From assembly GCA_963774265.1 (NCBI GenBank), contig CAVZDU010000009.1:32001-96000 (forward strand): a DNA stretch of 64,000 nt, given 5' to 3'. The notes beneath the pieces were generated by a model that was not told the origin of the DNA, searched no databases, and saw only the letters and a program-made list of their open reading frames with translations. Origin of the DNA: an uncultured Chloroflexia bacterium (lineage in GTDB: Bacteria > Chloroflexota > Anaerolineae > CG2-30-64-16). Shown piece by piece: positions 1-64,000 of this stretch. A program made the translations under genes and the position numbers. Within the stretch, counting starts at the first letter, position 1; the number at the start of each line of letters is the position of its first letter.

Positions 1-629
1 GTATCAATTGCCCGCGCGCTTCGTCCTGTATCTGGGCAGCAACAAGCCGCACAAGAACCTCGTCGGGCTGGTGCGGGCGTGGGCAGCGGTTACCGGACCT
101 GGTGCGAATCCCTCGGATCATGTCGGTCAGGCAGGTCTGATCGTGCGAGTTGGTGATTGCCGGCGCGTGGGATGAGCGCTATCCTGAAGCGCGGCAGCTT
201 GCCCATTCGCTGGAGGCTCACCGGCATCCGCTGGCTGGGGCCCATCGCCGAGGCAGACCTGCCGGCGCTCTATTCGGCGGCCGACCGTGTTCGTCTTCCC
301 CAGCCTGTTCGAGGGCTTCGGGCTGCCGGTGATCGAGGCGATGGCCTGCGGGACGCCGGTGATCTGCTCGAACGTCACCGCCCTCCCGGAGGTCGCGGGA
401 GACGCGGCGATCCTGTTTGATCCCATCGCGCCACCAGCTGTAGAGACGTTGCATGCAACGTCTCTACAAACCGCGCTCGAGCGCGTCCTGGACGATGGGG
501 CGCTGCGGGCCAAGCTCCGCGAGAAGGGCCTGGCCCGCGCGGCGCAGTTCTCGTGGCAAGACACTGCGGCACGGACGTTCGGATTGTACCGTCGCATCGC
601 GAACGCAGGGACTGGATGGGACCTCTTGA
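1..629 (+). CDS. Glycosyltransferase family 4 (3' part; begins before window; frameshifted)
   Basis: Reads [17 protein letters not shown]... then [24 protein letters not shown] (GT4 EX7E motif) and FSWQDTA. The likely true stop is TGA 627-629, overlapping the next TTG start. Confidence 0.8.
439..468. repeat. 30-bp perfect palindrome (GTAG-type REP-like element) inside the GT4 coding sequence
   Basis: TGTAGAGACGTTGCA|TGCAACGTCTCTACA; translates as [10 protein letters not shown] on both strands in the ORF track. Confidence 0.85.
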
Positions 630-1754
630 AGATTCTCCACATCTACAAAGACTACTGGCCCATCCTGGGCGGCATCGAGAACCACGTGAAGCTGCTGGCT
701 GAAGGACAGGCAGCTCGCGGCCACGCGGTCACGGCCCTGGTGACGAACTCCGCCAACAACGCGCGGGGCTTTCCGGCCGGGCTGAAATCGACCGTGAGCC
801 AGGAAAACGACGTGCGCGTGGTCCGCGCCGGGCGGCTCGCCACGGTCGCCTCGACGCCGCTGAGCCTGGCGCTCCCCTGGCGGCTGCTACGCGAGCAGCC
901 GGATGTGGTCCACCTGCACTTCCCCTACCCTGTCGGCGAGATCGCCCAGTGGCTGTTGCGCCGTGGCCGGGCAACGGTGATGACCTATCACAGCGACGTC
1001 GTGCGCCAGGCGAGCATCCTCGCTTCTACCGCCCGCTCATGGAGCGAGTCCTCCGCCAGGTCGATGCGATCATCATTGGCAGCCCACCCATGCGCAATAG
1101 CACGTATCTGGCCGAACACGCAGCCCAGGCTGCACCTGATCCCGTACGGGATTCCGCTGTCACGGTTTGAGCCGCACCGGACAGTGTCGCCTTCGGCTGG
1201 GCCTGGCTCGGACGCGGCCTTCACGCTTCTCTTCGTCGGCCGCCTGCGCTATTACAAGGGCCTGGACACCCTGATCCGCGCGCTCCCCCAGATCCCCGCA
1301 CGACTCCTGGTGGTCGGCATCGGGCCGATGGAGGCGGAGTGGAAGGCGCTGGCCCGGGAATTGGGTGTGGCCGAGCGCGATCTCGTGGCTCGGTGAGGTC
1401 TCGGACGACGATCTACCCGGGCTGTACCACCCGGCAGACCTGTTCGTGCTGCCGGCCAGCCACCCGAGCGAGGCGTTCGGGTTGGTGCAGGTGGAGGCGA
1501 TGGCCGCGGGGCTGCCGGTGGTCTGCACGGAGCTGGGCACCGGGACGACTTACGTCAACCACGACGGCGTCACCGGCCTGGTGGTTCCCCCGCGCGACCC
1601 GGACCGGCTGGCTGCGGCCATCAATACCTTGATCGCTGACCCCGAACGACGGGCCGCACTGGGCCGCGCCGCACAGGCACGCGCCAGGGATGAGTTCGAT
1701 CTCAACGTGATGGTCGACCGGATTCTGGAGCTATATAGTGACCTAATTCGTTGA
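626..1754 (+). CDS. Glycosyltransferase family 4 (frameshifted)
   Basis: TTG start, [21 protein letters not shown]; later [13 protein letters not shown] and [18 protein letters not shown]. Pieces lie in ORFs 287..1396, 949..1170 and 1365..1754. Confidence 0.85.
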
Positions 1755-1777
1755 CTTTGTCCTGCACGTGGTAGAAT
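1751..1777 (+). promoter_or_regulatory. Putative sigma70-type promoter
   Basis: TTGACT (1751-1756) and extended -10 TGgTAGAAT (1769-1777) upstream of ATG 1812; the spacer is short (15 nt). Confidence 0.4.
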
Positions 1778-1811
1778 GGCCTGACGTTCGTTCGCCGGGT
1801 GCAAGGATAGG

Positions 1812-4800
1812 ATGCAGACCAAGCTCAGCCGGATCTGCGACGCCATCATCGAATCGGGCTGGTTAGCCGTGCTGGTGGTGGCGCCTCTTTTCTTCAATAC
1901 GTTCTCCAATCGCGTCTTCGAGCCGGATAAGATTCATCTCGTGCGCTCCATCGCGCTCGTGATGGCCGTGGCGTGGCTGGTGCAGCTGATAGATGGCCGG
2001 CTTGCCGGCGAGGCGGGCGAAGGCGGCTTCTGGTCTCGCATACGGAGCACCCCGCTGGTCCTGCCCGCCCTGATACTGGTGGTCAGCTACCTTCTGAGCA
2101 CAGCGCTGTCCCTCGTACCCCGCATCAGCTTCTTCGGGTCATATGTGCGGCTGCAAGGGACATTCACGTTTCTCAGCTACGTGCTGATCTTCGGCGTGGT
2201 CCTGACCCACATGCGCACGCTGACCCAGGTCAACCGGTTGCTGCACGCGGTGATCATCACCTCCCTGCCCATCGCGATTTACGGCATCATCCAGAACGCC
2301 GGGCTGGACCCGCTGCCGTGGGGCGGCGATGTAGTCGAACGCGTGGCCGCCAACATGGGCAACGCGATCTTCGTCGCAGCCTATCTCATCATGGCTGCCT
2401 TCCTGACCCTGGAGCGGTTGCTCAACAGCGTGGTTGGGCTGCTTAAGACGGAAAACAGCGGGATGGGCGACGCGTTCCGCGCCGGCGCGTACCTGTTCGT
2501 CCTGATCGTGCAACTGATCGCGATCATATTCACGCAGAGCCGCGGCCCCCAGATCGGATTCGCCGCCGGAATATACGTATTCAGCATGCTGGGGCTCTTG
2601 CTGCTGGCGCGCTGGGCGCGACGCAAAAACGCGGGCCGGCCTTCCTGCGCTGGCTGAGCGCACACGTGCGCGGGGCGTGGAGCGCGCTGATCGGACTGAC
2701 GGTCGCCGGGTTGATCTTTCTCGTGGTGCTCAACGTACCCAACGGCCCGCTCAAAGGTGTGTGCCAGGTGCGCTACGTCAGCCGGACCTGCACGCTCTTC
2801 AGCCTGAATGAAGGCACCAACGCGGTGCGCGCCTTGATCTGGGAGGGCGTGGTCGAGCTGATGTCGCCGCACGCGGCGCTCCAGACACCCGACGGCCAGC
2901 CCGATGTGTTCAATGTCCTCAGGCCCCTGGTTGGCTATGGGCCCGAATCGTTGTGGGTCGCGTTCAACCGCTTCTATCCCGCCGAGCTGGGGCGCTTCGA
3001 GTCGCGCAACGCCTCGCCCGATCGTTCGCACAACGAAACCTTCGATGCGCTCGCGCGCGGGGGCCTGATCCAGTTCGCTGCGGAGATCTTCCTCTACGCG
3101 AGCGTCTTCTACTACGCGCTCCGCTGGCTGGGGCTGATCCGTGACCGGCGATCGCGCAACCAGTTCATCGGATTCCTCATTGCCGGCGGCGCGCTCGGCG
3201 TGATCCTGCCGTTGATCTTCGACCGGAGCCTGCGGCTCGCGGGCATCGGGCTGCCGGCGGGTCTGATCGCTGGATTGATGCTGTACGTCACAGTGGATCT
3301 GCTGGCCAGCCGCCGCGCGCTGACCGAGGGTTCCCAGCCGAACGGCAGCCCGCGACAACAACTGCTGGTGCTGGCTTTGTTCTCTGCGATCGCGGCCCAC
3401 TTTGTCGAAGTTCACTTCGGCATTGCCATCGTTTCCACGTTGACGCATTTCTGGGCGCTGATCGGCGTGCTGGTCGCAGTGGGCCTGGGGTGGGTGCGCA
3501 TGGAGGAGATTGTCGTTACGACGCCCGGTCCGGCCGCTGTGCCGGCTCGATCCGCCCCATTAAGCGCAGCCTCGTCTGCGGGCCCGAAGCGCAAAGCCGG
3601 CGACGGCAAACAGCGGGCTGCGAGCCAGGGGAGCGACCCCCGATCGACGCAGCCAGGGTCAGTTCGGCCGGCCGCCACGGCACGGGAGAAAACCAACGCT
3701 CTTCCTGCGATCTTGCCTTACGCGGTCATCATCGCCATCATTTCGGCTGTCTTCGCCTGGGATTTCACCATCAATCAGAGCGGCGCGGTCGGTCCATTCG
3801 CTATCCTGTGGGACGCGTTCACCACGCGGAAAACCGATTTCCAGGTTGTCCGTTCGTCGATGCTGCTGGTGATGGTGTTATTCACATGGTTCATTGGCGG
3901 GATCATTGCGATCGGTGAGGTTCGAGAGAACGCGAAAAATCGCTTCTCTGTGCCCGCAGCGGCGCTGCTCTACTTCGGCGCGGCGCTGGTTACCTTCCTG
4001 GTCTTCGGACTGATCCATGCCGCAGCCATCGATCTGGGCGACCTGCAAGGGCTCGACGTCTTTGCTCACCTGGCGAGCCGCATCGTTGTCTTCGATGGGG
4101 TGCTGTTCTTGCTGATGCTGGCGCTGGCCGCGAGCATCGCGCTGGCACGGCCGGAACCGTGGCCGCAGCGCTTCGCCCACCGGACCGCGGTGTCGTCGGG
4201 AGCTGGCGTCGTCCTGACCGCCCTGGCCGTCTTCCTGATCGTAAGCCTCAACATCCGCTCGGTGCAGGCCGACACTTACTACAAGCAGGGGCTCGGATAC
4301 GAGGCTGCAGGCCAATGGGAGGGCTCCGTAGTCCTGTACCGCGAGGCCGGCCGCCTCCAACCCCAGGAGGACTATTATTGCCTGTTTCTCGGCCGGGCGC
4401 TGCTGCAGCTCTCGGATTTGGCGGTGCCCGGTGCAGCCGTGTTGCCCGACGACCTGTCCAATGTGCGCACCGGTGACTTATTGGACCTGGTGGACAGGGG
4501 CATCCAGGCGCGCGACCGCGAGGACATCCTGCGTGCTGCCCATGCCGCCCTGATCGGCGCCCAACGGTTGAACCCGCTGAACACGGATCACACCGCCAAC
4601 CTCGCCCGCCTGCACCGGGCATGGGCGTTCGCCAACGCGGCGACAACAGCCGAAAGCAGCGATCCGAGCCGGCTTGCGGAAATCCTGGCGACGGAGCCGG
4701 ATAAGGTGGACCAGGCGCACCTGCCGCGCAGCCTGGACTACTACCAGCAGGCCCTGGCGCTCAGCCCCCACAATGCCGGGCTGTGGAATGAGTTGGCTAC

Positions 4801-5373
4801 CCTCCAATTTATCCTGGGTGACCTGTCGGCCGCGCAAAAGACCCTCGACAGCTCGCTGGCCGTGGATGATCGCTTCTATCCCACGCATCTGCTGCTCGGC
4901 GACGTGCTGACCGCAGGTGGCGACATGCGGGCTGCGTTGGCTGCTTACAAGGAGGCAGCACAAATCTCGCCCAAAAATCTGGGCGTGCTGAGTGCGGTGG
5001 GCGTCACAGGTGTCGAGGCTGGGGAGCCAGGGGCGTCGATTGATGCATTCCAACGTATGATCGCGTTGGAGACGCCGGCCCTGGCTGGAACGCAAGCCCA
5101 GCTCAGTCAACTCAATGCCCAGGTTGCCTCAGCAGGTGGGTATGAAAACGCAGAAGGTTCGGCCACCAGCAGTCGCGCCATGCTGGAACAGCAGATCGCC
5201 AGCCATGAGCGACAGCTATTCCTGGCCCATCGCAACCTGGCACTCGTGCTGCGGGAGTTGGGCCAAACAGCCGATGCCCTGGCTGCAGCGCAGAGAGCGC
5301 TGGGTTACGCACCCGAATCGGAGCTGGCAAGCACGGAATCGCTGATCGCCGACCTGAAAGGTCGAGGCACGCC

Positions 5374-5377
<4 letters not shown>
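1812..5377 (+). CDS. O-antigen ligase (Wzy_C)-like polytopic membrane protein with C-terminal TPR repeats (frameshift near 2640)
   Basis: Many TM segments; motifs [19 protein letters not shown] and DRSHNE typical of O-antigen ligase/O-OTase-like proteins; TPR-like helices at the C-terminus ([20 protein letters not shown]). Confidence 0.75.
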
Positions 5378-6384
<1,007 letters not shown>

Positions 6385-6412
6385 AAGAATCGGGCGGAAG
6401 AAGGAGAGTATC

Positions 6413-7784
6413 TTGAAGAAGCATGTTCTGATCCTACTGGTCCTGTTGGCTTTTGCGGGGGCGCTGGCTGCATGCAGCCCGATGCCCGCTGCACCGATCG
6501 CCGCGCCGACCAGCGCGGCAGTGGCCGCAACACCCGCGCCGCCGGCCACCGAGGCGCCTGCCATTGCCGCTACGGCGGAGATGACCGCGACGGTGGAAAT
6601 GCCCCCGACGGTAGTGGTCGGTACGCCCACCCCCGACACCCGGCCCATCGTGCCTGCGCCCGTTGAGGGTAAGCGGCCCCTTGCCGACGTCGAAGCCAAG
6701 GACCGCAATGAGCGGTTCTCCGGCCCGGCCGAGAAGTACGTGGAAGACAACACGATCTACGTCGCCACCATCGTGACCGACAAGGGCAATATCGTCGCGG
6801 AGCTGTACCAGGATACGCCCGAAGGCCTGAACAACTTCGTGACCCTGGCGCACAACGGCTATCTACGACGGCCTGACCTTCCACCGCGTCGAGGCGAAGT
6901 TCGTCATCCAGGGCGGCGATCCGGCGGGTGACGGCAGCGGCGGCCCCGGCTACACCATCCCGGCCGAGATCAACCATCTTCACCCGCGCGGTGCACTGGC
7001 CTGGGCGCGCACCGGCGACCAGGTCAATCCCGAGCGTCGCTCCAGCGGCAGCCAGTTCTACATCACTCTGGACCAGACCCCGTTCCTGGACGGCGCCTAC
7101 AGCGTGTTCGGCTACGTGATCGAGGGCATGGACGTCGTCGACAAGATCGCGGTCGGCGACAAGATCCAGCGCATCGACATCAAGAAGGCCACGGCTTCGA
7201 TGCTGCCAACCCCCACCCCCACCCCGACGCCTTATGCGCCGGCCAGCCAGGAAGGCCGCCCGCTGGCCACGGTGCCGATTGCGGAGCGCGAAAATTACTT
7301 CAACGCCGCACCTGAGATGACCATCGACGCAAGCAAGACGTACCAGGCGACCATCGAGACCGACAAGGGCAAGGTCGTCATGGACCTCGACGCGGCGCTG
7401 GCTCCAGTCACCGTCAACAACTTCGTGACGCTCGCCAACCTCGGCTACTACGATGGCATGCCCATTGCGTACGTCGAATCGGGCGTCTATGCCGTCCTCG
7501 GTTCGCCCGGCGGCAGCCCGGACAGCGACGTGGGCTATTCCTTGCCGCTGGAAGCCGGCGGAGGGACAACCGAGGTCATCACCGGCACCATTCTGATGTA
7601 CCCGGCAACTAATGTGGCGGGCGAACTGGCCGCAAGCGGCAGCCAGTTCTTCATCTCCTTCTCCGCGGTTCCCGACAGCGCCACGCCGATGAATCTCTTC
7701 GGCAAGGTGATGGAGGGCATGGACGTCGCAGAGAAGCTGGCCACCGGTGACATCATCAAATCGATCACGATCGCTGAAAAGTAA
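6413..7784 (+). CDS. Lipoprotein with two cyclophilin-type peptidyl-prolyl isomerase domains (frameshift near 6862)
   Basis: RBS AAGGAG, TTG start, lipobox LAAC, Pro/Ala/Thr linker. Domain 1 has [26 protein letters not shown]; domain 2 has [16 protein letters not shown]. Confidence 0.85.
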
Positions 7785-7810
7785 CGTATCGAAGAAGGAA
7801 AAAGGAAGAT

Positions 7811-8294
7811 ATGCCGAACCGCTATTCCAAACCGTTCGAGATGAAGATCGACCTGGCGAAGCAGCTACACGGCCACGATCGAGACGAATCGGGGCATCAT
7901 CGTGGTGAAGCTGTACGCAACGCAAACTCCGCGCACGGTCAACAACTTCGTGTGCCTGGCTCGTGACGGGTACTACGATGGCGTGACATTCCACCGGGTG
8001 ATCAAGGACTTCATGGTCCAGGGCGGCGACCCGACGGGCACCGGCCGCGGCGGTCCTGGCTACACGTTCAAGGACGAGTTCGACCCCAAGCTGAAGCACG
8101 ACAAGCCGGGCGTCCTCTCCATGGCAAACGCCGGACCTGGCACCAACGGCAGCCAGTTCTTCATCACGCACGTGCCCACGCCGTGGCTCGACGGCAAGCA
8201 CACCGTCTTCGGCCAGGTGACCACCGGCCAGGACGTGGTGAACAAGATCGAGCAGGGTGACGTGATGCTCTCGGTGACGATCGACGAAGCGTAA
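7811..8294 (+). CDS. Cytoplasmic cyclophilin-type peptidyl-prolyl isomerase (frameshift near the 5' end)
   Basis: [31 protein letters not shown] and [19 protein letters not shown]; ATG 7811 follows a purine-rich RBS. Confidence 0.9.
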
Positions 8295-8295
8295 G

Positions 8296-8931
8296 ATGAC
8301 CGCTCAGGAACTCGGGAAAAAAAGTGGCAAACCGGACGAAAGCGCGGACCAGCAGGCTGGGCGACCGCGCTTATCTCCCGGGCGCTCGAAACTGATTCGT
8401 ATCCTTGCGTTCCTGGGCGTCATTGTCCTTTCTCTTCTTATCATCCTATACGGCAGCCGGTTGGCAGGCCTGGGCGCGTATGGCTACCCGGGCCTGTTCC
8501 TGCTCAATCTCCTGGCCAGCGCAACCCTGATCCTGCCTGCACCTGGGATCGCGCTGGCCTTTGCAGCCGGCGCAGCGCTCAACCCATTCCTCGTTGGCCT
8601 CGCGGTGGGCAGCGGCTCCACGCTCGGCGAGCTCACCGGCTACATCGCCGGGGCGAGCGGTCGCGGGATCGTCAAGAATGACCCGTGGTACCCGCGGATG
8701 CAAGCCGCAATGGCCAGGTACGGGCTGTGGATCATCATCCTGCTAAGCCTCGTGCCCAACCCCATCTTCGATGTGGCGGGCATGGTGGCCGGAGCCACGC
8801 GCGTCCCTGTCTGGCAATTCCTCGCCGCAGCCTGGATCGGCAAAGTGACCAAGGCCACGCTGATCGCGCTGGCCGGCGCAGGAATGATCCAGGCGCTGGC
8901 GCCGCTGATCGAACGCTGGTTGATGCGGTAG
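8296..8931 (+). CDS. VTT/DedA (SNARE-associated) family membrane protein
   Basis: GSTLGELTGYIAG and LVPNPIFDVAGMVAG motifs; hydrophobic. Confidence 0.75.
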   Translation: MTAQELGKKSGKPDESADQQAGRPRLSPGRSKLIRILAFLGVIVLSLLIILYGSRLAGLGAYGYPGLFLLNLLASATLILPAPGIALAFAAGAALNPFLVGLAVGSGSTLGELTGYIAGASGRGIVKNDPWYPRMQAAMARYGLWIIILLSLVPNPIFDVAGMVAGATRVPVWQFLAAAWIGKVTKATLIALAGAGMIQALAPLIERWLMR

Positions 8932-8935
8932 CTCC

Positions 8936-9382
8936 ATGAGCAATGCAGTCGACGCAGCCCTGATTTTCGGTTTCCTGAGCTTCTTCCACTTCTGGGGGGG
9001 CGCAGCGCTGGGCGCGGGCATCCGGGCGGGGCGGATATCGCCCATCCTGTGGGGCGCCCTGATCGGCGGCGCGCCCTTGTATTTCGGAATCGAGCGCGGG
9101 GTGGCGTTGGGTGAATGGGGCTGGCTGAGCTGGCAGTCGCTCGTGCTCGCCGTAAGCGCCCTGTTGACCTTCTCCTGGCTGCCGCGGCTGCGGGCGTTGT
9201 TCCTGAGTCGCGGCATGACCACCCTGACGGTCGGGACGTTCATCATGGCGATCGGCGCAGTCATCGGCGCGTGGTTCTTCCGCCTGGGCTCCGAGTTCTG
9301 GTCCCTCACGGTCGGGGGCGCCGGTTTCCTGCTCGGGGCCATGTGGTTCGGAGCAGGCATCAAACAGTTGCGTGGTAAGTAG
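8936..9382 (+). CDS. Hypothetical membrane protein
   Basis: 148-aa hydrophobic ORF tightly packed between its neighbours. Confidence 0.65.
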   Translation: MSNAVDAALIFGFLSFFHFWGGAALGAGIRAGRISPILWGALIGGAPLYFGIERGVALGEWGWLSWQSLVLAVSALLTFSWLPRLRALFLSRGMTTLTVGTFIMAIGAVIGAWFFRLGSEFWSLTVGGAGFLLGAMWFGAGIKQLRGK

Positions 9383-10372
9383 ATGTTCGAGCTCATCTTT
9401 CTGGGGACCTCGGCGTCGGCGCCCTCGGTGCAGCGCGGGTTATCGGCCGCGATGCTGCTGCACCGCGAATATCGTTTTCTGATCGACTGCGGCGAGGGCA
9501 CCCAGCGACAGATCCTGCGCAGCGGGCTGGGGTTCAAGCGACTGGAGCGCGTCCTGTTGACGCACGGCCACCTGGATCATATCCTCGGGCTGGGCGGCCT
9601 GGCCTCGACGTTCGGCCGCTGGGAAACCATCGAGGAAATGGAAATCCACGGCGGAGCGTCCGCGCTGGGCCGCGTGCGAGAGCTGATGCGCGTCGTCTTC
9701 GGGCCTGCCGAGGGTAAGATCAACATCGGGTATCACGCCGTGCATCCGGGCCTGCTTCTCGAAGACGAGATTTTCCGGGTTTCTGCGTTCCCTGTGGAGC
9801 ATCGCCGCACCGAGGCGTTCGGGTACATGTTCGAGGAAAAGCCGCGACGGCCCTTCCTGCCCGAAAAGGCGACCGCATTAGGTGTACCCGCCGGGCCGAT
9901 CCGCCGTGACCTGGTGAACGGCCAACCGGTGATCTTGCCCGACGGCCGGACGATCCAGCCGGACGAGGTGCTGGGCGAAGAGGTCCCCGGGATCAAGCTG
10001 GCCTTCATTGGCGACGCAGGCCGTGTGGACAATCTGGTGGCGCATGTGGCGGGCGCAGACCTGCTGGCCATCGAGGCGACCTACATCGATCAAGAGCGCG
10101 AAGTGGCCGCGTCGTTCGGCCACCTCACCGCAAAGCAGGCCGCATGGCTGGCCCGCGAGGCCGGGGTGAAGTCCCTCGTGCTGCATCATATCTCGCGGCG
10201 CTACAACGCGAAGCAGATCATGGAAGATGCCGCGCCGCTCTTCCCCGACACGGCGGTCGCGCGCGATTTCGATCTGTTCCGGCTGGTGAAGCAGAAGCCT
10301 CTGGAGCGCGAGGATGTCCGCGGGCGGCCGGAGCGAGAAATGGCAGGCGGCACGGGTGACGCCCCGGGCTAA
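9383..10372 (+). CDS. rnz: Ribonuclease Z
   Basis: FLGTSASAPSVQRG, LIDCGEGTQRQ, THGHLDHILG, exosite GVPAGP, EATY, HISRRY. Confidence 0.9.
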   Translation: MFELIFLGTSASAPSVQRGLSAAMLLHREYRFLIDCGEGTQRQILRSGLGFKRLERVLLTHGHLDHILGLGGLASTFGRWETIEEMEIHGGASALGRVRELMRVVFGPAEGKINIGYHAVHPGLLLEDEIFRVSAFPVEHRRTEAFGYMFEEKPRRPFLPEKATALGVPAGPIRRDLVNGQPVILPDGRTIQPDEVLGEEVPGIKLAFIGDAGRVDNLVAHVAGADLLAIEATYIDQEREVAASFGHLTAKQAAWLAREAGVKSLVLHHISRRYNAKQIMEDAAPLFPDTAVARDFDLFRLVKQKPLEREDVRGRPEREMAGGTGDAPG

Positions 10373-10378
10373 ACCGCC

Positions 10379-10979
10379 TTACCCGGCGAATGCCCGGCCT
10401 GCGCTGCCGTACAACTCGATCAGCTGCCCAATCTCAAGGCTCATCTTGCGCTTGCCGCACCACAAGTAGTCCATCTCCTCACGCGATCCCACGAACGGAT
10501 GAATATTCGTGACCGTGCTCGGGTCGGGCAGGGCCTTGGCCACCCCCTCCATGAAGATGCGTTTCAGCCGGGTGCCCACATTAATCTTGGCCACGCCCAT
10601 CGAGATGGCCGCGGCCACGGCGTCCGCGGGCAGGCCGGAGCCGCCGTGCAACACCAGGGGTGTCCGAATCGCAGCCAGCGTCCAGGGCCTCAGCGATCTG
10701 GTCCAGGTCCCGGGCCTCGTTGAAGAGCACCGCGGTCGGGACGCTGGCCCGCTCGGCCATGCGCCGAGCCATCCGCGCCAGGTCTTCCAGCGCGCCACGA
10801 TTCAGCCATTGCTGGTTGCAGACCGCCGCACCGAAGCCGATGATCGCGGGCGCCCCCAGGCGCTCCGCAGCCTCGATCGAGCCTTCGAGGGAATACTGGT
10901 CCCAGGACTCAAAATAGCCGATGGCGTAGCGGCGGTCGAGGGCGTTCTGTAGCAGGCCCGCCATGGATGCGACCGGCAT
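10379..10979 (-). pseudogene. Class II fructose/tagatose-bisphosphate aldolase with a large internal deletion
   Basis: The N-terminus (YAIGYFESWD...AEALDAGC) is joined out of frame to the C-terminus (PLVLHGGSGL..VAKINVGTRL). About 200 codons remain versus roughly 280-300 typical. Confidence 0.7.
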
Positions 10980-10997
10980 GAGGCCTCCGCGATTTCG

Positions 10998-11249
10998 TCA
11001 GGCGGCAGGTGGCGCCACGGGCAGTTGCCCGGCCGGCGTGCCCAGCCACTTCTCGCCCGTCTCAATCAGCATCTCCGGGATGTCGTTCACGACGGGGTAC
11101 TTGCGGCCGCAGCCAGGCTCCTGGCAGATCAGCCAGCTCTCCTTATAGAATTCCAGGCGGCCCGGATCAGCGCCCACGGCGCGCGTGTCGCCTGAAACGC
11201 AGTGAGGGCAACGCAAGATTTCGAGCAAGTCTTGTGGGATCATCTTCAC
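10998..11249 (-). CDS. Trm112-like protein (UPF0434 family)
   Basis: LLEILRCPHC...WLICQEPGCGRKYPVVNDIPEML. Confidence 0.8.
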   Translation of the reverse strand: MKMIPQDLLEILRCPHCVSGDTRAVGADPGRLEFYKESWLICQEPGCGRKYPVVNDIPEMLIETGEKWLGTPAGQLPVAPPAA

Positions 11250-11381
11250 TCCGCAGTCTGAGAGGTTGCGGCCAGTTTAACACAACAGCCACTCATCGCC
11301 CAACTGCGGCGGTCGATCCTATTCTCTTCGCTGTTGAACGCGATCAGCGCTTGGCCACCCCATGCGCAGGCTCCCCCCTGC

Positions 11382-13127
11382 CTAACACCCCGGCGGCGGC
11401 GTCACGCTGGCCGGGCAGGCCCCCGTCCCCACCGGGTACGGCACGCTCATGCCGGCATCGTAGGACAGGATGATCAACGCGTCCGTGGAGTTGACAGACC
11501 CGTCTGCGTTCGCATCTCCGCAGTTCATCGGACAGAAGGCTGAGGTGTCCATGTCCGCATCGGCCGACAGGACGATCAGCGCATCGGTCGAGTTCGCAGC
11601 ACCATCGCCATTCACATCCCCCAGGGCCGGCGCACTGGCATTGGGTTCGATCGTGTACGAGTGAGAAACCCCCGTGGTATTGGATCTCACATATTCGACC
11701 GTCGCAAAGTTCGGGGCAACCTCAACGCGCAGATGGCCTGCGTTGGGCAGGACTTGGAGCGCATACGTCCCATTAGTCCCGGTGTAATAGCTACTGAACC
11801 CGGAACCGCTCATGCTGGGCGAGGGGAGTTCCTGGTAGACCACGCCGTCCCGCACTTCGTAGGCGTACACGTGATCGTGGCCGTGAAAAAAGGCGCTGAC
11901 GCCGTTGGCCACCATCAGTTGGTGAATCGGAACCCCTCCCCATCCGGGCCGTTCTGTATCGAACCCCCAGGTCGTGCCGTTGATGCTGTAGCCGCCCCAC
12001 TCGAACATGTGCGCCGGCGCAGCGCCGCCCCGGACGTAGTCTTCCGCGCCCCCCAGCCCATGATGGGCAAAGACGAACTTGAACCTGGCGTCACTGTTCT
12101 CCAAAGTCTGCTTGAACCAGTTGAACTGCGCCTGGCCCAGGGTCCAGTCCCACCGGTCACCGTAGACGGTTTCATCGCTCAGCTCTCCACCCGCAGTTCC
12201 GGCAAAGGGCTTGATCAGCGTGTACTGGTAGGGATCGATGAAGACAAAGAGCGCATCGCCCCACTCCCAGGCAAAATAGTCCTCACGCAGATGGTCGCCG
12301 CTGATCCCGGTGAGAGAGGCATCGGGATTTCCGGAGTAGAAGCTGTCCGGGATCGGATTGGGATAGTACCGCTTGCGGGCATTGATGCTCAGCAGGGCGA
12401 TGCTGTTGGTGTCATCCAGGTTCCAGCCCTCTTCGTTCTCGTGGTTTCCGGCAGCCAGGAAGATGGCCGCCGAATGACTGACTCCGCTCATCCACTGGCG
12501 CTGGGCCAGGTAGCGCTGGTTGGCTGCCGAGGAAGTCGTCACTCCGTCCGTCCAGGCGGTGTCGCCCAGGTCGAAATGGAAATCGGGCTGATCGGCGCTC
12601 ACGTTGGCCAGGGCCTGCTGATACAAACTGACAGTCCCTCCACCGCCGCTCATGTGCGCGTCCGAAGCGATCGTGAAGGTGAAGGTGCTGCCGCGCGCCC
12701 TCTGCGTGTGAAACGAATGCTGCGGCCGCGCGACCCAGCTATCTCCGGCTGTGCGGTATTGCATCCGGTAGAAGTACCTGGTATCCGGAGCAAGGTTGCT
12801 GAGGGTCACGTTGGCGGGCTCACCGGCGGGGGCCGTCGTGGAGCTGGTCTGCTCCGTATAGATCTCCGACGATGTGCCATATTCGTAGTACAGCTCGATT
12901 TCCGCGTCCGGCACCACATTGATCGTGACCGAGGTGTCGGTCGGCCGGCTGAGCAGCTCCTCGCCCGTGAAGGTGATCTCCGCGGCAGCCTTGATGCCGG
13001 TTGCCGATCCTCCAACCAACGATAGGAGGATGAGCAGGAAACTGAAGCGCCTCACAGCCCTGGCGGCTTGACCACGTGAGGAACAATAGCCCCGACTATT
13101 GCCGGGCAAGAACGGATAAACTGACAT
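11382..13127 (-). CDS. Secreted metallophosphoesterase with FN3-like N-domain and C-terminal dockerin (enzyme A)
   Basis: Signal peptide; motifs SDAH, DLGDT, GNHE, FAHH, FHGHDH; duplicated dockerin GDVNGDGAANSTDALIVL / GDANADGSVNSTDALIIL at about 11445-11624. Confidence 0.88.
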   Translation of the reverse strand: MSVYPFLPGNSRGYCSSRGQAARAVRRFSFLLILLSLVGGSATGIKAAAEITFTGEELLSRPTDTSVTINVVPDAEIELYYEYGTSSEIYTEQTSSTTAPAGEPANVTLSNLAPDTRYFYRMQYRTAGDSWVARPQHSFHTQRARGSTFTFTIASDAHMSGGGGTVSLYQQALANVSADQPDFHFDLGDTAWTDGVTTSSAANQRYLAQRQWMSGVSHSAAIFLAAGNHENEEGWNLDDTNSIALLSINARKRYYPNPIPDSFYSGNPDASLTGISGDHLREDYFAWEWGDALFVFIDPYQYTLIKPFAGTAGGELSDETVYGDRWDWTLGQAQFNWFKQTLENSDARFKFVFAHHGLGGAEDYVRGGAAPAHMFEWGGYSINGTTWGFDTERPGWGGVPIHQLMVANGVSAFFHGHDHVYAYEVRDGVVYQELPSPSMSGSGFSSYYTGTNGTYALQVLPNAGHLRVEVAPNFATVEYVRSNTTGVSHSYTIEPNASAPALGDVNGDGAANSTDALIVLSADADMDTSAFCPMNCGDANADGSVNSTDALIILSYDAGMSVPYPVGTGACPASVTPPPGC

Positions 13128-13193
13128 CGTGCCCTCCTGAGGATTACTTCATTGGATGGTCAGGCTTGCCGCAAGCATCGCTTCGCAACAGTA

Positions 13194-13233
13194 GATGGTC
13201 AGGGTGCGGCGGACCGGACACACCCTGACCATC
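13194..13233. terminator. Intergenic stem-loop between enzymes B and A
   Basis: GATGGTCAGGGTG ... CACCCTGACCATC, 13-bp perfect stem; no clear U-tract. Confidence 0.55.
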
Positions 13234-13279
13234 CGTGGCCATGACAAACGCCGAAGGACTCGCAATGGCATCGATTTTG

Positions 13280-16009
13280 TTATTTCAGCTCTTGGGCACG
13301 ATCACTGCGTGCCCACCAAGTGAGGAGACTCCCCGCTACCGAGCATCCCGGCGGCTGCTCCGTCAAGCTGGCCGGACACGCACCGGTCCCCACCGGGAAC
13401 GGCACGCTCATGAGTGCGTCGTAGGACAGGATGATCAAAGCATCCGTGGAATTGACCAGCCCGTCCGCGTTCGCATCCCCGCAGTTCATCGGACAGAACG
13501 CCGCGGTGTCCATGTCCGCATCCGCGGACAGCACGATCAACGCATCCGTCGAGTTCGCCAGCACATCCCCATTCACATCCCCCAGCACTCCCCCCGCACT
13601 CACCACCACCTGCCCGTCCGTGATCATTAACTGCGGCAGCAGGTTGGCGAAGGTCGTGGCCGCCGCCATCACCGTGTACCCCAGGTCCAGCCCGCTCGTC
13701 CCCGCAGCGATGGCGTTGAAGGTGACCTGGAAGACCACGGTGTTGCCGGTCGCGCCGGTAGCGTTGGCCCCATTGAACGAGAGCGAGCCGCTGCCGGTCT
13801 GCCCGGTGTTCACCGCACCCGTGAAGCCCCCCAGCAGGTCGGAGTGGCTGGCATATTGCAGCACCGCCGGGTCCCACGCCAGCGACCCCGTGAAGCTCCC
13901 CAGCTTGTCATTGGGCGCCACAGCCCCCGTCATGTCGATGTTGACGCTCACCACCACCTGCCCGCCCGCGGCCACCGTCCCCGCGGACGGCGTCGCCGCC
14001 GACGTGATGGCGCCAACCTCCACAAAGTTGGCGGTCACGGTCTTATCGGCATTCATTGTGACCGAGCAGCTGGTGCCGCTGCTGCTGTTGCAGCCGCTCC
14101 AGGAACTGAACGCGTAGCCGGTCAGCGGAGTCGCCGTCACGGGGACCACCGTCCCGTAGGCATAGGTGTGCACGCCCACCGCCGGATTGGTCGTCCCCGC
14201 GCCGCTCGGGTTCACCGCAATGGTCAGATCGTGGGTGACCGTGGCAAAGTGTGCGGTGACGCTCCGGTCCTCGTCCATCGTCACCAAGCAGGCGCCGCTG
14301 CCGGTGCAGTCGCCGCTCCAGTGGTCAAACGTGTGCCCGGGGTTCGCCGTCGCCGTCACGCTGACGCTCTGGCCCTGGGGATATGTATGGGTCCCCGCCG
14401 ACGGGCTAATCGTGCCACCCCCGGCCGGGTCGACCGCGGTCGTCAGCACCTGCGTCGGGCCGCTGATGTACGGATCAATCGTGTACGACAGCGAAAAGTT
14501 GGATGGAGTGCACGATCCCGTTGTGGACCTGACATATTCGACGGTCGCCAGATCCGACGCGATCGTGATCTTCAGGTGGCCCGAGTTGGGGCAAATGGCA
14601 ATCGTCTCATAGTCCGTGTAGGTACCCACGGTGTAGATGCCGCCGAATACGCCGCCGCCCATGCTGGGCGAGGGGACTTCCTGGTAGACGATGCCGTCCC
14701 GCTTCTCATAGACGTACCCGTGATCGTGCCCGTGGAAGTAGCCGCTGACGTGGTTGTCCAGCATCAACTGGTGGATCGGCACCGGAAAGTCCTCTGCAGT
14801 GCGGTTGTCCGCAAAGCCCTCGGTGCCGTCAAAGTTCTTTCCCCCCCACTCGAAATACCCGGCTGCCTCGGCGCCGCCGCGCACGTACCCTGCTCCACCG
14901 CTGACACTATTATCCGGAATCCCGCCTACCATCTGATGGGAGAACATGAACTTGTACCTGGCAGTGCTGTTCTCCAGAGTCTGCTTCAGCCAGGCGTACT
15001 GCTCGGCGCCCAGCGTCCAGAGCCACTGGTCGGCAACGACCGTTTCGTCGCTCTCTTCGTTGGCGATGGCGGTATAGGGCATGGTCATGGTGTACTGGAA
15101 CGGGTCGATGACCACGAACAGCGCATCGCCCCATTCCCAGGCGTAATAGTCCTCGCGGTACTCGTCACCGTAAGTCGCTTCGTCAATCGCAGCCAAGGGA
15201 TCCGTGTTCGCCGAGTAGAACCCGTCGTTGATCGGAGTGGGGTAGAACGCCTTGCGCGCCTGGATGCTGAGCAAGGCACGGCTGGGAGTATCATCCAGGT
15301 TCCAGCCCTCTTCTTCCTCGTGATTGCCCGACGACAGAAAGATCGGAACCGAATGGCCGATGCGGTCAAAGTACGTTGGCTCGCGGAAATTCAGATACCT
15401 GGTATTGACCGCACTCTGGGTCTCTGACGACGCGTTGTCCACCATGAAGGTGTCGCCCAGGTCGACAGCAAAGTCAGGCAGTTCACCGAGGATGTTGTTC
15501 ATCGTCGTTGACCCGGCGTTGCCATGCGCGTCGGAGGTGACGGTGAAGACAAACGGGCTGCCCGCAGCGCGCTGCGTCCAGAACGAGTGCTCCGTCCGCA
15601 CCACCCAGTCGTCCATGGCCTCTCCAGGAGCATGGTAGCGCAGGCGGTAAAAGTACTGGGTGTTGGCCGTCAGCCCGCTCATGGTGATCTCGTGCGGCTG
15701 GCCGCCGGTGGCCGTGACGTTGGGCGTCTGCAAAGTATAAGAAGGTGCTGACGCAGGCCGGTACTGGTAGTGATACTCGATCGTCGACACGGGAACGATG
15801 TTGATCGTCACCGCCGCGTCGGTCGGCTTGCCGAGGAGCTCCTCCGCGGTGAAGGTGATCGTCGTGGCGGCCTGCACAGAGAGGATGGATCCCCCCACCG
15901 ACGACAAGACCAGAATCAGGAGAATGAGGACTCTCCCAAGCGTCGTCGGCCGAATACCAGAAACGCTCTTGTTCCGGATCATGTTGAAAAATAGCTTCTT
16001 TGCGGACAC
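13280..16009 (-). CDS. Secreted metallophosphoesterase + 2 InlB-B-like repeats + cohesin + dockerin (enzyme B)
   Basis: GTG start after GGAGG; SDAH/DLGDT/GNHE/FHGHDH; cohesin-like VVVSVNID..LGSFTGSLAWDPAVLQY..LSFNGAN..VFQVTFNA..ITDGQVVV at about 13600-14010; dockerin at about 13405-13585. Confidence 0.88.
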   Translation of the reverse strand: MSAKKLFFNMIRNKSVSGIRPTTLGRVLILLILVLSSVGGSILSVQAATTITFTAEELLGKPTDAAVTINIVPVSTIEYHYQYRPASAPSYTLQTPNVTATGGQPHEITMSGLTANTQYFYRLRYHAPGEAMDDWVVRTEHSFWTQRAAGSPFVFTVTSDAHGNAGSTTMNNILGELPDFAVDLGDTFMVDNASSETQSAVNTRYLNFREPTYFDRIGHSVPIFLSSGNHEEEEGWNLDDTPSRALLSIQARKAFYPTPINDGFYSANTDPLAAIDEATYGDEYREDYYAWEWGDALFVVIDPFQYTMTMPYTAIANEESDETVVADQWLWTLGAEQYAWLKQTLENSTARYKFMFSHQMVGGIPDNSVSGGAGYVRGGAEAAGYFEWGGKNFDGTEGFADNRTAEDFPVPIHQLMLDNHVSGYFHGHDHGYVYEKRDGIVYQEVPSPSMGGGVFGGIYTVGTYTDYETIAICPNSGHLKITIASDLATVEYVRSTTGSCTPSNFSLSYTIDPYISGPTQVLTTAVDPAGGGTISPSAGTHTYPQGQSVSVTATANPGHTFDHWSGDCTGSGACLVTMDEDRSVTAHFATVTHDLTIAVNPSGAGTTNPAVGVHTYAYGTVVPVTATPLTGYAFSSWSGCNSSSGTSCSVTMNADKTVTANFVEVGAITSAATPSAGTVAAGGQVVVSVNIDMTGAVAPNDKLGSFTGSLAWDPAVLQYASHSDLLGGFTGAVNTGQTGSGSLSFNGANATGATGNTVVFQVTFNAIAAGTSGLDLGYTVMAAATTFANLLPQLMITDGQVVVSAGGVLGDVNGDVLANSTDALIVLSADADMDTAAFCPMNCGDANADGLVNSTDALIILSYDALMSVPFPVGTGACPASLTEQPPGCSVAGSLLTWWARSDRAQELK

Positions 16010-16109
16010 GGTGTCCTCCACTGGTAAGATGATGTCGCCTCTCCCGGGTTGGGTCCAGCGATCGACGAAGCAGCAGGTTCACAGGATGGCTCTGCGCCCA
16101 CCCCCGGCG

Positions 16110-16658
16110 CTATATGTTCCTGACGATCATCGGGAGATAGATCGTCGTACCCACGACAACCTGCCCATCCCTGACCGTGAGAACTGGCAGCAGGCTCGCA
16201 AACGTCGTCGCGGCAGCCATGGTCGAGTAGCCCAGATTGAGGGGGCTGGTTCCGGCTCCCACCACGTCGAAGGTGATGGCGAGAACGGTGATATTGCCGG
16301 TGACCCCGGTTGCATTTGCCCCATTGAAGACAAGATGTCCGGGCGAGGGATTGACCACACCGGTGAAACCGGCCAGGATCCCCGAATGGCTGCTGTACTT
16401 GAGTACGGCAGTATTCCAATCCAGGGTGCCGGTGAACGATCCCAGTTTGTTATCGGGTGTATTGACGCCGGAGACGTCGATGTTGATGCTGACCACAATC
16501 TGTTGGCCGACGCTCGGCGCAGCATTTGAAGCCGCAGCCGTTGATGTCGCAACGCCGCTGACCGCGAAAGCCGGAGCACCTCCGCTCATCACGCCAGCGA
16601 GCACCAGAACGACAGCCGTCAGCAGGCGCCAACAAAGCGGGATACATGAAGATGCCAT
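16110..16658 (-). CDS. Single-cohesin secreted protein with C-terminal YLP tail (putative anchoring scaffoldin, C)
   Basis: Signal peptide ending PAFA; cohesin-like IVVSINID..LGSFTGTLDWNTAVLKY..ITFDVVG..DGQVVV; ends TIYLPMIVRNI. Confidence 0.8.
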   Translation of the reverse strand: MASSCIPLCWRLLTAVVLVLAGVMSGGAPAFAVSGVATSTAAASNAAPSVGQQIVVSINIDVSGVNTPDNKLGSFTGTLDWNTAVLKYSSHSGILAGFTGVVNPSPGHLVFNGANATGVTGNITVLAITFDVVGAGTSPLNLGYSTMAAATTFASLLPVLTVRDGQVVVGTTIYLPMIVRNI

Positions 16659-16748
16659 TCGTTAAGCTTCTCTCTTCTCAGAAGACTTGAGGATGCTTCC
16701 AGCACAGGGAAGCTTACGTCTTCCGTGTCGATCCGCGGCAATCAGCAA

Positions 16749-16785
16749 GGTTGGGGGGCCCAGAACAGTTCTGAGCCCCCCAACC
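16749..16785. terminator. Intergenic stem-loop immediately downstream of the scaffoldin gene
   Basis: GGTTGGGGGGC-c-CAGAAC ... GTTCTG-a-GCCCCCCAACC, a long GC-rich stem. Confidence 0.6.
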
Positions 16786-16791
16786 CCGACG

Positions 16792-19700
16792 CTACTGATT
16801 CTTGCTGATTAACGGTAAGTACAGGTAGTACGTCCGTACACTGAAATGGGCGGTGACGGTCTTGTTTGCGTCCATGGTGACCGAACAAGAACCGGCGCCG
16901 GTGCAGGCCCCACTCCAGGAGTCGAACTTGTACCCGGCCGCGGGGGTCGCCGTGACCGCGACGACGGCGCCTGACGTATAGGTGTGGACGCCCACCGCAG
17001 GATTCGTGGTGCCACTTCCTAGCGGGTCGACGGCGATGGTCAGGCTAAAGATCTGGACGTAGTTGACCGTGGCAGTGCGAGCGGCGGCAGGCATGGTGAC
17101 CGTGTTGGTGGTCGCCGTGCTGGCGTTGTTGTCCGTGCCGCTCCAGCTGCCCACAGTCCAGCCTGCGCCCGGCGTAGCGGTAAGGCTGACCACCGTGCCT
17201 GCCAGGTACTGCCCAGGAGCGCAGCCGGTCGAGTTGGCCGGGCTGGGTGCCGGGTCAGTGCCAGTGCCGGTGTGGGTCAGCGTCAGCGCGTAGCAGGTCG
17301 GCGGGATTTCGATGTAGTTGACTGTGACAGTCCGCACCGCTGCCGGCATGGTGACTTGGTTGGTAGTCGCCGCGCTGCCGTCGTTGTCGGTGCCGATCCA
17401 GCTACCCACGGTCCAGCCCGAGCCAGGCGTGGCGGTGAGGGTGATGACCGCGGCGGCCACGTACTGCCCGGAAGTGCAGCCGGTCGAGTTGGCCGGGCTA
17501 GCCACCGGGTCGGTGCCGTTGCCCGTGTGGATCCTGGTCAGCGCATAGCAGGTCGGCTGGATTTCGGTGTAGGTGACGCTCGCGGCGTGCGCCGCAGCCG
17601 GCATGGTCACCTGGTTAGTGGTCGAGGTGCTGGCATCGTCGTCGGTGCCGGTCCAGCTGCCCACCTTCCAGCCTGAGCCGGGTGCGGCCGTGAGGCTGAT
17701 GACCGCGCCCGCCACGTACTGCCCGGCAGAGCAGCCGGTCGAGTTCGTCGGGCTGGCTGCCGGATCGCTGCCCGTGCCCGTGTGGGTTAGCGTCAGCGCA
17801 TAGCAGACGGGCGGGATTTCGACGTAATTAACCGTGACCGTCTGCGGCCAATCGGGCATTACGACCGTGTTGGTGGTGGACGTGCTGGTATCGTCGTTGG
17901 TGCCAAGCCAGCTGCCCACGGTCCAGCCTGAGTCAGGGGCAGCGGTGAGCGTGATGACCTCGTCCGCCACATAGAGTCCAACGGCGCAGCCGGTCGAGCG
18001 GATCGGGCTGGCCACCGGGTTGGAGCCGGCGCCCGTGTGCGTCCTCACCAACCAATTGCACGCCGGTTGGATTTCAGTATAGGCGACGCTCGCGGCGTGT
18101 GCCGCAGCCGGCATGGTCACCTGGTTGGTGGTCGAGGTGCTGGCATCGTTGTCGGTGCCGGTCCAGCTGCCCACGGTCCAGCCGGAGGCAGGCGCGGCCG
18201 TGAGGCTGATCACCGCGCCCGCCGCGTACTGCCCAGCCGCACAGCCGGTCGAGTTCGCCGGGCTGGCTGTCGGGTCGGACCCGGTGCCCGTGTGGGTCAG
18301 CGTCAGCGCGTAGCAGGTCGCGGTCCACTGCCGCGTACAGCGTGATGTCTGCCGCAAACGAATAGGTCGCCCCGTTCGTATACGCCGTGCCCCCGCCGCC
18401 GGACGCCGTGTTCCAGCCGCCGAACGTGTAGCCCGCGCGTGAACGTGTTGAGCTTCAGCGCCGTCGGCACGCTGGCCGTCTGCGCCGTCATCGTGCCCGT
18501 CCCACCGTTGGCGTTGAACGTCACCGTGTGGTTGGCCGCGGTCGCAGTGACCGAATCGTCGGTCACCGTCACGCCCGGCAGCATGTTACAGATGCTTACC
18601 GCTGCCGCCATGGCCGTGTAGTTCAGGTCCAGCGCACTCGTCCCCGCTGCCACCACATTGAACGTGATGGCAGTGACGGTCACGTCCCCCGAACCACTCG
18701 CATTCGCCCCGTTGAACGTGATGCTCCCCGTCCCCGCATTGGCCGTGTTGACGTTGCCCGTGAAGCCGCTCGGCAGATTCGTGTTGCTCACGTACGTCAG
18801 CACCGCCGGGTTCCACGCCAGCGAGCCCGTGAAGCTCCCCAGCAAGACACCGGTCGGCACATCGATGGCGATCGTCGCCACGATCTGCTGGCCCACCCCC
18901 GGCGTGTCGTTCGATGCACTCACCGACGACGCCGCTCCACCGCAGGACGTGGATGCCCACTGCGCGTACAACGTGATGTCCGCCGCAAACGAGTAGACCT
19001 GGCCGTCGGTGTAGGCCGTCCCCGAACCGTTGGACGCCGTGTTCCACCCGCTGAACGTGTACCCCGTCCGCGTGCAACGTGTTTGCCTTCAGCGCCGTCG
19101 GCACCGCGGCGACCTGCGCCGTCATCGTGCCCGTCCCACCGTTCGCATTGAACGTCACCGTGTGGCTGACCCCTGTCGCAGTGACCGAATCGTCGGTCAC
19201 CGTCACGCCCGGCAGCATGTTACAGATGCTTACCGCTGCCGCCATGGCCGTGTAGTTCAGGTCCAGCGCACTCGTCCCCGCTGCCACCACATTGAACGTG
19301 ATGGCAGTGACGGTCACGTCCCCCGAACCACTCGCATTCGCCCCGTTGAACGTGATGCTCCCCGTCCCCGCATTGGCCGTGTTGATGACGCCCGTGAAGC
19401 CGCTCGGCAGAGTCGTGTTGCTCACGTACGTCAGCACCGCCGGGTTCCAGGTCAGCGAGCCCGTGAAGCTCCCCAGCAAGACACCGGTCGGCACATCGAT
19501 GGCGATCGTCGCCACGATCTGCTGGCCCACCGCCGGCGCGTCGTTCGATGCACTCACCGACGACGCCGCTCCACCGCAGGTCGCTTCGGCAAAGTTCGCC
19601 GTGACGCTCTTCGCCGCATCCATCGTCACCGCGCACGTCCCCGTCCCGCTGCACCCCGCACCGCTCCAGCCCGTAAACGTCGACCCCGCCGAAGCTGCGG

Positions 19701-21763
19701 CCGTCAGCGTCACCGACTGGTTGTAGTTGTAGGCCTCCGAGCAGTCTGCTCCGCAGCTGATGCCGGCCGGCGCACTCGTCACCGTCCCGCTCCCTGTGCC
19801 GGTCTTACTCACCGTCAGCGTGTACGTGTTCAGCGTGAAGTTCGCCGTGACGCTCTTCGCCGCATCCATCGTCACCGCGCACGTCCCCGTCCCGCTGCAC
19901 CCCGCACCGCTCCAGCCCGTAAACGTCGACCCCGCCGAAGCTGCGGCCGTCAGCGTCACCGACGAGCCGGCGTTGAAGCTCGCCGAGCACGTCGAGCCAC
20001 AGTTGATCCCCGCCGGTGCACTCGTCACCGTCCCGCTGCCCGTGCCGGTCTTGCTCACCGTCAGCGTGTACGTCGGCGCATTCACCGTCACCGAACTATC
20101 GTAGATCGTCAGAATGGGCAGCAGGCTCGGGAAGGGAGAGCCAGCCGCCGCCATGGCCGAGTAGTCCAGATCCAAGGCGCTAGTCCCTACTGCCGCCGCG
20201 GTGAAAGTCACCACCAGCACGGTCACGTCGCCGGTTGCACCGTCGGGATTGCTCCCGTTGAACGTGATGGTCCCGCTCCCGGCATTGGTGATATTCACGA
20301 TACCGGAAAAGCCCGCCGGCGGGGCGCCGGAGTAGCTTACGTACGTCAGGACAGCAGGATCCCGAATCTAGCGTGCCGCTGTAACTGCCCAGCTCGGCGC
20401 CGGAGGCGTTGGTCATGTCGATGTCAATGGTGACCACAACCTGTTGGCCGACCGTCCGTACACTGAAGTCAGGCGATGCCGACGACACCACGCTGTTGCT
20501 CGATGCGGCAAAGTTCGCCGTGACGCTCTTCGCCGCATCCATCGTCACCGCGCACGTCCCCGTCCCGCTGCACCCCGCACCGCTCCAGCCCGTAAACGTC
20601 GACCCCGCCGAAGCCGCGGCCGTCAGCGTCACCGACTGGTTGTAGTTGTAGGCCTCCGAGCAGTCTGCTCCGCAGCTGATGCCGGCCGGCGCACTCGTCA
20701 CCGTCCCGCTCCCTGTGCCGGTCTTGCTCACCGTCAGTGTGTAGGTGTTCAGCGTGAAGTTCGCCGTGACGCTCTTCGCCGCATCCATCGTCACCGTGCA
20801 CGTCCCCGTCCCGCTGCACCCCGCACCGCTCCAGCCCGTAAACGTCGACCCCGCCGAAGCTGCGGCCGTCAGCGTCACCGACTGGTTGTAGTTGTAGGCC
20901 TCCGAGCAGTCTGCTCCGCAGCTGATGCCGGCCGGCGCACTCGTCACCGTCCCGCTCCCTGTGCCGGTCTTACTCACCGTCAGCGTGTACGTGTTCAGCG
21001 TGAAGTTCGCCGTGACGCTCTTCGCCGCATCCATCGTCACCGCGCACGTCCCCGTCCCGCTGCACCCCGCACCGCTCCAGCCCGTAAACGTCGACCCCGC
21101 CGAAGCTGCGGCCGTCAGCGTCACCGACGAGCCGGCGTTGAAGCTCGCCGAGCACGTCGAGCCACAGTTGATCCCCGCCGGTGCACTCGTCACCGTCCCG
21201 CTGCCCGTGCCGGTCTTGCTCACCGTCAGGGTGTACGTCGACGCGGCCACAGTGACTGAACCATCCGTGACCGTAGTGATGTTGGCCATCAAGCTCTGCA
21301 GGTTAATCGCGGTAGCCATAGCGGAAAAGTTCAGGTCGAGGGTACTTGTCCCCGTTCCTATCACCAGGAAGGTAACGCGGTAGACCTCCACCACATCCTG
21401 CATGCCATCGACGTTGGTCCCGTTGATGGTCAGCAGCCCATTGTCAACCTGGCTGGTATTGGTAGACCCGCTGAAACCATTCTGGTATTGGCGGCTTTGA
21501 TAATCCAGGATGGCTGCGTCCCACTGCAACGTGGAGCTAAAACTCCCCAACAGGTCGTCGGGATACTGCATGTTGGTGACATCAATCGTGACGCTTACGG
21601 TGATCGTGTCACCGTTGTTCGGCGCCGCGTTCGAAGGCGTTGCCGCCGCGGTCACACTGCCCGTTGCAGCAAATGCCGGCACAGCTCCCAGCATCGCGGC
21701 GTTGAACGCCAGGGCGATCACCAGCAACAGACGCCAGTAAAACAAAGTGTGTTTGGTTTTCAT
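16792..21763 (-). CDS. Four-cohesin scaffoldin-like surface protein with InlB-B-type spacer repeats and YLP tail (D; about 1650 aa, split by apparent indels)
   Basis: ATG 21763 with RBS and signal peptide MKTKHTLFYWRLLLVIALAFNAAMLGAVPAFA. Cohesins at about 21250-21665, 20085-20495, 19175-19575 and 18541-18945. ORFs 20180..21865, 18586..20298, 18303..18971 and 16792..18357 continue mid-domain across frame changes. Ends YYLYLPLISKNQ. Confidence 0.8.
17055..18318 (-). repeat. Five 255-bp (85-aa) coding repeats in the scaffoldin stalk
   Basis: CYALTLTHTGTGSDPxASPxNSTGCxxGQY... recurs with a 255-bp period (about 17281, 17536, 17791, 18046, 18301). Confidence 0.85.
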
Positions 21764-21812
21764 GCTCTCAGCCTCTCCATTGTCTGAATTGTTCCAGCCT
21801 TGCGCCCTTCGC

Positions 21813-23574
21813 TCACGGGCATCCTGCTGGCTTGGTGACGGTGGCTGGGCACGCGCCGGTCTCAACCGGGAACGCCACGCTCATGCCCACGTCGAAGGAC
21901 AGGATGATCAGCGCGTCGGTAGAATTCACGTACCCGTCCGCATTCACATCGCCACAGTTCATGGGACAGTACTGCGTGCTGTCAATGCCTACGTCGGCCG
22001 AGAGGACGATCAGGGCATCGGTCGAGTTCGCCTCGCCGTCGTCATTGACGTCACCCAGGACCGAGACAGGCAGTTCCCCGCCCTCGATGGTGAAGCTGTG
22101 CACGGCCGTGGCCTGGTCCATGCGGAAGTACTGGACCGTCGTCTCATCCGGTGCCACGGTCACGAGCACGTGGCCGCAGTTGGGCTGAGTGGCGATGGTG
22201 TACCCGCTGCCGGCGGTGTACATGTTGAACCCGCTCCCGTTGTTGCCCCAGCCGGCGACGGGCATGGACAGGTAGACCACGTTATCCTTCTTCTCGTAGG
22301 CGTACTGGTGATCGTGGCCATGGAACACGGCGTCGACGCCGTAATTGTTAAAAATCGTGTGCAGCGGCTCGCTACCCCACCCGGCGCGCCTGGTGGCCCA
22401 GGAATAGGTGGTGCCATCCTCGTCGTAGCCGCCCATCTCCACCAGGTTCACGTGATTGGCGCCGGCATGGCCATAGTCCTCCTGGTTGTTTAGGCTGGCG
22501 TCGGTCGGCATCTGGTGGGTAAAGACGAACTTGTACGTGGCGTTGCTGTTCTGCAGGGTCGTCTTGACCCAGTTGAACTGCGTCTGCCCCAGGGTCCAGG
22601 ACCAGGCATCGCCGGTTCCCGTCCCGTTCGTCTCGCCGCCGCCCGGGTCGTTGACGTACGGCTTGGACGTCGTGTACCAGTAGGGGTCGATCACCATGAA
22701 CAGCGCGTCGCCCCAGGTCCAGGCGTAGTAGCTTTCCTTGTACTGATCGCCCCCCAGCAAGGGCTCAAGCGCCGTGTCGCCGGTGTAGAACCCGCCTGGC
22801 TGCGGCATCGGGAAGTACTTTTTCTGGGCTTTGGTACCGATGATGGGCAGGCTGTCCACGGGATCGCCGGCATCGTTCGGCGTGCCAGCGACGTGCCAGT
22901 TTTCCTTCTGCTCGTGGTTCCCGGGGATTAGGAACACCGGCGCCGAGTGGCTGAACAGGTTAGAAGTACTGGTACTGGTCGATGTAGGCCTGGTTGGCTC
23001 CCGCCTGATCGCTGGGATCCACATTGGTGTACATGGCCACGGTGTCGCCGAGGTCAAAGTGGAATTCCGGGTTATGAGCGGCGACCTCCTGGGCTACATT
23101 CGTCCATGTGGCCGACTGGCCCATCAGAATGCCCACGTGCGAGTCGGAGGTGAGGGTGAAGCTGAAGGTGCTGCCCGCCGCACGGGCCGTCTGGAAGGAG
23201 CGTTCCGTCCGCGTCTCCCAGGTGGAGCCACCATCGGTGCTGTATTGCATCCGGTAGTAGTACTTGGTGTTGGTGCTCAGGCTACCGAGGACTACGGTCG
23301 TGGGCGCATTGGCCGCCGCGGCCGTGTTGCCGGTAGTGGTGTATGGTCCCCCGGGCGCGGTGCCGTACTGGAAGCGCACGGTGATCGCCGTCTGGGGGAC
23401 GAAGGTGACGGAGATTGAATTGGCCGTCGGCCGGGTGAGCAGCTCCGTTCCGGTGAAGGTGATCGGCGCCGCATGAACAGGTGGTGCTGGCACGACCACC
23501 AGCGCAGAGAGCAGGACCAGGAGCGCCGTGAACCTCCCGATCGTGGCCAGATGAATCCATGATCTGTGTTGCAT
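21813..23574 (-). CDS. Secreted metallophosphoesterase with FN3-like N-domain and dockerin (enzyme E; frameshift near 22965)
   Basis: ORF 22960..23574 supplies the signal peptide, SDSH and DLGDT; ORF 21813..23057 supplies GNHE, FHGHDH and the dockerin GDVNDDGEANSTDALIVL / GDVNADGYVNSTDALIIL. Confidence 0.85.
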
Positions 23575-23682
23575 TTTGGCCTCCTCAGGCTTGCGTAATG
23601 TAATGAATTTGGTGTTCTAGGCTGCTGCCACAAGGTTCTTTTTGGAACAATCCGGTGCATCCGGCGCGTCGCGGCCGCCGGC

Positions 23683-26073
23683 TCAAGGACCACACCCCGG
23701 CGGCGGCGTTACGGTGGCCGGGCACGCGGCCGTCCCCACCGGGAACTGCACACTCATCAGTGCATCGTAGGACAGGATGATCAGCGCATCGGTGGAATTG
23801 ACCAGCCCGTCCCCGTTCGCATCGCCGCAGTTCATCGGACAGAACGCCGCCGTGTCCATGTCGGCATCGGCCGACAGCACGATCAGCGCATCGGTCGAGT
23901 TTGCCGCGCCGTCGCCGTTGACATCCCCCAGCACCCTGTCCGCACTCACCACCACCTGGCCGTCGGTGATCGCCAACTGCGGCAGCAGATTCGCAAAGGT
24001 CGTCGCGGCGGCCATGACCGTATAGCCCAAGTCCAACACACTCGTGCCTGCACCCACCGCATTGAACGTGACCTGGTACACCACGGTGTTGCCGGTCGCG
24101 CCGCTTGAATTCGCCCCGTTGAACGACAGCGAGCCGCTTCCTGCGTTCACCGCACCGGTGAACCCACCCAGTGGACCCGAGTTGCTGACGTAGCTGAGCA
24201 CCGCCGGGTCCCACGCCAGCGACCCCGTGAAACTGCCCAGCTTCGCGCCGGATGGCGTCGCACCGCTCATGTCGATGTTGATGCTCACCACCACCTGCCC
24301 GCCCACGGCCACCGTCCCCGCAGACGGCGTCGCCGCCGACGTGATGGTCCCCACTTCCACGAAGTTGGCCGTCACCGTCTTGGCGGAGGTCATGGTGACC
24401 GAGCACGTGCTGCCGCTGCAATCGCCGCTCCACGAGCTAAAGGCGTAGCCGGTGTTGGGGGTGGCCGTGACATTGACCGCCGTGTCCTCGGGATAGCTGT
24501 GCACGCCTGCCGCCGGGTTGGTCGTGGCGGCACCCACCGGATTCACCGCGACGGTCAGATCGTAGACCGGCGGCGGCAAGGTGAAGGAGTAGAGGATCTC
24601 CCCATCGTTCCCGGATAGTAAGGACCGCACATAATCCACCTGGACCTGGTCCGCAGAGACATCCACGCGGATATGGCCGCAGGCGAGCTGGATGTTGTCC
24701 CCCGTGGGGTAACCGCCGCCGTCGTTGCGATAGTCGGTGGTGCTGGTGATGTCGTCCGGTTTCGGCACCTCAAGATACACGATGCCGTCGAGCTCTTCCT
24801 TAGAGAAAAAGTGGTCATGCCCATGGAAGAGGATGTCGACGTCGTTGGCCACCAGCAGGTCATGAATCGGCATTTCCCAGCCCGGCCGTTCCGTGGCAAA
24901 GCCCTCCGTGCCATCAGCGTTCTTGCCGCCCCACTCAAAGAGCTCGGCTGCAGCAATCCCACCCCGGCCATAGGGAATCACCCCGCCGGTCAGGTGGTGA
25001 GTAAATACGAATTTCCAGGTGGCATCGCTGTCTTCCAGCGTGGCCTTCAGCCAGTCGTACTGCTGCTTGCCCAGGGTCCAGTCCCAGCGGTCACCCGACG
25101 CCTCGCCATCCGCCCCTTCCCCGCCATATCCCGCTCCATTATCATTGGGCCAGGTCATGGAGTAGTGGAACGGGTCCAGAACCACGAACAGCGCATCGCC
25201 CCATTCCCAGGCATAGTAATCCTCGTGCAGGTGATCGCCCTCGATGAGCGTGTTGCTGGTGTCGGTGTTGCCGGTGTAGAAATCGTCCGGGACCGGGTTG
25301 GGGATGTACAGCTTGCGCGCCTTGATGCCGCGGATGGCCAGCGAGCCTTCGGGCGGGGTGAACACGTCATCCCAGTTCCAGCCCTCTTCATTCTCATGGT
25401 TGCCGATGGCCAGGAAGAACGGGATTTCGGCGCCGATGATGTTCAGGGAGGCGGGCTGGCGCTGGACACGATATGCCGCATCGGCGTTCGCTTCCGTCAT
25501 CCCGTTGCCCAGGCCAGTGCCGTAGGGCGCTAGTGGGTCCATGGCGAAGGTATCGCCCAGGTCGATGTGAAAGTCGGGCGGCTCGGCCGCGATGTGGGTC
25601 AGGCTGCGCTGGTACAGATTCCTCTGCTCCGTCGTCTGCCCGCCGTACTGCCCCAGGTGCGAGTCGGAGATGATGGTAAAGGTGAAGGGGCTGCCCGGCG
25701 CGCGCTGGGTGTGGAACGAGTGCTGGCCGCCCCCCGTCCACGGGTCGCCGCTGGTGGCCCGGAAGCGCACCTGGTAGTAGTACTCGGTATCGGCCGTAAG
25801 CCCGTCGATCACCACTTCGACGGGCTCGTTCGCGGTGCACGCGGTGGCGGTTGTCTCGGAGCCGTAAGAGGGCGTGGCGCCATACTCGAGAGAAATCTGG
25901 CCGCTCTGGTCCGGGATCACGTTGGCGGTGACCGAGTGATCCGTAGGCCGGCCCAGCAGGATGCTGAAGTCGGCCACCGCCTGAGGGGCGGACACGGAGC
26001 CGCTCGCGTTCAACACGAACGCAAACAGCAGCACCAGGATCACCGGCAGCGTCAGAACTCGCCTGCGTCTCAT
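23683..26073 (-). CDS. Secreted metallophosphoesterase + InlB-B-like repeat + cohesin + dockerin (enzyme F)
   Basis: Signal peptide; SDSH/DLGDT/GNHE/FHGHDH; cohesin at about 23945-24345; dockerin at about 23755-23932. Confidence 0.88.
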   Translation of the reverse strand: MRRRRVLTLPVILVLLFAFVLNASGSVSAPQAVADFSILLGRPTDHSVTANVIPDQSGQISLEYGATPSYGSETTATACTANEPVEVVIDGLTADTEYYYQVRFRATSGDPWTGGGQHSFHTQRAPGSPFTFTIISDSHLGQYGGQTTEQRNLYQRSLTHIAAEPPDFHIDLGDTFAMDPLAPYGTGLGNGMTEANADAAYRVQRQPASLNIIGAEIPFFLAIGNHENEEGWNWDDVFTPPEGSLAIRGIKARKLYIPNPVPDDFYTGNTDTSNTLIEGDHLHEDYYAWEWGDALFVVLDPFHYSMTWPNDNGAGYGGEGADGEASGDRWDWTLGKQQYDWLKATLEDSDATWKFVFTHHLTGGVIPYGRGGIAAAELFEWGGKNADGTEGFATERPGWEMPIHDLLVANDVDILFHGHDHFFSKEELDGIVYLEVPKPDDITSTTDYRNDGGGYPTGDNIQLACGHIRVDVSADQVQVDYVRSLLSGNDGEILYSFTLPPPVYDLTVAVNPVGAATTNPAAGVHSYPEDTAVNVTATPNTGYAFSSWSGDCSGSTCSVTMTSAKTVTANFVEVGTITSAATPSAGTVAVGGQVVVSINIDMSGATPSGAKLGSFTGSLAWDPAVLSYVSNSGPLGGFTGAVNAGSGSLSFNGANSSGATGNTVVYQVTFNAVGAGTSVLDLGYTVMAAATTFANLLPQLAITDGQVVVSADRVLGDVNGDGAANSTDALIVLSADADMDTAAFCPMNCGDANGDGLVNSTDALIILSYDALMSVQFPVGTAACPATVTPPPGCGP

Positions 26074-26103
26074 CGATCCTCTCCTTTACTCGTCCGTCCC
26101 TCA

Positions 26104-26132
26104 GGCGTGAGGCCGGTCCCCGGCCTCACGCC
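26104..26132. terminator. Intergenic stem-loop between genes G and F
   Basis: GGCGTGAGGCCGG-tcc-CCGGCCTCACGCC, 13-bp perfect stem; no U-tract. Confidence 0.55.
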
Positions 26133-26157
26133 CTTCCATCAAACGAGATCCTGCAGA

Positions 26158-29100
26158 TCAGCGCGGCAGCATGCCGAACCACTTGCGGAGGCCTTCCGGC
26201 GCGCCGACGACGCATCCAGCCGGCTGAGCGGTCAAGTCAGGCTCCTCGACCGGCTCTCCCACCGGGAGCGCACCGACGCCGTAACCCACATCGTACGTCA
26301 GGATGATCAGGGCATCTGTCGAATTAGCCAGCCCATCGGCGTTCACGTCACCGTAATTCATGGGGCAGAAATCGGCGCTCGCAGCAGGCAGTCCGGCGTC
26401 GACGGTAAGGACGATAAGTGCATCGGTGGAGTCCACCGAGCCATCCAAGTTGACATCGCCCAGCAGGCGGAGGTAGTTCACACCCGCGGAATGCGCCTCG
26501 GCCGGCATGGTCAGGCTGTTCGTGGCCGCCGTGCTCTCGTCGTTAGCGGTGCCGTACCAGCTCGCGATCCCCCAGCCCGTGGCCGGGACCGCCCCGCTCA
26601 GGTTGATCAGCTCACCCGCGGCGAACTGGCCGGTTGGGCAACTGATCGAGTTGATCGCTTCGCCGGTCGGATCCGTCCCGCTGCCGGTGTGCCCCAGGGT
26701 CAGCTCGTAGCAGACCGCCGTCCACTGCGCATACAGCGTGACGTTGGCTGAGCCGATTACGAACGTATCGCCGGCATTGTAGCTGGTGCCCAAGCCGTCA
26801 GCCTGGGTGTTCCACCCCGCGAAGGTGTAGCCGGTCTTCACCAACGAGCCGGTGTTGCCCAGCACCGTCACCGTCGCACCGAAATTGTAGGGGCTCGCGG
26901 GGTCGGTCGGGGCTGTGCCGCCGGTGCTGCCGTTGCCAGCGTAGGTCACGGTGTAGCTGTTGATCGTCCACTTGGCGTACAGCGTCACGTTGGCTGCGCC
27001 GATCACGAACGTGTCGCCAGCATTGTAGCTGGTGCCCAAGCCGTCAGCCTGGGTGTTCCACCCCGCGAAGGTGTAGCCGGTCTTCACCAACGAGCCGGTG
27101 TTGCCCAGCACCGTCACCGTCGCACCGAAATTGTAGGGACTGGAGGGGTCAGTTGGGGCTGTGCCGCCGGTGCTGCCGTTGCCAGCGTAGGTCACGGTAT
27201 AGCTGTTGATCGTCCACTTGGCGTACAGCGTGACGTTGGCTGCGCCGATCACGAACGTGTCGCCAGCATTGTAGCTGGTGCCCAAGCCGTCAGCCTGGGT
27301 GTTCCACCCCGCGAAGGTGTAGCCGGTCTTCACCAACGAGCCGGTGTTGCCCAGCACCGTCACCGTCGCACCGAAATTGTAGGGGCTCGCGGGGTCGGTC
27401 GGGGCTGTGCCGCCGGTGCTGCCGTTGCCAGCGTAGGTCACGGTGTAGCTGTTGATCGTCCACTTGGCGTACAGCGTCACGTTGGCTGCGCCGATCACGA
27501 ACGTGTCGCCAGCATTGTAGCTGGTGCCCAAGCCGTCAGCCTGGGTGTTCCAGCCCGCGAAGGTGTAGCCGGTCTTCACCAACGAGCCGGTGTTGCCCAG
27601 CACCGTCACCGTCGCACCGAAATTGTAGGGGCTCGCGGGGTCGGTCGGGGCTGTGCCGCCGGTGCTGCCGTTGCCAGCGTAGGTCACGGTATAGCTGTTG
27701 ATCGTCCACTTGGCGTACAGCGTCACGTTGGCTGCGCCGATCACGAACGTGTCGCCAGCATTGTAGCTGGTGCCCAAGCCGTCAGCCTGGGTGTTCCAGC
27801 CCGCGAAGGTGTAGCCGGTCTTCACCAACGAGCCGGTGTTGCCCAGCACCGTCACGGTCGATCCAGAATTGTAGGGACTGGAGGGGTCAGTTGGGGCTGT
27901 GCCGCCGGTGCTGCCGTTGCCAGCGTAGGTGACGGTGAAGGTCGGACTGCTGGCGGTAGTAAAGGTCCACGTCGGACCCTGGATGCCGTAGAAGCCGTCG
28001 TTAACCGTCACATACCACTCATACTGCGTCGATGCCGTGAGACCCGGCCAGCTCATCGTCGCATTGGTGCCGCTGGCAACGGCGTAAGCCGTGCCCAGAT
28101 TCGTCCAGGATCCGGCTCCCACTGCCCGGCCGTAGAACGTGACATCGGTCGCGTTCCCATCCGCGTCGTTGACCGTCACTTCCAGTGTCGGCGAGGTGCT
28201 GACACCCGTCGTGCCGGAGGGCGTAGGAGACACCAGCGTTGGCTGGCTGGGCGCGGTGTTGTTGGCGAGGCAGTAGGTGACGCTCAGTACGGGAGGGGTC
28301 GTCCCTTCGCGTGAATCAAAGACCAGTGGGTCCGTTGTACCGGTCGTGTAATTCTGGATGGTCACGCCATTGTTGACCCCACCGGACACCCAGCGCTGCA
28401 CAACAGGTACACCGCCGTTGGCCACAGTGGTCAGGGGCACCGTTCTGCTGCCAGCGGGGGTAAGGTTGCTCGTCGATGCAGTCCACAGGTTTACGGTGGC
28501 GCGATCAATGGACCCGGTGGTGTTTTTCGCGCCACCCGCCGTGGTCCACGCGACGGGGGCGGGGTCATAGTTGGTCCAGGAGGCGCCCGTACCCGCGGCG
28601 CCATCGTTGGTGCCCTCCACCCAGGGTTTTGCCACGTCATACATGCTTGGAGCGTACAATGTGACAGGATCCGTGACGTTAAGTGTGATGCTGGCACTGC
28701 TAACGGCAGCGAACCACGGGATACTGCTCACGTTCCATTTCAACAACGCCCCTCGCTGGGTAGCGGTCGTTCTATCAACCTGAATCGTTGTGGCGGCGCC
28801 ATAGTTGTAGGTAGTAGCGCCGCTGGCAGCGTTCATGTAGGTATCCGCCGCCGCGTTCAGATGAACAGTATTTGAGCATGGTGCTGTCTCAGTAGGAGCA
28901 AAGTTGGCGGTTACGGACTTGTCCCCGTTCATCACGATCGTAACGGCGCCGCCGCCGGCGCTGACAAGGTCGCCGGCGTTCGCACCCACCCAACCGCTAA
29001 AGAGATAGCCGGAGCTAGGGATTGGCCTAAGCGTGACCGTCCTGCCGGCGCAGATGGAAGTCTCGACGGGGCTTTGCGTTACAGTACCGTGGGCATCGTG

Positions 29101-29955
29101 GCCGACCGTCAACGTGTGGTAGTTCGAACCCGCGCAGACCGGGTTAATTGCCGCCGCGACATCTACCCAGATGCCGGTTGGTGGTGTCGTTCCGCCCACC
29201 GTCCAACTCATCGTGACCGAGTTGGCTAAGTTGGCATCCTGGGTGCTGGCATAACCCCCCGCCTGTCCAGCCGCGAGATTCCATCCAGTCAACTGCGTAT
29301 TGCCGCCACTGGCAGTCAAGGTAGAGCCGCCACCAATGAACGCGTCGTCAAATACCAACTCGTCGCCGACGAGCCCATTCAAAGTCACACCCAAGGCGTT
29401 GCTTACGTTATCAGCGCCGTTGGTCGGCCCAATTGGATTCGTCTGGTCAACATTATAGAACCTGGCGATGCCGCCTATGACGCCGTTCGTCCCTGGGGAG
29501 GTCTTGAAGGTGACCGTTACATACCCAACTTGCCCATCCGTTGGTTCTGTCGTATACCAGATCGAGGCCCATCGAAGGAGCCAGGTATTGCTTCGCGATA
29601 TGGCCTGTTTCAAGTTTATGACCGGCCCTGAAGTGGGAGTGAATGTCACCCCGGTGATAGGTGCATCAGCCGTAGCGGGATTCCAGGACACGCCAACCAC
29701 CATCAACCTGTTTGGGTTTGAACTGATCGTGATAGTTCCTGTCCCGGAAGGGATCCTAAGAGTAGCAGAACTAGTGGTCGATGAGACAACAGTAGGAGCG
29801 CCGTCCAGTGTAACGGTGGTTGCCGCCGGCGCAAGGTCCGGCAGCGGCAACGCAGGCGCGGCGAGGACCGGCGCGGCGCTGCCCATGACCAGGGCGAAGA
29901 CGACCAAAAGGATCCAGAAGCCGGAAACCGGGTGGACACGCTGTGAGTGGTTCAT
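26158..29955 (-). CDS. Secreted non-catalytic dockerin protein: unknown N-domain, DNRLRE-like domain, FN3, five InlB B-repeats, dockerin (G)
   Basis: Signal peptide; AAADTYMN..NYG..LLKWNVSSIP..SASITLNV..FDSRE..PPVLSVTY (DNRLRE-like); TVTYAGNGSTGGTAP..KTGYTFAGWNT..TLYAKW x5; dockerin GDVNLDGSVDSTDAL / GDVNADGLANSTDAL. Confidence 0.82.
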   Translation of the reverse strand: MNHSQRVHPVSGFWILLVVFALVMGSAAPVLAAPALPLPDLAPAATTVTLDGAPTVVSSTTSSATLRIPSGTGTITISSNPNRLMVVGVSWNPATADAPITGVTFTPTSGPVINLKQAISRSNTWLLRWASIWYTTEPTDGQVGYVTVTFKTSPGTNGVIGGIARFYNVDQTNPIGPTNGADNVSNALGVTLNGLVGDELVFDDAFIGGGSTLTASGGNTQLTGWNLAAGQAGGYASTQDANLANSVTMSWTVGGTTPPTGIWVDVAAAINPVCAGSNYHTLTVGHDAHGTVTQSPVETSICAGRTVTLRPIPSSGYLFSGWVGANAGDLVSAGGGAVTIVMNGDKSVTANFAPTETAPCSNTVHLNAAADTYMNAASGATTYNYGAATTIQVDRTTATQRGALLKWNVSSIPWFAAVSSASITLNVTDPVTLYAPSMYDVAKPWVEGTNDGAAGTGASWTNYDPAPVAWTTAGGAKNTTGSIDRATVNLWTASTSNLTPAGSRTVPLTTVANGGVPVVQRWVSGGVNNGVTIQNYTTGTTDPLVFDSREGTTPPVLSVTYCLANNTAPSQPTLVSPTPSGTTGVSTSPTLEVTVNDADGNATDVTFYGRAVGAGSWTNLGTAYAVASGTNATMSWPGLTASTQYEWYVTVNDGFYGIQGPTWTFTTASSPTFTVTYAGNGSTGGTAPTDPSSPYNSGSTVTVLGNTGSLVKTGYTFAGWNTQADGLGTSYNAGDTFVIGAANVTLYAKWTINSYTVTYAGNGSTGGTAPTDPASPYNFGATVTVLGNTGSLVKTGYTFAGWNTQADGLGTSYNAGDTFVIGAANVTLYAKWTINSYTVTYAGNGSTGGTAPTDPASPYNFGATVTVLGNTGSLVKTGYTFAGWNTQADGLGTSYNAGDTFVIGAANVTLYAKWTINSYTVTYAGNGSTGGTAPTDPSSPYNFGATVTVLGNTGSLVKTGYTFAGWNTQADGLGTSYNAGDTFVIGAANVTLYAKWTINSYTVTYAGNGSTGGTAPTDPASPYNFGATVTVLGNTGSLVKTGYTFAGWNTQADGLGTSYNAGDTFVIGSANVTLYAQWTAVCYELTLGHTGSGTDPTGEAINSISCPTGQFAAGELINLSGAVPATGWGIASWYGTANDESTAATNSLTMPAEAHSAGVNYLRLLGDVNLDGSVDSTDALIVLTVDAGLPAASADFCPMNYGDVNADGLANSTDALIILTYDVGYGVGALPVGEPVEEPDLTAQPAGCVVGAPEGLRKWFGMLPR
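26720..27940 (-). repeat. Five near-identical 246-bp (82-aa) InlB-B/Listeria-Bacteroides coding repeats
   Basis: The GTAGGT-ACGGT unit recurs at about 26941, 27187, 27433, 27679 and 27925. Confidence 0.9.
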
Positions 29956-30297
29956 CGTTCCTCCTCCATGAAAATTTGGCGTTTTCCGAAGAGCGACCTA
30001 TGGACCGTCATCGTCTGGCTTCCACCTGGCGATCAGGGAGGTTCGATCACGCCAGGAGCCGTGGCTCGCTGAAAGCCAGTCAGGCGGCAGGGACGTATTC
30101 AGTTGTCAGGGACGAACGCGCAATTCGTAAGGGACAGGCGCGCATGCCGGCAAAAGGCAGCTGCCGGATGCTCAAGGCGAAGTTCTGATTGATCAGATCG
30201 ACACGACAGACAACTCATGCGGTCGCAAAGGTCTACCCATGGAGAGGCAATTGACACATTACGTAGTGGGTGCATTTGCAATTCAGCTTACAAAAAT

Positions 30298-30328
30298 ATT
30301 ATATCACAAGTGAAACGACTTAAGTCAA
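30298..30328 (-). promoter_or_regulatory. Putative promoter of the cohesin-dockerin cluster
   Basis: Minus-strand TTGACT (30323-30328) and extended -10 TGaTATAAT (30298-30306) in an AT-rich patch; the spacer is long (19 nt). Confidence 0.5.
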
Positions 30329-30441
30329 GTGAGATTCCCGTGAAAATCCTTAAAGATTGCGGACCGCCAAGAGACCTGCCCTCTCTGTCACACGAGCACG
30401 AGTTCGGACAGCAAAGGAGCCACGGAAACCGCGCGCCCAAC

Positions 30442-30471
30442 TTGCCGCACGCCGGTCCCTTGTGCTATACT
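30442..30471 (+). promoter_or_regulatory. Putative rpsB promoter
   Basis: TTGCCG-18 nt-TATACT with a TG extension. Confidence 0.55.
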
Positions 30472-30496
30472 CTTTTGTCGGGCCAAAGGCCCAAGT

Positions 30497-30613
30497 ATAC
30501 ACGCCTGCGCTCAGACTGGCCGTGCCCGGACGCCTGCGGTAAGGCGCCAAGCGGAAGCGCTAAACCGCACGTATGCCGGGTCCCAGGTCATTGTCGCAGG
30601 CGGAAGTCCAAAC
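30497..30613 (+). ncRNA. rpsB 5' leader (S2 autoregulatory / t44-like element)
   Basis: ACACGCCTGCG ... CGCAGGCGGAAG closing stem directly upstream of rpsB, the position and layout expected of S2 leaders. Confidence 0.6.
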
Positions 30614-30630
30614 GGAAAGGGAGAACTGTC

Positions 30631-31717
30631 GTGTCTGTTATTTCGATGAAGCAGTTGCTCGAAGCCGGTGTCCATTTCGGCCACCGAACCCGCCGCTGGC
30701 ATCCCAAGATGCGCACGTTCATCTTCACGGAACGCAACGGCATCCACATCATCGACCTCCAGCAGACCATGCGGCAGGTCAACAACGCCTACCAGATCGT
30801 GCGCGATACCGTGCGCGAGGGTGGGCTGGTGCTCTTCGTGGGCACCAAGAAGCAGGCGCAGGAAACGATTCGCGGCGAAGCCGAACGCTGCGGCATGCCC
30901 TTCATCACCACCCGCTGGCTCGGCGGCACGCTCACCAACTTCCGCACGATCCGCCTACGCGTCGAGTACATGCCGGACCTGGAGCGCCGCGAGACGCGCG
31001 GCGACCTGGATCGCCTGCCCAAGAAGGAAGCCCTGCTGCTGCGCAGCGAGCTCGTGCGCCTGAACAACCGCATCGGCGGCCTGCGCACTATGACGCACCT
31101 GCCCGACCTGCTCTTCATCGTCGATGTGCAGCGCGAATCACTGGCCGTCATCGAGGCCAACAAGCTGCACATCCCCATCGTGGCCATGGTCGACACCAAC
31201 TGCGACCCGGACCCGATCGATCTACCCGATCCCGTCGAACGACGACGCGATCCGCGCGATCAAGCTGATGGCGGGCAAGATGGCCGACGCGGTCGTCGAA
31301 GGCCTGCAGATGCGTGCAGTGGACGAGGCGGACCGCGCAGCGATGACGCCGGGCGCGGCAGAGCCTGAGCCGGTGGATGAGTTGGCCCAGGAAAAGCTGG
31401 ACCGCATCGCGTATATGGGCGTCGAAGACTTCTCCGTCGAAGAAGAGGGCCTTGCTGAAGACTACCTTGGGCCGTCCGTGCTGGAAAAGCTGGCCAAGGG
31501 ACTCGATACTCTGGACATTGAAGAAACCGTAACCGCACCTGCGATCGAGCCCGTGACCGCACCCGCGATCGAAGCCGCGACCGAGATCGAGCCTGTGACC
31601 GCACCCGCGATCGAAACTGAGATCGAAACCGCGGCCGAGATCGAAACCGCGGCCGAGATCGAGACCAAAACCGAGACTGCAACCGAAACCGGCGCCGAAA
31701 CCGTCGAAGAAGCGTAA
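30631..31717 (+). CDS. rpsB: 30S ribosomal protein S2 with long acidic C-terminal tail (frameshift near 31222)
   Basis: [50 protein letters not shown]. Confidence 0.95.
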
Positions 31718-31735
31718 TACTCCAGGAGAACTGTT

Positions 31736-32328
31736 GTGGAAATCACTGCCGCAATGGTGAAAGAATTGCGCGCGCTTACAGACGCGGGCGTGTTGGACTG
31801 CCGAAAGGCGCTGGAAAAGGCTGAGGGCGACACCTCAAAGGCCGCCGAATTTCTGCGGGAGAAGGGCCTGTCCACTGCGGCCAAGAAGGCGGACCGCGAG
31901 ACCAAAGAAGGCCTCATCGGTCATTACATTCACACGGGCAGCAAGGTCGCCGCGCTGGTCGAGGTGAACTGCGAGACCGACTTCGTAGCCCGCACCGAGC
32001 AGTTCCAGACGCTGATCCGGGAGCTGGCGATGCAGGTCGTCGCGGCCCGCCCCAATTACGTGCGAATCGAAGATATCCCGACCGAGACGCTCGAAGAGCT
32101 GAAGAACCAGTTCCGCCTGACCATCGACCCGAGCAAGACTGCTGAGCAGGCTGACCGCATCCTCGACGGGCAAGCTGGGCAAGTTCTACGAGGAAAACGT
32201 CCTGCTCGAACAGCCTTACATCAAGGACGAGAGCCTGAAGGTCAAGGACCTGATGACCGCCGTGATCGCCAAGCTGGGCGAGAACATCGTCGGTCCGCCG
32301 CTTCGCCCGACTTGAAGTTGGGGGCTGA
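31736..32328 (+). CDS. tsf: Elongation factor Ts, short form (frameshifted)
   Basis: [44 protein letters not shown]; follows rpsB. Confidence 0.93.
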
Positions 32329-32336
32329 GCGATCCT

Positions 32337-33052
32337 ATGTCCACCTTGCGCTATCGGCGTATCCTGCTGAAGCTTGGGGGCGAGGCCCTGGCCGGCGAGG
32401 GCGGCTTCGGGATTGACCCGCATGAGGCCGACGTCATTGCTGGAAAGGTGCGCCGGCTGCGCGAGCTGGGCGCAGAAGTGGCCATCGTGATCGGCGCTGG
32501 CAACCTGTGGCGCGGCAACGATGGCCAGGCGCACGGCATGGAACAAGCCACCGCCGATCACATGGGCATGCTTGCCACGGTCATGAATGCGCTGGCCCTG
32601 GCCGATGCCCTCCGGCGCACCGGTCTGGAGCCGCGCGTGATGACGGCAATCGAGATGCGCAGCGTGGCCGAGCCGTATATCCGCGGCCGCGCCATCCGCC
32701 ATCTGGAGAAAGGCTACGTGATCCTGCTGGCCGCAGGCACGGGCAACCCGTACTTCACGACCGACACGGCCGCCGCGCTTCGGGCGATGGAAATCAACGC
32801 CGAAGTACTGATCAAGGCCACGAAGGTGGACGGCGTCTACGACAAGGACCCGAAGAAGAATCCGGACGCGGTCAGGTTCGACCACCTCACCTACATCGAG
32901 GCGTTGAACCTGCGCGTAGGCGTGATGGACAGCACCGCGCTCACGCTGTGCATGGACAACGACCTGCCGATCATCGTGCTGGACCTGTGGCAGCCCAACG
33001 CGTCGAGGAGGCCGTCCTGGGCCAGCCAGTGGGGACGATCGTCGGCGCGTAG
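32337..33052 (+). CDS. pyrH: Uridylate kinase (frameshift near the 3' end)
   Basis: [42 protein letters not shown]. Confidence 0.95.
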
Positions 33053-33118
33053 CCCGTCCCATGCCCCTCTCTCGGTGATCGGGAGAGGGGTTGTTGCATT
33101 ACGACCTCAGGAGGTCTC

Positions 33119-33678
33119 ATGATCAAGGACATCTTGCACGATGCCCACGAGCGGATGGAGAAGACCATCGATGCGCTGCAGAGCGACCTGCGCGCAATCC
33201 GTACCGGCCGCGCCTCACCCGCGCTGGTCGAGCACGTGACGGTGGAGTACTACGGCACGCCAACTGCCCTGAACCAACTGGCCGGCATGACCGTACCCGA
33301 GCCGCGCATGCTCATGATTCGCCCATGGGATCGTAACACGATCGGCATCATCGAAAAAGCGATCCTCAAGTCGGATCTGGGCCTGACGCCCAACAACGAC
33401 GGCCAGGTGATTCGCCTGATCATCCCGCAACTCACCGAAGAGCGCCGCCGCGAGCTGAACAAGCAAGTGGCGCGAGCGCGTGGAAGAGGCGCGCGTCTCC
33501 GCCCGCAACATCCGCCGTGACGCGATCGACATGCTGCGTGACGCTGGAAAAAGAGAAGCTGATCGACGAGGATGAGCTCCACAAGGGCCAGGAACAGGTT
33601 CAAGAACTGACCGACAAGTATATCAAGCAGATCGACGAGATCGGGAAGGCCAAAGAAGCCGAAATCCTGGAAGGGTGA
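33119..33678 (+). CDS. frr: Ribosome recycling factor (frameshifted)
   Basis: [39 protein letters not shown]. Confidence 0.93.
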
Positions 33679-33679
33679 C

Positions 33680-34424
33680 GTGGCCGAGAAACTCTCGCTG
33701 CCCCAACGCTACCCTGAAGTCACCCGTATCCCGTATCATGTCGGCATCATCATGGACGGCAACGGGCGCTGGGCGCAGGCGCGCGGGTTGCCGCGCCTGG
33801 CCGGACACAAGGCCGGCACGGACAACATGCGCCGGGTGTTGACCGCGTGCTCGGACTTCGGCGTCAAGGTGCTGACGGTCTACGCCTTCTCTACGGAGAA
33901 CTGGGCGCGGCCGCCCGACGAGGTCGCGGGGCTGATGAGCATCCTGGGCCAGTACATCCAACGCGAGACGCGGGATTTGCACGCGAACGGTGTGTGCATC
34001 CGGCACAGCGGCCGCCTGGAAGGCATAGCGCCGCAGCTTGCGCAGCAGATCCAGGACGCGGTCGCCCTGACCTGCAACAACAACCGTATCACGCTCAACG
34101 TGGCCTTCAACTACGGCGGCCGCGCCGAAATCGTCGACGCCGTGCGGCACATCCTGCGGGATGGGTATGCAGCCGGATGAGGTGACCGAAGAGCTGATCT
34201 CCGATTACCTCTACACGGGCGGTTTGCCCGATCCCGACCTGATCATCCGCACCGGCGGCGAGTATCGGCTGAGCAATTTCCTGATCTGGCAGGCGGCGTA
34301 TGCCGAGTACTACGCCACACCCACCTTCTGGCCCGATTTTGACGAAGCCGAGCTCGCGGCCGCGCTGAGCGAATACAGCCAGCGCGAGCGCCGCTTCGGC
34401 AAAGTGCCTGCGTCCGACGCCTGA
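33680..34424 (+). CDS. uppS: Undecaprenyl diphosphate synthase (frameshift near 34165)
   Basis: [53 protein letters not shown]. Confidence 0.95.
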
Positions 34425-34455
34425 ACCGGCCCATCCTTCGCCGACGGAGACCGCC

Positions 34456-35262
34456 TTGCTGCGTACTCGCGTGCTGAGCGTCCTGGTCCTGTTGCCCTTC
34501 GTCATCCTGCTCACCTACCTTGGCGGGATTCCCTGGGCCCTCGGCGTTGCCTCCGTCGGCGTCATCGCATGGGGCGAGATGACCCGGCTGCTCCAGCGCA
34601 GCGATTTCGCGGTCGATCGCCTTTTGGGCCTCGTCTTCATCGTTGTTGCGATCGTGGAGGCCTATCTGCGCGGCGCGGGCATCATCCAGGTCGATCTTCT
34701 ACGACCGCTCCTCGCGCTCCTGGTGATCTCGTCGCTCGTCTCCGCGCTGTACGACAAGTCCGAGCATCCCACTTCCAACTGGGCGATCAACATCGCCAGC
34801 GCGCTCTACCTGGGCTTCATGCTCAGCCACTTCGTGACCCTGCGAGAACGAGCCAATGGCTTTCACTGGGCTGTCTTCGCGTTCACAATCACCTGGATCG
34901 GCGACACCTTCGCCTATTTCGTCGGGAGCAGCCTGGGCAAGCACAAGCTGTGGCCGCGCATCAGCCCGAGGAAGACCTGGGAAGGGCTGGCGGGCGAGAT
35001 CGTCAGTTGCCTGATCGCCGGCCCGCTCCTGGGCGCCTGGCTCGTGGGCATTACCATCTGGCAAGGGCTGCTGGTCGGGCTGCTGATCGCCGTGCTGGGC
35101 ACATTCGGTGACCTGGCGGTGTCGCTCCTGAAACGCATGGCGCACGCAAAGGATTCAAGCCAGTTGATCCCCGGCCACGGCGGCATGCTGGACCGCCTGG
35201 ACAGCCTGATGTTTACCTTCCCCGTCGTCACCTATTTCGCACTCGTCGTGGCTGGAGGCTAA
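34456..35262 (+). CDS. cdsA: Phosphatidate cytidylyltransferase
   Basis: DTFAYFVG, ISPRKTWEG, KDSSQLIPGHGGMLDRLDS. Confidence 0.93.
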   Translation: MLRTRVLSVLVLLPFVILLTYLGGIPWALGVASVGVIAWGEMTRLLQRSDFAVDRLLGLVFIVVAIVEAYLRGAGIIQVDLLRPLLALLVISSLVSALYDKSEHPTSNWAINIASALYLGFMLSHFVTLRERANGFHWAVFAFTITWIGDTFAYFVGSSLGKHKLWPRISPRKTWEGLAGEIVSCLIAGPLLGAWLVGITIWQGLLVGLLIAVLGTFGDLAVSLLKRMAHAKDSSQLIPGHGGMLDRLDSLMFTFPVVTYFALVVAGG

Positions 35263-35266
35263 CCTT

Positions 35267-36802
35267 ATGCAAAACGAACCATCTCTTCGCCGACGGGCCG
35301 TAAACGCCTGGGTCATGTATGACTGGGCCAACTCCGCATTTGCGACGACCACCATGGCCGCAGTGCTGCCGGTGTTTTTCAGCACCGTGGCGGCCAAGGG
35401 TGCACTCACCCCCGTCCAGGCCAGCAGCACCTGGGGGCTGACCCAGACCATCGGCATGTTGCTCGTGGCGCTGACCGCGCCGGTGCTCGGTGCGATCGCC
35501 GACTACAGCGGGTCCAAGAAGCGCTTCCTGGCTGCGTTCGCCATCCCAGGCATCTTGGCTGCGGCGCTGATGGTGTTCATCAGCACGGGCGACTGGCTGC
35601 TTGCGGTCATCCTCTATGTCGTCGGCGAGATCGGCTTTTCGGGTTCCATCATTTTCTACGATGCCTTATTGCCCCACGTGGCGCGGCCGGACGAGATCGA
35701 CCAGGTGTCGTCGCGCGGCTATGCGATGGGCTATCTTGGTGGCGGCCTGCTCCTGGCGATCAACATCCTGATGATCCAGATGCCCGACGCGCTCGGCATC
35801 ACCGCCCTGGGCGCGCGTTTCGGCGTCGGCGGCGCCGAAATGGGCACCCGGCTGAGCCTGGCCAGCGTGGGGCTGTGGTGGGCCATCTTCTCGATCCCCC
35901 TCTTCCGCCATGTGCCTGAGCCGCAGCGCCGCCGGCTGGCGACCGACAAAATCGAGAACCCGATCAAAGGCGGGTTTGCGCGGCTGTTGGGCACGTTCAA
36001 AGAGCTGCGACTGTACCGGCAGCTCATGATCTTCATCATCGCCTTCTGGATCTACAACGACGGCATTGGCACCATCATCAAGATGGCGACGATCTACGGC
36101 GCGGAGATCGGCATCGGCCAGATCGACCTGATCGGCGCCCTGTTGCTGACGCAATTCGTGGGCATCCCGTTCTCGTTGATCTTCGGGCGGCTGCCGCGAC
36201 GGGATGATCCGCGCCAGGCCTTCTTCCTGGGCTACATCCTGTACAACGCGCTCACCCTCCCCCTGATCGGCTTCCTCGCGCCCCGGTTTGGGATCACAAG
36301 CGGGCCGATGGCCGTCGTCATCGTGTTGGTCAACCAGATCCTCGCGTACCTGCTGAGCCGATTCGTGCTGGCGCCCCTGCTCACGCCGCTGGCCCGCCGC
36401 CTGAATGCCAAGAATGCGATCCTGCTTGCACTCGGCGTCTACACCCTGGTGTCGATCTGGGGCTTCTTCATGGCGACCGCGGTGGAATTCTGGCTGCTGG
36501 CGACGATGGTCGGTCTTGTCCAGGGCGGCAGCCAGGCGCTCAGCCGCTCGCTCTTCGGCAACATGGTGCCCAAGGCGCAGACGGGCGAGTTCTTCGGGTT
36601 CTACGACATGAGCTCGAAGTTCGCGGGCCTGGTCGGGCCGCTGCTCTTCGCGGTGGTCGGCCAGCTCTTCGGGACCAGCCGGCTGAGCATCGTCTCGTTG
36701 ATCATCTTCTTCATCGTGGGAGGGCTGATCCTGACAAAGGTCAACGAAGAAGAAGGTGTGCGCGTCGCCCGCGAGGCGGACGCGCGGGTCATCGCGTCGT
36801 GA
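35267..36802 (+). CDS. MFS transporter (UMF1/Atg22-like)
   Basis: AWVMYDWANSAF, FYDALLP, VSSRGYAMGYLGG, QGGSQALSRSLF. Confidence 0.85.
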   Translation: MQNEPSLRRRAVNAWVMYDWANSAFATTTMAAVLPVFFSTVAAKGALTPVQASSTWGLTQTIGMLLVALTAPVLGAIADYSGSKKRFLAAFAIPGILAAALMVFISTGDWLLAVILYVVGEIGFSGSIIFYDALLPHVARPDEIDQVSSRGYAMGYLGGGLLLAINILMIQMPDALGITALGARFGVGGAEMGTRLSLASVGLWWAIFSIPLFRHVPEPQRRRLATDKIENPIKGGFARLLGTFKELRLYRQLMIFIIAFWIYNDGIGTIIKMATIYGAEIGIGQIDLIGALLLTQFVGIPFSLIFGRLPRRDDPRQAFFLGYILYNALTLPLIGFLAPRFGITSGPMAVVIVLVNQILAYLLSRFVLAPLLTPLARRLNAKNAILLALGVYTLVSIWGFFMATAVEFWLLATMVGLVQGGSQALSRSLFGNMVPKAQTGEFFGFYDMSSKFAGLVGPLLFAVVGQLFGTSRLSIVSLIIFFIVGGLILTKVNEEEGVRVAREADARVIAS

Positions 36803-37758
36803 GCGAAACCGGGTCGGGCTCGCCCACCACTGCGACCGCCCAGGCCGCGAACAAGGGCGGGCCTCGAGTCAGCACCGATCTGTTGATGCTCCTGACGGTC
36901 CTCATCTGGGGCGTCAATTTTACATCCGTCAAGCTTGCGTTGGGCTACATGGCGCCGCTGGCTTACAACGCCGTGCGCTTTTCCCTTGCGACCCTCGTGA
37001 CAATGGGCGTCCTGGCCTGGCAGGCGCGCGCCACGAGCGATCGCTCTCTCCTCCGCGTGCCGCGGCGAGACATTGTCCCCATCATCCTGCTGGGTCTCGC
37101 CGGCCACACCGTGTACCAGGCGATGTTTGCGAACGGCGTGGCGCGCTCCACGCCGGCCAACGCATCCCTGCTGCTGGCCACTGCGCCCATCTGGGTGGCG
37201 ATCCTGGGGTATCTCCTGGGCATCGAGCGCATCAGCCGCCTGATGCTGGCCGGCATCCTGCTATCATTCAGCGGCATCATGCTGCTCGTCACGAGCGGCG
37301 GCAAAGTCGACCTGGGAAGCAGCTTGCTGCTGGGCAACGTCCTGTTGTTGGCGTGCTCCATGCTTTGGGCCGTGTACACGACGGGCAGTAAACCGCTCCT
37401 GGCCCGTCACTCGCCCCTCAAGCTCACCGCCTGGTCGATGTTGGCCGGCACCATCCCCCTGGTCCTGATCAGCATTCCCGACCTCCGCCGCCAGGACTGG
37501 GGGGAGATTCCGCCGATTGCCTGGGGCGCCTTGCTTTACTCGGCCGTGCTGGCGGTGACCGTGGGTTACACCATCTGGTACGCCAGCGTGCAGCGCGTCG
37601 GCAACGCGCGGACAGCCATCTACAGCAACCTGACCCCCATCGTGGCGATTCTGTTCGCCTGGCTGACGCTCGGCGACGCGCTCGCGCCGCTGCAGTTGCT
37701 GGGCGCCGCGATCGTGCTGGCCGGACTGATCATCACCCGGCGCGGGCGGACGAGATAG
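36799..37758 (+). CDS. DMT/EamA family transporter
   Basis: About ten TM segments in two EamA-like repeats (IWGVNF; LTPIVAILFAWLTLGD). Confidence 0.85.
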   Translation: MSETGSGSPTTATAQAANKGGPRVSTDLLMLLTVLIWGVNFTSVKLALGYMAPLAYNAVRFSLATLVTMGVLAWQARATSDRSLLRVPRRDIVPIILLGLAGHTVYQAMFANGVARSTPANASLLLATAPIWVAILGYLLGIERISRLMLAGILLSFSGIMLLVTSGGKVDLGSSLLLGNVLLLACSMLWAVYTTGSKPLLARHSPLKLTAWSMLAGTIPLVLISIPDLRRQDWGEIPPIAWGALLYSAVLAVTVGYTIWYASVQRVGNARTAIYSNLTPIVAILFAWLTLGDALAPLQLLGAAIVLAGLIITRRGRTR

Positions 37759-37767
37759 GGACCCATC

Positions 37768-38454
37768 ATGGCGCGACTGTTCAAGCTGGCTTATCAGTTG
37801 CGGATGCACCGGCTGGGCGACGGCCGGCTGGACGTCTTGGGGCGCAATCTTGCATTCCTCGCGGTTGCGGTCATCCTCGTCCAATGGTTATTGCGCGGCC
37901 GGCCCGCGCTGCCGGCGTGGCATTGGCTGACGCTCGGGCTGATGCTCTTCGGTGCGTTGGGGCTAGTCGTCTTGCGCATCTGGGCGGGCCGCGCCGGCTA
38001 CGTTGCGTTTACGCCGCAACCGGACCTGGCCGCGCCCGCGCCCCGCGAAATGACCCCGGATGACAAAGAGGCCCACTTCGCAACGGGCCGCTTCGAGGTT
38101 GCGGAGAAGCGGGGCTACCTGGCGGATTTGGCCGCCTACTGGCGCTCCTTCGGCACGCGCGAGCACGCGGTGATGGCCATCCAGCACGCCTCGCGGTTCC
38201 TGGTCGGGAGCCTCCCCGCAGAGCAGATCGGCATGTGGTACATCTTCTTCCGGCCGGAGGACATCGACGAGGTCACGCCGGGCGTGGTCGCCTTCGGCGC
38301 GGGCCGGCGGCCCGGCTTGCGCGTGGTCTATCGCAGCCTGCCACCCGAGGACGCGAAGAAGCCGAAGAAGCCGGTGCGGGATACCGTGTATCTCGCGTTC
38401 GAGAGTGAGGCCGGCCGGGATCGCGTGTGGGCGGATTTGGCCGCGGACGGATAG
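37768..38454 (+). CDS. Hypothetical protein with two N-terminal TM helices
   Basis: 228-aa ORF, operon-like spacing after the EamA gene. Confidence 0.6.
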   Translation: MARLFKLAYQLRMHRLGDGRLDVLGRNLAFLAVAVILVQWLLRGRPALPAWHWLTLGLMLFGALGLVVLRIWAGRAGYVAFTPQPDLAAPAPREMTPDDKEAHFATGRFEVAEKRGYLADLAAYWRSFGTREHAVMAIQHASRFLVGSLPAEQIGMWYIFFRPEDIDEVTPGVVAFGAGRRPGLRVVYRSLPPEDAKKPKKPVRDTVYLAFESEAGRDRVWADLAADG

Positions 38455-38596
38455 CGCCACGCGACCAGGTGCGAACACCTGCCGGGTTGGCGGGTCCACT
38501 CCCTGAAGTCCATCTAGGCTACTTCCCGACTGCGCCAGGTCGCGGCATCCGGCGTTGTCACTCGACGGGTGCGCTTCAGTTGTCGATCGTTGCAGC

Positions 38597-39178
38597 CTAC
38601 CCCTGCCCAATCTCACCGAGCGCCCGCTCAAGCAGGTCGTTCACTCCGAGACTCGCGGCCCACTGGTGCATATAGACAAGGTCTAGCCGGTCGCCCTGGA
38701 CAGCCAGCACCCCCAGGATATCGCGCCACTGTCGGTCGGATATCTCGTCGCCCAGGCGGTACCACTCCAGCTTGGCCAGGATGGTGTCTTCCGGGGTGGC
38801 AACGAAGATGACGCAGTCAGAATCAGGGTCCGCAGTCCACGGCTGTCGCCGTTCCAATTGTTGCCTATCGAAGGGCCTGTTTTTCGGGATGAAGACGTCC
38901 ACCTTGAACATGGACGCCAGGTGGATCAGGTTGAAGCTGCCGCGTTGCTGGATCGCATGGCGGATGGTGTCGATGTCGAGGTAGAACGTGCCTGCCAGAA
39001 GATCGGCGAACGGCCGCGCTTGTTGCAGGCTCAGATCGGCGACGATGTCGGTATCCAAAGTAGTGCGCACTACACCATGGATTGTGCTGGCGAGCGACCC
39101 GCCGATCACGTATGTCGTGCCCACCTGCTCCAGGGCGTCAATCACCTGCAGCGTCACGGCAATCGGTTCAGGCAGCAT
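38597..39178 (-). CDS. Nucleotidyltransferase, putative toxin (MenT/DUF6036-like)
   Basis: YVIGGSLASTIHGVVRTTLDTDIV (GG..A..R.T.D.D NTase signature), ATPEDTILAKLEW, RQWRDI. Confidence 0.75.
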   Translation of the reverse strand: MLPEPIAVTLQVIDALEQVGTTYVIGGSLASTIHGVVRTTLDTDIVADLSLQQARPFADLLAGTFYLDIDTIRHAIQQRGSFNLIHLASMFKVDVFIPKNRPFDRQQLERRQPWTADPDSDCVIFVATPEDTILAKLEWYRLGDEISDRQWRDILGVLAVQGDRLDLVYMHQWAASLGVNDLLERALGEIGQG

Positions 39179-39434
39179 GGGCTGCCTCCGGCAAGCGCGG
39201 ACCGTAAGCCCGGGCTGCCAACTCCGGACCAAGCAGGAGGTCCGCCAGGTAACGCTGTAACTGCGCCTCGGTCGCCTCAGGGTGGCGCACCTGCAAACCC
39301 TGGAGCGCCAACTGGCGGACAGCCGCGTTCATCTGCCCTAACATCTCGAGTTTACGAGCAACAGACGCATGACGCAACAGGTCGATCAAGACCCGCTCGG
39401 CCTGCGACCCGGTATCGGGGAACAACGCTGTCAT
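39168..39434 (-). CDS. Small helical protein, putative antitoxin partner of the NTase
   Basis: 88 aa, MTALFPDT...RKLEML...RHPEATEAQL; overlaps the NTase start. Confidence 0.65.
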   Translation of the reverse strand: MTALFPDTGSQAERVLIDLLRHASVARKLEMLGQMNAAVRQLALQGLQVRHPEATEAQLQRYLADLLLGPELAARAYGPRLPEAAHAA

Positions 39435-39496
39435 ATCGCCACTACTCCATTGGGGCCATTCTAGCATGTCGGTAGAAAGCTGTAAACGCGGCTCCA

Positions 39497-41332
39497 CTAT
39501 GAAGCGACGCCCCCCTCCTCGACAGTCTGCTGCGGGCGATCCTCCCAATCGATCCAATCGACGTTCTCTGCGCGCACGTACGCGGTGACCGTCACCCCGA
39601 TGGTGCGGAAGGAGTAGCGCTCGCCAAACCGGTCGAATAAGCCGAAGCGCTTGAGCTTGTCTTTGACCGGGCCTTTCATCTCGGCGAAGCACAACTGGAT
39701 CCCGGCGGCCCGCAGTTCCTTTTCCAGGCTATCCAGCATGTCCGCTGCGGTGATGTCGATGCTGGTCACCGGCTCCGCGGCCACCGCCAGCCAGCGCACG
39801 GGCGTCGGCGACTCATCCACTGCATCCAGCACACTGTTGCGGAACTGCTCGGCGTTGGCAAAGAAGAGCGGCGCGTCCCAGCGAAACAGGACCAGTCCCG
39901 GGATGCGCCTGGCCTCGGGATGACGGGCGATGTCGTGATAGCCCTTGAGGCCATCCACGCGGCCCAACACGGCATGGTGCGGCCGCCAGCCTTCCCACAG
40001 AAACTCGATCACCGCGATGCCGATGGCCGCCAGGATACCGGGCACCGGTCCCAGCAGCGCCACACCGGCGAAGCAGGCGATCGACAGCCAGAATTCCCAG
40101 CGCTGCATGCGGTAGAGCCGGCGCAGGTCCTTCACCTCGAAGAGCCCGATCGCCGCCGCAATCACGATTGCCGCCAACGCTGTGTTGGGCAGGTTTTGCA
40201 GCAGGTTCGGCGCGGCAAACAATAGGAGTACGACCGACAGCGCGCCCACCACCCCGGTCAGCTGCGTGCGCGCGCCCGCCGCTTCGGCCACGGGCGTGCG
40301 TGACGCGCTGCTGTTGATCGGAAAGCCCTGGAAAAGACCGGCGGCCAGGTTGGCCACGCCGAGCCCCACCATTTCGCGATTTGGGTCGACGTATTCGCCA
40401 ATCTTGGCCGCGTAGTTCCGCGATAACACGCTCGTCTGCGCAAAAGAAACCGCCACGATGGCGATGGCGCCAATCAGGAGCGATGTGAGGTCCTGCGAGC
40501 TCACGATGGGCAGGGTCAGTGTGGGTAAGCCCTGGGGCAGTTGGCCGACCACTGAAACGCCCGCCCGGCGGGCCAGGTCCAGCACGGTCACAATCAGGGT
40601 GGCGCCCACCACGGAAACCAGCACCGCCGGCACACGCTTCCGGCGCTTGAGAACGAGGACCACCAAAAGCGTGCCTGCCCCCAGCGCCAGGCTGACCCAA
40701 TTGGTGCGGCCTGCCACCACGGCCCCGCCGACTTCCCACAGCCTCGGCAGCAGCCCGCCGGCGCTGACCGAAAACCCAAACAGCTTAGGCAGCTGGCTGA
40801 CGAGCACGGTCAGCGCGATGCCGTTCATATAGCCGTAGCGAATCGGCTTCGAAAGCAGCTCGGTAATGAAGCCGACGCGTGCCAGTCCTACCAGGATACA
40901 CATCAACCCGGAGATGATGGCGAGCGCTCCCGCCAACACCACCGCGCGACCGGCGTCGCCCCCTGCCAGCGGCAGGATCACTGCCGCGATCATCGGCGCC
41001 AGTGCAGAATCGGGACCCACGATCAGGATGCGGCTGGGCCCAAAGACGGCGTACGCCAGCAGCGGAAAGATCGTGGCATACAGCCCGTAGATCGCCGGCA
41101 AGCCCGACGCCTGGGCGTAGGCCAGGCCTACCGGCACCAACAGTGCCGTGAGCACAATGCCGGCCACCAGGTCATTCTGCAGCCAGGACAGCTGGTAGTG
41201 CCGGATGACGTGCACGCCCGGCAGCCATGCCAGCACGCCCTGTTGGTCTTTGAAAGGCTTCGCGCGCAAGATCCTGCCGGGTTGGCTCGCCAGCGCCTGG
41301 GTGGGATCCGTACCCGATTCAGCGCTCATCAT
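39497..41332 (-). CDS. SulP family anion permease with STAS domain
   Basis: DLVAGIVL..PVGLAYA..GLYAT, GPDS, SSASRT, FRWDAPLFFANA. Confidence 0.9.
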   Translation of the reverse strand: MMSAESGTDPTQALASQPGRILRAKPFKDQQGVLAWLPGVHVIRHYQLSWLQNDLVAGIVLTALLVPVGLAYAQASGLPAIYGLYATIFPLLAYAVFGPSRILIVGPDSALAPMIAAVILPLAGGDAGRAVVLAGALAIISGLMCILVGLARVGFITELLSKPIRYGYMNGIALTVLVSQLPKLFGFSVSAGGLLPRLWEVGGAVVAGRTNWVSLALGAGTLLVVLVLKRRKRVPAVLVSVVGATLIVTVLDLARRAGVSVVGQLPQGLPTLTLPIVSSQDLTSLLIGAIAIVAVSFAQTSVLSRNYAAKIGEYVDPNREMVGLGVANLAAGLFQGFPINSSASRTPVAEAAGARTQLTGVVGALSVVLLLFAAPNLLQNLPNTALAAIVIAAAIGLFEVKDLRRLYRMQRWEFWLSIACFAGVALLGPVPGILAAIGIAVIEFLWEGWRPHHAVLGRVDGLKGYHDIARHPEARRIPGLVLFRWDAPLFFANAEQFRNSVLDAVDESPTPVRWLAVAAEPVTSIDITAADMLDSLEKELRAAGIQLCFAEMKGPVKDKLKRFGLFDRFGERYSFRTIGVTVTAYVRAENVDWIDWEDRPQQTVEEGGVAS

Positions 41333-41606
41333 CTGCCCCCCATCTTCAGAGCAACACTCCGGAAAGCCGCTCTCTTGCGACTCGTCCGGTGAAATACTCT
41401 TCCGCCAAGAACCCTGTGCTGCATTATCGCGCCGGTTGTTGACGATGTGAAGTGATCGTGACGCCGGCCGGGCCCGTCCACCGCTCGACTTATATCGCCC
41501 ACAAACATTGATTGCGTTCCGTAATATGCGCCGTAACCAAGGCATCGATACAATCGTTAGTAAAGATGAAGCACCCGTTCCCGGTTCAGGCGGCGAAGGA
41601 GGCCAT

Positions 41607-41966
41607 ATGGCTACCAAAACTCGGGTAGCAGTGTGCGGCAGTTGCCTCTACATGGCAGGTCTCGCGGCTGGCCTGCAAACGAACCCGGCCCTCGATGTCG
41701 TGCACATCCGCGCGAGCTCGCCCGCCTTACCGCAACGGCTCACCGAGCTCGCGCCGGCGGTGATCGCGTATGCACCCGGAGAAATGCCCGAAGCCGTAAC
41801 CGCCTCGCTGCTCGATGCGCGGCCGGACCTGCTCCTGGTCTGTGTGGATTGGACGACCAACGAAATGCAGGCATCTTCCGGCCAGCGTGCCACGGTGCTA
41901 TCGGCGAACGACTTCCTGGAATTGATCGCCGTATCTGACGACGGATCGACTCGTCAGACCGGCTGA
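41607..41966 (+). CDS. Hypothetical protein (possible degenerate receiver-like fold)
   Basis: Strong RBS AAGGAGG before ATG 41607; 119 aa. Confidence 0.5.
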   Translation: MATKTRVAVCGSCLYMAGLAAGLQTNPALDVVHIRASSPALPQRLTELAPAVIAYAPGEMPEAVTASLLDARPDLLLVCVDWTTNEMQASSGQRATVLSANDFLELIAVSDDGSTRQTG

Positions 41967-41974
41967 GGAATGCC

Positions 41975-42306
41975 GCCGGCTGGGTCGTGCGGTTTCCGCT
42001 CCGCACCGGCACCGACTGCCTCAGGCTGCCCACTCGCTCCCAGCCCCATGGCACGCCCTTCTCAAGCACGACCTCCACTCTTTCGTCGTAGCGCCTGTTC
42101 TTGACCTCCACATTGACCTGGCGCGTCTGGCCGGCCCTGGCAGACTGCGGCGCGGCCAGTTTGGTGCTCGTCGCGAATCGTCCATCGGGAGTGGTGCAGG
42201 TCAGCATCACGGCGTACTCCCCATCAGCTAAGTAGCGGTGGCTGGGGTAGGCGCCCACGGTCGTCGTTCCATTCCCCAGGTCCCAGTCCTGCCGCACGAT
42301 TCCCAC
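41975..42306 (-). pseudogene. Fragment of a PKD-domain protein
   Basis: WDLGNGTTTVGAYPSHRYLADGEYAVMLT is PKD-like; no signal peptide or convincing start. Confidence 0.5.
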
Positions 42307-42321
42307 TCCGGCAGTCTCTTG

Positions 42322-43276
42322 CTAGAGTTCGCCGATGTGCCGTTCCCACATCCAGCGCGCGAGCGCCGCGCCGTCAGCCAGGATGCCATGCCGCCTGAAG
42401 TACTGGCACAGCCGGACCAGATCTCTCTCGAACAACGGGAATGCCGCCGGGTGTGCGAGCGGGTCGACCGACTGCGGAAAGTCGATGATCCGATAGTCCC
42501 CCTGCCAGTAGAGCACGTTGAACGCCGATAGATCCGCGTGCACCCGCCCGTGGCTCAACATCGTCTCCACGTCTGCCATCAGCGCATCGAAGAGCCGTTG
42601 CGCGTCGGCCCGTGCCAGGGTAACCCCTTGCAATGTAGGAGCCGGGTGCTTCAGGTCGCCGAAGTACTCCATCAGCACCGTGTTGTTCGCGAACGCGATG
42701 GGCTCCGGCACCTTCACTCCAGCCGCATATAACACCTGCAGCGACACGTATTCGTGCGCCAACCACGACACGTGTTCTATTTCCTTGCCCTTCCGCGTGC
42801 CCGCCTTGATCGCAACCAGCGCCCGGCGGTCGCGGACTGCCTGCCCGCGTGCGCCGAGCACCTCCCGGCCTTGTCGGTACAACGCATCGTTCCGCAGATT
42901 ACGAAACTGTCGCGGACGATAAACCTTGGCTGCGACCAGATCGCCTTGTGCGGCCCCGCCGCCACGGCAGCAGTACACGTTGGCTTCTTTCCCACCCTTG
43001 ACCTTGCGCAGCACGTCCGCGATCAAGCGGCGGTCGTAGAACGGTCCCAGGTAAGTCAAGATCCAGACGCGCTCGTATCGCGAGGAGCTGAACGTCGGGT
43101 TGAACGCGCTTGCCTGGGCTTCCGGGTCTTCCGCATGCGCGAGGTATCTCGTCTATCACGACGTGATCGGTCAACGATTCTGCCCGCGCCAGGTGGAGCT
43201 TGCCGGCTTTCGGCCTGTGGGTGCGATGCGGATCGAAATCCTCATCCAGCCAGTCGTCAATTCGATAACGAGCCAC
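42322..43276 (-). CDS. RIO1-family atypical kinase (frameshift near 43140)
   Basis: VKGGKEANVYCC, AAKVYRP, VHADLSAFNVLY, IIDFPQSVD; GTG start 43276 after GAGGT. Confidence 0.88.
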
Positions 43277-43297
43277 AGTAGCAACCTCATCAGAGTT

Positions 43298-43335
43298 AAA
43301 AAGGCGGCCGCAAGCTCTCATGCGCTTGCGGCCGC
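43298..43335 (-). terminator. Intrinsic terminator in the RIO kinase leader
   Basis: 12-bp stem GCGGCCGCAAGC/GCTTGCGGCCGC followed by CTTTTT on the minus strand, about 20 nt before the start codon. Confidence 0.75.
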
Positions 43336-43369
43336 GCGGTTTACGATGGTCTCGTCAGGACAAACTGAC

Positions 43370-43450
43370 CTACACCGCTGTTCCGGAGCGCGCACGAGGG
43401 CCCGTATTGGACGAAGCACCTGCCACTACATAGCCGGGTATGGTCACCAT
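43370..43450 (-). CDS. Putative 26-aa leader peptide MVTIPGYVVAGASSNTGPRARSGTAV
   Basis: AGGAGAGGAGG upstream (12-nt spacing); lies between the promoter and the terminator. Confidence 0.4.
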   Translation of the reverse strand: MVTIPGYVVAGASSNTGPRARSGTAV

Positions 43451-43495
43451 AGGCTTCGTGCGCCTCCTCTCCTGGATGAATGACTTTCGGTCGAT

Positions 43496-43524
43496 ACAGT
43501 ATCACACGTGGTGTGACCTGTCAA
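43496..43524 (-). promoter_or_regulatory. Putative promoter of the RIO kinase leader
   Basis: TTGACA-17 nt-TACTGT with a TG extension. Confidence 0.55.
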
Positions 43525-43573
43525 GGAAAAACTGCCGGCGGTCTGGACGCGGTATTCCCATTGGGTTTCAACG

Positions 43574-43843
43574 CTACACCTCGTCATGGCTGCCGACATC
43601 GAGCAGGATGATCTCTTTCTCCGTGACCTGCAGCGTGAAGGTGATGCGATAGTTGTAGGTTACGCTGACCGCCGGGATGCCCTTGAGGTTGCCGCCAAAC
43701 AGATGATATTTCAGGTGCGGCTGAAAGGGATCCTCCTCCAGGTCGCGCAAGACCGCAACGAAACGCTCCTGGAGCTCCGGATGCTGCTGCACGAACTTCT
43801 TGGCTGCGCGAACGAACGCGGCTGTCCAAACAACTTCATACAT
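43574..43843 (-). CDS. RelE/YafQ-family toxin (mRNA interferase)
   Basis: 89 aa; LEEDPFQPHLKYH..G.LKG..VSVTYNYRI..LLDVGSHDEV. Confidence 0.8.
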   Translation of the reverse strand: MYEVVWTAAFVRAAKKFVQQHPELQERFVAVLRDLEEDPFQPHLKYHLFGGNLKGIPAVSVTYNYRITFTLQVTEKEIILLDVGSHDEV

Positions 43844-43846
43844 GCA

Positions 43847-44117
43847 TCACTCCGCCAGATTCAGTTCGCGCAACAGGTCCTCCACGGTGCCTCGCTTCAC
43901 CCTCCCCGCCTTCAGGTCTTCAAGAGAGGCCAGTACCGCGCGCTTCGTAGGCCTCTTCCTGCACCTCGAGCAACTGCTGATAACGTTCCTGGGACAAGAC
44001 AACGTACTGCGGCCGGTTATCGCGGATGATGTGTACATCGCCCTTGGCGAGCAGCTCGTCCACCGCGCCGATCCCGCGACGCTTGATCTCTTGAGCTGGT
44101 ATGGTGTTGATGGCCAC
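43847..44117 (-). CDS. Phd/YefM-family antitoxin (frameshift near 43945)
   Basis: MAINTIPAQEIKRRG..VHIIRDNRPQYVVLS..ASLEDLKAGRV; directly upstream of the toxin. Confidence 0.75.
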
Positions 44118-44141
44118 ACGTTCCTCCTGGTACTGATTTGG

Positions 44142-44190
44142 GTACTGAAAAGATGCTATTTTTAGTACCACATTTCGTGCTGTCTGTCAA
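44142..44190 (-). promoter_or_regulatory. TA operon promoter with overlapping inverted-repeat operator
   Basis: TTGACA-17 nt-TACTAA; imperfect inverted repeat GGTACTGAAAA...TTTTTAGTACC across the -10/+1 region. Confidence 0.65.
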
Positions 44191-44202
44191 GCCAGAAAAC
44201 CA

Positions 44203-44392
44203 TCAGTAGGCTCGGGCGGCGCGTTCCATGTAGGTGTAGTCTTCGTCGACCGCGGTGACCCGAAAGTCGAGCTTCTCATAGAAGCTTCTCGCCGGGTTCA
44301 CCATACGAGCGCATGGTGCGGTCAATCACATCGTAAAAGAGCTGTGCGTCGTCGGCCGTGGACGGACGGAGTGTGATGGGCAGCGACATCAT
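44203..44392 (-). pseudogene. GNAT acetyltransferase remnant (internal deletion)
   Basis: The N-terminus ITLRPSTADDAQLFY..TMRSY is joined out of frame to the C-terminus VNPARSFYEKLDF; the acetyl-CoA motif A region is missing. Confidence 0.6.
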
Positions 44393-44470
44393 GGATGCAC
44401 TTTCCTCGCCCCCGGCTAGCCGTCGTCGGTCGCTTCGGCCGCGGCTGCAGCCGCGGCCCCGTACGCCCCC

Positions 44471-44683
44471 TCAAGCGGGCAGAGACCGCTCCCGCCGCGC
44501 GGACCGGCTGAGCGGACGCTTGGCCACCAGTGTGACCTTGCCGCTGTTCTCAGGCGGGAAGGCGCTCACCAGCTCCCACCCCTCTTCGCCCCACTCGTTC
44601 AAGATCGCATCGACCACCTCATCCTTGGTGTTGAAGAAGCTGCCGACGGTCTGGACGCGGTACTCCCATTGGGTTTCTGCCAT
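44471..44683 (-). CDS. DUF4177-like small protein
   Basis: QWEYRV...LNEWGEEGWELVS..KRP. Confidence 0.75.
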   Translation of the reverse strand: MAETQWEYRVQTVGSFFNTKDEVVDAILNEWGEEGWELVSAFPPENSGKVTLVAKRPLSRSARRERSLPA

Positions 44684-44715
44684 ACGGCCTCCTCACCCGC
44701 CGATCAGGCGTCGGG

Positions 44716-45652
44716 TTACGATGACCCCTTCCCTGTCTGCTGCGCCAGCGCCACCAGCCCCGGCATCGCGCCCAGGTTCATGCTGTCCACCGCGCTGCTG
44801 GGAACGATCACCATCGCGCCGCGCTCCTTCAAGCCCTCGAAGAGCATGTTCATCGCCCGCAGGTGCAACGCGGTGGGGTTGTTCACATACGCTTCGGCCG
44901 CCTCAGCGAAGCTGGACGCAATCTGCTTCTCAGACTCGCCCAGGATCACGCGCGCCTGGCGCTCGCGCTCGGCTTGCGCCTGCCGGCTCATCGCGTTTTC
45001 CAGATCCGCCGGGATCACCACGTCGCGGATCTCGACCGACTGCACCGTGATGCCCCACGGCGTGGTGCGCTCGTCGATGATCTTCTGAAGCTGGGCATCC
45101 ATCGTCGCGCGGCCCACCAGGATGTCGGCCAGGGACATCTGGCCGATGACCTCGCGCAGCGCGGTCTGGGCGGCCCACGCGATCGCCGTGCGGTAGTCCT
45201 GCACCTCGAGCGCGGCCTTCTGCGCATCCCACACCATCCAGAAAAGCACCGCGTCCACGTCCGTCGGCACGGTGTCCCGGGTCAGCGTCTTCTCTGCGTT
45301 GAACGGCGTCACCATTACCCGATGGTCGATCCACGATGAGGCCGTATCCACGATCGGGATGATCCAGAACAGGCCCGGCCCGCGCAGCCCATGGAACTTG
45401 CCCATCCGCAGGATCGACGGCCTTCTCCCACTGGCGGGCAATTTGCAGAGCGAACAGAAAATACACGCCGATCAGTATCAGCACGGTGACCGCGGCGGCA
45501 GTGATGCCGGCACTGACAGCCTGGCCGTCCAACCACACGGCCAGCCCGACGGCCGCGGCGATCCATAGGATGAAGATCACCAACGCAACGGCGTTCGGCC
45601 CGCGGCCCGCAGCCCGCGGCTCCAGGTTCTGTTTTTGCCATTTGGTAGCCAT
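44716..45652 (-). CDS. SPFH/band 7 (slipin/stomatin-like) membrane protein (frameshift near 45418)
   Basis: QWEKAV..GPGLFWIIP, AQTALREVIG, AMSRQAQAERERQARVI. Confidence 0.88.
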
Positions 45653-45672
45653 ACTTTCCTTCCTTTGTCGGG

Positions 45673-46089
45673 TTATGTCCCTTGCCCCTTTTCGCGGTCG
45701 TCCGTTTGGCGCGTCCAATCGCCAAATGCTGCCGTCCAGGCCGCGGCCACTTCAACCGGATCGTAACCCAGACGCTCGGCCTCGGCCAGCCACCCGGCCA
45801 TCAGCTGCACCAGGCGCGCCTCCCACGGTGCGCCTGGTTCGCCAGGCGGCGACAGCTCCACCACGAAGGTGCCGCGGCCCTGCTGCGTCGAGATGATCCG
45901 ATCTTCGTGCAGCAGGCGATAAGCCCGCGCGACGGTGTTGAAGTTGATCCGCAGCTCGGCCGCGACCTCACGCACGGTAGGGAGCTGCTCGCCCGGCGCC
46001 AACACGCCCGCGGCCACCTGCCCGCGCACCTGCTCCACGATCTGGCTGTAGATGGGAACCTTGCTCTGAAAATCCAGGCTAAGTTGCAT
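45673..46089 (-). CDS. GntR family transcriptional regulator (YtrA-like)
   Basis: PIYSQI..GEQLPTVREVA..INFNTVARAYRLL..GRGTFV; 138 aa. Confidence 0.9.
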   Translation of the reverse strand: MQLSLDFQSKVPIYSQIVEQVRGQVAAGVLAPGEQLPTVREVAAELRINFNTVARAYRLLHEDRIISTQQGRGTFVVELSPPGEPGAPWEARLVQLMAGWLAEAERLGYDPVEVAAAWTAAFGDWTRQTDDREKGQGT

Positions 46090-46102
46090 TGGCCCATCTC
46101 AT

Positions 46103-46155
46103 TGAATGAATTGTATCAATGAATGAATTGTATCATGTGTTTGGGGATTTGTCAA
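46103..46155 (-). promoter_or_regulatory. GntR operon promoter with tandem direct-repeat operator
   Basis: TTGACA-17 nt-TACAAT; TGAATGAATTGTATCA occurs at 46103-46118 and 46120-46135. Confidence 0.75.
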
Positions 46156-46183
46156 GAGGAAAAATGCAGGGGAGGCCAGTCTC

Positions 46184-46381
46184 CTACAACCCTGCAAACT
46201 GGGTCGCGATGCGCTCGAGGGCTTCCTGCAGCACCGCGTCCGCGGTGAACATGGCAATCGTGTCATCATCGATGGTGTCGGCACCGAGCATCCCCGCGAG
46301 CAGCGGGCTAACGGCCCATTTCACGCTGTAGCTGTATTCTGCATGGCGGCGATCGATGATTTCGTCGAAATCGTAGTGCAT
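46184..46381 (-). pseudogene. MalY/PatB-type PLP C-S lyase remnant (in-frame internal deletion)
   Basis: The N-terminal YDFDEIIDRR..SVKW..IAMFTAD is fused directly to the C-terminal VLQEALERI; only 65 aa. Confidence 0.65.
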
Positions 46382-46582
46382 CGTGATCCCCTTTCATCTG
46401 TCGTGCTGAGTGTAGCACAGGGAAATGAGTGACTCCAACCCGTTTCGGATCGCAGTTTTGGAGACCCGCCTACAGACCTCGCGTTGACTATTGATGCTTT
46501 AGTATTATATTAGTTTTATTATTGTACCGTTGTCAGATTAGCCAGCGACGACTGCGATACAGGATGGAAGGCATACGCCACA

Positions 46583-47995
46583 ATGACGCAGGGTTTCGAA
46601 ACCAGGCTTGACCCGAAGGCCTTCGATGAGCTTCGGGCACACGTGCGGGGTCCGCTCCTGCTCCCGGGCAATCCCGCCTACGATGAGTCACGCTCCATCT
46701 GGAATGCTATGATAGACCGGCGTCCGGCGCTCATCTTGCGCTGCGCCGGCGTTGCCGACGTCGTGGCGGGCGTGAACTTCACGCGCGAGCGTGGCCTCAG
46801 CCTGTCCATCAAAGGCGGCGGCCACAATATCTCCGGGCTAGCCGTAAGCGACGGAGGACTGATGCTCGACATGTCGCTCATGCGCGGCGTGTGGGTGGAT
46901 CCGGTCAGGCGTGTCGCTCGCGCCCAGGCCGGCTGCCTTCTGGGCGACCTGGATCGCGAGACCCAGGTCCACGGGCTTGCCGCTGTGCTGGGCTTCGTCT
47001 CCAACACGGGCATCGCGGGGCTCACGCTGGGCGGCGGGTTTGGTTACCTCACGCGCGGGTTCGGCTGGACGTGCGATAATCTTGAGTCAGTCGAGCTGGT
47101 CACGGCTGACGGGCGCCTGGTGACCGCGAGCGAGATAGAGAACAGCGACCTGTTTTGGGGCTTGCGCGGAGGCGGCGGCAATTTCGGGGTAGTAACGAGC
47201 TTTGAGTACAAGCTATACCCCGTCGGACCTGAGGTGATGGGCGGCTTAATCGCCTGGCATGCCGAGGATGCCCCTGACGTGCTTGAGATGGTCCGCACCT
47301 TCACCGAGCAGGCGCCGCCCGAACTGACCTGCGCTGCGATCCTGCGGATGGCACCGCCGGCACCCTGGCTGCCAAGAGAGATCCACGGCAAACCTATCGT
47401 CGCGCTGGTCGTTTGCCATTCGGGATCTCTTGAGACGGCAGCGAAGCAGGTGGCGCCGATGAAGGCCTTCGGCTCGCCGCTGGGCGACATCATCCAGCGG
47501 CGGTCCTACGTGTCGCAACAGAGCATCCTTGATGCAACCCAGCCGGCGGGTCGGCGCTACTACTGGAAGTCAGAGTACCTGCCGAGGCTCGAGCCCGAGA
47601 TGTTGAGCCAGGCCATCCAGCATGCCGGGCGCATCGTATCACCCCACTCGGCAATCGTCCTCTTCCCCATCGACGGACCGCTGAACCGGCTCCCTGCAGA
47701 CCACTCTCCGGCGGGCAACCGTGACGCGGTCAGCGTGCTCAACATCACTGCATCCTGGGAGCGGGCCGAGGACGACAGACCAAATATCCAATGGGCGCGT
47801 GCCGCATGGCAAGACATGCGCCGTTTCTCTACGGGTGGCACCTACGTGAATTTCCTGACGGAGGAAGAAGGGGTCGAACGTATTCGCGCCGCCTATGGAG
47901 GGAACTATGACCGGCTTGTCGAGGTCAAGGCAAGGTGGGATCCGGGGAACCTGTTCCGGATGAACAAAAACATTCCTACGACCTCATCAGGGTAG
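46583..47995 (+). CDS. FAD-linked oxidoreductase (VAO/PCMH family, berberine-bridge-like)
   Basis: IKGGGHNISG, GIAGLTLGGGFG, LRGGGGNFGVVT, YVNF, KARWDPGNLFRMN. Confidence 0.9.
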   Translation: MTQGFETRLDPKAFDELRAHVRGPLLLPGNPAYDESRSIWNAMIDRRPALILRCAGVADVVAGVNFTRERGLSLSIKGGGHNISGLAVSDGGLMLDMSLMRGVWVDPVRRVARAQAGCLLGDLDRETQVHGLAAVLGFVSNTGIAGLTLGGGFGYLTRGFGWTCDNLESVELVTADGRLVTASEIENSDLFWGLRGGGGNFGVVTSFEYKLYPVGPEVMGGLIAWHAEDAPDVLEMVRTFTEQAPPELTCAAILRMAPPAPWLPREIHGKPIVALVVCHSGSLETAAKQVAPMKAFGSPLGDIIQRRSYVSQQSILDATQPAGRRYYWKSEYLPRLEPEMLSQAIQHAGRIVSPHSAIVLFPIDGPLNRLPADHSPAGNRDAVSVLNITASWERAEDDRPNIQWARAAWQDMRRFSTGGTYVNFLTEEEGVERIRAAYGGNYDRLVEVKARWDPGNLFRMNKNIPTTSSG

Positions 47996-48061
47996 ACCGC
48001 AAAGCCGAACACCACGTCATTCGCCGAACGGGCTGCTGCATCACTTCTGCCGCGGGGCGGA

Positions 48062-48986
48062 TCAGCCAGCCCGTTCGGCCAGGTACACGCACCACTCCGG
48101 CGCATCCTTGAGCGCGAGACCGTCCCACGCAGGATGCACGGTCATCTTCCCGAAACCCGCCTCGGCCAGCATCTCCCCGATCATCTCGACGGTGTACGCC
48201 TGGTCGGACAGTCCGTAGGACCTCATCTCGCCGGTCTCCAGGTTGAACACGTGGAACCGCTCGATGATGGCGCGCAGCTCGGGATCCCACGTGCGCTCGC
48301 CGAGGTGCAAGAACGGGAAATCGCCCCACAGGCCGCCCTGGTCGGTGTACCACCACGTGCTGTTCTGCTTATCGACTCGCGCGTCATCCAGGATCTCCAG
48401 CAGGAGCCTGGCGCCGGGCCGCAGGCCGGCGTGAATGCGCCGCAGCACGTCCAGCGATTCGTCCGGGCCGGAGCACGGTGAACTGGCCGTAGAGGTAGAT
48501 GGCCGCATCGAACCCGCGCCCCGAGAAATCCATCTGCCGCACATCGCCCTGGTGGATCTCGACGGGCAAGCCCGCGCACAACTCGCGCGCGTAGCGGACG
48601 GAGGCCGGACCGAAGTCGATGCCGGTGACCGCGACGCCCCGCCGCGCAAACTCAGCCGCATACAACCCCGGCCCACACGTTATATCGAATAGCCGGCTTC
48701 CCTCGCCCAGGGCCAGCCAGTCCGTCATGATCTGCACCAGGGCGCGCACCTCCGGCAGGCGGCGCGTGGCTGCGCCGTGGCTCTGGTCCAGGTGCTCGGC
48801 CAGCATGCGCTCGCTGAACTCCGGCTCATCCCACGGCAGGTTCCCCCCATCCCGCCAGGGGACGGGGGGTTGGGGTCGATCGTAAAGGGATTGCAGCGCC
48901 GCGGCAAGTCGTTCCGCGGCAGAAGGGGTATAAGACCTTCGAGGACTAGCGGTCCTCGAAGGTCGGTCAGTCGTTGCAGGAGGCAC
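48062..48986 (-). CDS. Class I SAM-dependent methyltransferase (frameshift near 48470)
   Basis: LFDITCGPGLY, VTGIDFG, QGDVRQM; the GTG start overlaps the upstream TAG. Confidence 0.8.
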
Positions 48987-50147
48987 TAGCGCTCCGGCTC
49001 GGCGGCCGGCGCGTCCGGATCCAGTACAGGCGGCGCCGGCTCGGGATCTGGCTCCGGCACGAACGGAGCTAAGTCGGGCTCCGCCTCTGGCACGAAGGGC
49101 GCCAGGTCCGGGATCTGCCTCCGGGACAAGAGGCGCCGGGTCCGGGCTCGGCTCCGGCACGATGGGCTCCGGCTCGGGTGCAGGCGGCAACGTGGGCCGG
49201 GTCACCTGCCGGTAGGCCAGCGTCCATGCGCTGGATGTGAAGACCTTGTACAGCCCACCGATCAGGCTCAGCGGGATGAGCATGATGATCAGGAAGATGG
49301 GCAGTCCCACCGCAACCGCCCACGGCACGGATCGGGTCGCCTCGTGGACTACATATCCCAGACCACCCCCCAGCCCGGCGGACAGCGCGATAACGGCCAG
49401 CACGATGGGGATCATTAGCAGGCCGAACCCGATGCCGATGCCCAGCATCACCAACCACATGCCGCCGATGTCGCGAACGCGGCTGCGCACGAGCGCGTAG
49501 CCCGAGCTCAGCGCATCTCCGATGCCCCTGTCCGCCAGCAGCACCTCCCGGGACCAGAACTCCTGGAGCACAGACAGGATGATCGCCACGACAATGAGCA
49601 CCAGGAGAACCAGCAGGCCGAGCATGACGGTCAGCACAATGCCGACGACGCGGCCGCCGTCGGTGTTGGTGAGCAGAAGCAACAGCGGCGCGGCTGCCAG
49701 CAGGAGCAACACGAGCGCGCCAAGCCCGACGATGATCCCGACGATCAGCTCGAGCAGCCACAAGCGAAAAGTGCGATGGGTCCAGCCCAGCCGCAGGGCT
49801 TCCCGCCACGTGGGCGCGGCCCCCGTCTCCTCGATCTGGTCGACGCTGCGGATCAGGGCCGCGCGCGACACGAACTGGACGATGGCGGACGCGATCACAA
49901 CAAGGAAAAGCAGGCAGCAGCACAAGGCCACAATCCCCACCAGCCTCTCCGGCCGCAGAACGTCCCTAAGCCAGGGCATGTTCTGGAATTGCGGGCGATT
50001 GAAGTCGTTCCCGTTGAATCTGTAGCCGCTCCCGCCGCCTCCCCCGCCCCCTCCGCTGGTGAGCGCGATCAAGATGCCGAAGAGCCACAGCACCTTGTAG
50101 CGCCACACGATCGTCCACGCACGCTTGACAATGGCAATCTGATCCAT
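48986..50147 (-). CDS. Hypothetical polytopic membrane protein with Pro/Glu-rich repetitive tail (frameshift near 49105)
   Basis: KRAWTIVWRYKVLWLFG, multiple TM helices, WTLAY, PEPDP-type repeats; stop TAG at 48986-48988. Confidence 0.7.
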
Positions 50148-50214
50148 GATCCCTCCTAAACGGTGATATCTCTCACAAACTACTACGCAGAACCGGGGTC
50201 GCTGGTTTCGGCCG

Positions 50215-51378
50215 CTAGAGCAGTGCGGTGTACCGCACCATCACCTGGGCAAACAGCGGCGAAGACGATGCGATGCCGGTGACTTCGGACGCGACCTTCT
50301 CGATGCCGTCCGCACTGATGCGCGCCTGGAGCGCTTGCGCGACAGGGTCGTCAGGGTGCGCGAACCGCAATCCGGCCGCGATGCCGGTGACGAGGTGGAC
50401 GGGCGTGACGCCCTGCGCCAGCGCGTTGACGGCCGCGCCGGCCAGCCGGTCGCCCGGACTGAGCTTGCGCAACGGGTCGCGGCCGAGGCGCAGGATCGTA
50501 TCGCCCAGCGCCCGGTTGCCGAACCGGTGCAACAGGTCGTCGATGTTGGCGAGCAGCGCGCCCTGGGGCGGTCGGAATTTGCGCGTCAGGGCCAGCGCAG
50601 ATTCTTCCATCGCGCCCCGCGCCTGGAAGTAGATCTCGTCATCCGCGAGCGCCTCATAACCGTACTCGAGACCCCTCAGATAACCGAGATAGCCGAGGGT
50701 GGCATGGCCCGCGTTGTGGATGTACAGCTTGCGCTCGGTGAAGAAGGCGAAGGGAGCATACGGAATCATGCCGGCGATGGTCGGAATAGGCCCGACGAAT
50801 GCATCCCGGTCGACCGGCAGCTCCTTGTATGGCTCGACGAGGATCAGGCTGGGGTCTTCGGCGCGCAGCTCAGGCGTGAGCGGCGGCACCATGCGCGCAA
50901 TGACCGTGTCGACGAATCCGATGTGCCCGGCCACGAACGCGTGTAGCGCCTGGGGCAGGTGCGACAGCACCATGCCGCGAAAGATTTGGGCCGCGCCGTG
51001 GAGATTCTCACACAGGATCAGGTTGAAAGGTTCGTGGTTGCCGATCTCCGCGCGGCGGCTGATGCCCCGCGCCACCACGGGCGCGATATGCTTCAAGACG
51101 CCTGCGCCAACGGCCGTCGCGCCGACTTCGGCGCGGGCCAGTACGTCGGCCACCGCGTCGACCTCGCCGCTGTGCAGCGCGGTCACCGGCCCGACCTGCA
51201 CCTCTTCCGTCCGCTCGTTGGTGACCAGGCGGATGGTGTAGCTTCGCCGTGCGTTGAGCGCGTCGAGCAACGTCCGGTCCACGTCAGCAAAGGTGACCGC
51301 GTAACCCGACTCGCTGAAGAGCTGGCCCATAAACCCGCGGCCGATATTGCCCGCGCCGAAAATGATTGCCTGTTTCAT
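50215..51378 (-). CDS. mtlD: Mannitol-1-phosphate 5-dehydrogenase family
   Basis: IFGAGNIGRGFMG, ILCENL, VEPY, ERKLYIHNAGHA, RDPLRKL..DRL. Confidence 0.85.
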   Translation of the reverse strand: MKQAIIFGAGNIGRGFMGQLFSESGYAVTFADVDRTLLDALNARRSYTIRLVTNERTEEVQVGPVTALHSGEVDAVADVLARAEVGATAVGAGVLKHIAPVVARGISRRAEIGNHEPFNLILCENLHGAAQIFRGMVLSHLPQALHAFVAGHIGFVDTVIARMVPPLTPELRAEDPSLILVEPYKELPVDRDAFVGPIPTIAGMIPYAPFAFFTERKLYIHNAGHATLGYLGYLRGLEYGYEALADDEIYFQARGAMEESALALTRKFRPPQGALLANIDDLLHRFGNRALGDTILRLGRDPLRKLSPGDRLAGAAVNALAQGVTPVHLVTGIAAGLRFAHPDDPVAQALQARISADGIEKVASEVTGIASSSPLFAQVMVRYTALL

Positions 51379-53163
51379 TCGTACACATGCCCCGCATAGC
51401 GCCGCAAGAACTCCGCTTCCGCCTCCCGCGTCCAGGCGCCGCGCGGGCCGAGCAGGTCATGGACCGATGGCGCCGCGGACTTGAGATCTGCCAGCGCGGT
51501 CAACGGGAACGACTCCACCTGTGGGTAGATGACCATCTTGCCCGGGAAACGGCCGTCCATCAGGCCTTGCATCCCGTCGCGCGCCGCGTCGATGCCGCCG
51601 ATGGCCGCAACCGCGGCTGCGGTGGAGAGCTGGGCGGTGAAGACCTTGTCGAGCACCAGGCCCTGGTCGCGGATCGTCGAGCCGGCGGACCCGGTGATCT
51701 GGCTGCCGCCGAGATACACGTTTGAAAGGTCCAGTTGCGCGATCGTGCCGCGCGCCAGCCCACCGAAGATCTGCAGCATCCCGTCAGGGGCCAGGTGCGG
51801 CATGGCGCTCTCGATCGCGGGCACACTGGCGACGATGACAATGATGTCGTCAAAACCTCCTGAGCGGAGCCCGGAGGCGGAGTCGAAGGAACCGCGCGCT
51901 CCGCGCACCGCGGCTTCATATTCATCGGCGGGCATCTGCTTTGGATTCAACACGGTCAGCTCGACGCCGCGCTCCGCAGCAAGCGGCCCAAAATCGGCCG
52001 TGATCTCGGGGTTGCGCACGAGGTTCGACTCACTCACCAGGATGCGCCGCGGGCCATCCCGCATCTCCAGCATGCGCTGCAGGTGCATCCGTCCCATGGG
52101 ACCGCCGCCGCCGATGATCCACGCGGCGCCCGCGCGGGCGAATCTCCGCACGGTTGGCCGCGTCTCCGTAGGCCGCACCGATATCGGGGCCGCGCGTGCC
52201 GATGTAAACCACATAGTCATAGTGCACGCGACCCGCGTCGACCCGCACAGGCCGCCCCAGCGGCCGCTCACCCACCAGGTTGACCACCGCGCCCGGCGCG
52301 AGGATGGCGGGCAGTGCATCGAGAATGTCGGGAGTGGGGTCGAGCACAATGACGTCGTCGAACCCGCCCGGGGCCTCCGTTGCGGCGAAGTCCGCAAAGC
52401 GGTCAGCCGCGATGCCATCGTGCATCTCCACGGGCGGCCAGGTGAATTGGTCGATGAGCGATTGGGGGACGTTGGTCGCCAGAATCTTGCGCGGCAGGCC
52501 GCAGCACAGGGTGTCGCCGAGTTGATAGTCGACCGCGCGCGGTTGAGCGTCCTTCGACTCCGCCGCTGCGCGGCTCCGCTCAGGATGCTTCGCCCCCACG
52601 ATCCACAACACGCCGTCCTTCTTCACATGGAGCCGGCGCCGCGGGGTGTAGGCCGCCTCGACGCACGCCCACGGCTCGGTCAGCGCCACCTCCGCATACC
52701 CCATTCCCTCGGGCACCGGGATGGCATAGCAGCCCTCATCGCCGTCCAAAGCCGCGGGACCGAGCAGGCTGTACTGCGCCAGGCCGCCCACAAAAACATA
52801 GCCATAGGCCAGGTTCATGCCGCGGTAATAGATATCTGCCTGAAGCACAAGCCGCTGTCCGGGCTGGAAGCGGTCGCGCCACGCCTCGCCCACCTCGACC
52901 ACCGTCATGGTGACCTCATGCCCCTGCACCACCGGGTGGCACGCCAGGTCGCGGTTGTAGAGCCGCGGATGCCCCGAACCCTGGCGGATGACCTTCACGT
53001 CGGAATAGCACAGCCCGACCGCGTCGGAGCGGACAAGAATCTGATCGGGCGCGGGGCGGGGCGTGGTCCAGCGGGCCGGCTTACCGTCCAGGCCAAAATT
53101 CTCGATGCCCGCGCCGTAAAGCGGCCAGGCGAGCATGGTGTCAGGGATATCGCAGATGGGCAT
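51375..53163 (-). CDS. Long zinc-type alcohol dehydrogenase (sorbose-1-phosphate reductase-like; frameshift near 52140)
   Basis: DAVGLCYSDVK, VQGHE, LTEPWACV, IIGGGGPMGRMH, GRFPGKMVIYP; about 595 codons. Confidence 0.75.
51858..51890 (+). repeat. REP-like element, copy 1, in frame in the dehydrogenase
   Basis: TCCTGAGCGGAGCC-cggag-GCGGAGTCGAAGGA, 33 bp. Confidence 0.7.
52550..52585 (-). repeat. REP-like element, copy 2 (inverted), in frame in the dehydrogenase
   Basis: Reverse complement TCCTGAGCGGAGCC-gcgcagcg-GCGGAGTCGAAGGA, 36 bp; both 14-bp arms are identical to copy 1. Confidence 0.7.
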
Positions 53164-53346
53164 CTTTCTATTCCAAATTGAAGATTGAAGATCGATGAAC
53201 GGCCCGAACTTCCTTCTTTCGTATTTCTTCTTCCTTGCGTAGTCACGTCCGCGCGATGATAACCTCAATCCCGGTTTTACTCAACTCCAGACGCGCGGCG
53301 TCGGGGAGCGCGTTGCCAGAGGTCAGCAACTTCCCTGCAAAAACAC

Positions 53347-53409
53347 TTTACAACCCACGGGTTTTGTGATAGACTGGGTCATCTAATCGATTGGACAATC
53401 GATTAGATG
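53347..53409 (+). promoter_or_regulatory. LacI-operon promoter and palindromic operator
   Basis: TTTACA-17 nt-TAGACT followed by CATCTAATCGATTG-ga-CAATCGATTAGATG (53380-53409). Confidence 0.75.
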
Positions 53410-53445
53410 GGGTCGAACCCCTTTTTCAAGAAAGCGACGAGCGCC

Positions 53446-54465
53446 GTGCCCACCATCAAAGATGTTGCGAAACAAGCTGGCGTATCCCCGACGACGGTCT
53501 CCTACGTGCTGACCGGCAGCCGCTTTGTCAGCCCCGGCACCAAGGCGCGCATCCTCGGCGTCATCGCTGAACTCAATTACCAGCCCGACCAGATCGCGCG
53601 CAGCCTGCGCGCGAAGCGCACGATGACCGTCGGCATGATCGTCTCCGATATCACGAACTCGTTCTATGCCGACATAGTGCGCGGCGTAGAGGATATGCTG
53701 CGCGACCGCCATTACAGCCTGATTCTGTGCAACAGCGACGAAGCGCCGGAGCGCGAGCTAGCCACGCTGCAACTGCTCAGCCGCAAGAAGATCGACGGGC
53801 TGATCCTTGTCGCCACCGGCTCGAATGTCGACGCGTTGCGCGCGGCCAGCTTGTCCGGGCTGCCGATTGTCCTGGTCGACCGCCGGTTGCCCGGTGACTG
53901 GCTCGACACCGTCCTGGTCGACGACCGTCAGGGCGCCGAGATCGCCGTGCGGCACCTGCTGCAGCGAGGGCACCGCCGCATAGGCGCGATCATCGGCCGG
54001 CCGGGCATCAGCACGACCGATTCGCGCCGGCTCGGCTACGAAGCGGCCTTGCACGAGTTCGGCGTAGCCTATGACCCGGCCCTGGTTCAGAGCGGCCAAT
54101 CCACGGCACGGGGTGGTGCAGCGGCGGCAAAAGCGCTGCTCGCCCTCCTCCCGCGGCCCAGTGCCATCTTCGCCTCTAACAACCTGATGACGGTCGGGCT
54201 GTTCCTGACGATCAAGGAACACGGCCTGCGCTGCCCGCAAGATCTCGCCGTCATCGGTTTCGACGACGCGGACTGGCTGTCGGCTTTCACGCCCAGCGTA
54301 ACCACCCTTGCCCAGCCGAGCTACGAGCTGGGCGAGAGGGCTGCCGGATTGCTGCTGGACCGGATGACCGGCCAGCCGCCCGCAAGCCCACGCGTGATCG
54401 TATTGCCCGCCACTCTGATCGAACGCGAGTCGTGCGGCTGCCAGATCATGCGCCACACCGAATAA
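53446..54465 (+). CDS. LacI family transcriptional regulator
   Basis: TIKDVAKQAGVSPTTVSYVL, LNYQP..ARSL, PQDLAVIGFDD, LIERES. Confidence 0.93.
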   Translation: MPTIKDVAKQAGVSPTTVSYVLTGSRFVSPGTKARILGVIAELNYQPDQIARSLRAKRTMTVGMIVSDITNSFYADIVRGVEDMLRDRHYSLILCNSDEAPERELATLQLLSRKKIDGLILVATGSNVDALRAASLSGLPIVLVDRRLPGDWLDTVLVDDRQGAEIAVRHLLQRGHRRIGAIIGRPGISTTDSRRLGYEAALHEFGVAYDPALVQSGQSTARGGAAAAKALLALLPRPSAIFASNNLMTVGLFLTIKEHGLRCPQDLAVIGFDDADWLSAFTPSVTTLAQPSYELGERAAGLLLDRMTGQPPASPRVIVLPATLIERESCGCQIMRHTE

Positions 54466-54591
54466 GTGGGAACAACGCCGGCCATTGCCGCAGGGCGCAG
54501 CGCCCGGAAGGAGGTATTGCGACTGAAATTGAAAATCGACCACTCTCACGCGATGCCGTTTCCAATCCAAGCTTTAAAGAAGAGGAGAACC

Positions 54592-56657
54592 ATGAAAGCC
54601 AAACGTGTCCTTCAACTGTGCAGTATCGTGCTCGTGCTGGCGATGGCGTTGACCGCGTGCGCGCCCGTCACGGCGCCGTCCGCGCCCGTCCCAGCTGCCA
54701 CCCAGGCGCCGGCCGCCGTGCAAGCGCCCGCAGCCACCGCAGCGCCCGCCGCCGTGCAAGCGCCCGCAGCCACCGCAGCCCCGGCAGCCGCCGCGCCAGC
54801 CGCGACTGAAGCCCCGGCAGCCGCCGCCCCGGTCGCCCAAAAGAGCTACAAGATCGGTTTCCTGGCGGGTGTCCAAGACCCGTTCTACTTTACGATGCAG
54901 CGCGGCGCGCAACAGGCCGCGGCTGATCTGGGCGTGGAGCTGGTGGTGCAGATCCCCAAGAACTGGAATGTCACCGACCAGACGCCCATGCTCGATGCCA
55001 TGGTCGCACGGGGCGACCTGGATTTCCTGTTCCTGGCCCCGGTTGACAAGGACGCCATGATCGCGCCGCTCAAGAAGGCCAACGACGCGGGCATGCCGAT
55101 CCTCACCGTGGACACCTTCATCGGCGATGGCGACTATGTGAACGGACCGGTCACCTTCCCGCTCTCCTTCATCGCATCTGATAACAAAGAAGGCGGCGTG
55201 ATCGCCTGCACCGCGCTGGCGGAGTCGCTGGGTAAGAAGGGCTCGATCTACATCCAGAACGTCAAGCGCGGCATCAGCTCCACCGACGCCCGCGAAGACG
55301 GCTGCAAGGAAGCGCTCAAGAACTACCCGGATGTCAAGCTGGTGGCCGTCGACTACAACGACGATGACCCCTCCAAGGCGCAGGCGCAGGTCGAGGCCAT
55401 GCTGCAGAAGACCCCCGACCTGGGCGGCATCTTCGGAACGAACGTGTTCAGCGCCCAGGGTGCGGGCACGGTCGTCAAGAACAAGGGCCTCAGCGGCAAG
55501 GTGAAGGTCGTCGCCTTTGACGCGACCGCGGATGCGATCAGCATGCTCAAGGGCAACACGGTTGACCTCGTCATCGCCCAAAAGCCTTCCGACATGGGTT
55601 ATCTCGCGGTCGAGATGGCCGTCGCGTATCTTGACGGCGTGACCAGCGTCCCGAAGCACATCCCGACGGGCTATGCGATCATCACGCGCGACAACATGAA
55701 CGACCCCAACGTCTCCCAGTTCTTCTACACGGCCGACGTGCCTGCCGCGCAAGTCCAAGACCAAGGACTTCAAGCTCGGCTTCCTGGCGGGCGTCCAAGA
55801 CCCGTTCTACTTCACGATGCAACGCGGCGCGGAACCGGCCTCAAGCCGTTTCGGCAATGAACTGGTGGTGCAAATCCCCAAGAACTGGAATGTCACCGAC
55901 CAGACGCCCATGCTCGATGCCATGGTCGCACGCGGCGATCTGAAGCTCCTGTTCCTGGCCCCGGTTGACAAGGACGCCATGATCGCGCCGCTCAAGAAAG
56001 CCAACGATGCCGGCATGCCCATCATCACGGTGGACACCTTCATCGGCGATGGCGACTATGTGAACGGACCGGTCACCTTCCCGCTCTCCTTCATCGCATC
56101 CGATAACAAAGAGGGCGGCGTGATCGCCTGCAGCGCGCTGGCGGAATCGCTGGGCAAGAAGGGCTCGATCTACATCCAGAACGTCAAGCGCGGCATCAGC
56201 ACCACCGACGCCCGCGAAGACGGCTGCAAGGAAGCGCTCAAGAACTACCCGGATGTCACAGCTGGTGGCCGTCGACTACAACGACGATGACCCCTCCAAG
56301 GCGCAGGCGCAGGTCGAGGCCATGCTCCAGAAGACCCCCGACCTGGGCGGCATCTTCGGAACGAACGTGTTCAGCGCCCAGGGCGCGGGCACGGTCGTCA
56401 AGAACAAGGGCCTCAGCGGCAAGGTGAAGGTCGTCGCCTTTGACGCGACCGCGGACGCCATCGACATGCTCAAGGGCGGCACCGTCGACCTCGTCATCGC
56501 CCAAAAGCCGGGCGATATGGGCTACATGGCTGTCGAGATGGCCATGGCATATCTGAACGGCGTGACGAGCTACCCGCGGCACATCCCGACGGGCTATGCG
56601 ATCATCACGCGCGACAACATGAACGACCCCAACATCTCCAAGTTCTTCTACCAGTAA
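54592..56657 (+). CDS. Sugar ABC transporter substrate-binding lipoprotein with two tandem RbsB-like domains (frameshifts near 55750 and 56259)
   Basis: RBS GAGGAG, lipobox LTAC, Ala/Pro linker; domain GFLAGVQDPFYFTMQRGA...PTGYAIITRDNM occurs twice, with no start or signal peptide before the second copy. Confidence 0.8.
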
Positions 56658-56664
56658 CGGAACG

Positions 56665-56697
56665 GTTGGGCCAGGGAGGCGATCTCCCTGGCCCAAC
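56665..56697 (+). terminator. Stem-loop after the binding-protein gene
   Basis: GTTGGGCCAGGGAG-gcgat-CTCCCTGGCCCAAC, 14-bp stem. Confidence 0.65.
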
Positions 56698-56827
56698 GGA
56701 TGGCACGTGGGTCACGCACCACCTGCATGATTTGCGATTCTCGCACGCTCAACCTAAAATTTATTATCTGGCCGTTCGCAGCATTTCTGAAGTCTAGTCA
56801 TCCATCACGTGACAGGGAGGTCCACCC

Positions 56828-57943
56828 ATGGCGGTAGCATCGAACAAAGACGCTCAGCAGACCGCCCGCAAGTCCAGCCGAACCCGGGCCGAGAACCTGG
56901 AGCGAATCCGTATGGCCTGGCCCTGGGTATTCCTCATTCTGCTGGTGTTGGCGTTCACCATTACATCCAAACAGCTCAACAATGTAAACTTCCTCAGCCC
57001 CCGGGCCATCCAGGGCATCCTGGTCTACACAACACAAATCCTGCTCATCGGCCTGGCCGAAACATTCATCATCATCACCGCCGGGATTGACCTGTCGGTC
57101 GGGTGGACGCTGGGCTTTGCCTCGGTGGTTGCCGCCATGGTGATGAAGGCGCTCAATCAAACCGCAGCGCCGCCCGTTGTGGTGATCGGCGCCGGCGCTC
57201 TGGCCGGCATTCTCATCACCGTCATACCCGGTCTGGTCAGCGGCGTCCTGATCGCCCGCCTCAAGGTGCCGTCCTTCATTACCACGCTGGGCGTGGGCAT
57301 CCTGGTGGAAGGCGCGGCGCTCTTGCTGAGCAAAGGCTATCCCATCGCAAATCAGCCGGACTACCTGGGCCAATTGGGGAATGGCTCGATCATCAACTGG
57401 AACCCGGGAAAGTGGTTCACCTTCTTCAACGTCCCGTCCACGGCCGTCCAGGCCGATTTGCAGAAAAACATCCCGCTGATCCCCAATATCGTCTTCGTCA
57501 CCATTATCGTCACGGCGGTGTGTTGGTTCATCCTTGCCAAGACGCAGTTTGGCCAGCATCTGTACGCCATCGGCGGCAACTTCGAGGCGGCCATGCGCGC
57601 CGGCATCCCGGTTCGGCGTACGCTGATCAAGGTCTACATTCTTGCGTCGGTGTTGGCCGGCATCGCCGGCGTGGTGTGGGCCGCCCGCTTCACCAGCGGC
57701 GCGTACAACGGTGGCGAGACGACGCCGATGACCGCCATCGCTGCAACCGTGATCGGTGGGGCCAGCCTGTTCGGCGGCGAGGGCCGGGTGATCGGCACGA
57801 TTGTCGGCGCGCTCATTATCGCCACGATTCAATACGGGCTGGTGGTGCTGGGTGTCCTGCCCTTCTGGCAGTATATCGCGGTAGGCATTGTCTTGATCAT
57901 CGCCGTCGTGGTGGAGCAGTTCGGCCGCGGCTTGGGCAAATGA
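56828..57943 (+). CDS. Sugar ABC transporter permease (RbsC-like)
   Basis: AGIDLSVG, VPSFITTLG, YAIGGN..AA..AGI, AIAATVIGGASLFGG. Confidence 0.92.
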   Translation: MAVASNKDAQQTARKSSRTRAENLERIRMAWPWVFLILLVLAFTITSKQLNNVNFLSPRAIQGILVYTTQILLIGLAETFIIITAGIDLSVGWTLGFASVVAAMVMKALNQTAAPPVVVIGAGALAGILITVIPGLVSGVLIARLKVPSFITTLGVGILVEGAALLLSKGYPIANQPDYLGQLGNGSIINWNPGKWFTFFNVPSTAVQADLQKNIPLIPNIVFVTIIVTAVCWFILAKTQFGQHLYAIGGNFEAAMRAGIPVRRTLIKVYILASVLAGIAGVVWAARFTSGAYNGGETTPMTAIAATVIGGASLFGGEGRVIGTIVGALIIATIQYGLVVLGVLPFWQYIAVGIVLIIAVVVEQFGRGLGK

Positions 57944-57956
57944 GGGAGGGATCAGC

Positions 57957-58757
57957 GTGACGACACTTTTGCAGGCAGTCAACCTCACCAAGCGCTTTGG
58001 CGGCCTGACCGCCGTGGATCAGGTGAGCCTCGATGTCAACACCGGCGAAGTGATCGGGCTGGTGGGCGACAACGGCGCGGGCAAATCCACACTGATCAAG
58101 ATGATCGCCGGCGTCTATCAACCCGACGACGGCGAGATCTTCTTCGACGGCAAGAAGGTGGAATTTGGCAGCCCGCGTGCGGCGCGCGACCTGGGCATCG
58201 AGACGATTTACCAGGACCTGGCGCTGGCCGAAAATCTGGACGTCGGCTCGAACATTTTCCTGGGTCGCGAGATCAAACGGCCCTACCTGGGCGGTCTGGT
58301 CCACACGCTCGACAGACCCAAGATGCGCACCGAGTCGGCGGGCATCCTGGACCGGCTGGACATTCGCATCCCCTCCCTCACCCAGCAGATTCGCAACCTG
58401 TCCGGCGGCCAGCGGCAGGCCGTCGCCATTGCGCGCACGATCTACTGGAACGCCAAGCTCGTCATCATGGACGAACCGACCGCGGCGCTGGGCGTGGCCG
58501 AGCAGCGCAAAGTGCTGACGTTGGTGCGGACACTTTGCGAGCAGGGTGTGCCGGTGGTCATCATCAGCCACAACATGCAAGACGTCTTCGCCGTTTCGGA
58601 TCGCATCATCGTCATGCGGCGCGGCAAAAAGGTGGGCGAGTTAATCGCCAAGAAGACCACGCCGGACGAAGTGGTGAGCCTCATGGTCGGCGCCGAGGCC
58701 GTCCACGAGATGGGCGTCATCCCGCAAGGATTGGAGAACGAAGCGCTTTCGGCCTGA
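57957..58757 (+). CDS. Sugar ABC transporter ATP-binding protein (single domain)
   Basis: GDNGAGKST, LSGGQRQ, VIMDEPT. Confidence 0.93.
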   Translation: MTTLLQAVNLTKRFGGLTAVDQVSLDVNTGEVIGLVGDNGAGKSTLIKMIAGVYQPDDGEIFFDGKKVEFGSPRAARDLGIETIYQDLALAENLDVGSNIFLGREIKRPYLGGLVHTLDRPKMRTESAGILDRLDIRIPSLTQQIRNLSGGQRQAVAIARTIYWNAKLVIMDEPTAALGVAEQRKVLTLVRTLCEQGVPVVIISHNMQDVFAVSDRIIVMRRGKKVGELIAKKTTPDEVVSLMVGAEAVHEMGVIPQGLENEALSA

Positions 58758-58795
58758 CAACCAGAATTAACTTGGTCCTATGGATTAAAACGTTC

Positions 58796-58824
58796 TTGAC
58801 AACTGCCACGGGGCATCCTACAAT
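58796..58824 (+). promoter_or_regulatory. Near-consensus sigma70 promoter of the second ABC operon
   Basis: TTGACA-17 nt-TACAAT, about 325 nt upstream of ATG 59150. Confidence 0.7.
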
Positions 58825-59149
58825 AGCACTCGTGGCAATTTCGCCGCACGGTCGTCGGCGTCTGACGGCTAGAACACTTGTGGCGGCTCCGGCAGTCGCC
58901 CTCACGTCGCCGTCACCTCCGATCCCCGTGCACAGCCTCCTATCTCGATATTGCGTCGATGCTATCATCACCGCGGCCACTGCCCGCCGACTGGTCCGCG
59001 CAAACCGATCGACGCAGACACCGATGTTGATGGAAAGGGGGTGGTCACGCCGGAACGCGCTCTGGTCTCCTGGGTTCACGCAGGGTACATGAGGTCTCCA
59101 TCAAGGCGAAGCGGAGGCCGACAGCGTCTATGTCAAGGAGGACTCTCTA

Positions 59150-60934
59150 ATGAAGCGCATCGCCGCATCCATCAGTCTCATCGTCATCCTCAGCATGCTC
59201 CTCACTTCCTGCGCCACACCTACCCCGCAGGTCGTCGAGAAGGTCGTCGAGAAGGTCGTCACCCAGGTGGTGGAGAAGGAAGTCAAGGTCGTCGAGACCC
59301 AGGTGGTGACCCAGGAGAAGATCGTCGAGAAGCAGGTGGAGGTAACGCCTACGCCTGCACCGACCGCAGCTCCGCAGGTATTCAATGGCTGGCCCGCGAT
59401 TGATGAGGCCGAGGCCAAGACCGCCCAAGCCGCCTGGGATGCCGTCGATAAGGGCAAGCCCGACCCGGCCTGGAAGGGCAAAAAGTTCACCATCGGTGTT
59501 TACTCGGCCGGCCAACGCGGCGCTATCTCCGGACCCACCTACTTCTTCCGCCAGAAGTTCGAAGAACTAACCGGCGCGACCTACGACATCGTAGAGATTC
59601 CCTTCGCCGAAATGCGCGAGAAGATCTTCACCGACTTCCAGACCGGCGCGCACAAGTACGACATGATCATCAACTGCTCGAACTACTACGGCGACTACAT
59701 CGCCAACGATTTCGTCCAGTCCATCGACCCATTCTTGACCGACCCCCGTATGCCCAAGCAAGATTTGGAGTCCATCGGTCCTGCCGTGCGAAACCTGTAT
59801 CAATGGAATGGCAAGTACTACGGCACCAGTTACGATCACGACGCCATGATCCTGTACTGGCGCAAGGACATCTTGGACGATCCCAAGTGGCAGGCCGAGT
59901 ACAAGAAGGAAACGGGCAAGGATATGCCCGTAGCTATGGACACCTGGGAGGACCTGATCTCCATCGCCCAGTTCTTCAACGGCAAGGACTGGAACGGCGA
60001 TGGCGACCCGGATGATGGCATCACGCTGCACCTGAAGGTCGGCGGTCAGGGCTACTTCCACTATATGGCGTTCGCCGCACCCTACGTAGTACTTCCCGCG
60101 CCCGGCGACGATCCCACGAAAGTCACCAAGTACAACAACATCTTCTACTTCGATCCCGATACCATGGAAGTGCTGATCAACTCGCCCGGTCACGTCAAGG
60201 CACTGGAACAATTGATTGCACTGTCCAAGAACGGCCCCAGCGCCATGTGGGGCTGGAGCCTCGGCGAAGCCTGGGCGGACTTCCTCTCCGGCAACGCGAT
60301 CATGACCTTCTCCTGGGGCGATGTCGGCGCACTCGCGCAGGACCTGACCCAGTCAAAGGTCCAAGGTCTGATCGGAGCACGCGGTCTCCCCGGCACCAAG
60401 CAACCCTACGACAGAGAAACGAAGCAGTTCCTGAATCTGGACAAGGCCAACATGGTCGGCAACCAGGTGGGCTGCTCGTGGCATCCGGTCCTCAGCAAGT
60501 TCGCCAAGGACCCAGATTTGACCTACTACTGGATGGCACTCATGGGTGCGCAGCCGATCAACCACTGGATGGTCGAATACGGCTGGACGGGCGTGAACCC
60601 GGGCACCAGCTATGACTGGCTCCAGCCCACCGGCAAAGCGACCATCGAAGATTACACCCAGGCAGGCTGGAACGCGGTGGACGCCAAGTCCTACGTCGAC
60701 GCGTACACCGACGATTTCTTCAACTATCCGATCTTCCAGACCTACATCCGCATCCCCGGCACCACCGAGATGATGACCTCCTGGGATATCCACCTCTCCG
60801 AGGCGATCACCGGTCAGATCACGCCGCAGGAAGCGTTGGATCGCACCAAGGCAGACTGGGAGGCGATCATCGACGAGCAGGGCAAAGATAATCTACTGAA
60901 GCTGTACCAGGATTCGATCGGCTACAAGCCGTAA
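59150..60934 (+). CDS. Carbohydrate ABC transporter substrate-binding lipoprotein (family 1)
   Basis: RBS AAGGAGG, lipobox LTSC, VVEKVV linker, LYWRKD, TWEDL, ITPQEALD. Confidence 0.88.
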   Translation: MKRIAASISLIVILSMLLTSCATPTPQVVEKVVEKVVTQVVEKEVKVVETQVVTQEKIVEKQVEVTPTPAPTAAPQVFNGWPAIDEAEAKTAQAAWDAVDKGKPDPAWKGKKFTIGVYSAGQRGAISGPTYFFRQKFEELTGATYDIVEIPFAEMREKIFTDFQTGAHKYDMIINCSNYYGDYIANDFVQSIDPFLTDPRMPKQDLESIGPAVRNLYQWNGKYYGTSYDHDAMILYWRKDILDDPKWQAEYKKETGKDMPVAMDTWEDLISIAQFFNGKDWNGDGDPDDGITLHLKVGGQGYFHYMAFAAPYVVLPAPGDDPTKVTKYNNIFYFDPDTMEVLINSPGHVKALEQLIALSKNGPSAMWGWSLGEAWADFLSGNAIMTFSWGDVGALAQDLTQSKVQGLIGARGLPGTKQPYDRETKQFLNLDKANMVGNQVGCSWHPVLSKFAKDPDLTYYWMALMGAQPINHWMVEYGWTGVNPGTSYDWLQPTGKATIEDYTQAGWNAVDAKSYVDAYTDDFFNYPIFQTYIRIPGTTEMMTSWDIHLSEAITGQITPQEALDRTKADWEAIIDEQGKDNLLKLYQDSIGYKP

Positions 60935-60953
60935 CTCTCGCTCGTCTGTCCCT

Positions 60954-60995
60954 GCGGTAACGACTTCAGCCATGAAGGACTGAAGTCGTTACCGC
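60954..60995. repeat. REP-like palindrome / stem-loop after the binding-protein gene
   Basis: GCGGTAACGACTTCAG ... CTGAAGTCGTTACCGC, 16-bp perfect stem. Confidence 0.7.
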
Positions 60996-61025
60996 GCACC
61001 AGGTGCGATGTCCGCGAGGTGAGTC

Positions 61026-61892
61026 ATGCTCCAGCGAAACCGTATCAGATATCTCTTCGTGCTGCCGGGCATCATCTGGGTCCTGATGCTTTACCGTGTT
61101 TCCGCTGCTCTATTCGCTGCGACTCAGCTTCATGCAGGCGAAGATGGGCACACCCTCGCGCTTCATCGGCCTGAACAACTACATTCGCGCGTTCAAGGAT
61201 TATCGCGTGCTGGATTCAGCCCAGGTGACCCTGTTCTTTGTGGTCTGCCAGTGTCCTCCTGACCGTGCTGACCGGATTGGGGCTCGCGCTCCTCTTCCAT
61301 CGGTCGATCCGAGGGCAGAAGGCCTTTCGTGCTCTCTTCACCATGCCCATGTTCACTGCGCCGATCGCGCTCGGGTTACCTGGGGCTGACGATTTTCCAT
61401 GAGCAAGTAGGCGCCATCAACACGATCTTGCGCGCGCTGGGCGTCGAGCACCTTCCCGCATGGTTCTCCGCAGTGTGGCCGGCTCGCATCGCGATCGTGC
61501 TGGTCGACATGTGGCAGTGGACACCATTCTGCTTCCTCGTGCTGCTCGCTGGACTTCAGGCGCTGCCCGACGAGATCTACGAAGCGGCAGTCCTCGACAC
61601 ATCTTCGTCTTGGGATACATTCCGCTGGGTGACGCTTCCGCTGCTCAGCCCGGTGCTTTTCACTGTGACAATCCTGCGCCTTGTCGAAGCGTTCAAGGTG
61701 CTTGATATACCTTTCAGCATGACCAGCGGCGGTCCAGGCGCCGCGACGCAAACCTACTCGTTTTATGTCTATCTAACGGGCTTGCGTAATTTCAACCAGG
61801 GTTACGCCTCCGCGCTGGCTTATTTGTTGCTGATCGTCATGATGATCATCGCGACGTTCTTCTTCAGCCGCATGCGGGCCAACTACGAATAA
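61026..61892 (+). CDS. Carbohydrate ABC transporter permease (MalF-like; frameshifted)
   Basis: FIGLNNY, WQWTPF..LAGLQALPDEIYEAA (EAA loop), TSGGPGAAT. Confidence 0.85.
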
Positions 61893-61902
61893 GGAGGGTC
61901 CT

Positions 61903-62760
61903 GTGTATCAGCGCAAAAACTCACCTATCGTCAACGCCTTGCTGTGGCTGGTGATCCTGGTCGCAACAGTTTGGTGCGTATTCCCCTTCTATTGGGCCTT
62001 GGTGACGTCGTTCAAGCCGCGCGAGGTCATCCTGACCCGCCCAGCGATCATCCCTTGGCTTGACTTCAAGCCGACCTTGTTCAACTGGGCCAACGAATTC
62101 GGCACTCGCTGGCCGGAGATCAGCACGGCGCGTTGGCCAACAGCCTGATCATCGCAATCGGCGCGTCAATCATTGCGGTCGGCCTCGGCACCATGGCCGG
62201 GTATGGGCTGGCCCGCTTCAAGTACCGGCGCTGGAACAACCGCAACCTGACCGTCTGGTTCCTTTCTCAGCGGTTCCTGCCGCCCGTGGTCACCGTGATT
62301 CCATTCTTCCTGTTGATCCAGGTTCTCGATCTGACCGATACACACCTGGCCTTGATCCTGGCAAACGCGACGTTCACCATGCCCTTCGCGGTGCTGAACG
62401 CTGCGGGACGTGTTCAAGGATCTGCCCATCGAGTTGGAGGAGTCGGCCTGGGTCGATGGCGCTTCGCCGTGGCAGGCGTTCTGGATGATCGCTCTGCCGT
62501 TGGCCGCGCCTGCGGTTGCTGCGGCCGCCGTCATCTGCTTTGCGTTCGCCTGGAACGAGTTCCTGTTCGGTCTGATCTTGAGCTATCAGAACGCACAACC
62601 GATTACCGTCATTATCGCCGGGATGGAGCACACCCAAGGCATCCAGTTCCACCAGGTAGCCACCCGCCTGTTGCTGGCCATCCTCCCGCCTGCGCTGCTG
62701 GCCCTGACCGCACAACGCTACATCGTGCGCGGCCTGACCTTCGGCGCAGTCAAAGGCTAA
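61903..62760 (+). CDS. Carbohydrate ABC transporter permease (MalG-like; frameshifted)
   Basis: NSLIIA..AGYGLAR, LPIELEESAWVDGAS, FAWNEFLF, RGLTFGAVKG. Confidence 0.85.
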
Positions 62761-62784
62761 ATGTAGGCGGTCAGAGGTTACGCT

Positions 62785-63906
62785 GTGACAAGAGACCTGA
62801 CGGCAGTGGTCGCAGGACACATCTGCCTGGACATCATTCCGCAGATCACCGGGATCACCCCGGAGCAGTTTCGCCAGAATTTCCAGCCGGGCCGGCTGAT
62901 GGTCGTTGGTCCGGCGGTCTTCGCAACCGGCGGCGCCGTGTCGAACACCGGGCTGGCCCTGGCTCGGCTGGGCATCGACGTCCGCCTGATGGGTAAGGTC
63001 GGCGACGATTTCATCGGCGAGATGATCCGCCAGATCGTCGACAACCGCAGCCCCGGGTCCGCGGCCGGCATGATCGTCGACCCCGCGGTCCACTCCTCCT
63101 ACACGGTCGTGATCAGCCCGCCCGGCATCGACCGCCTTTTTCTCCATGACCCGGGCGCAAACGACACGTTCACCGCTGACGACGTGCGCTACGGCGTGGT
63201 CGAGGCCGCCAGCCTGTTCCACTTCGGCTACCCGCCCCTCATGGCGCGCATGTTTTTGGACGATGGGATCGAGCTATCTGAGCTGGTTCGGCGTGCCAGG
63301 GCCACGGGCGTCACGACTTCACTCGACACCGCCGCGCCCGACCCGGCGGCCCCCGCGGGCCGTGCGAACTGGCCGCTGATCCTGCGCCGCGCCCTGCCGT
63401 ATGTCGATGCCTTCCTGCCCAGCGTCGAAGAATTGGTCTACATGCTGCACCGGCCTGAATACGACCGGCTGCAGGCCGAGACGGGCGGCGAACTGCTCGA
63501 TGCGGTGACGCCGGAGATGCTCCATGACCTGAGCGACGAGCTGCTGGCCCTGGGGCCAAAGGTGGTGGGCATCAAGCTCGGGCATCGCGGGTTCTACCTG
63601 CGCACCGCAGGCCGGGCCGCGCTGGCGGACATGGGCCGCGCCCGGCCGACAGCCCTCGACGCCTGGGCGGATCACGAATCGTGGGCGCCGTGCTTCCGGG
63701 TGGACGTCGTGGGCACCGCCGGCTCAGGCGATAGCGCGATCGCCGGGTTCCTGGCCGCGCTGCTGCGCGATCTCCCGCCGGACGAGGCGGTCACCATGGC
63801 CGTGGCGGTCGGCGCGTGCAATGTGGAGGCCGCGGACACCCTGAGCGGCGTGCGCACGTGGGATGAGACCCGCGCCCGCATCGCCGCCGGCTGGCCGCGG
63901 CGGTAG
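62785..63906 (+). CDS. PfkB family carbohydrate kinase
   Basis: TGGAVSNTGLALARLG, GKVGDD, VVGTAGSGDSAIAGFLAA. Confidence 0.88.
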   Translation: MTRDLTAVVAGHICLDIIPQITGITPEQFRQNFQPGRLMVVGPAVFATGGAVSNTGLALARLGIDVRLMGKVGDDFIGEMIRQIVDNRSPGSAAGMIVDPAVHSSYTVVISPPGIDRLFLHDPGANDTFTADDVRYGVVEAASLFHFGYPPLMARMFLDDGIELSELVRRARATGVTTSLDTAAPDPAAPAGRANWPLILRRALPYVDAFLPSVEELVYMLHRPEYDRLQAETGGELLDAVTPEMLHDLSDELLALGPKVVGIKLGHRGFYLRTAGRAALADMGRARPTALDAWADHESWAPCFRVDVVGTAGSGDSAIAGFLAALLRDLPPDEAVTMAVAVGACNVEAADTLSGVRTWDETRARIAAGWPRR

Positions 63907-64000
63907 GCCCAAGATCGACCGCAAAGCGCCTGGGATTTCAATCCCGGGCCTCCCACCGTTATAATCCACGCGTGTCCCGTTTCTTTGACGCCCGGCTGCT

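Follow-up and report, generated by a model that had tools for sequence, protein, structure and literature searches.

The locus consists of seven genes (A to G) running in the same direction on the minus strand, at positions 11382-29955 of the 64,000-nt window, which is the whole stretch of DNA that was analysed. The ORF list bears out the seven co-oriented genes of the original prediction, and each protein begins with a hydrophobic segment followed by A-x-A, read by eye, in agreement with the signal peptides claimed for all of them. The gene-by-gene inventory of dockerins, cohesins and enzymes was correct; it had not been noticed that D and E are both frameshifted in the assembly (four breaks and one, respectively). 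As had been claimed, no glycoside hydrolase family was matched in any of the seven proteins by Pfam or NCBIfam, and the same libraries gave no match to an SLH or sortase anchor. The features by which a cellulosome would be recognized are therefore absent from the locus proteins: there is no dockerin-bearing glycoside hydrolase and no CBM3, the sole carbohydrate-binding module being the CBM96 of G. No phosphate-regulon genes were seen adjoining the locus. A Chloroflexota host, given as probable from the start, fits with RpsB, which is 68% identical to the homolog of an Anaerolineales MAG and 44% identical to that of Draconibacterium, and with the YLP-box tails of the locus. Genes and modules are as follows.

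11382..13127, minus strand: gene A, 581 aa; signal peptide, PAP-N-like domain, metallophosphoesterase, dockerin
11385..11639, minus strand: dockerin of A (alignment and PDB sequence match)
13280..16021, minus strand: gene B, 913 aa; signal peptide, PAP-N-like domain, metallophosphoesterase, two Flg_new_2, cohesin, dockerin
13352..13600, minus strand: dockerin of B (alignment)
13604..14020, minus strand: cohesin of B (purpose-built HMM, 220 bits)
16110..16658, minus strand: gene C, 182 aa; signal peptide, single cohesin, YLP-box tail
16119..16145, minus strand: putative YLP-box tail of C, ending ...IYLPMIVRNI (NF050076/NF053834)
16146..16565, minus strand: cohesin of C, the modelled module (AF2 and Foldseek)
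16792..21763, minus strand: gene D, scaffoldin, ~1650 aa if read through (frame pieces, Pfam, cohesin HMM)
16801..16833, minus strand: putative YLP-box tail of D, ending ...YLYLPLISKNQ (NF050076 14.4 bits, slightly below 15)
18543..18956, minus strand: D cohesin 4, 93% identical to D3
19177..19590, minus strand: D cohesin 3 (Pfam Cohesin E 0.005, 17.5 bits)
20083..20497, minus strand: D cohesin 2, interrupted by an extra base at 20364
21251..21667, minus strand: D cohesin 1, the most divergent, 42% identical to D3
21813..23574, minus strand: gene E; signal peptide, PAP-N-like domain, metallophosphoesterase, dockerin; in two frames
21816..22073, minus strand: dockerin of E (alignment)
23683..26073, minus strand: gene F, 796 aa; signal peptide, PAP-N-like domain, metallophosphoesterase, Flg_new_2, cohesin, dockerin
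23686..23946, minus strand: dockerin of F (alignment)
23941..24357, minus strand: cohesin of F (purpose-built HMM, 207 bits)
26158..29955, minus strand: gene G, 1265 aa (ORF, Pfam, tandem-repeat search)
26221..26478, minus strand: dockerin of G (alignment, 55% identical to the A dockerin)
28633..28869, minus strand: CBM96-like module of G (PF24517, E 1.2e-6, profile positions 2-80 of 164)

Cohesin and dockerin modules

Seven cohesin modules are distributed over B, C and F (one each) and D (four), as originally proposed, with pairwise identities of 42-93%. The Pfam Cohesin model (PF00963), which had been suggested as a check, does not recognize any of them at its gathering cut-off of 24.1 bits: the best module, D3, reaches 17.5 bits (E 0.005), and a scan of the genome gave 16.6 bits at D3 and no match for the remaining locus modules. 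A profile of six modules likewise found no chain among PDB sequences. A purpose-built HMM links the locus modules to the C6 cohesins (E 4e-7), which themselves reach or approach the Pfam model. Failure to model as a jelly-roll, which in solved cohesins is a flattened beta-sandwich of nine strands, had been set beforehand as grounds for refutation; the AF2 model of the C module (pLDDT 77.2, ten strands by DSSP) matches cohesins in 39 of the 40 Foldseek matches listed against the PDB (E 1.6e-7 to 1.4e-5, TM 0.55-0.72), the exception being the adhesin domain 9ifr. On the strength of this model the locus modules are of the cohesin fold, with a predicted jelly-roll like that of solved cohesins.

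A dockerin is made up of two segments of ~22 residues, each an EF-hand-like calcium loop (D-x-N-x-D...D) followed by a helix. Two tandem calcium-loop repeats are found in all five locus dockerins and in 22 homologs, the loop D-x-N-x-D-G-x-x-N-S-T-D being kept in both repeats. Loop positions 10-11 of each repeat are occupied by a Ser-Thr pair, the residues that serve recognition in type-I dockerins of C. thermocellum. The two repeats are nearly identical, which points to a dual mode of binding. Pfam Dockerin_1 (PF00404, gathering cut-off 22.9 bits) confirms four of the five dockerin proteins that had been named, A (32.6 bits), E (30.6), F (28.5) and G (25.8); the B dockerin scores only 17.5 bits, yet is 83% identical to that of A, which in turn has sequence matches among solved dockerins (1ohz_B, E 4e-4). 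The dockerin of G is the divergent one. Features that set these dockerins apart are a conserved linker, FCPMNCGD, and a GCP motif whose cysteines are conserved. A genome-wide count, another of the proposed checks, found no dockerin of this type beyond the five of the locus in the 84% complete genome, and seven of its eight same-type cohesins are also at the locus, in keeping with the claim that the locus is self-contained.

The two cohesin proteins that lack a dockerin, C and D, are also the ones with a C-terminal YLP-box, which is a putative sorting tail of Chloroflexota. In D the signal peptide is followed by Coh1, three Flg_new_2, Coh2, two Flg_new_2 and Coh3; then come Flg_new, Coh4, a further Flg_new, about six Flg_new_2 and the YLP-box tail, and tandem arrays are present in this gene too. 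Since D extends to 16795, the 521-aa ORF at 16792-18357 represents its C-terminal part, and an intact homolog of the same layout is encoded at another locus (L014, 8120-9871). The last 30 residues of C score 15.5 bits with NF050076 (cut-off 15) and 14.9 bits with NF053834 (cut-off 10) when taken alone, and the whole protein 12.4 and 11.3 bits. A YLP motif is C-terminal in 21 of 12516 ORFs versus 0-3 in control windows. Judged by these tails, C and D are probably directed to or held at the cell surface.

Gene G encodes a signal peptide, an N-terminal domain of ~250 aa without assignment, Flg_new_2, CBM96, five Flg_new and the dockerin. The Flg_new stretches are near-identical repeats (205 bits over five stretches in Pfam) and correspond to a tandem array at 26719-27937 of five 246-nt units with 96% matches. 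No catalytic domain was found in G. The CBM96 module (28.9 bits, cut-off 26) did not figure in the original inventory.

The metallophosphoesterases and their structural relatives

The other four dockerin proteins, A, B, E and F, are calcineurin-like metallophosphoesterases, as predicted: Metallophos (PF00149, cut-off 21.5 bits) scores 35.4, 21.9, 28.7 and 30.6 bits, respectively, and all four contain the DxH, GD, GNHE, H and GHDH motifs, whose metal ligands are invariant or nearly so across 17 homologs. Pfam PhoD is matched by B (31.1 bits), E (30.3) and F (35.9), and A at 26.7 bits lies slightly below the cut-off of 27. The two AF2 models, of the C cohesin and of A, carry medium confidence (pLDDT 77 and 66). 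In Foldseek the nearest structure to the A model is Bacillus subtilis PhoD (2yeq, E 2e-19), followed by plant purple acid phosphatases and phytases, with the top matches (2yeq, 3zk4, 6giz, 1kbp) spanning E 2e-19 to 1e-15. The locus enzymes share with these structures an N-terminal Fn3-like sandwich joined to a metallophosphoesterase core; they differ from them in sequence, with an identity of only 13-16%, and in long insertions that are poorly modelled.

The enzymes appear to be distant PhoD relatives rather than PhoD orthologs: the NCBIfam equivalog NF058638 scores 18.2 bits, far below its cut-off of 1000, and the nearest fold is 2yeq. Motif II of purple acid phosphatases is GDxxY, with a tyrosine ligand. 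In the locus enzymes, unlike purple acid phosphatases, motif II lacks this tyrosine and reads GDTAW, GDTFM, GDTVA and GDTFA, and the purple acid phosphatase N-domain PF16656 gives 20.1-25.6 bits, below its cut-off of 30. A strict purple acid phosphatase assignment was rejected on both counts; similarity of fold is present.

Distribution of the modules among genomes

Among 64 loci fetched with the enzyme, the dockerin type occurs in 18 and the cohesin type in 11 of those 18, and none of the 46 dockerin-less enzyme loci encodes the cohesin. The synteny search in MAGs that had been proposed thus found combined enzyme-dockerin genes and cohesin arrays in at least 11 loci, nine labelled Chloroflexota and two Bacteroidota, and the original impression of a unique system was overstated. 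Cohesins and dockerins alike show strong conservation between the two phyla. Five dockerin-encoding genomes have a fetched locus without the cohesin, and it was found elsewhere in one of them (genome completeness is not given); it was found in none of five dockerin-less genomes possessing the enzyme. The dockerin type was found in none of the 24 closest relatives searched (seven genomes of the same genus and 17 others of the same family) and in none of 400 further genomes drawn from across the phylum, and the system is therefore accessory and patchy.

Of the best 120 homologs of A, A itself included, 84 carry this dockerin, and four combine it with a cohesin as B and F do. Among the 36 without a dockerin, some have T9SS tails and three have YLP-box tails. 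The alternation of dockerin, T9SS and YLP-box tails on the same enzyme indicates surface targeting by interchangeable means. In one of the Bacteroidota loci (L056), the C-terminus of a cohesin protein is formed by a T9SS sorting domain, a predicted surface anchor that suits this lineage and is the counterpart of the YLP-box of the present locus.

A proposed phosphoesterase assembly and its alternatives

The arrangement resembles the clostridial cellulosome in several respects. As in Acetivibrio thermocellus (scaffoldin CipA; single-cohesin anchors OlpA and OlpC), a multi-cohesin scaffoldin is accompanied by a single-cohesin protein, enzymes end in duplicated calcium-loop dockerins that match 1ohz_B and other type-I dockerins, and the C cohesin model matches the cellulosomal 1aoh, 1anu, 1ohz_A, 3ul4 and 4dh2. 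In contrast to the clostridial cellulosome, the cargo is phosphoesterases with zero glycoside hydrolases, scaffoldin D has no CBM3 and a CBM96 is instead found on the dockerin protein G, a YLP-box tail takes the place of an SLH or sortase anchor, the dockerins have the FCPMNCGD linker and GCP motif, and the host is Chloroflexota-like rather than from the Bacillota. The amylosome of Ruminococcus bromii is a cohesin-dockerin complex for a substrate other than cellulose and includes an enzyme with both cohesin and dockerin, comparable to B and F; unlike the present locus, it carries GH13 amylases, is sortase-anchored and belongs to a Bacillota gut host. Neighbors of the C cohesin model also include the non-cellulosomal modules 2xdh of Archaeoglobus fulgidus and 2jh2, 2vo8 and 2w1n of Clostridium perfringens. 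Earlier non-cellulosomal examples mostly involve isolated modules or pairs of them, whereas here scaffoldin, anchor and a cargo set of a single enzyme class lie in one operon-like cluster. Non-cellulosomal cohesin-dockerin systems are an accepted category, for which Peer et al. 2009 is cited. No description of a cohesin-dockerin complex carrying phosphoesterases was found in the literature. The novelty originally claimed therefore holds for the cargo and not for the kind of machine: the locus is a new cargo on a known device.

We consider it probable that these genes specify a cohesin-dockerin assembly of the non-cellulosomal type, loaded with secreted metallophosphoesterases that resemble PhoD and purple acid phosphatases. 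The proposal starts from observed modules, folds, conservation and co-occurrence, and from these we infer binding, localization and catalysis. All seven proteins would be exported. The dockerin-free D, with four cohesins, and C, with one, would probably be directed to or held at the surface through the YLP-box, and the calcium-binding dockerins of A, B, E, F and the non-catalytic G would plug into their cohesins. Once docked, B or F would each present a further socket in its own cohesin; since both proteins combine cohesin and dockerin, the assembly could branch or chain. The clustered enzymes would then hydrolyze extracellular phospho(di)esters, for which nucleic acids, teichoic-acid-like polymers, phytate and nucleotides are candidate substrates, and G may tether the complex to a polymer.

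It is formally possible, though in our judgment unlikely, that the modules are real and no scaffolded complex is formed. The cohesin of B or F might bind the dockerin of its own molecule or of a sister molecule, giving closed monomers or dimers, or the cohesin-dockerin contacts might serve in adhesion or hold together the sheath and matrix of a filamentous bacterium, the enzymes then being passengers. Such an arrangement would suit the cohesin and dockerin lying side by side in B, F and the four homologs noted above, the excess of sockets (seven) over plugs (five), and the Flg_new and Flg_new_2 repeats, which are typical of surface adhesins; non-cellulosomal dockerins or cohesins are also treated as possible adhesins in at least part of the literature. 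However, it is hard to see what D and C, with neither enzyme nor dockerin, would do other than receive dockerins, the enzyme-dockerin genes A and E lack a cohesin and need a partner in trans, and the only same-type dockerin proteins of the genome are the four enzymes and G.

Decay of the locus, with real frameshifts in D and E and no functional complex made, seems to us very unlikely. D falls into five frame pieces, the breaks lying near 20364, 19080, 18440 and 18330, and E into two near 22965 (pieces 22963-23574 and 21816-23093). All five breaks fall within the 6.8 kb of D and E and none within the ~11 kb of A, B, C, F and G, a concentration that would be consistent with decay, and the failure to find the system in the 24 closest relatives searched is as expected of a losable accessory island. 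Yet the breaks are single-base indels, three of them in or beside repeat arrays, and the sequence flanking each one is still well conserved and domain-like. The extra base at 20364, the only break covered by public contigs, is absent from those of two runs, and its omission gives an open frame of 1097 aa in D. The housekeeping genes fba and tsf of the same window, essential or central, are frameshifted as well, which indicates that the assembly carries indel errors. The frameshifts of D and E are thus most likely assembly indel errors.

The least probable explanation, that the cohesin-like modules do not bind dockerins and serve as generic beta-sandwich spacers or in carbohydrate binding, and that the dockerins bind other things or calcium only, could draw on the subthreshold Pfam scores, the empty PDB profile search, the adhesin match 9ifr and the four dockerin-bearing genomes without such a cohesin, but is at odds with the cohesin identity of nearly all listed structural neighbors, with a cohesin type that was seen only alongside the dockerin type (11 of 18 loci versus 0 of 46) and in none of the five dockerin-less genomes with the enzyme, and with the conservation of both families over two phyla.

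Within the preferred reading of a phosphoesterase-carrying assembly, we advance a fuller version tentatively and with somewhat less than even confidence in the whole. The system may be a horizontally mobile, phylum-crossing 'phosphatasome', surface-anchored and self-extending, that concentrates diversified PhoD/PAP-like phosphoesterases on polymeric organic phosphorus, for example extracellular DNA, teichoic-acid-like polymers or phytate. Its growth would be branched through the cohesins of B and F, and its anchor would be swapped according to lineage, a YLP-box in Chloroflexota and a T9SS C-terminal domain in Bacteroidota. If this is true, such assemblies would represent an unrecognized route of organic-phosphorus mineralization in wetlands, sediments and digesters.

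Composition of the locus

The original prediction of seven co-oriented genes holds; every long, domain-bearing open reading frame within 11382-29955 lies on the minus strand. The genes, here called A to G, are separated by gaps of about 50-150 nt.

Genes of the locus, in order of transcription
26158-29955, minus strand, gene G, non-catalytic protein, 1265 aa, first
23683-26073, minus strand, gene F, enzyme, 796 aa, second
21813-23574, minus strand, gene E, enzyme in two frames, third
16792-21763, minus strand, gene D, scaffoldin in five frame pieces, fourth
16110-16658, minus strand, gene C, single-cohesin protein, 182 aa, fifth
13280-16021, minus strand, gene B, enzyme, 913 aa, sixth
11382-13127, minus strand, gene A, enzyme, 581 aa, last

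When read by eye, all seven products begin with a basic and hydrophobic segment followed by A-x-A. The locus is flanked by unrelated housekeeping genes: upstream are rpsB and tsf, on the opposite strand, and downstream come fba, glycosyltransferases and a gene for a metallo-beta-lactamase-fold protein. Between 11000 and 30400, 2 promoter-like and 12 terminator-like sites were predicted, which is no excess over shuffled sequences (3.5 and 10.6), and the scan is uninformative about operon structure. Recent transfer on the grounds of composition was rejected, as the GC content of the locus (0.60-0.67) resembles that of the remainder of the window. The source genome (5.5 Mb in 10 contigs) is 84% complete with 5.7% contamination.

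The cargo is composed of predicted phosphoesterases. Pfam Metallophos scores above cut-off in A, B, E and F, with weaker matches to PhoD and Pur_ac_phosph_N, and the motifs SD(A/S)H, DLGDT, GNHE, (A/S/T)H(H/Q) and HGHDH are kept in all four, which agrees with the four metallophosphoesterases originally proposed among the dockerin proteins. The positions of the catalytic motifs are invariant or nearly so across 17 homologues. Modelled with AF2 (pLDDT 66, about 90 in the N-domain), A is closest in fold to Bacillus subtilis PhoD (2yeq, E 2e-19), together with purple acid phosphatases and phytases of plants; among the nearest folds are a phosphodiesterase/phosphatase (PhoD), a nucleotide diphosphatase (PPD1) and a phytase. 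Pfam and NCBIfam family searches matched no glycoside hydrolase anywhere in the locus, as had been predicted.

Five of the proteins carry a dockerin, as originally described. Dockerin_1 is above cut-off in A, E, F and G; B scores below it at 17.5 bits, but its dockerin aligns readily with the others. A, B, E and F share 72-85% identity in their dockerins, the G dockerin is 55% identical to that of A, and the sequence of the A dockerin matches solved type-I dockerins (1ohz_B, E 4e-4). The genome-wide count, made with our own HMM on all six-frame ORFs, found this dockerin type in the five locus genes only, and one distant dockerin elsewhere, on contig C6. A conserved F/Y-C-P-M-N-C-G-D linker joins the two repeats in the dockerins at 11385-11639, 13352-13600, 21816-22073 and 23686-23946 and in their homologues. 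Together with a G-C-P motif that follows the second helix it gives three conserved cysteines; in four of the five window dockerin proteins a PPGC motif at the C-terminus adds a fourth. These cysteines suggest disulfide bracing, which is not known from clostridial dockerins.

Seven modules of about 138 aa, one each in B, C and F and four in D (D1-D4), form a single family and are 42-93% identical to D3. Of the three Pfam families with which the original prediction was to be checked, Dockerin_1 and Metallophos gave the matches described, and Cohesin did not: it is below cut-off on all locus modules (best D3, 17.5 versus 24.1 bits), and at E 0.01 it matches none of the whole locus proteins and, as a single module, D3 only. 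A profile of six modules likewise gave no match to PDB sequences at E up to 10. The predicted cohesin jelly-roll is nevertheless borne out by a structure model. The AF2 model of the module of C (pLDDT 77) was compared using Foldseek, and 39 of the 40 matches listed are solved cohesins (E 1.6e-7 to 1.4e-5, TM 0.55-0.72), the sole exception among them being the adhesin domain 9ifr. One further cohesin of this type was found in the genome by our own HMM on six-frame ORFs, at C7:509230-510450 (191 bits). The ORF piece that holds it, with RCC1/Kelch-like sequence ahead of the cohesin and an Fn3-like part behind, probably belongs to a longer gene broken by frameshifts.

Outside the window, at 19145-41108 of contig C6 of the same genome (G000), there is another cohesin-dockerin set, distant in sequence from the first. 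Several of its cohesins score higher against Pfam Cohesin than the locus modules do, one exceeding the cut-off with 27.8 bits (C6:40548-40922). The set includes a protein in which a cohesin-like part comes after a dockerin (C6:21571-23391) and a 212-aa cohesin protein with a YLP-type tail at its end.

G lacks a catalytic domain and has an N-terminal region without a family match, a CBM96 domain (28.9 bits), Flg_new_2 repeats and five Flg_new repeats that are 96% identical. The N-terminal domain, of about 220 aa (residues about 35-280; 29116-29868), is marked by an NRLM-VGVSW stretch. Pfam gave no match to it, and a Protein Atlas search with residues 35-280 returned unnamed clusters only (score 0.91). 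By eye, a similar NRLM-VGVSW-type stretch follows the cohesin of a protein from another genome (locus L007, 5684-6466), and cohesin proteins of two further loci (L002 19584-21734 and L031 2435-3775) may contain sequence akin to this domain.

Reading frames of D and E

As assembled, E has one frame break, near 22965, and D has four, near 20364, 19080, 18440 and 18330. The flanking genes fba (fructose-bisphosphate aldolase, 10382-10997) and tsf (elongation factor Ts, 31718-32413) are likewise split between frames, which indicates that the assembly contains single-base indel errors. One base, at exactly 20364, is absent from contigs of two public wetland-metagenome runs, X1 (record 7, 181 nt, no other differences) and X2 (record 11, 490 nt, 2 differences), and dropping it restores the cohesin consensus and a 1097-aa open frame. 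An intact homologue encoded at 8120-9871 of locus L014, from another genome, is laid out like D: it combines a signal peptide and two cohesins with three Flg_new_2 repeats and a YLP-type tail. The alternative is that the breaks are real and that D and E are pseudogenes in this organism; the near-identical public contigs reach 20364 but none of 22965, 19080, 18440 and 18330, and the runs may include the source sample. We take the breaks to be assembly errors, so that D would be a single scaffoldin of about 1650 aa and E a single enzyme of about 586 aa, with some residual doubt in favor of pseudogenes. Elsewhere in the window, ORF 287-1396 has the appearance of two glycosyltransferase pieces.

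Distribution and co-occurrence

Homologues of A are abundant, with 4770 found at E <= 1e-10 among 8000 scored. Among the best 120 of these 4770 (A counted), 84 carry a same-type dockerin and 4 a cohesin and a dockerin; precomputed Pfam annotation places PF00404 on 79 of the best 120 by our own count. In species genomes, 566 stretches encode an enzyme relative, from which 64 loci were retained. A locus-type dockerin is present in 18 of the 64, and 11 of these 18 also encode a locus-type cohesin; no such cohesin occurs in the 46 dockerin-less loci. Nine of the 11 bear Chloroflexota-type titles and two are from Bacteroidota, Draconibacterium (L013) and Bacteroidales (L056). Searched genome-wide, a locus-type cohesin was present in one of five dockerin genomes whose locus lacked a cohesin and in none of five dockerin-less genomes. 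Conservation of the set extends over uncultured Chloroflexota and Bacteroidota, and four wetland metagenome runs contain near-identical fragments of the window's own set.

Among relatives of the source organism, a locus-type dockerin was found in none of 7 same-genus genomes, none of 17 other same-family genomes and 1 of 16 same-class genomes. It was also found in none of 400 other genomes sampled across the phylum, with at most 14 first-look candidates scored per genome. RpsB shares 68% identity with its counterpart in an Anaerolineales MAG, 58-60% with those of other Anaerolineae and 44% with that of a Draconibacterium MAG; between enzyme A and the Draconibacterium enzyme the identity is about 50%. 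On these sequence comparisons, the presence and absence in relatives and the RpsB and enzyme A identities indicate that the system is accessory and patchy, and that it has probably been exchanged horizontally.

Putative surface sorting, proposed assembly and known systems

C and D are the only cohesin proteins of the locus without a dockerin, and they end in ...IYLPMIVRNI and ...YLYLPLISKNQ, respectively. The C tail scores 15.5 bits as a 30-residue piece and 12.4 in the whole protein against NF050076 (cut-off 15), and 14.9 and 11.3 bits against NF053834 (cut-off 10); the D tail scores 14.4 bits against NF050076 (cut-off 15). By these scores the tail is the "YLP-box putative sorting motif" catalogued in NCBIfam. 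Of the 12516 stop-to-stop ORFs in the genome with 150 aa or more, 21 have [YF]LP[LMIV][IVLM] in their last 14 residues, compared with 0-3 in seven control windows further upstream in the ORFs. The 21 YLP-tailed ORFs, defined by [YF]LP[LMIV][IVLM]x0-2[RK] at the C-terminus, are mostly large (e.g., C2:343090-347340, C5:370813-374505 and C6:107352-114542). Three dockerin-less homologues of A terminate in YLP-type tails (P0045, P0065 and P0088), others bear T9SS tails, and the Bacteroidales locus L056 encodes a cohesin protein ending in a T9SS sorting domain. These tails lend comparative support to a putative surface-targeting role. No transmembrane helix follows the YLP-box, and it therefore cannot work like LPXTG or PEP-CTERM signals.

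The analysis shows the module set, the folds, the intact catalytic motifs, the dedicated cargo and the conserved co-occurrence of this type of cohesin with this type of dockerin. In the mechanism that we propose, D and C would be exported and sorted to the surface via the YLP-box, and the dockerins of A, B, E, F and G would dock in a Ca2+-dependent manner into the cohesins of D and C. The cohesins of B and F themselves would lengthen the assembly, A, B, E and F would act on extracellular phospho(di)esters, and the CBM96 of G may attach to a polymer.

Cohesin-dockerin assembly is understood almost wholly through the degradation of plant cell walls and starch. The locus would work in a manner like that of the cellulosome and of the Ruminococcus bromii amylosome; it differs from the cellulosome in lacking the defining cargo, glycoside hydrolases. 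It is one of the non-cellulosomal cohesin-dockerin systems, a loosely defined group for which the 2009 work of Peer et al. is cited. A review describes the roles of non-cellulosomal cohesins and dockerins as unknown. Our literature search, judged by titles and the beginnings of abstracts, found no description of a dockerin-tagged, phosphoesterase-loaded complex. The locus is not categorically new, and its cargo class is new to the literature searched; for those who study cellulosomes or the phosphorus cycle the system is genuinely interesting. If a complete set of scaffoldin, anchor and cargo serves phosphoesterases, the principle would extend to phosphorus acquisition or the breakdown of phosphodiester polymers, and designer enzyme scaffolds would gain orthogonal cohesin-dockerin pairs. 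The locus also makes it possible to test function concretely, both for non-cellulosomal cohesins and dockerins and for the YLP-box tail.

Tandem enzyme ORF pieces number up to six to eight in related loci, and such arrays of paralogues suggest a substrate diversification like that of CAZymes. A non-phosphoesterase cargo, absent from the window, is encoded in two related Anaerolineae loci (L004 11627-13834 and L007 3500-5680), where a further protein with the locus-type dockerin combines DUF362 (PF04015, 54-55 bits) with a Flg_new_2 repeat.
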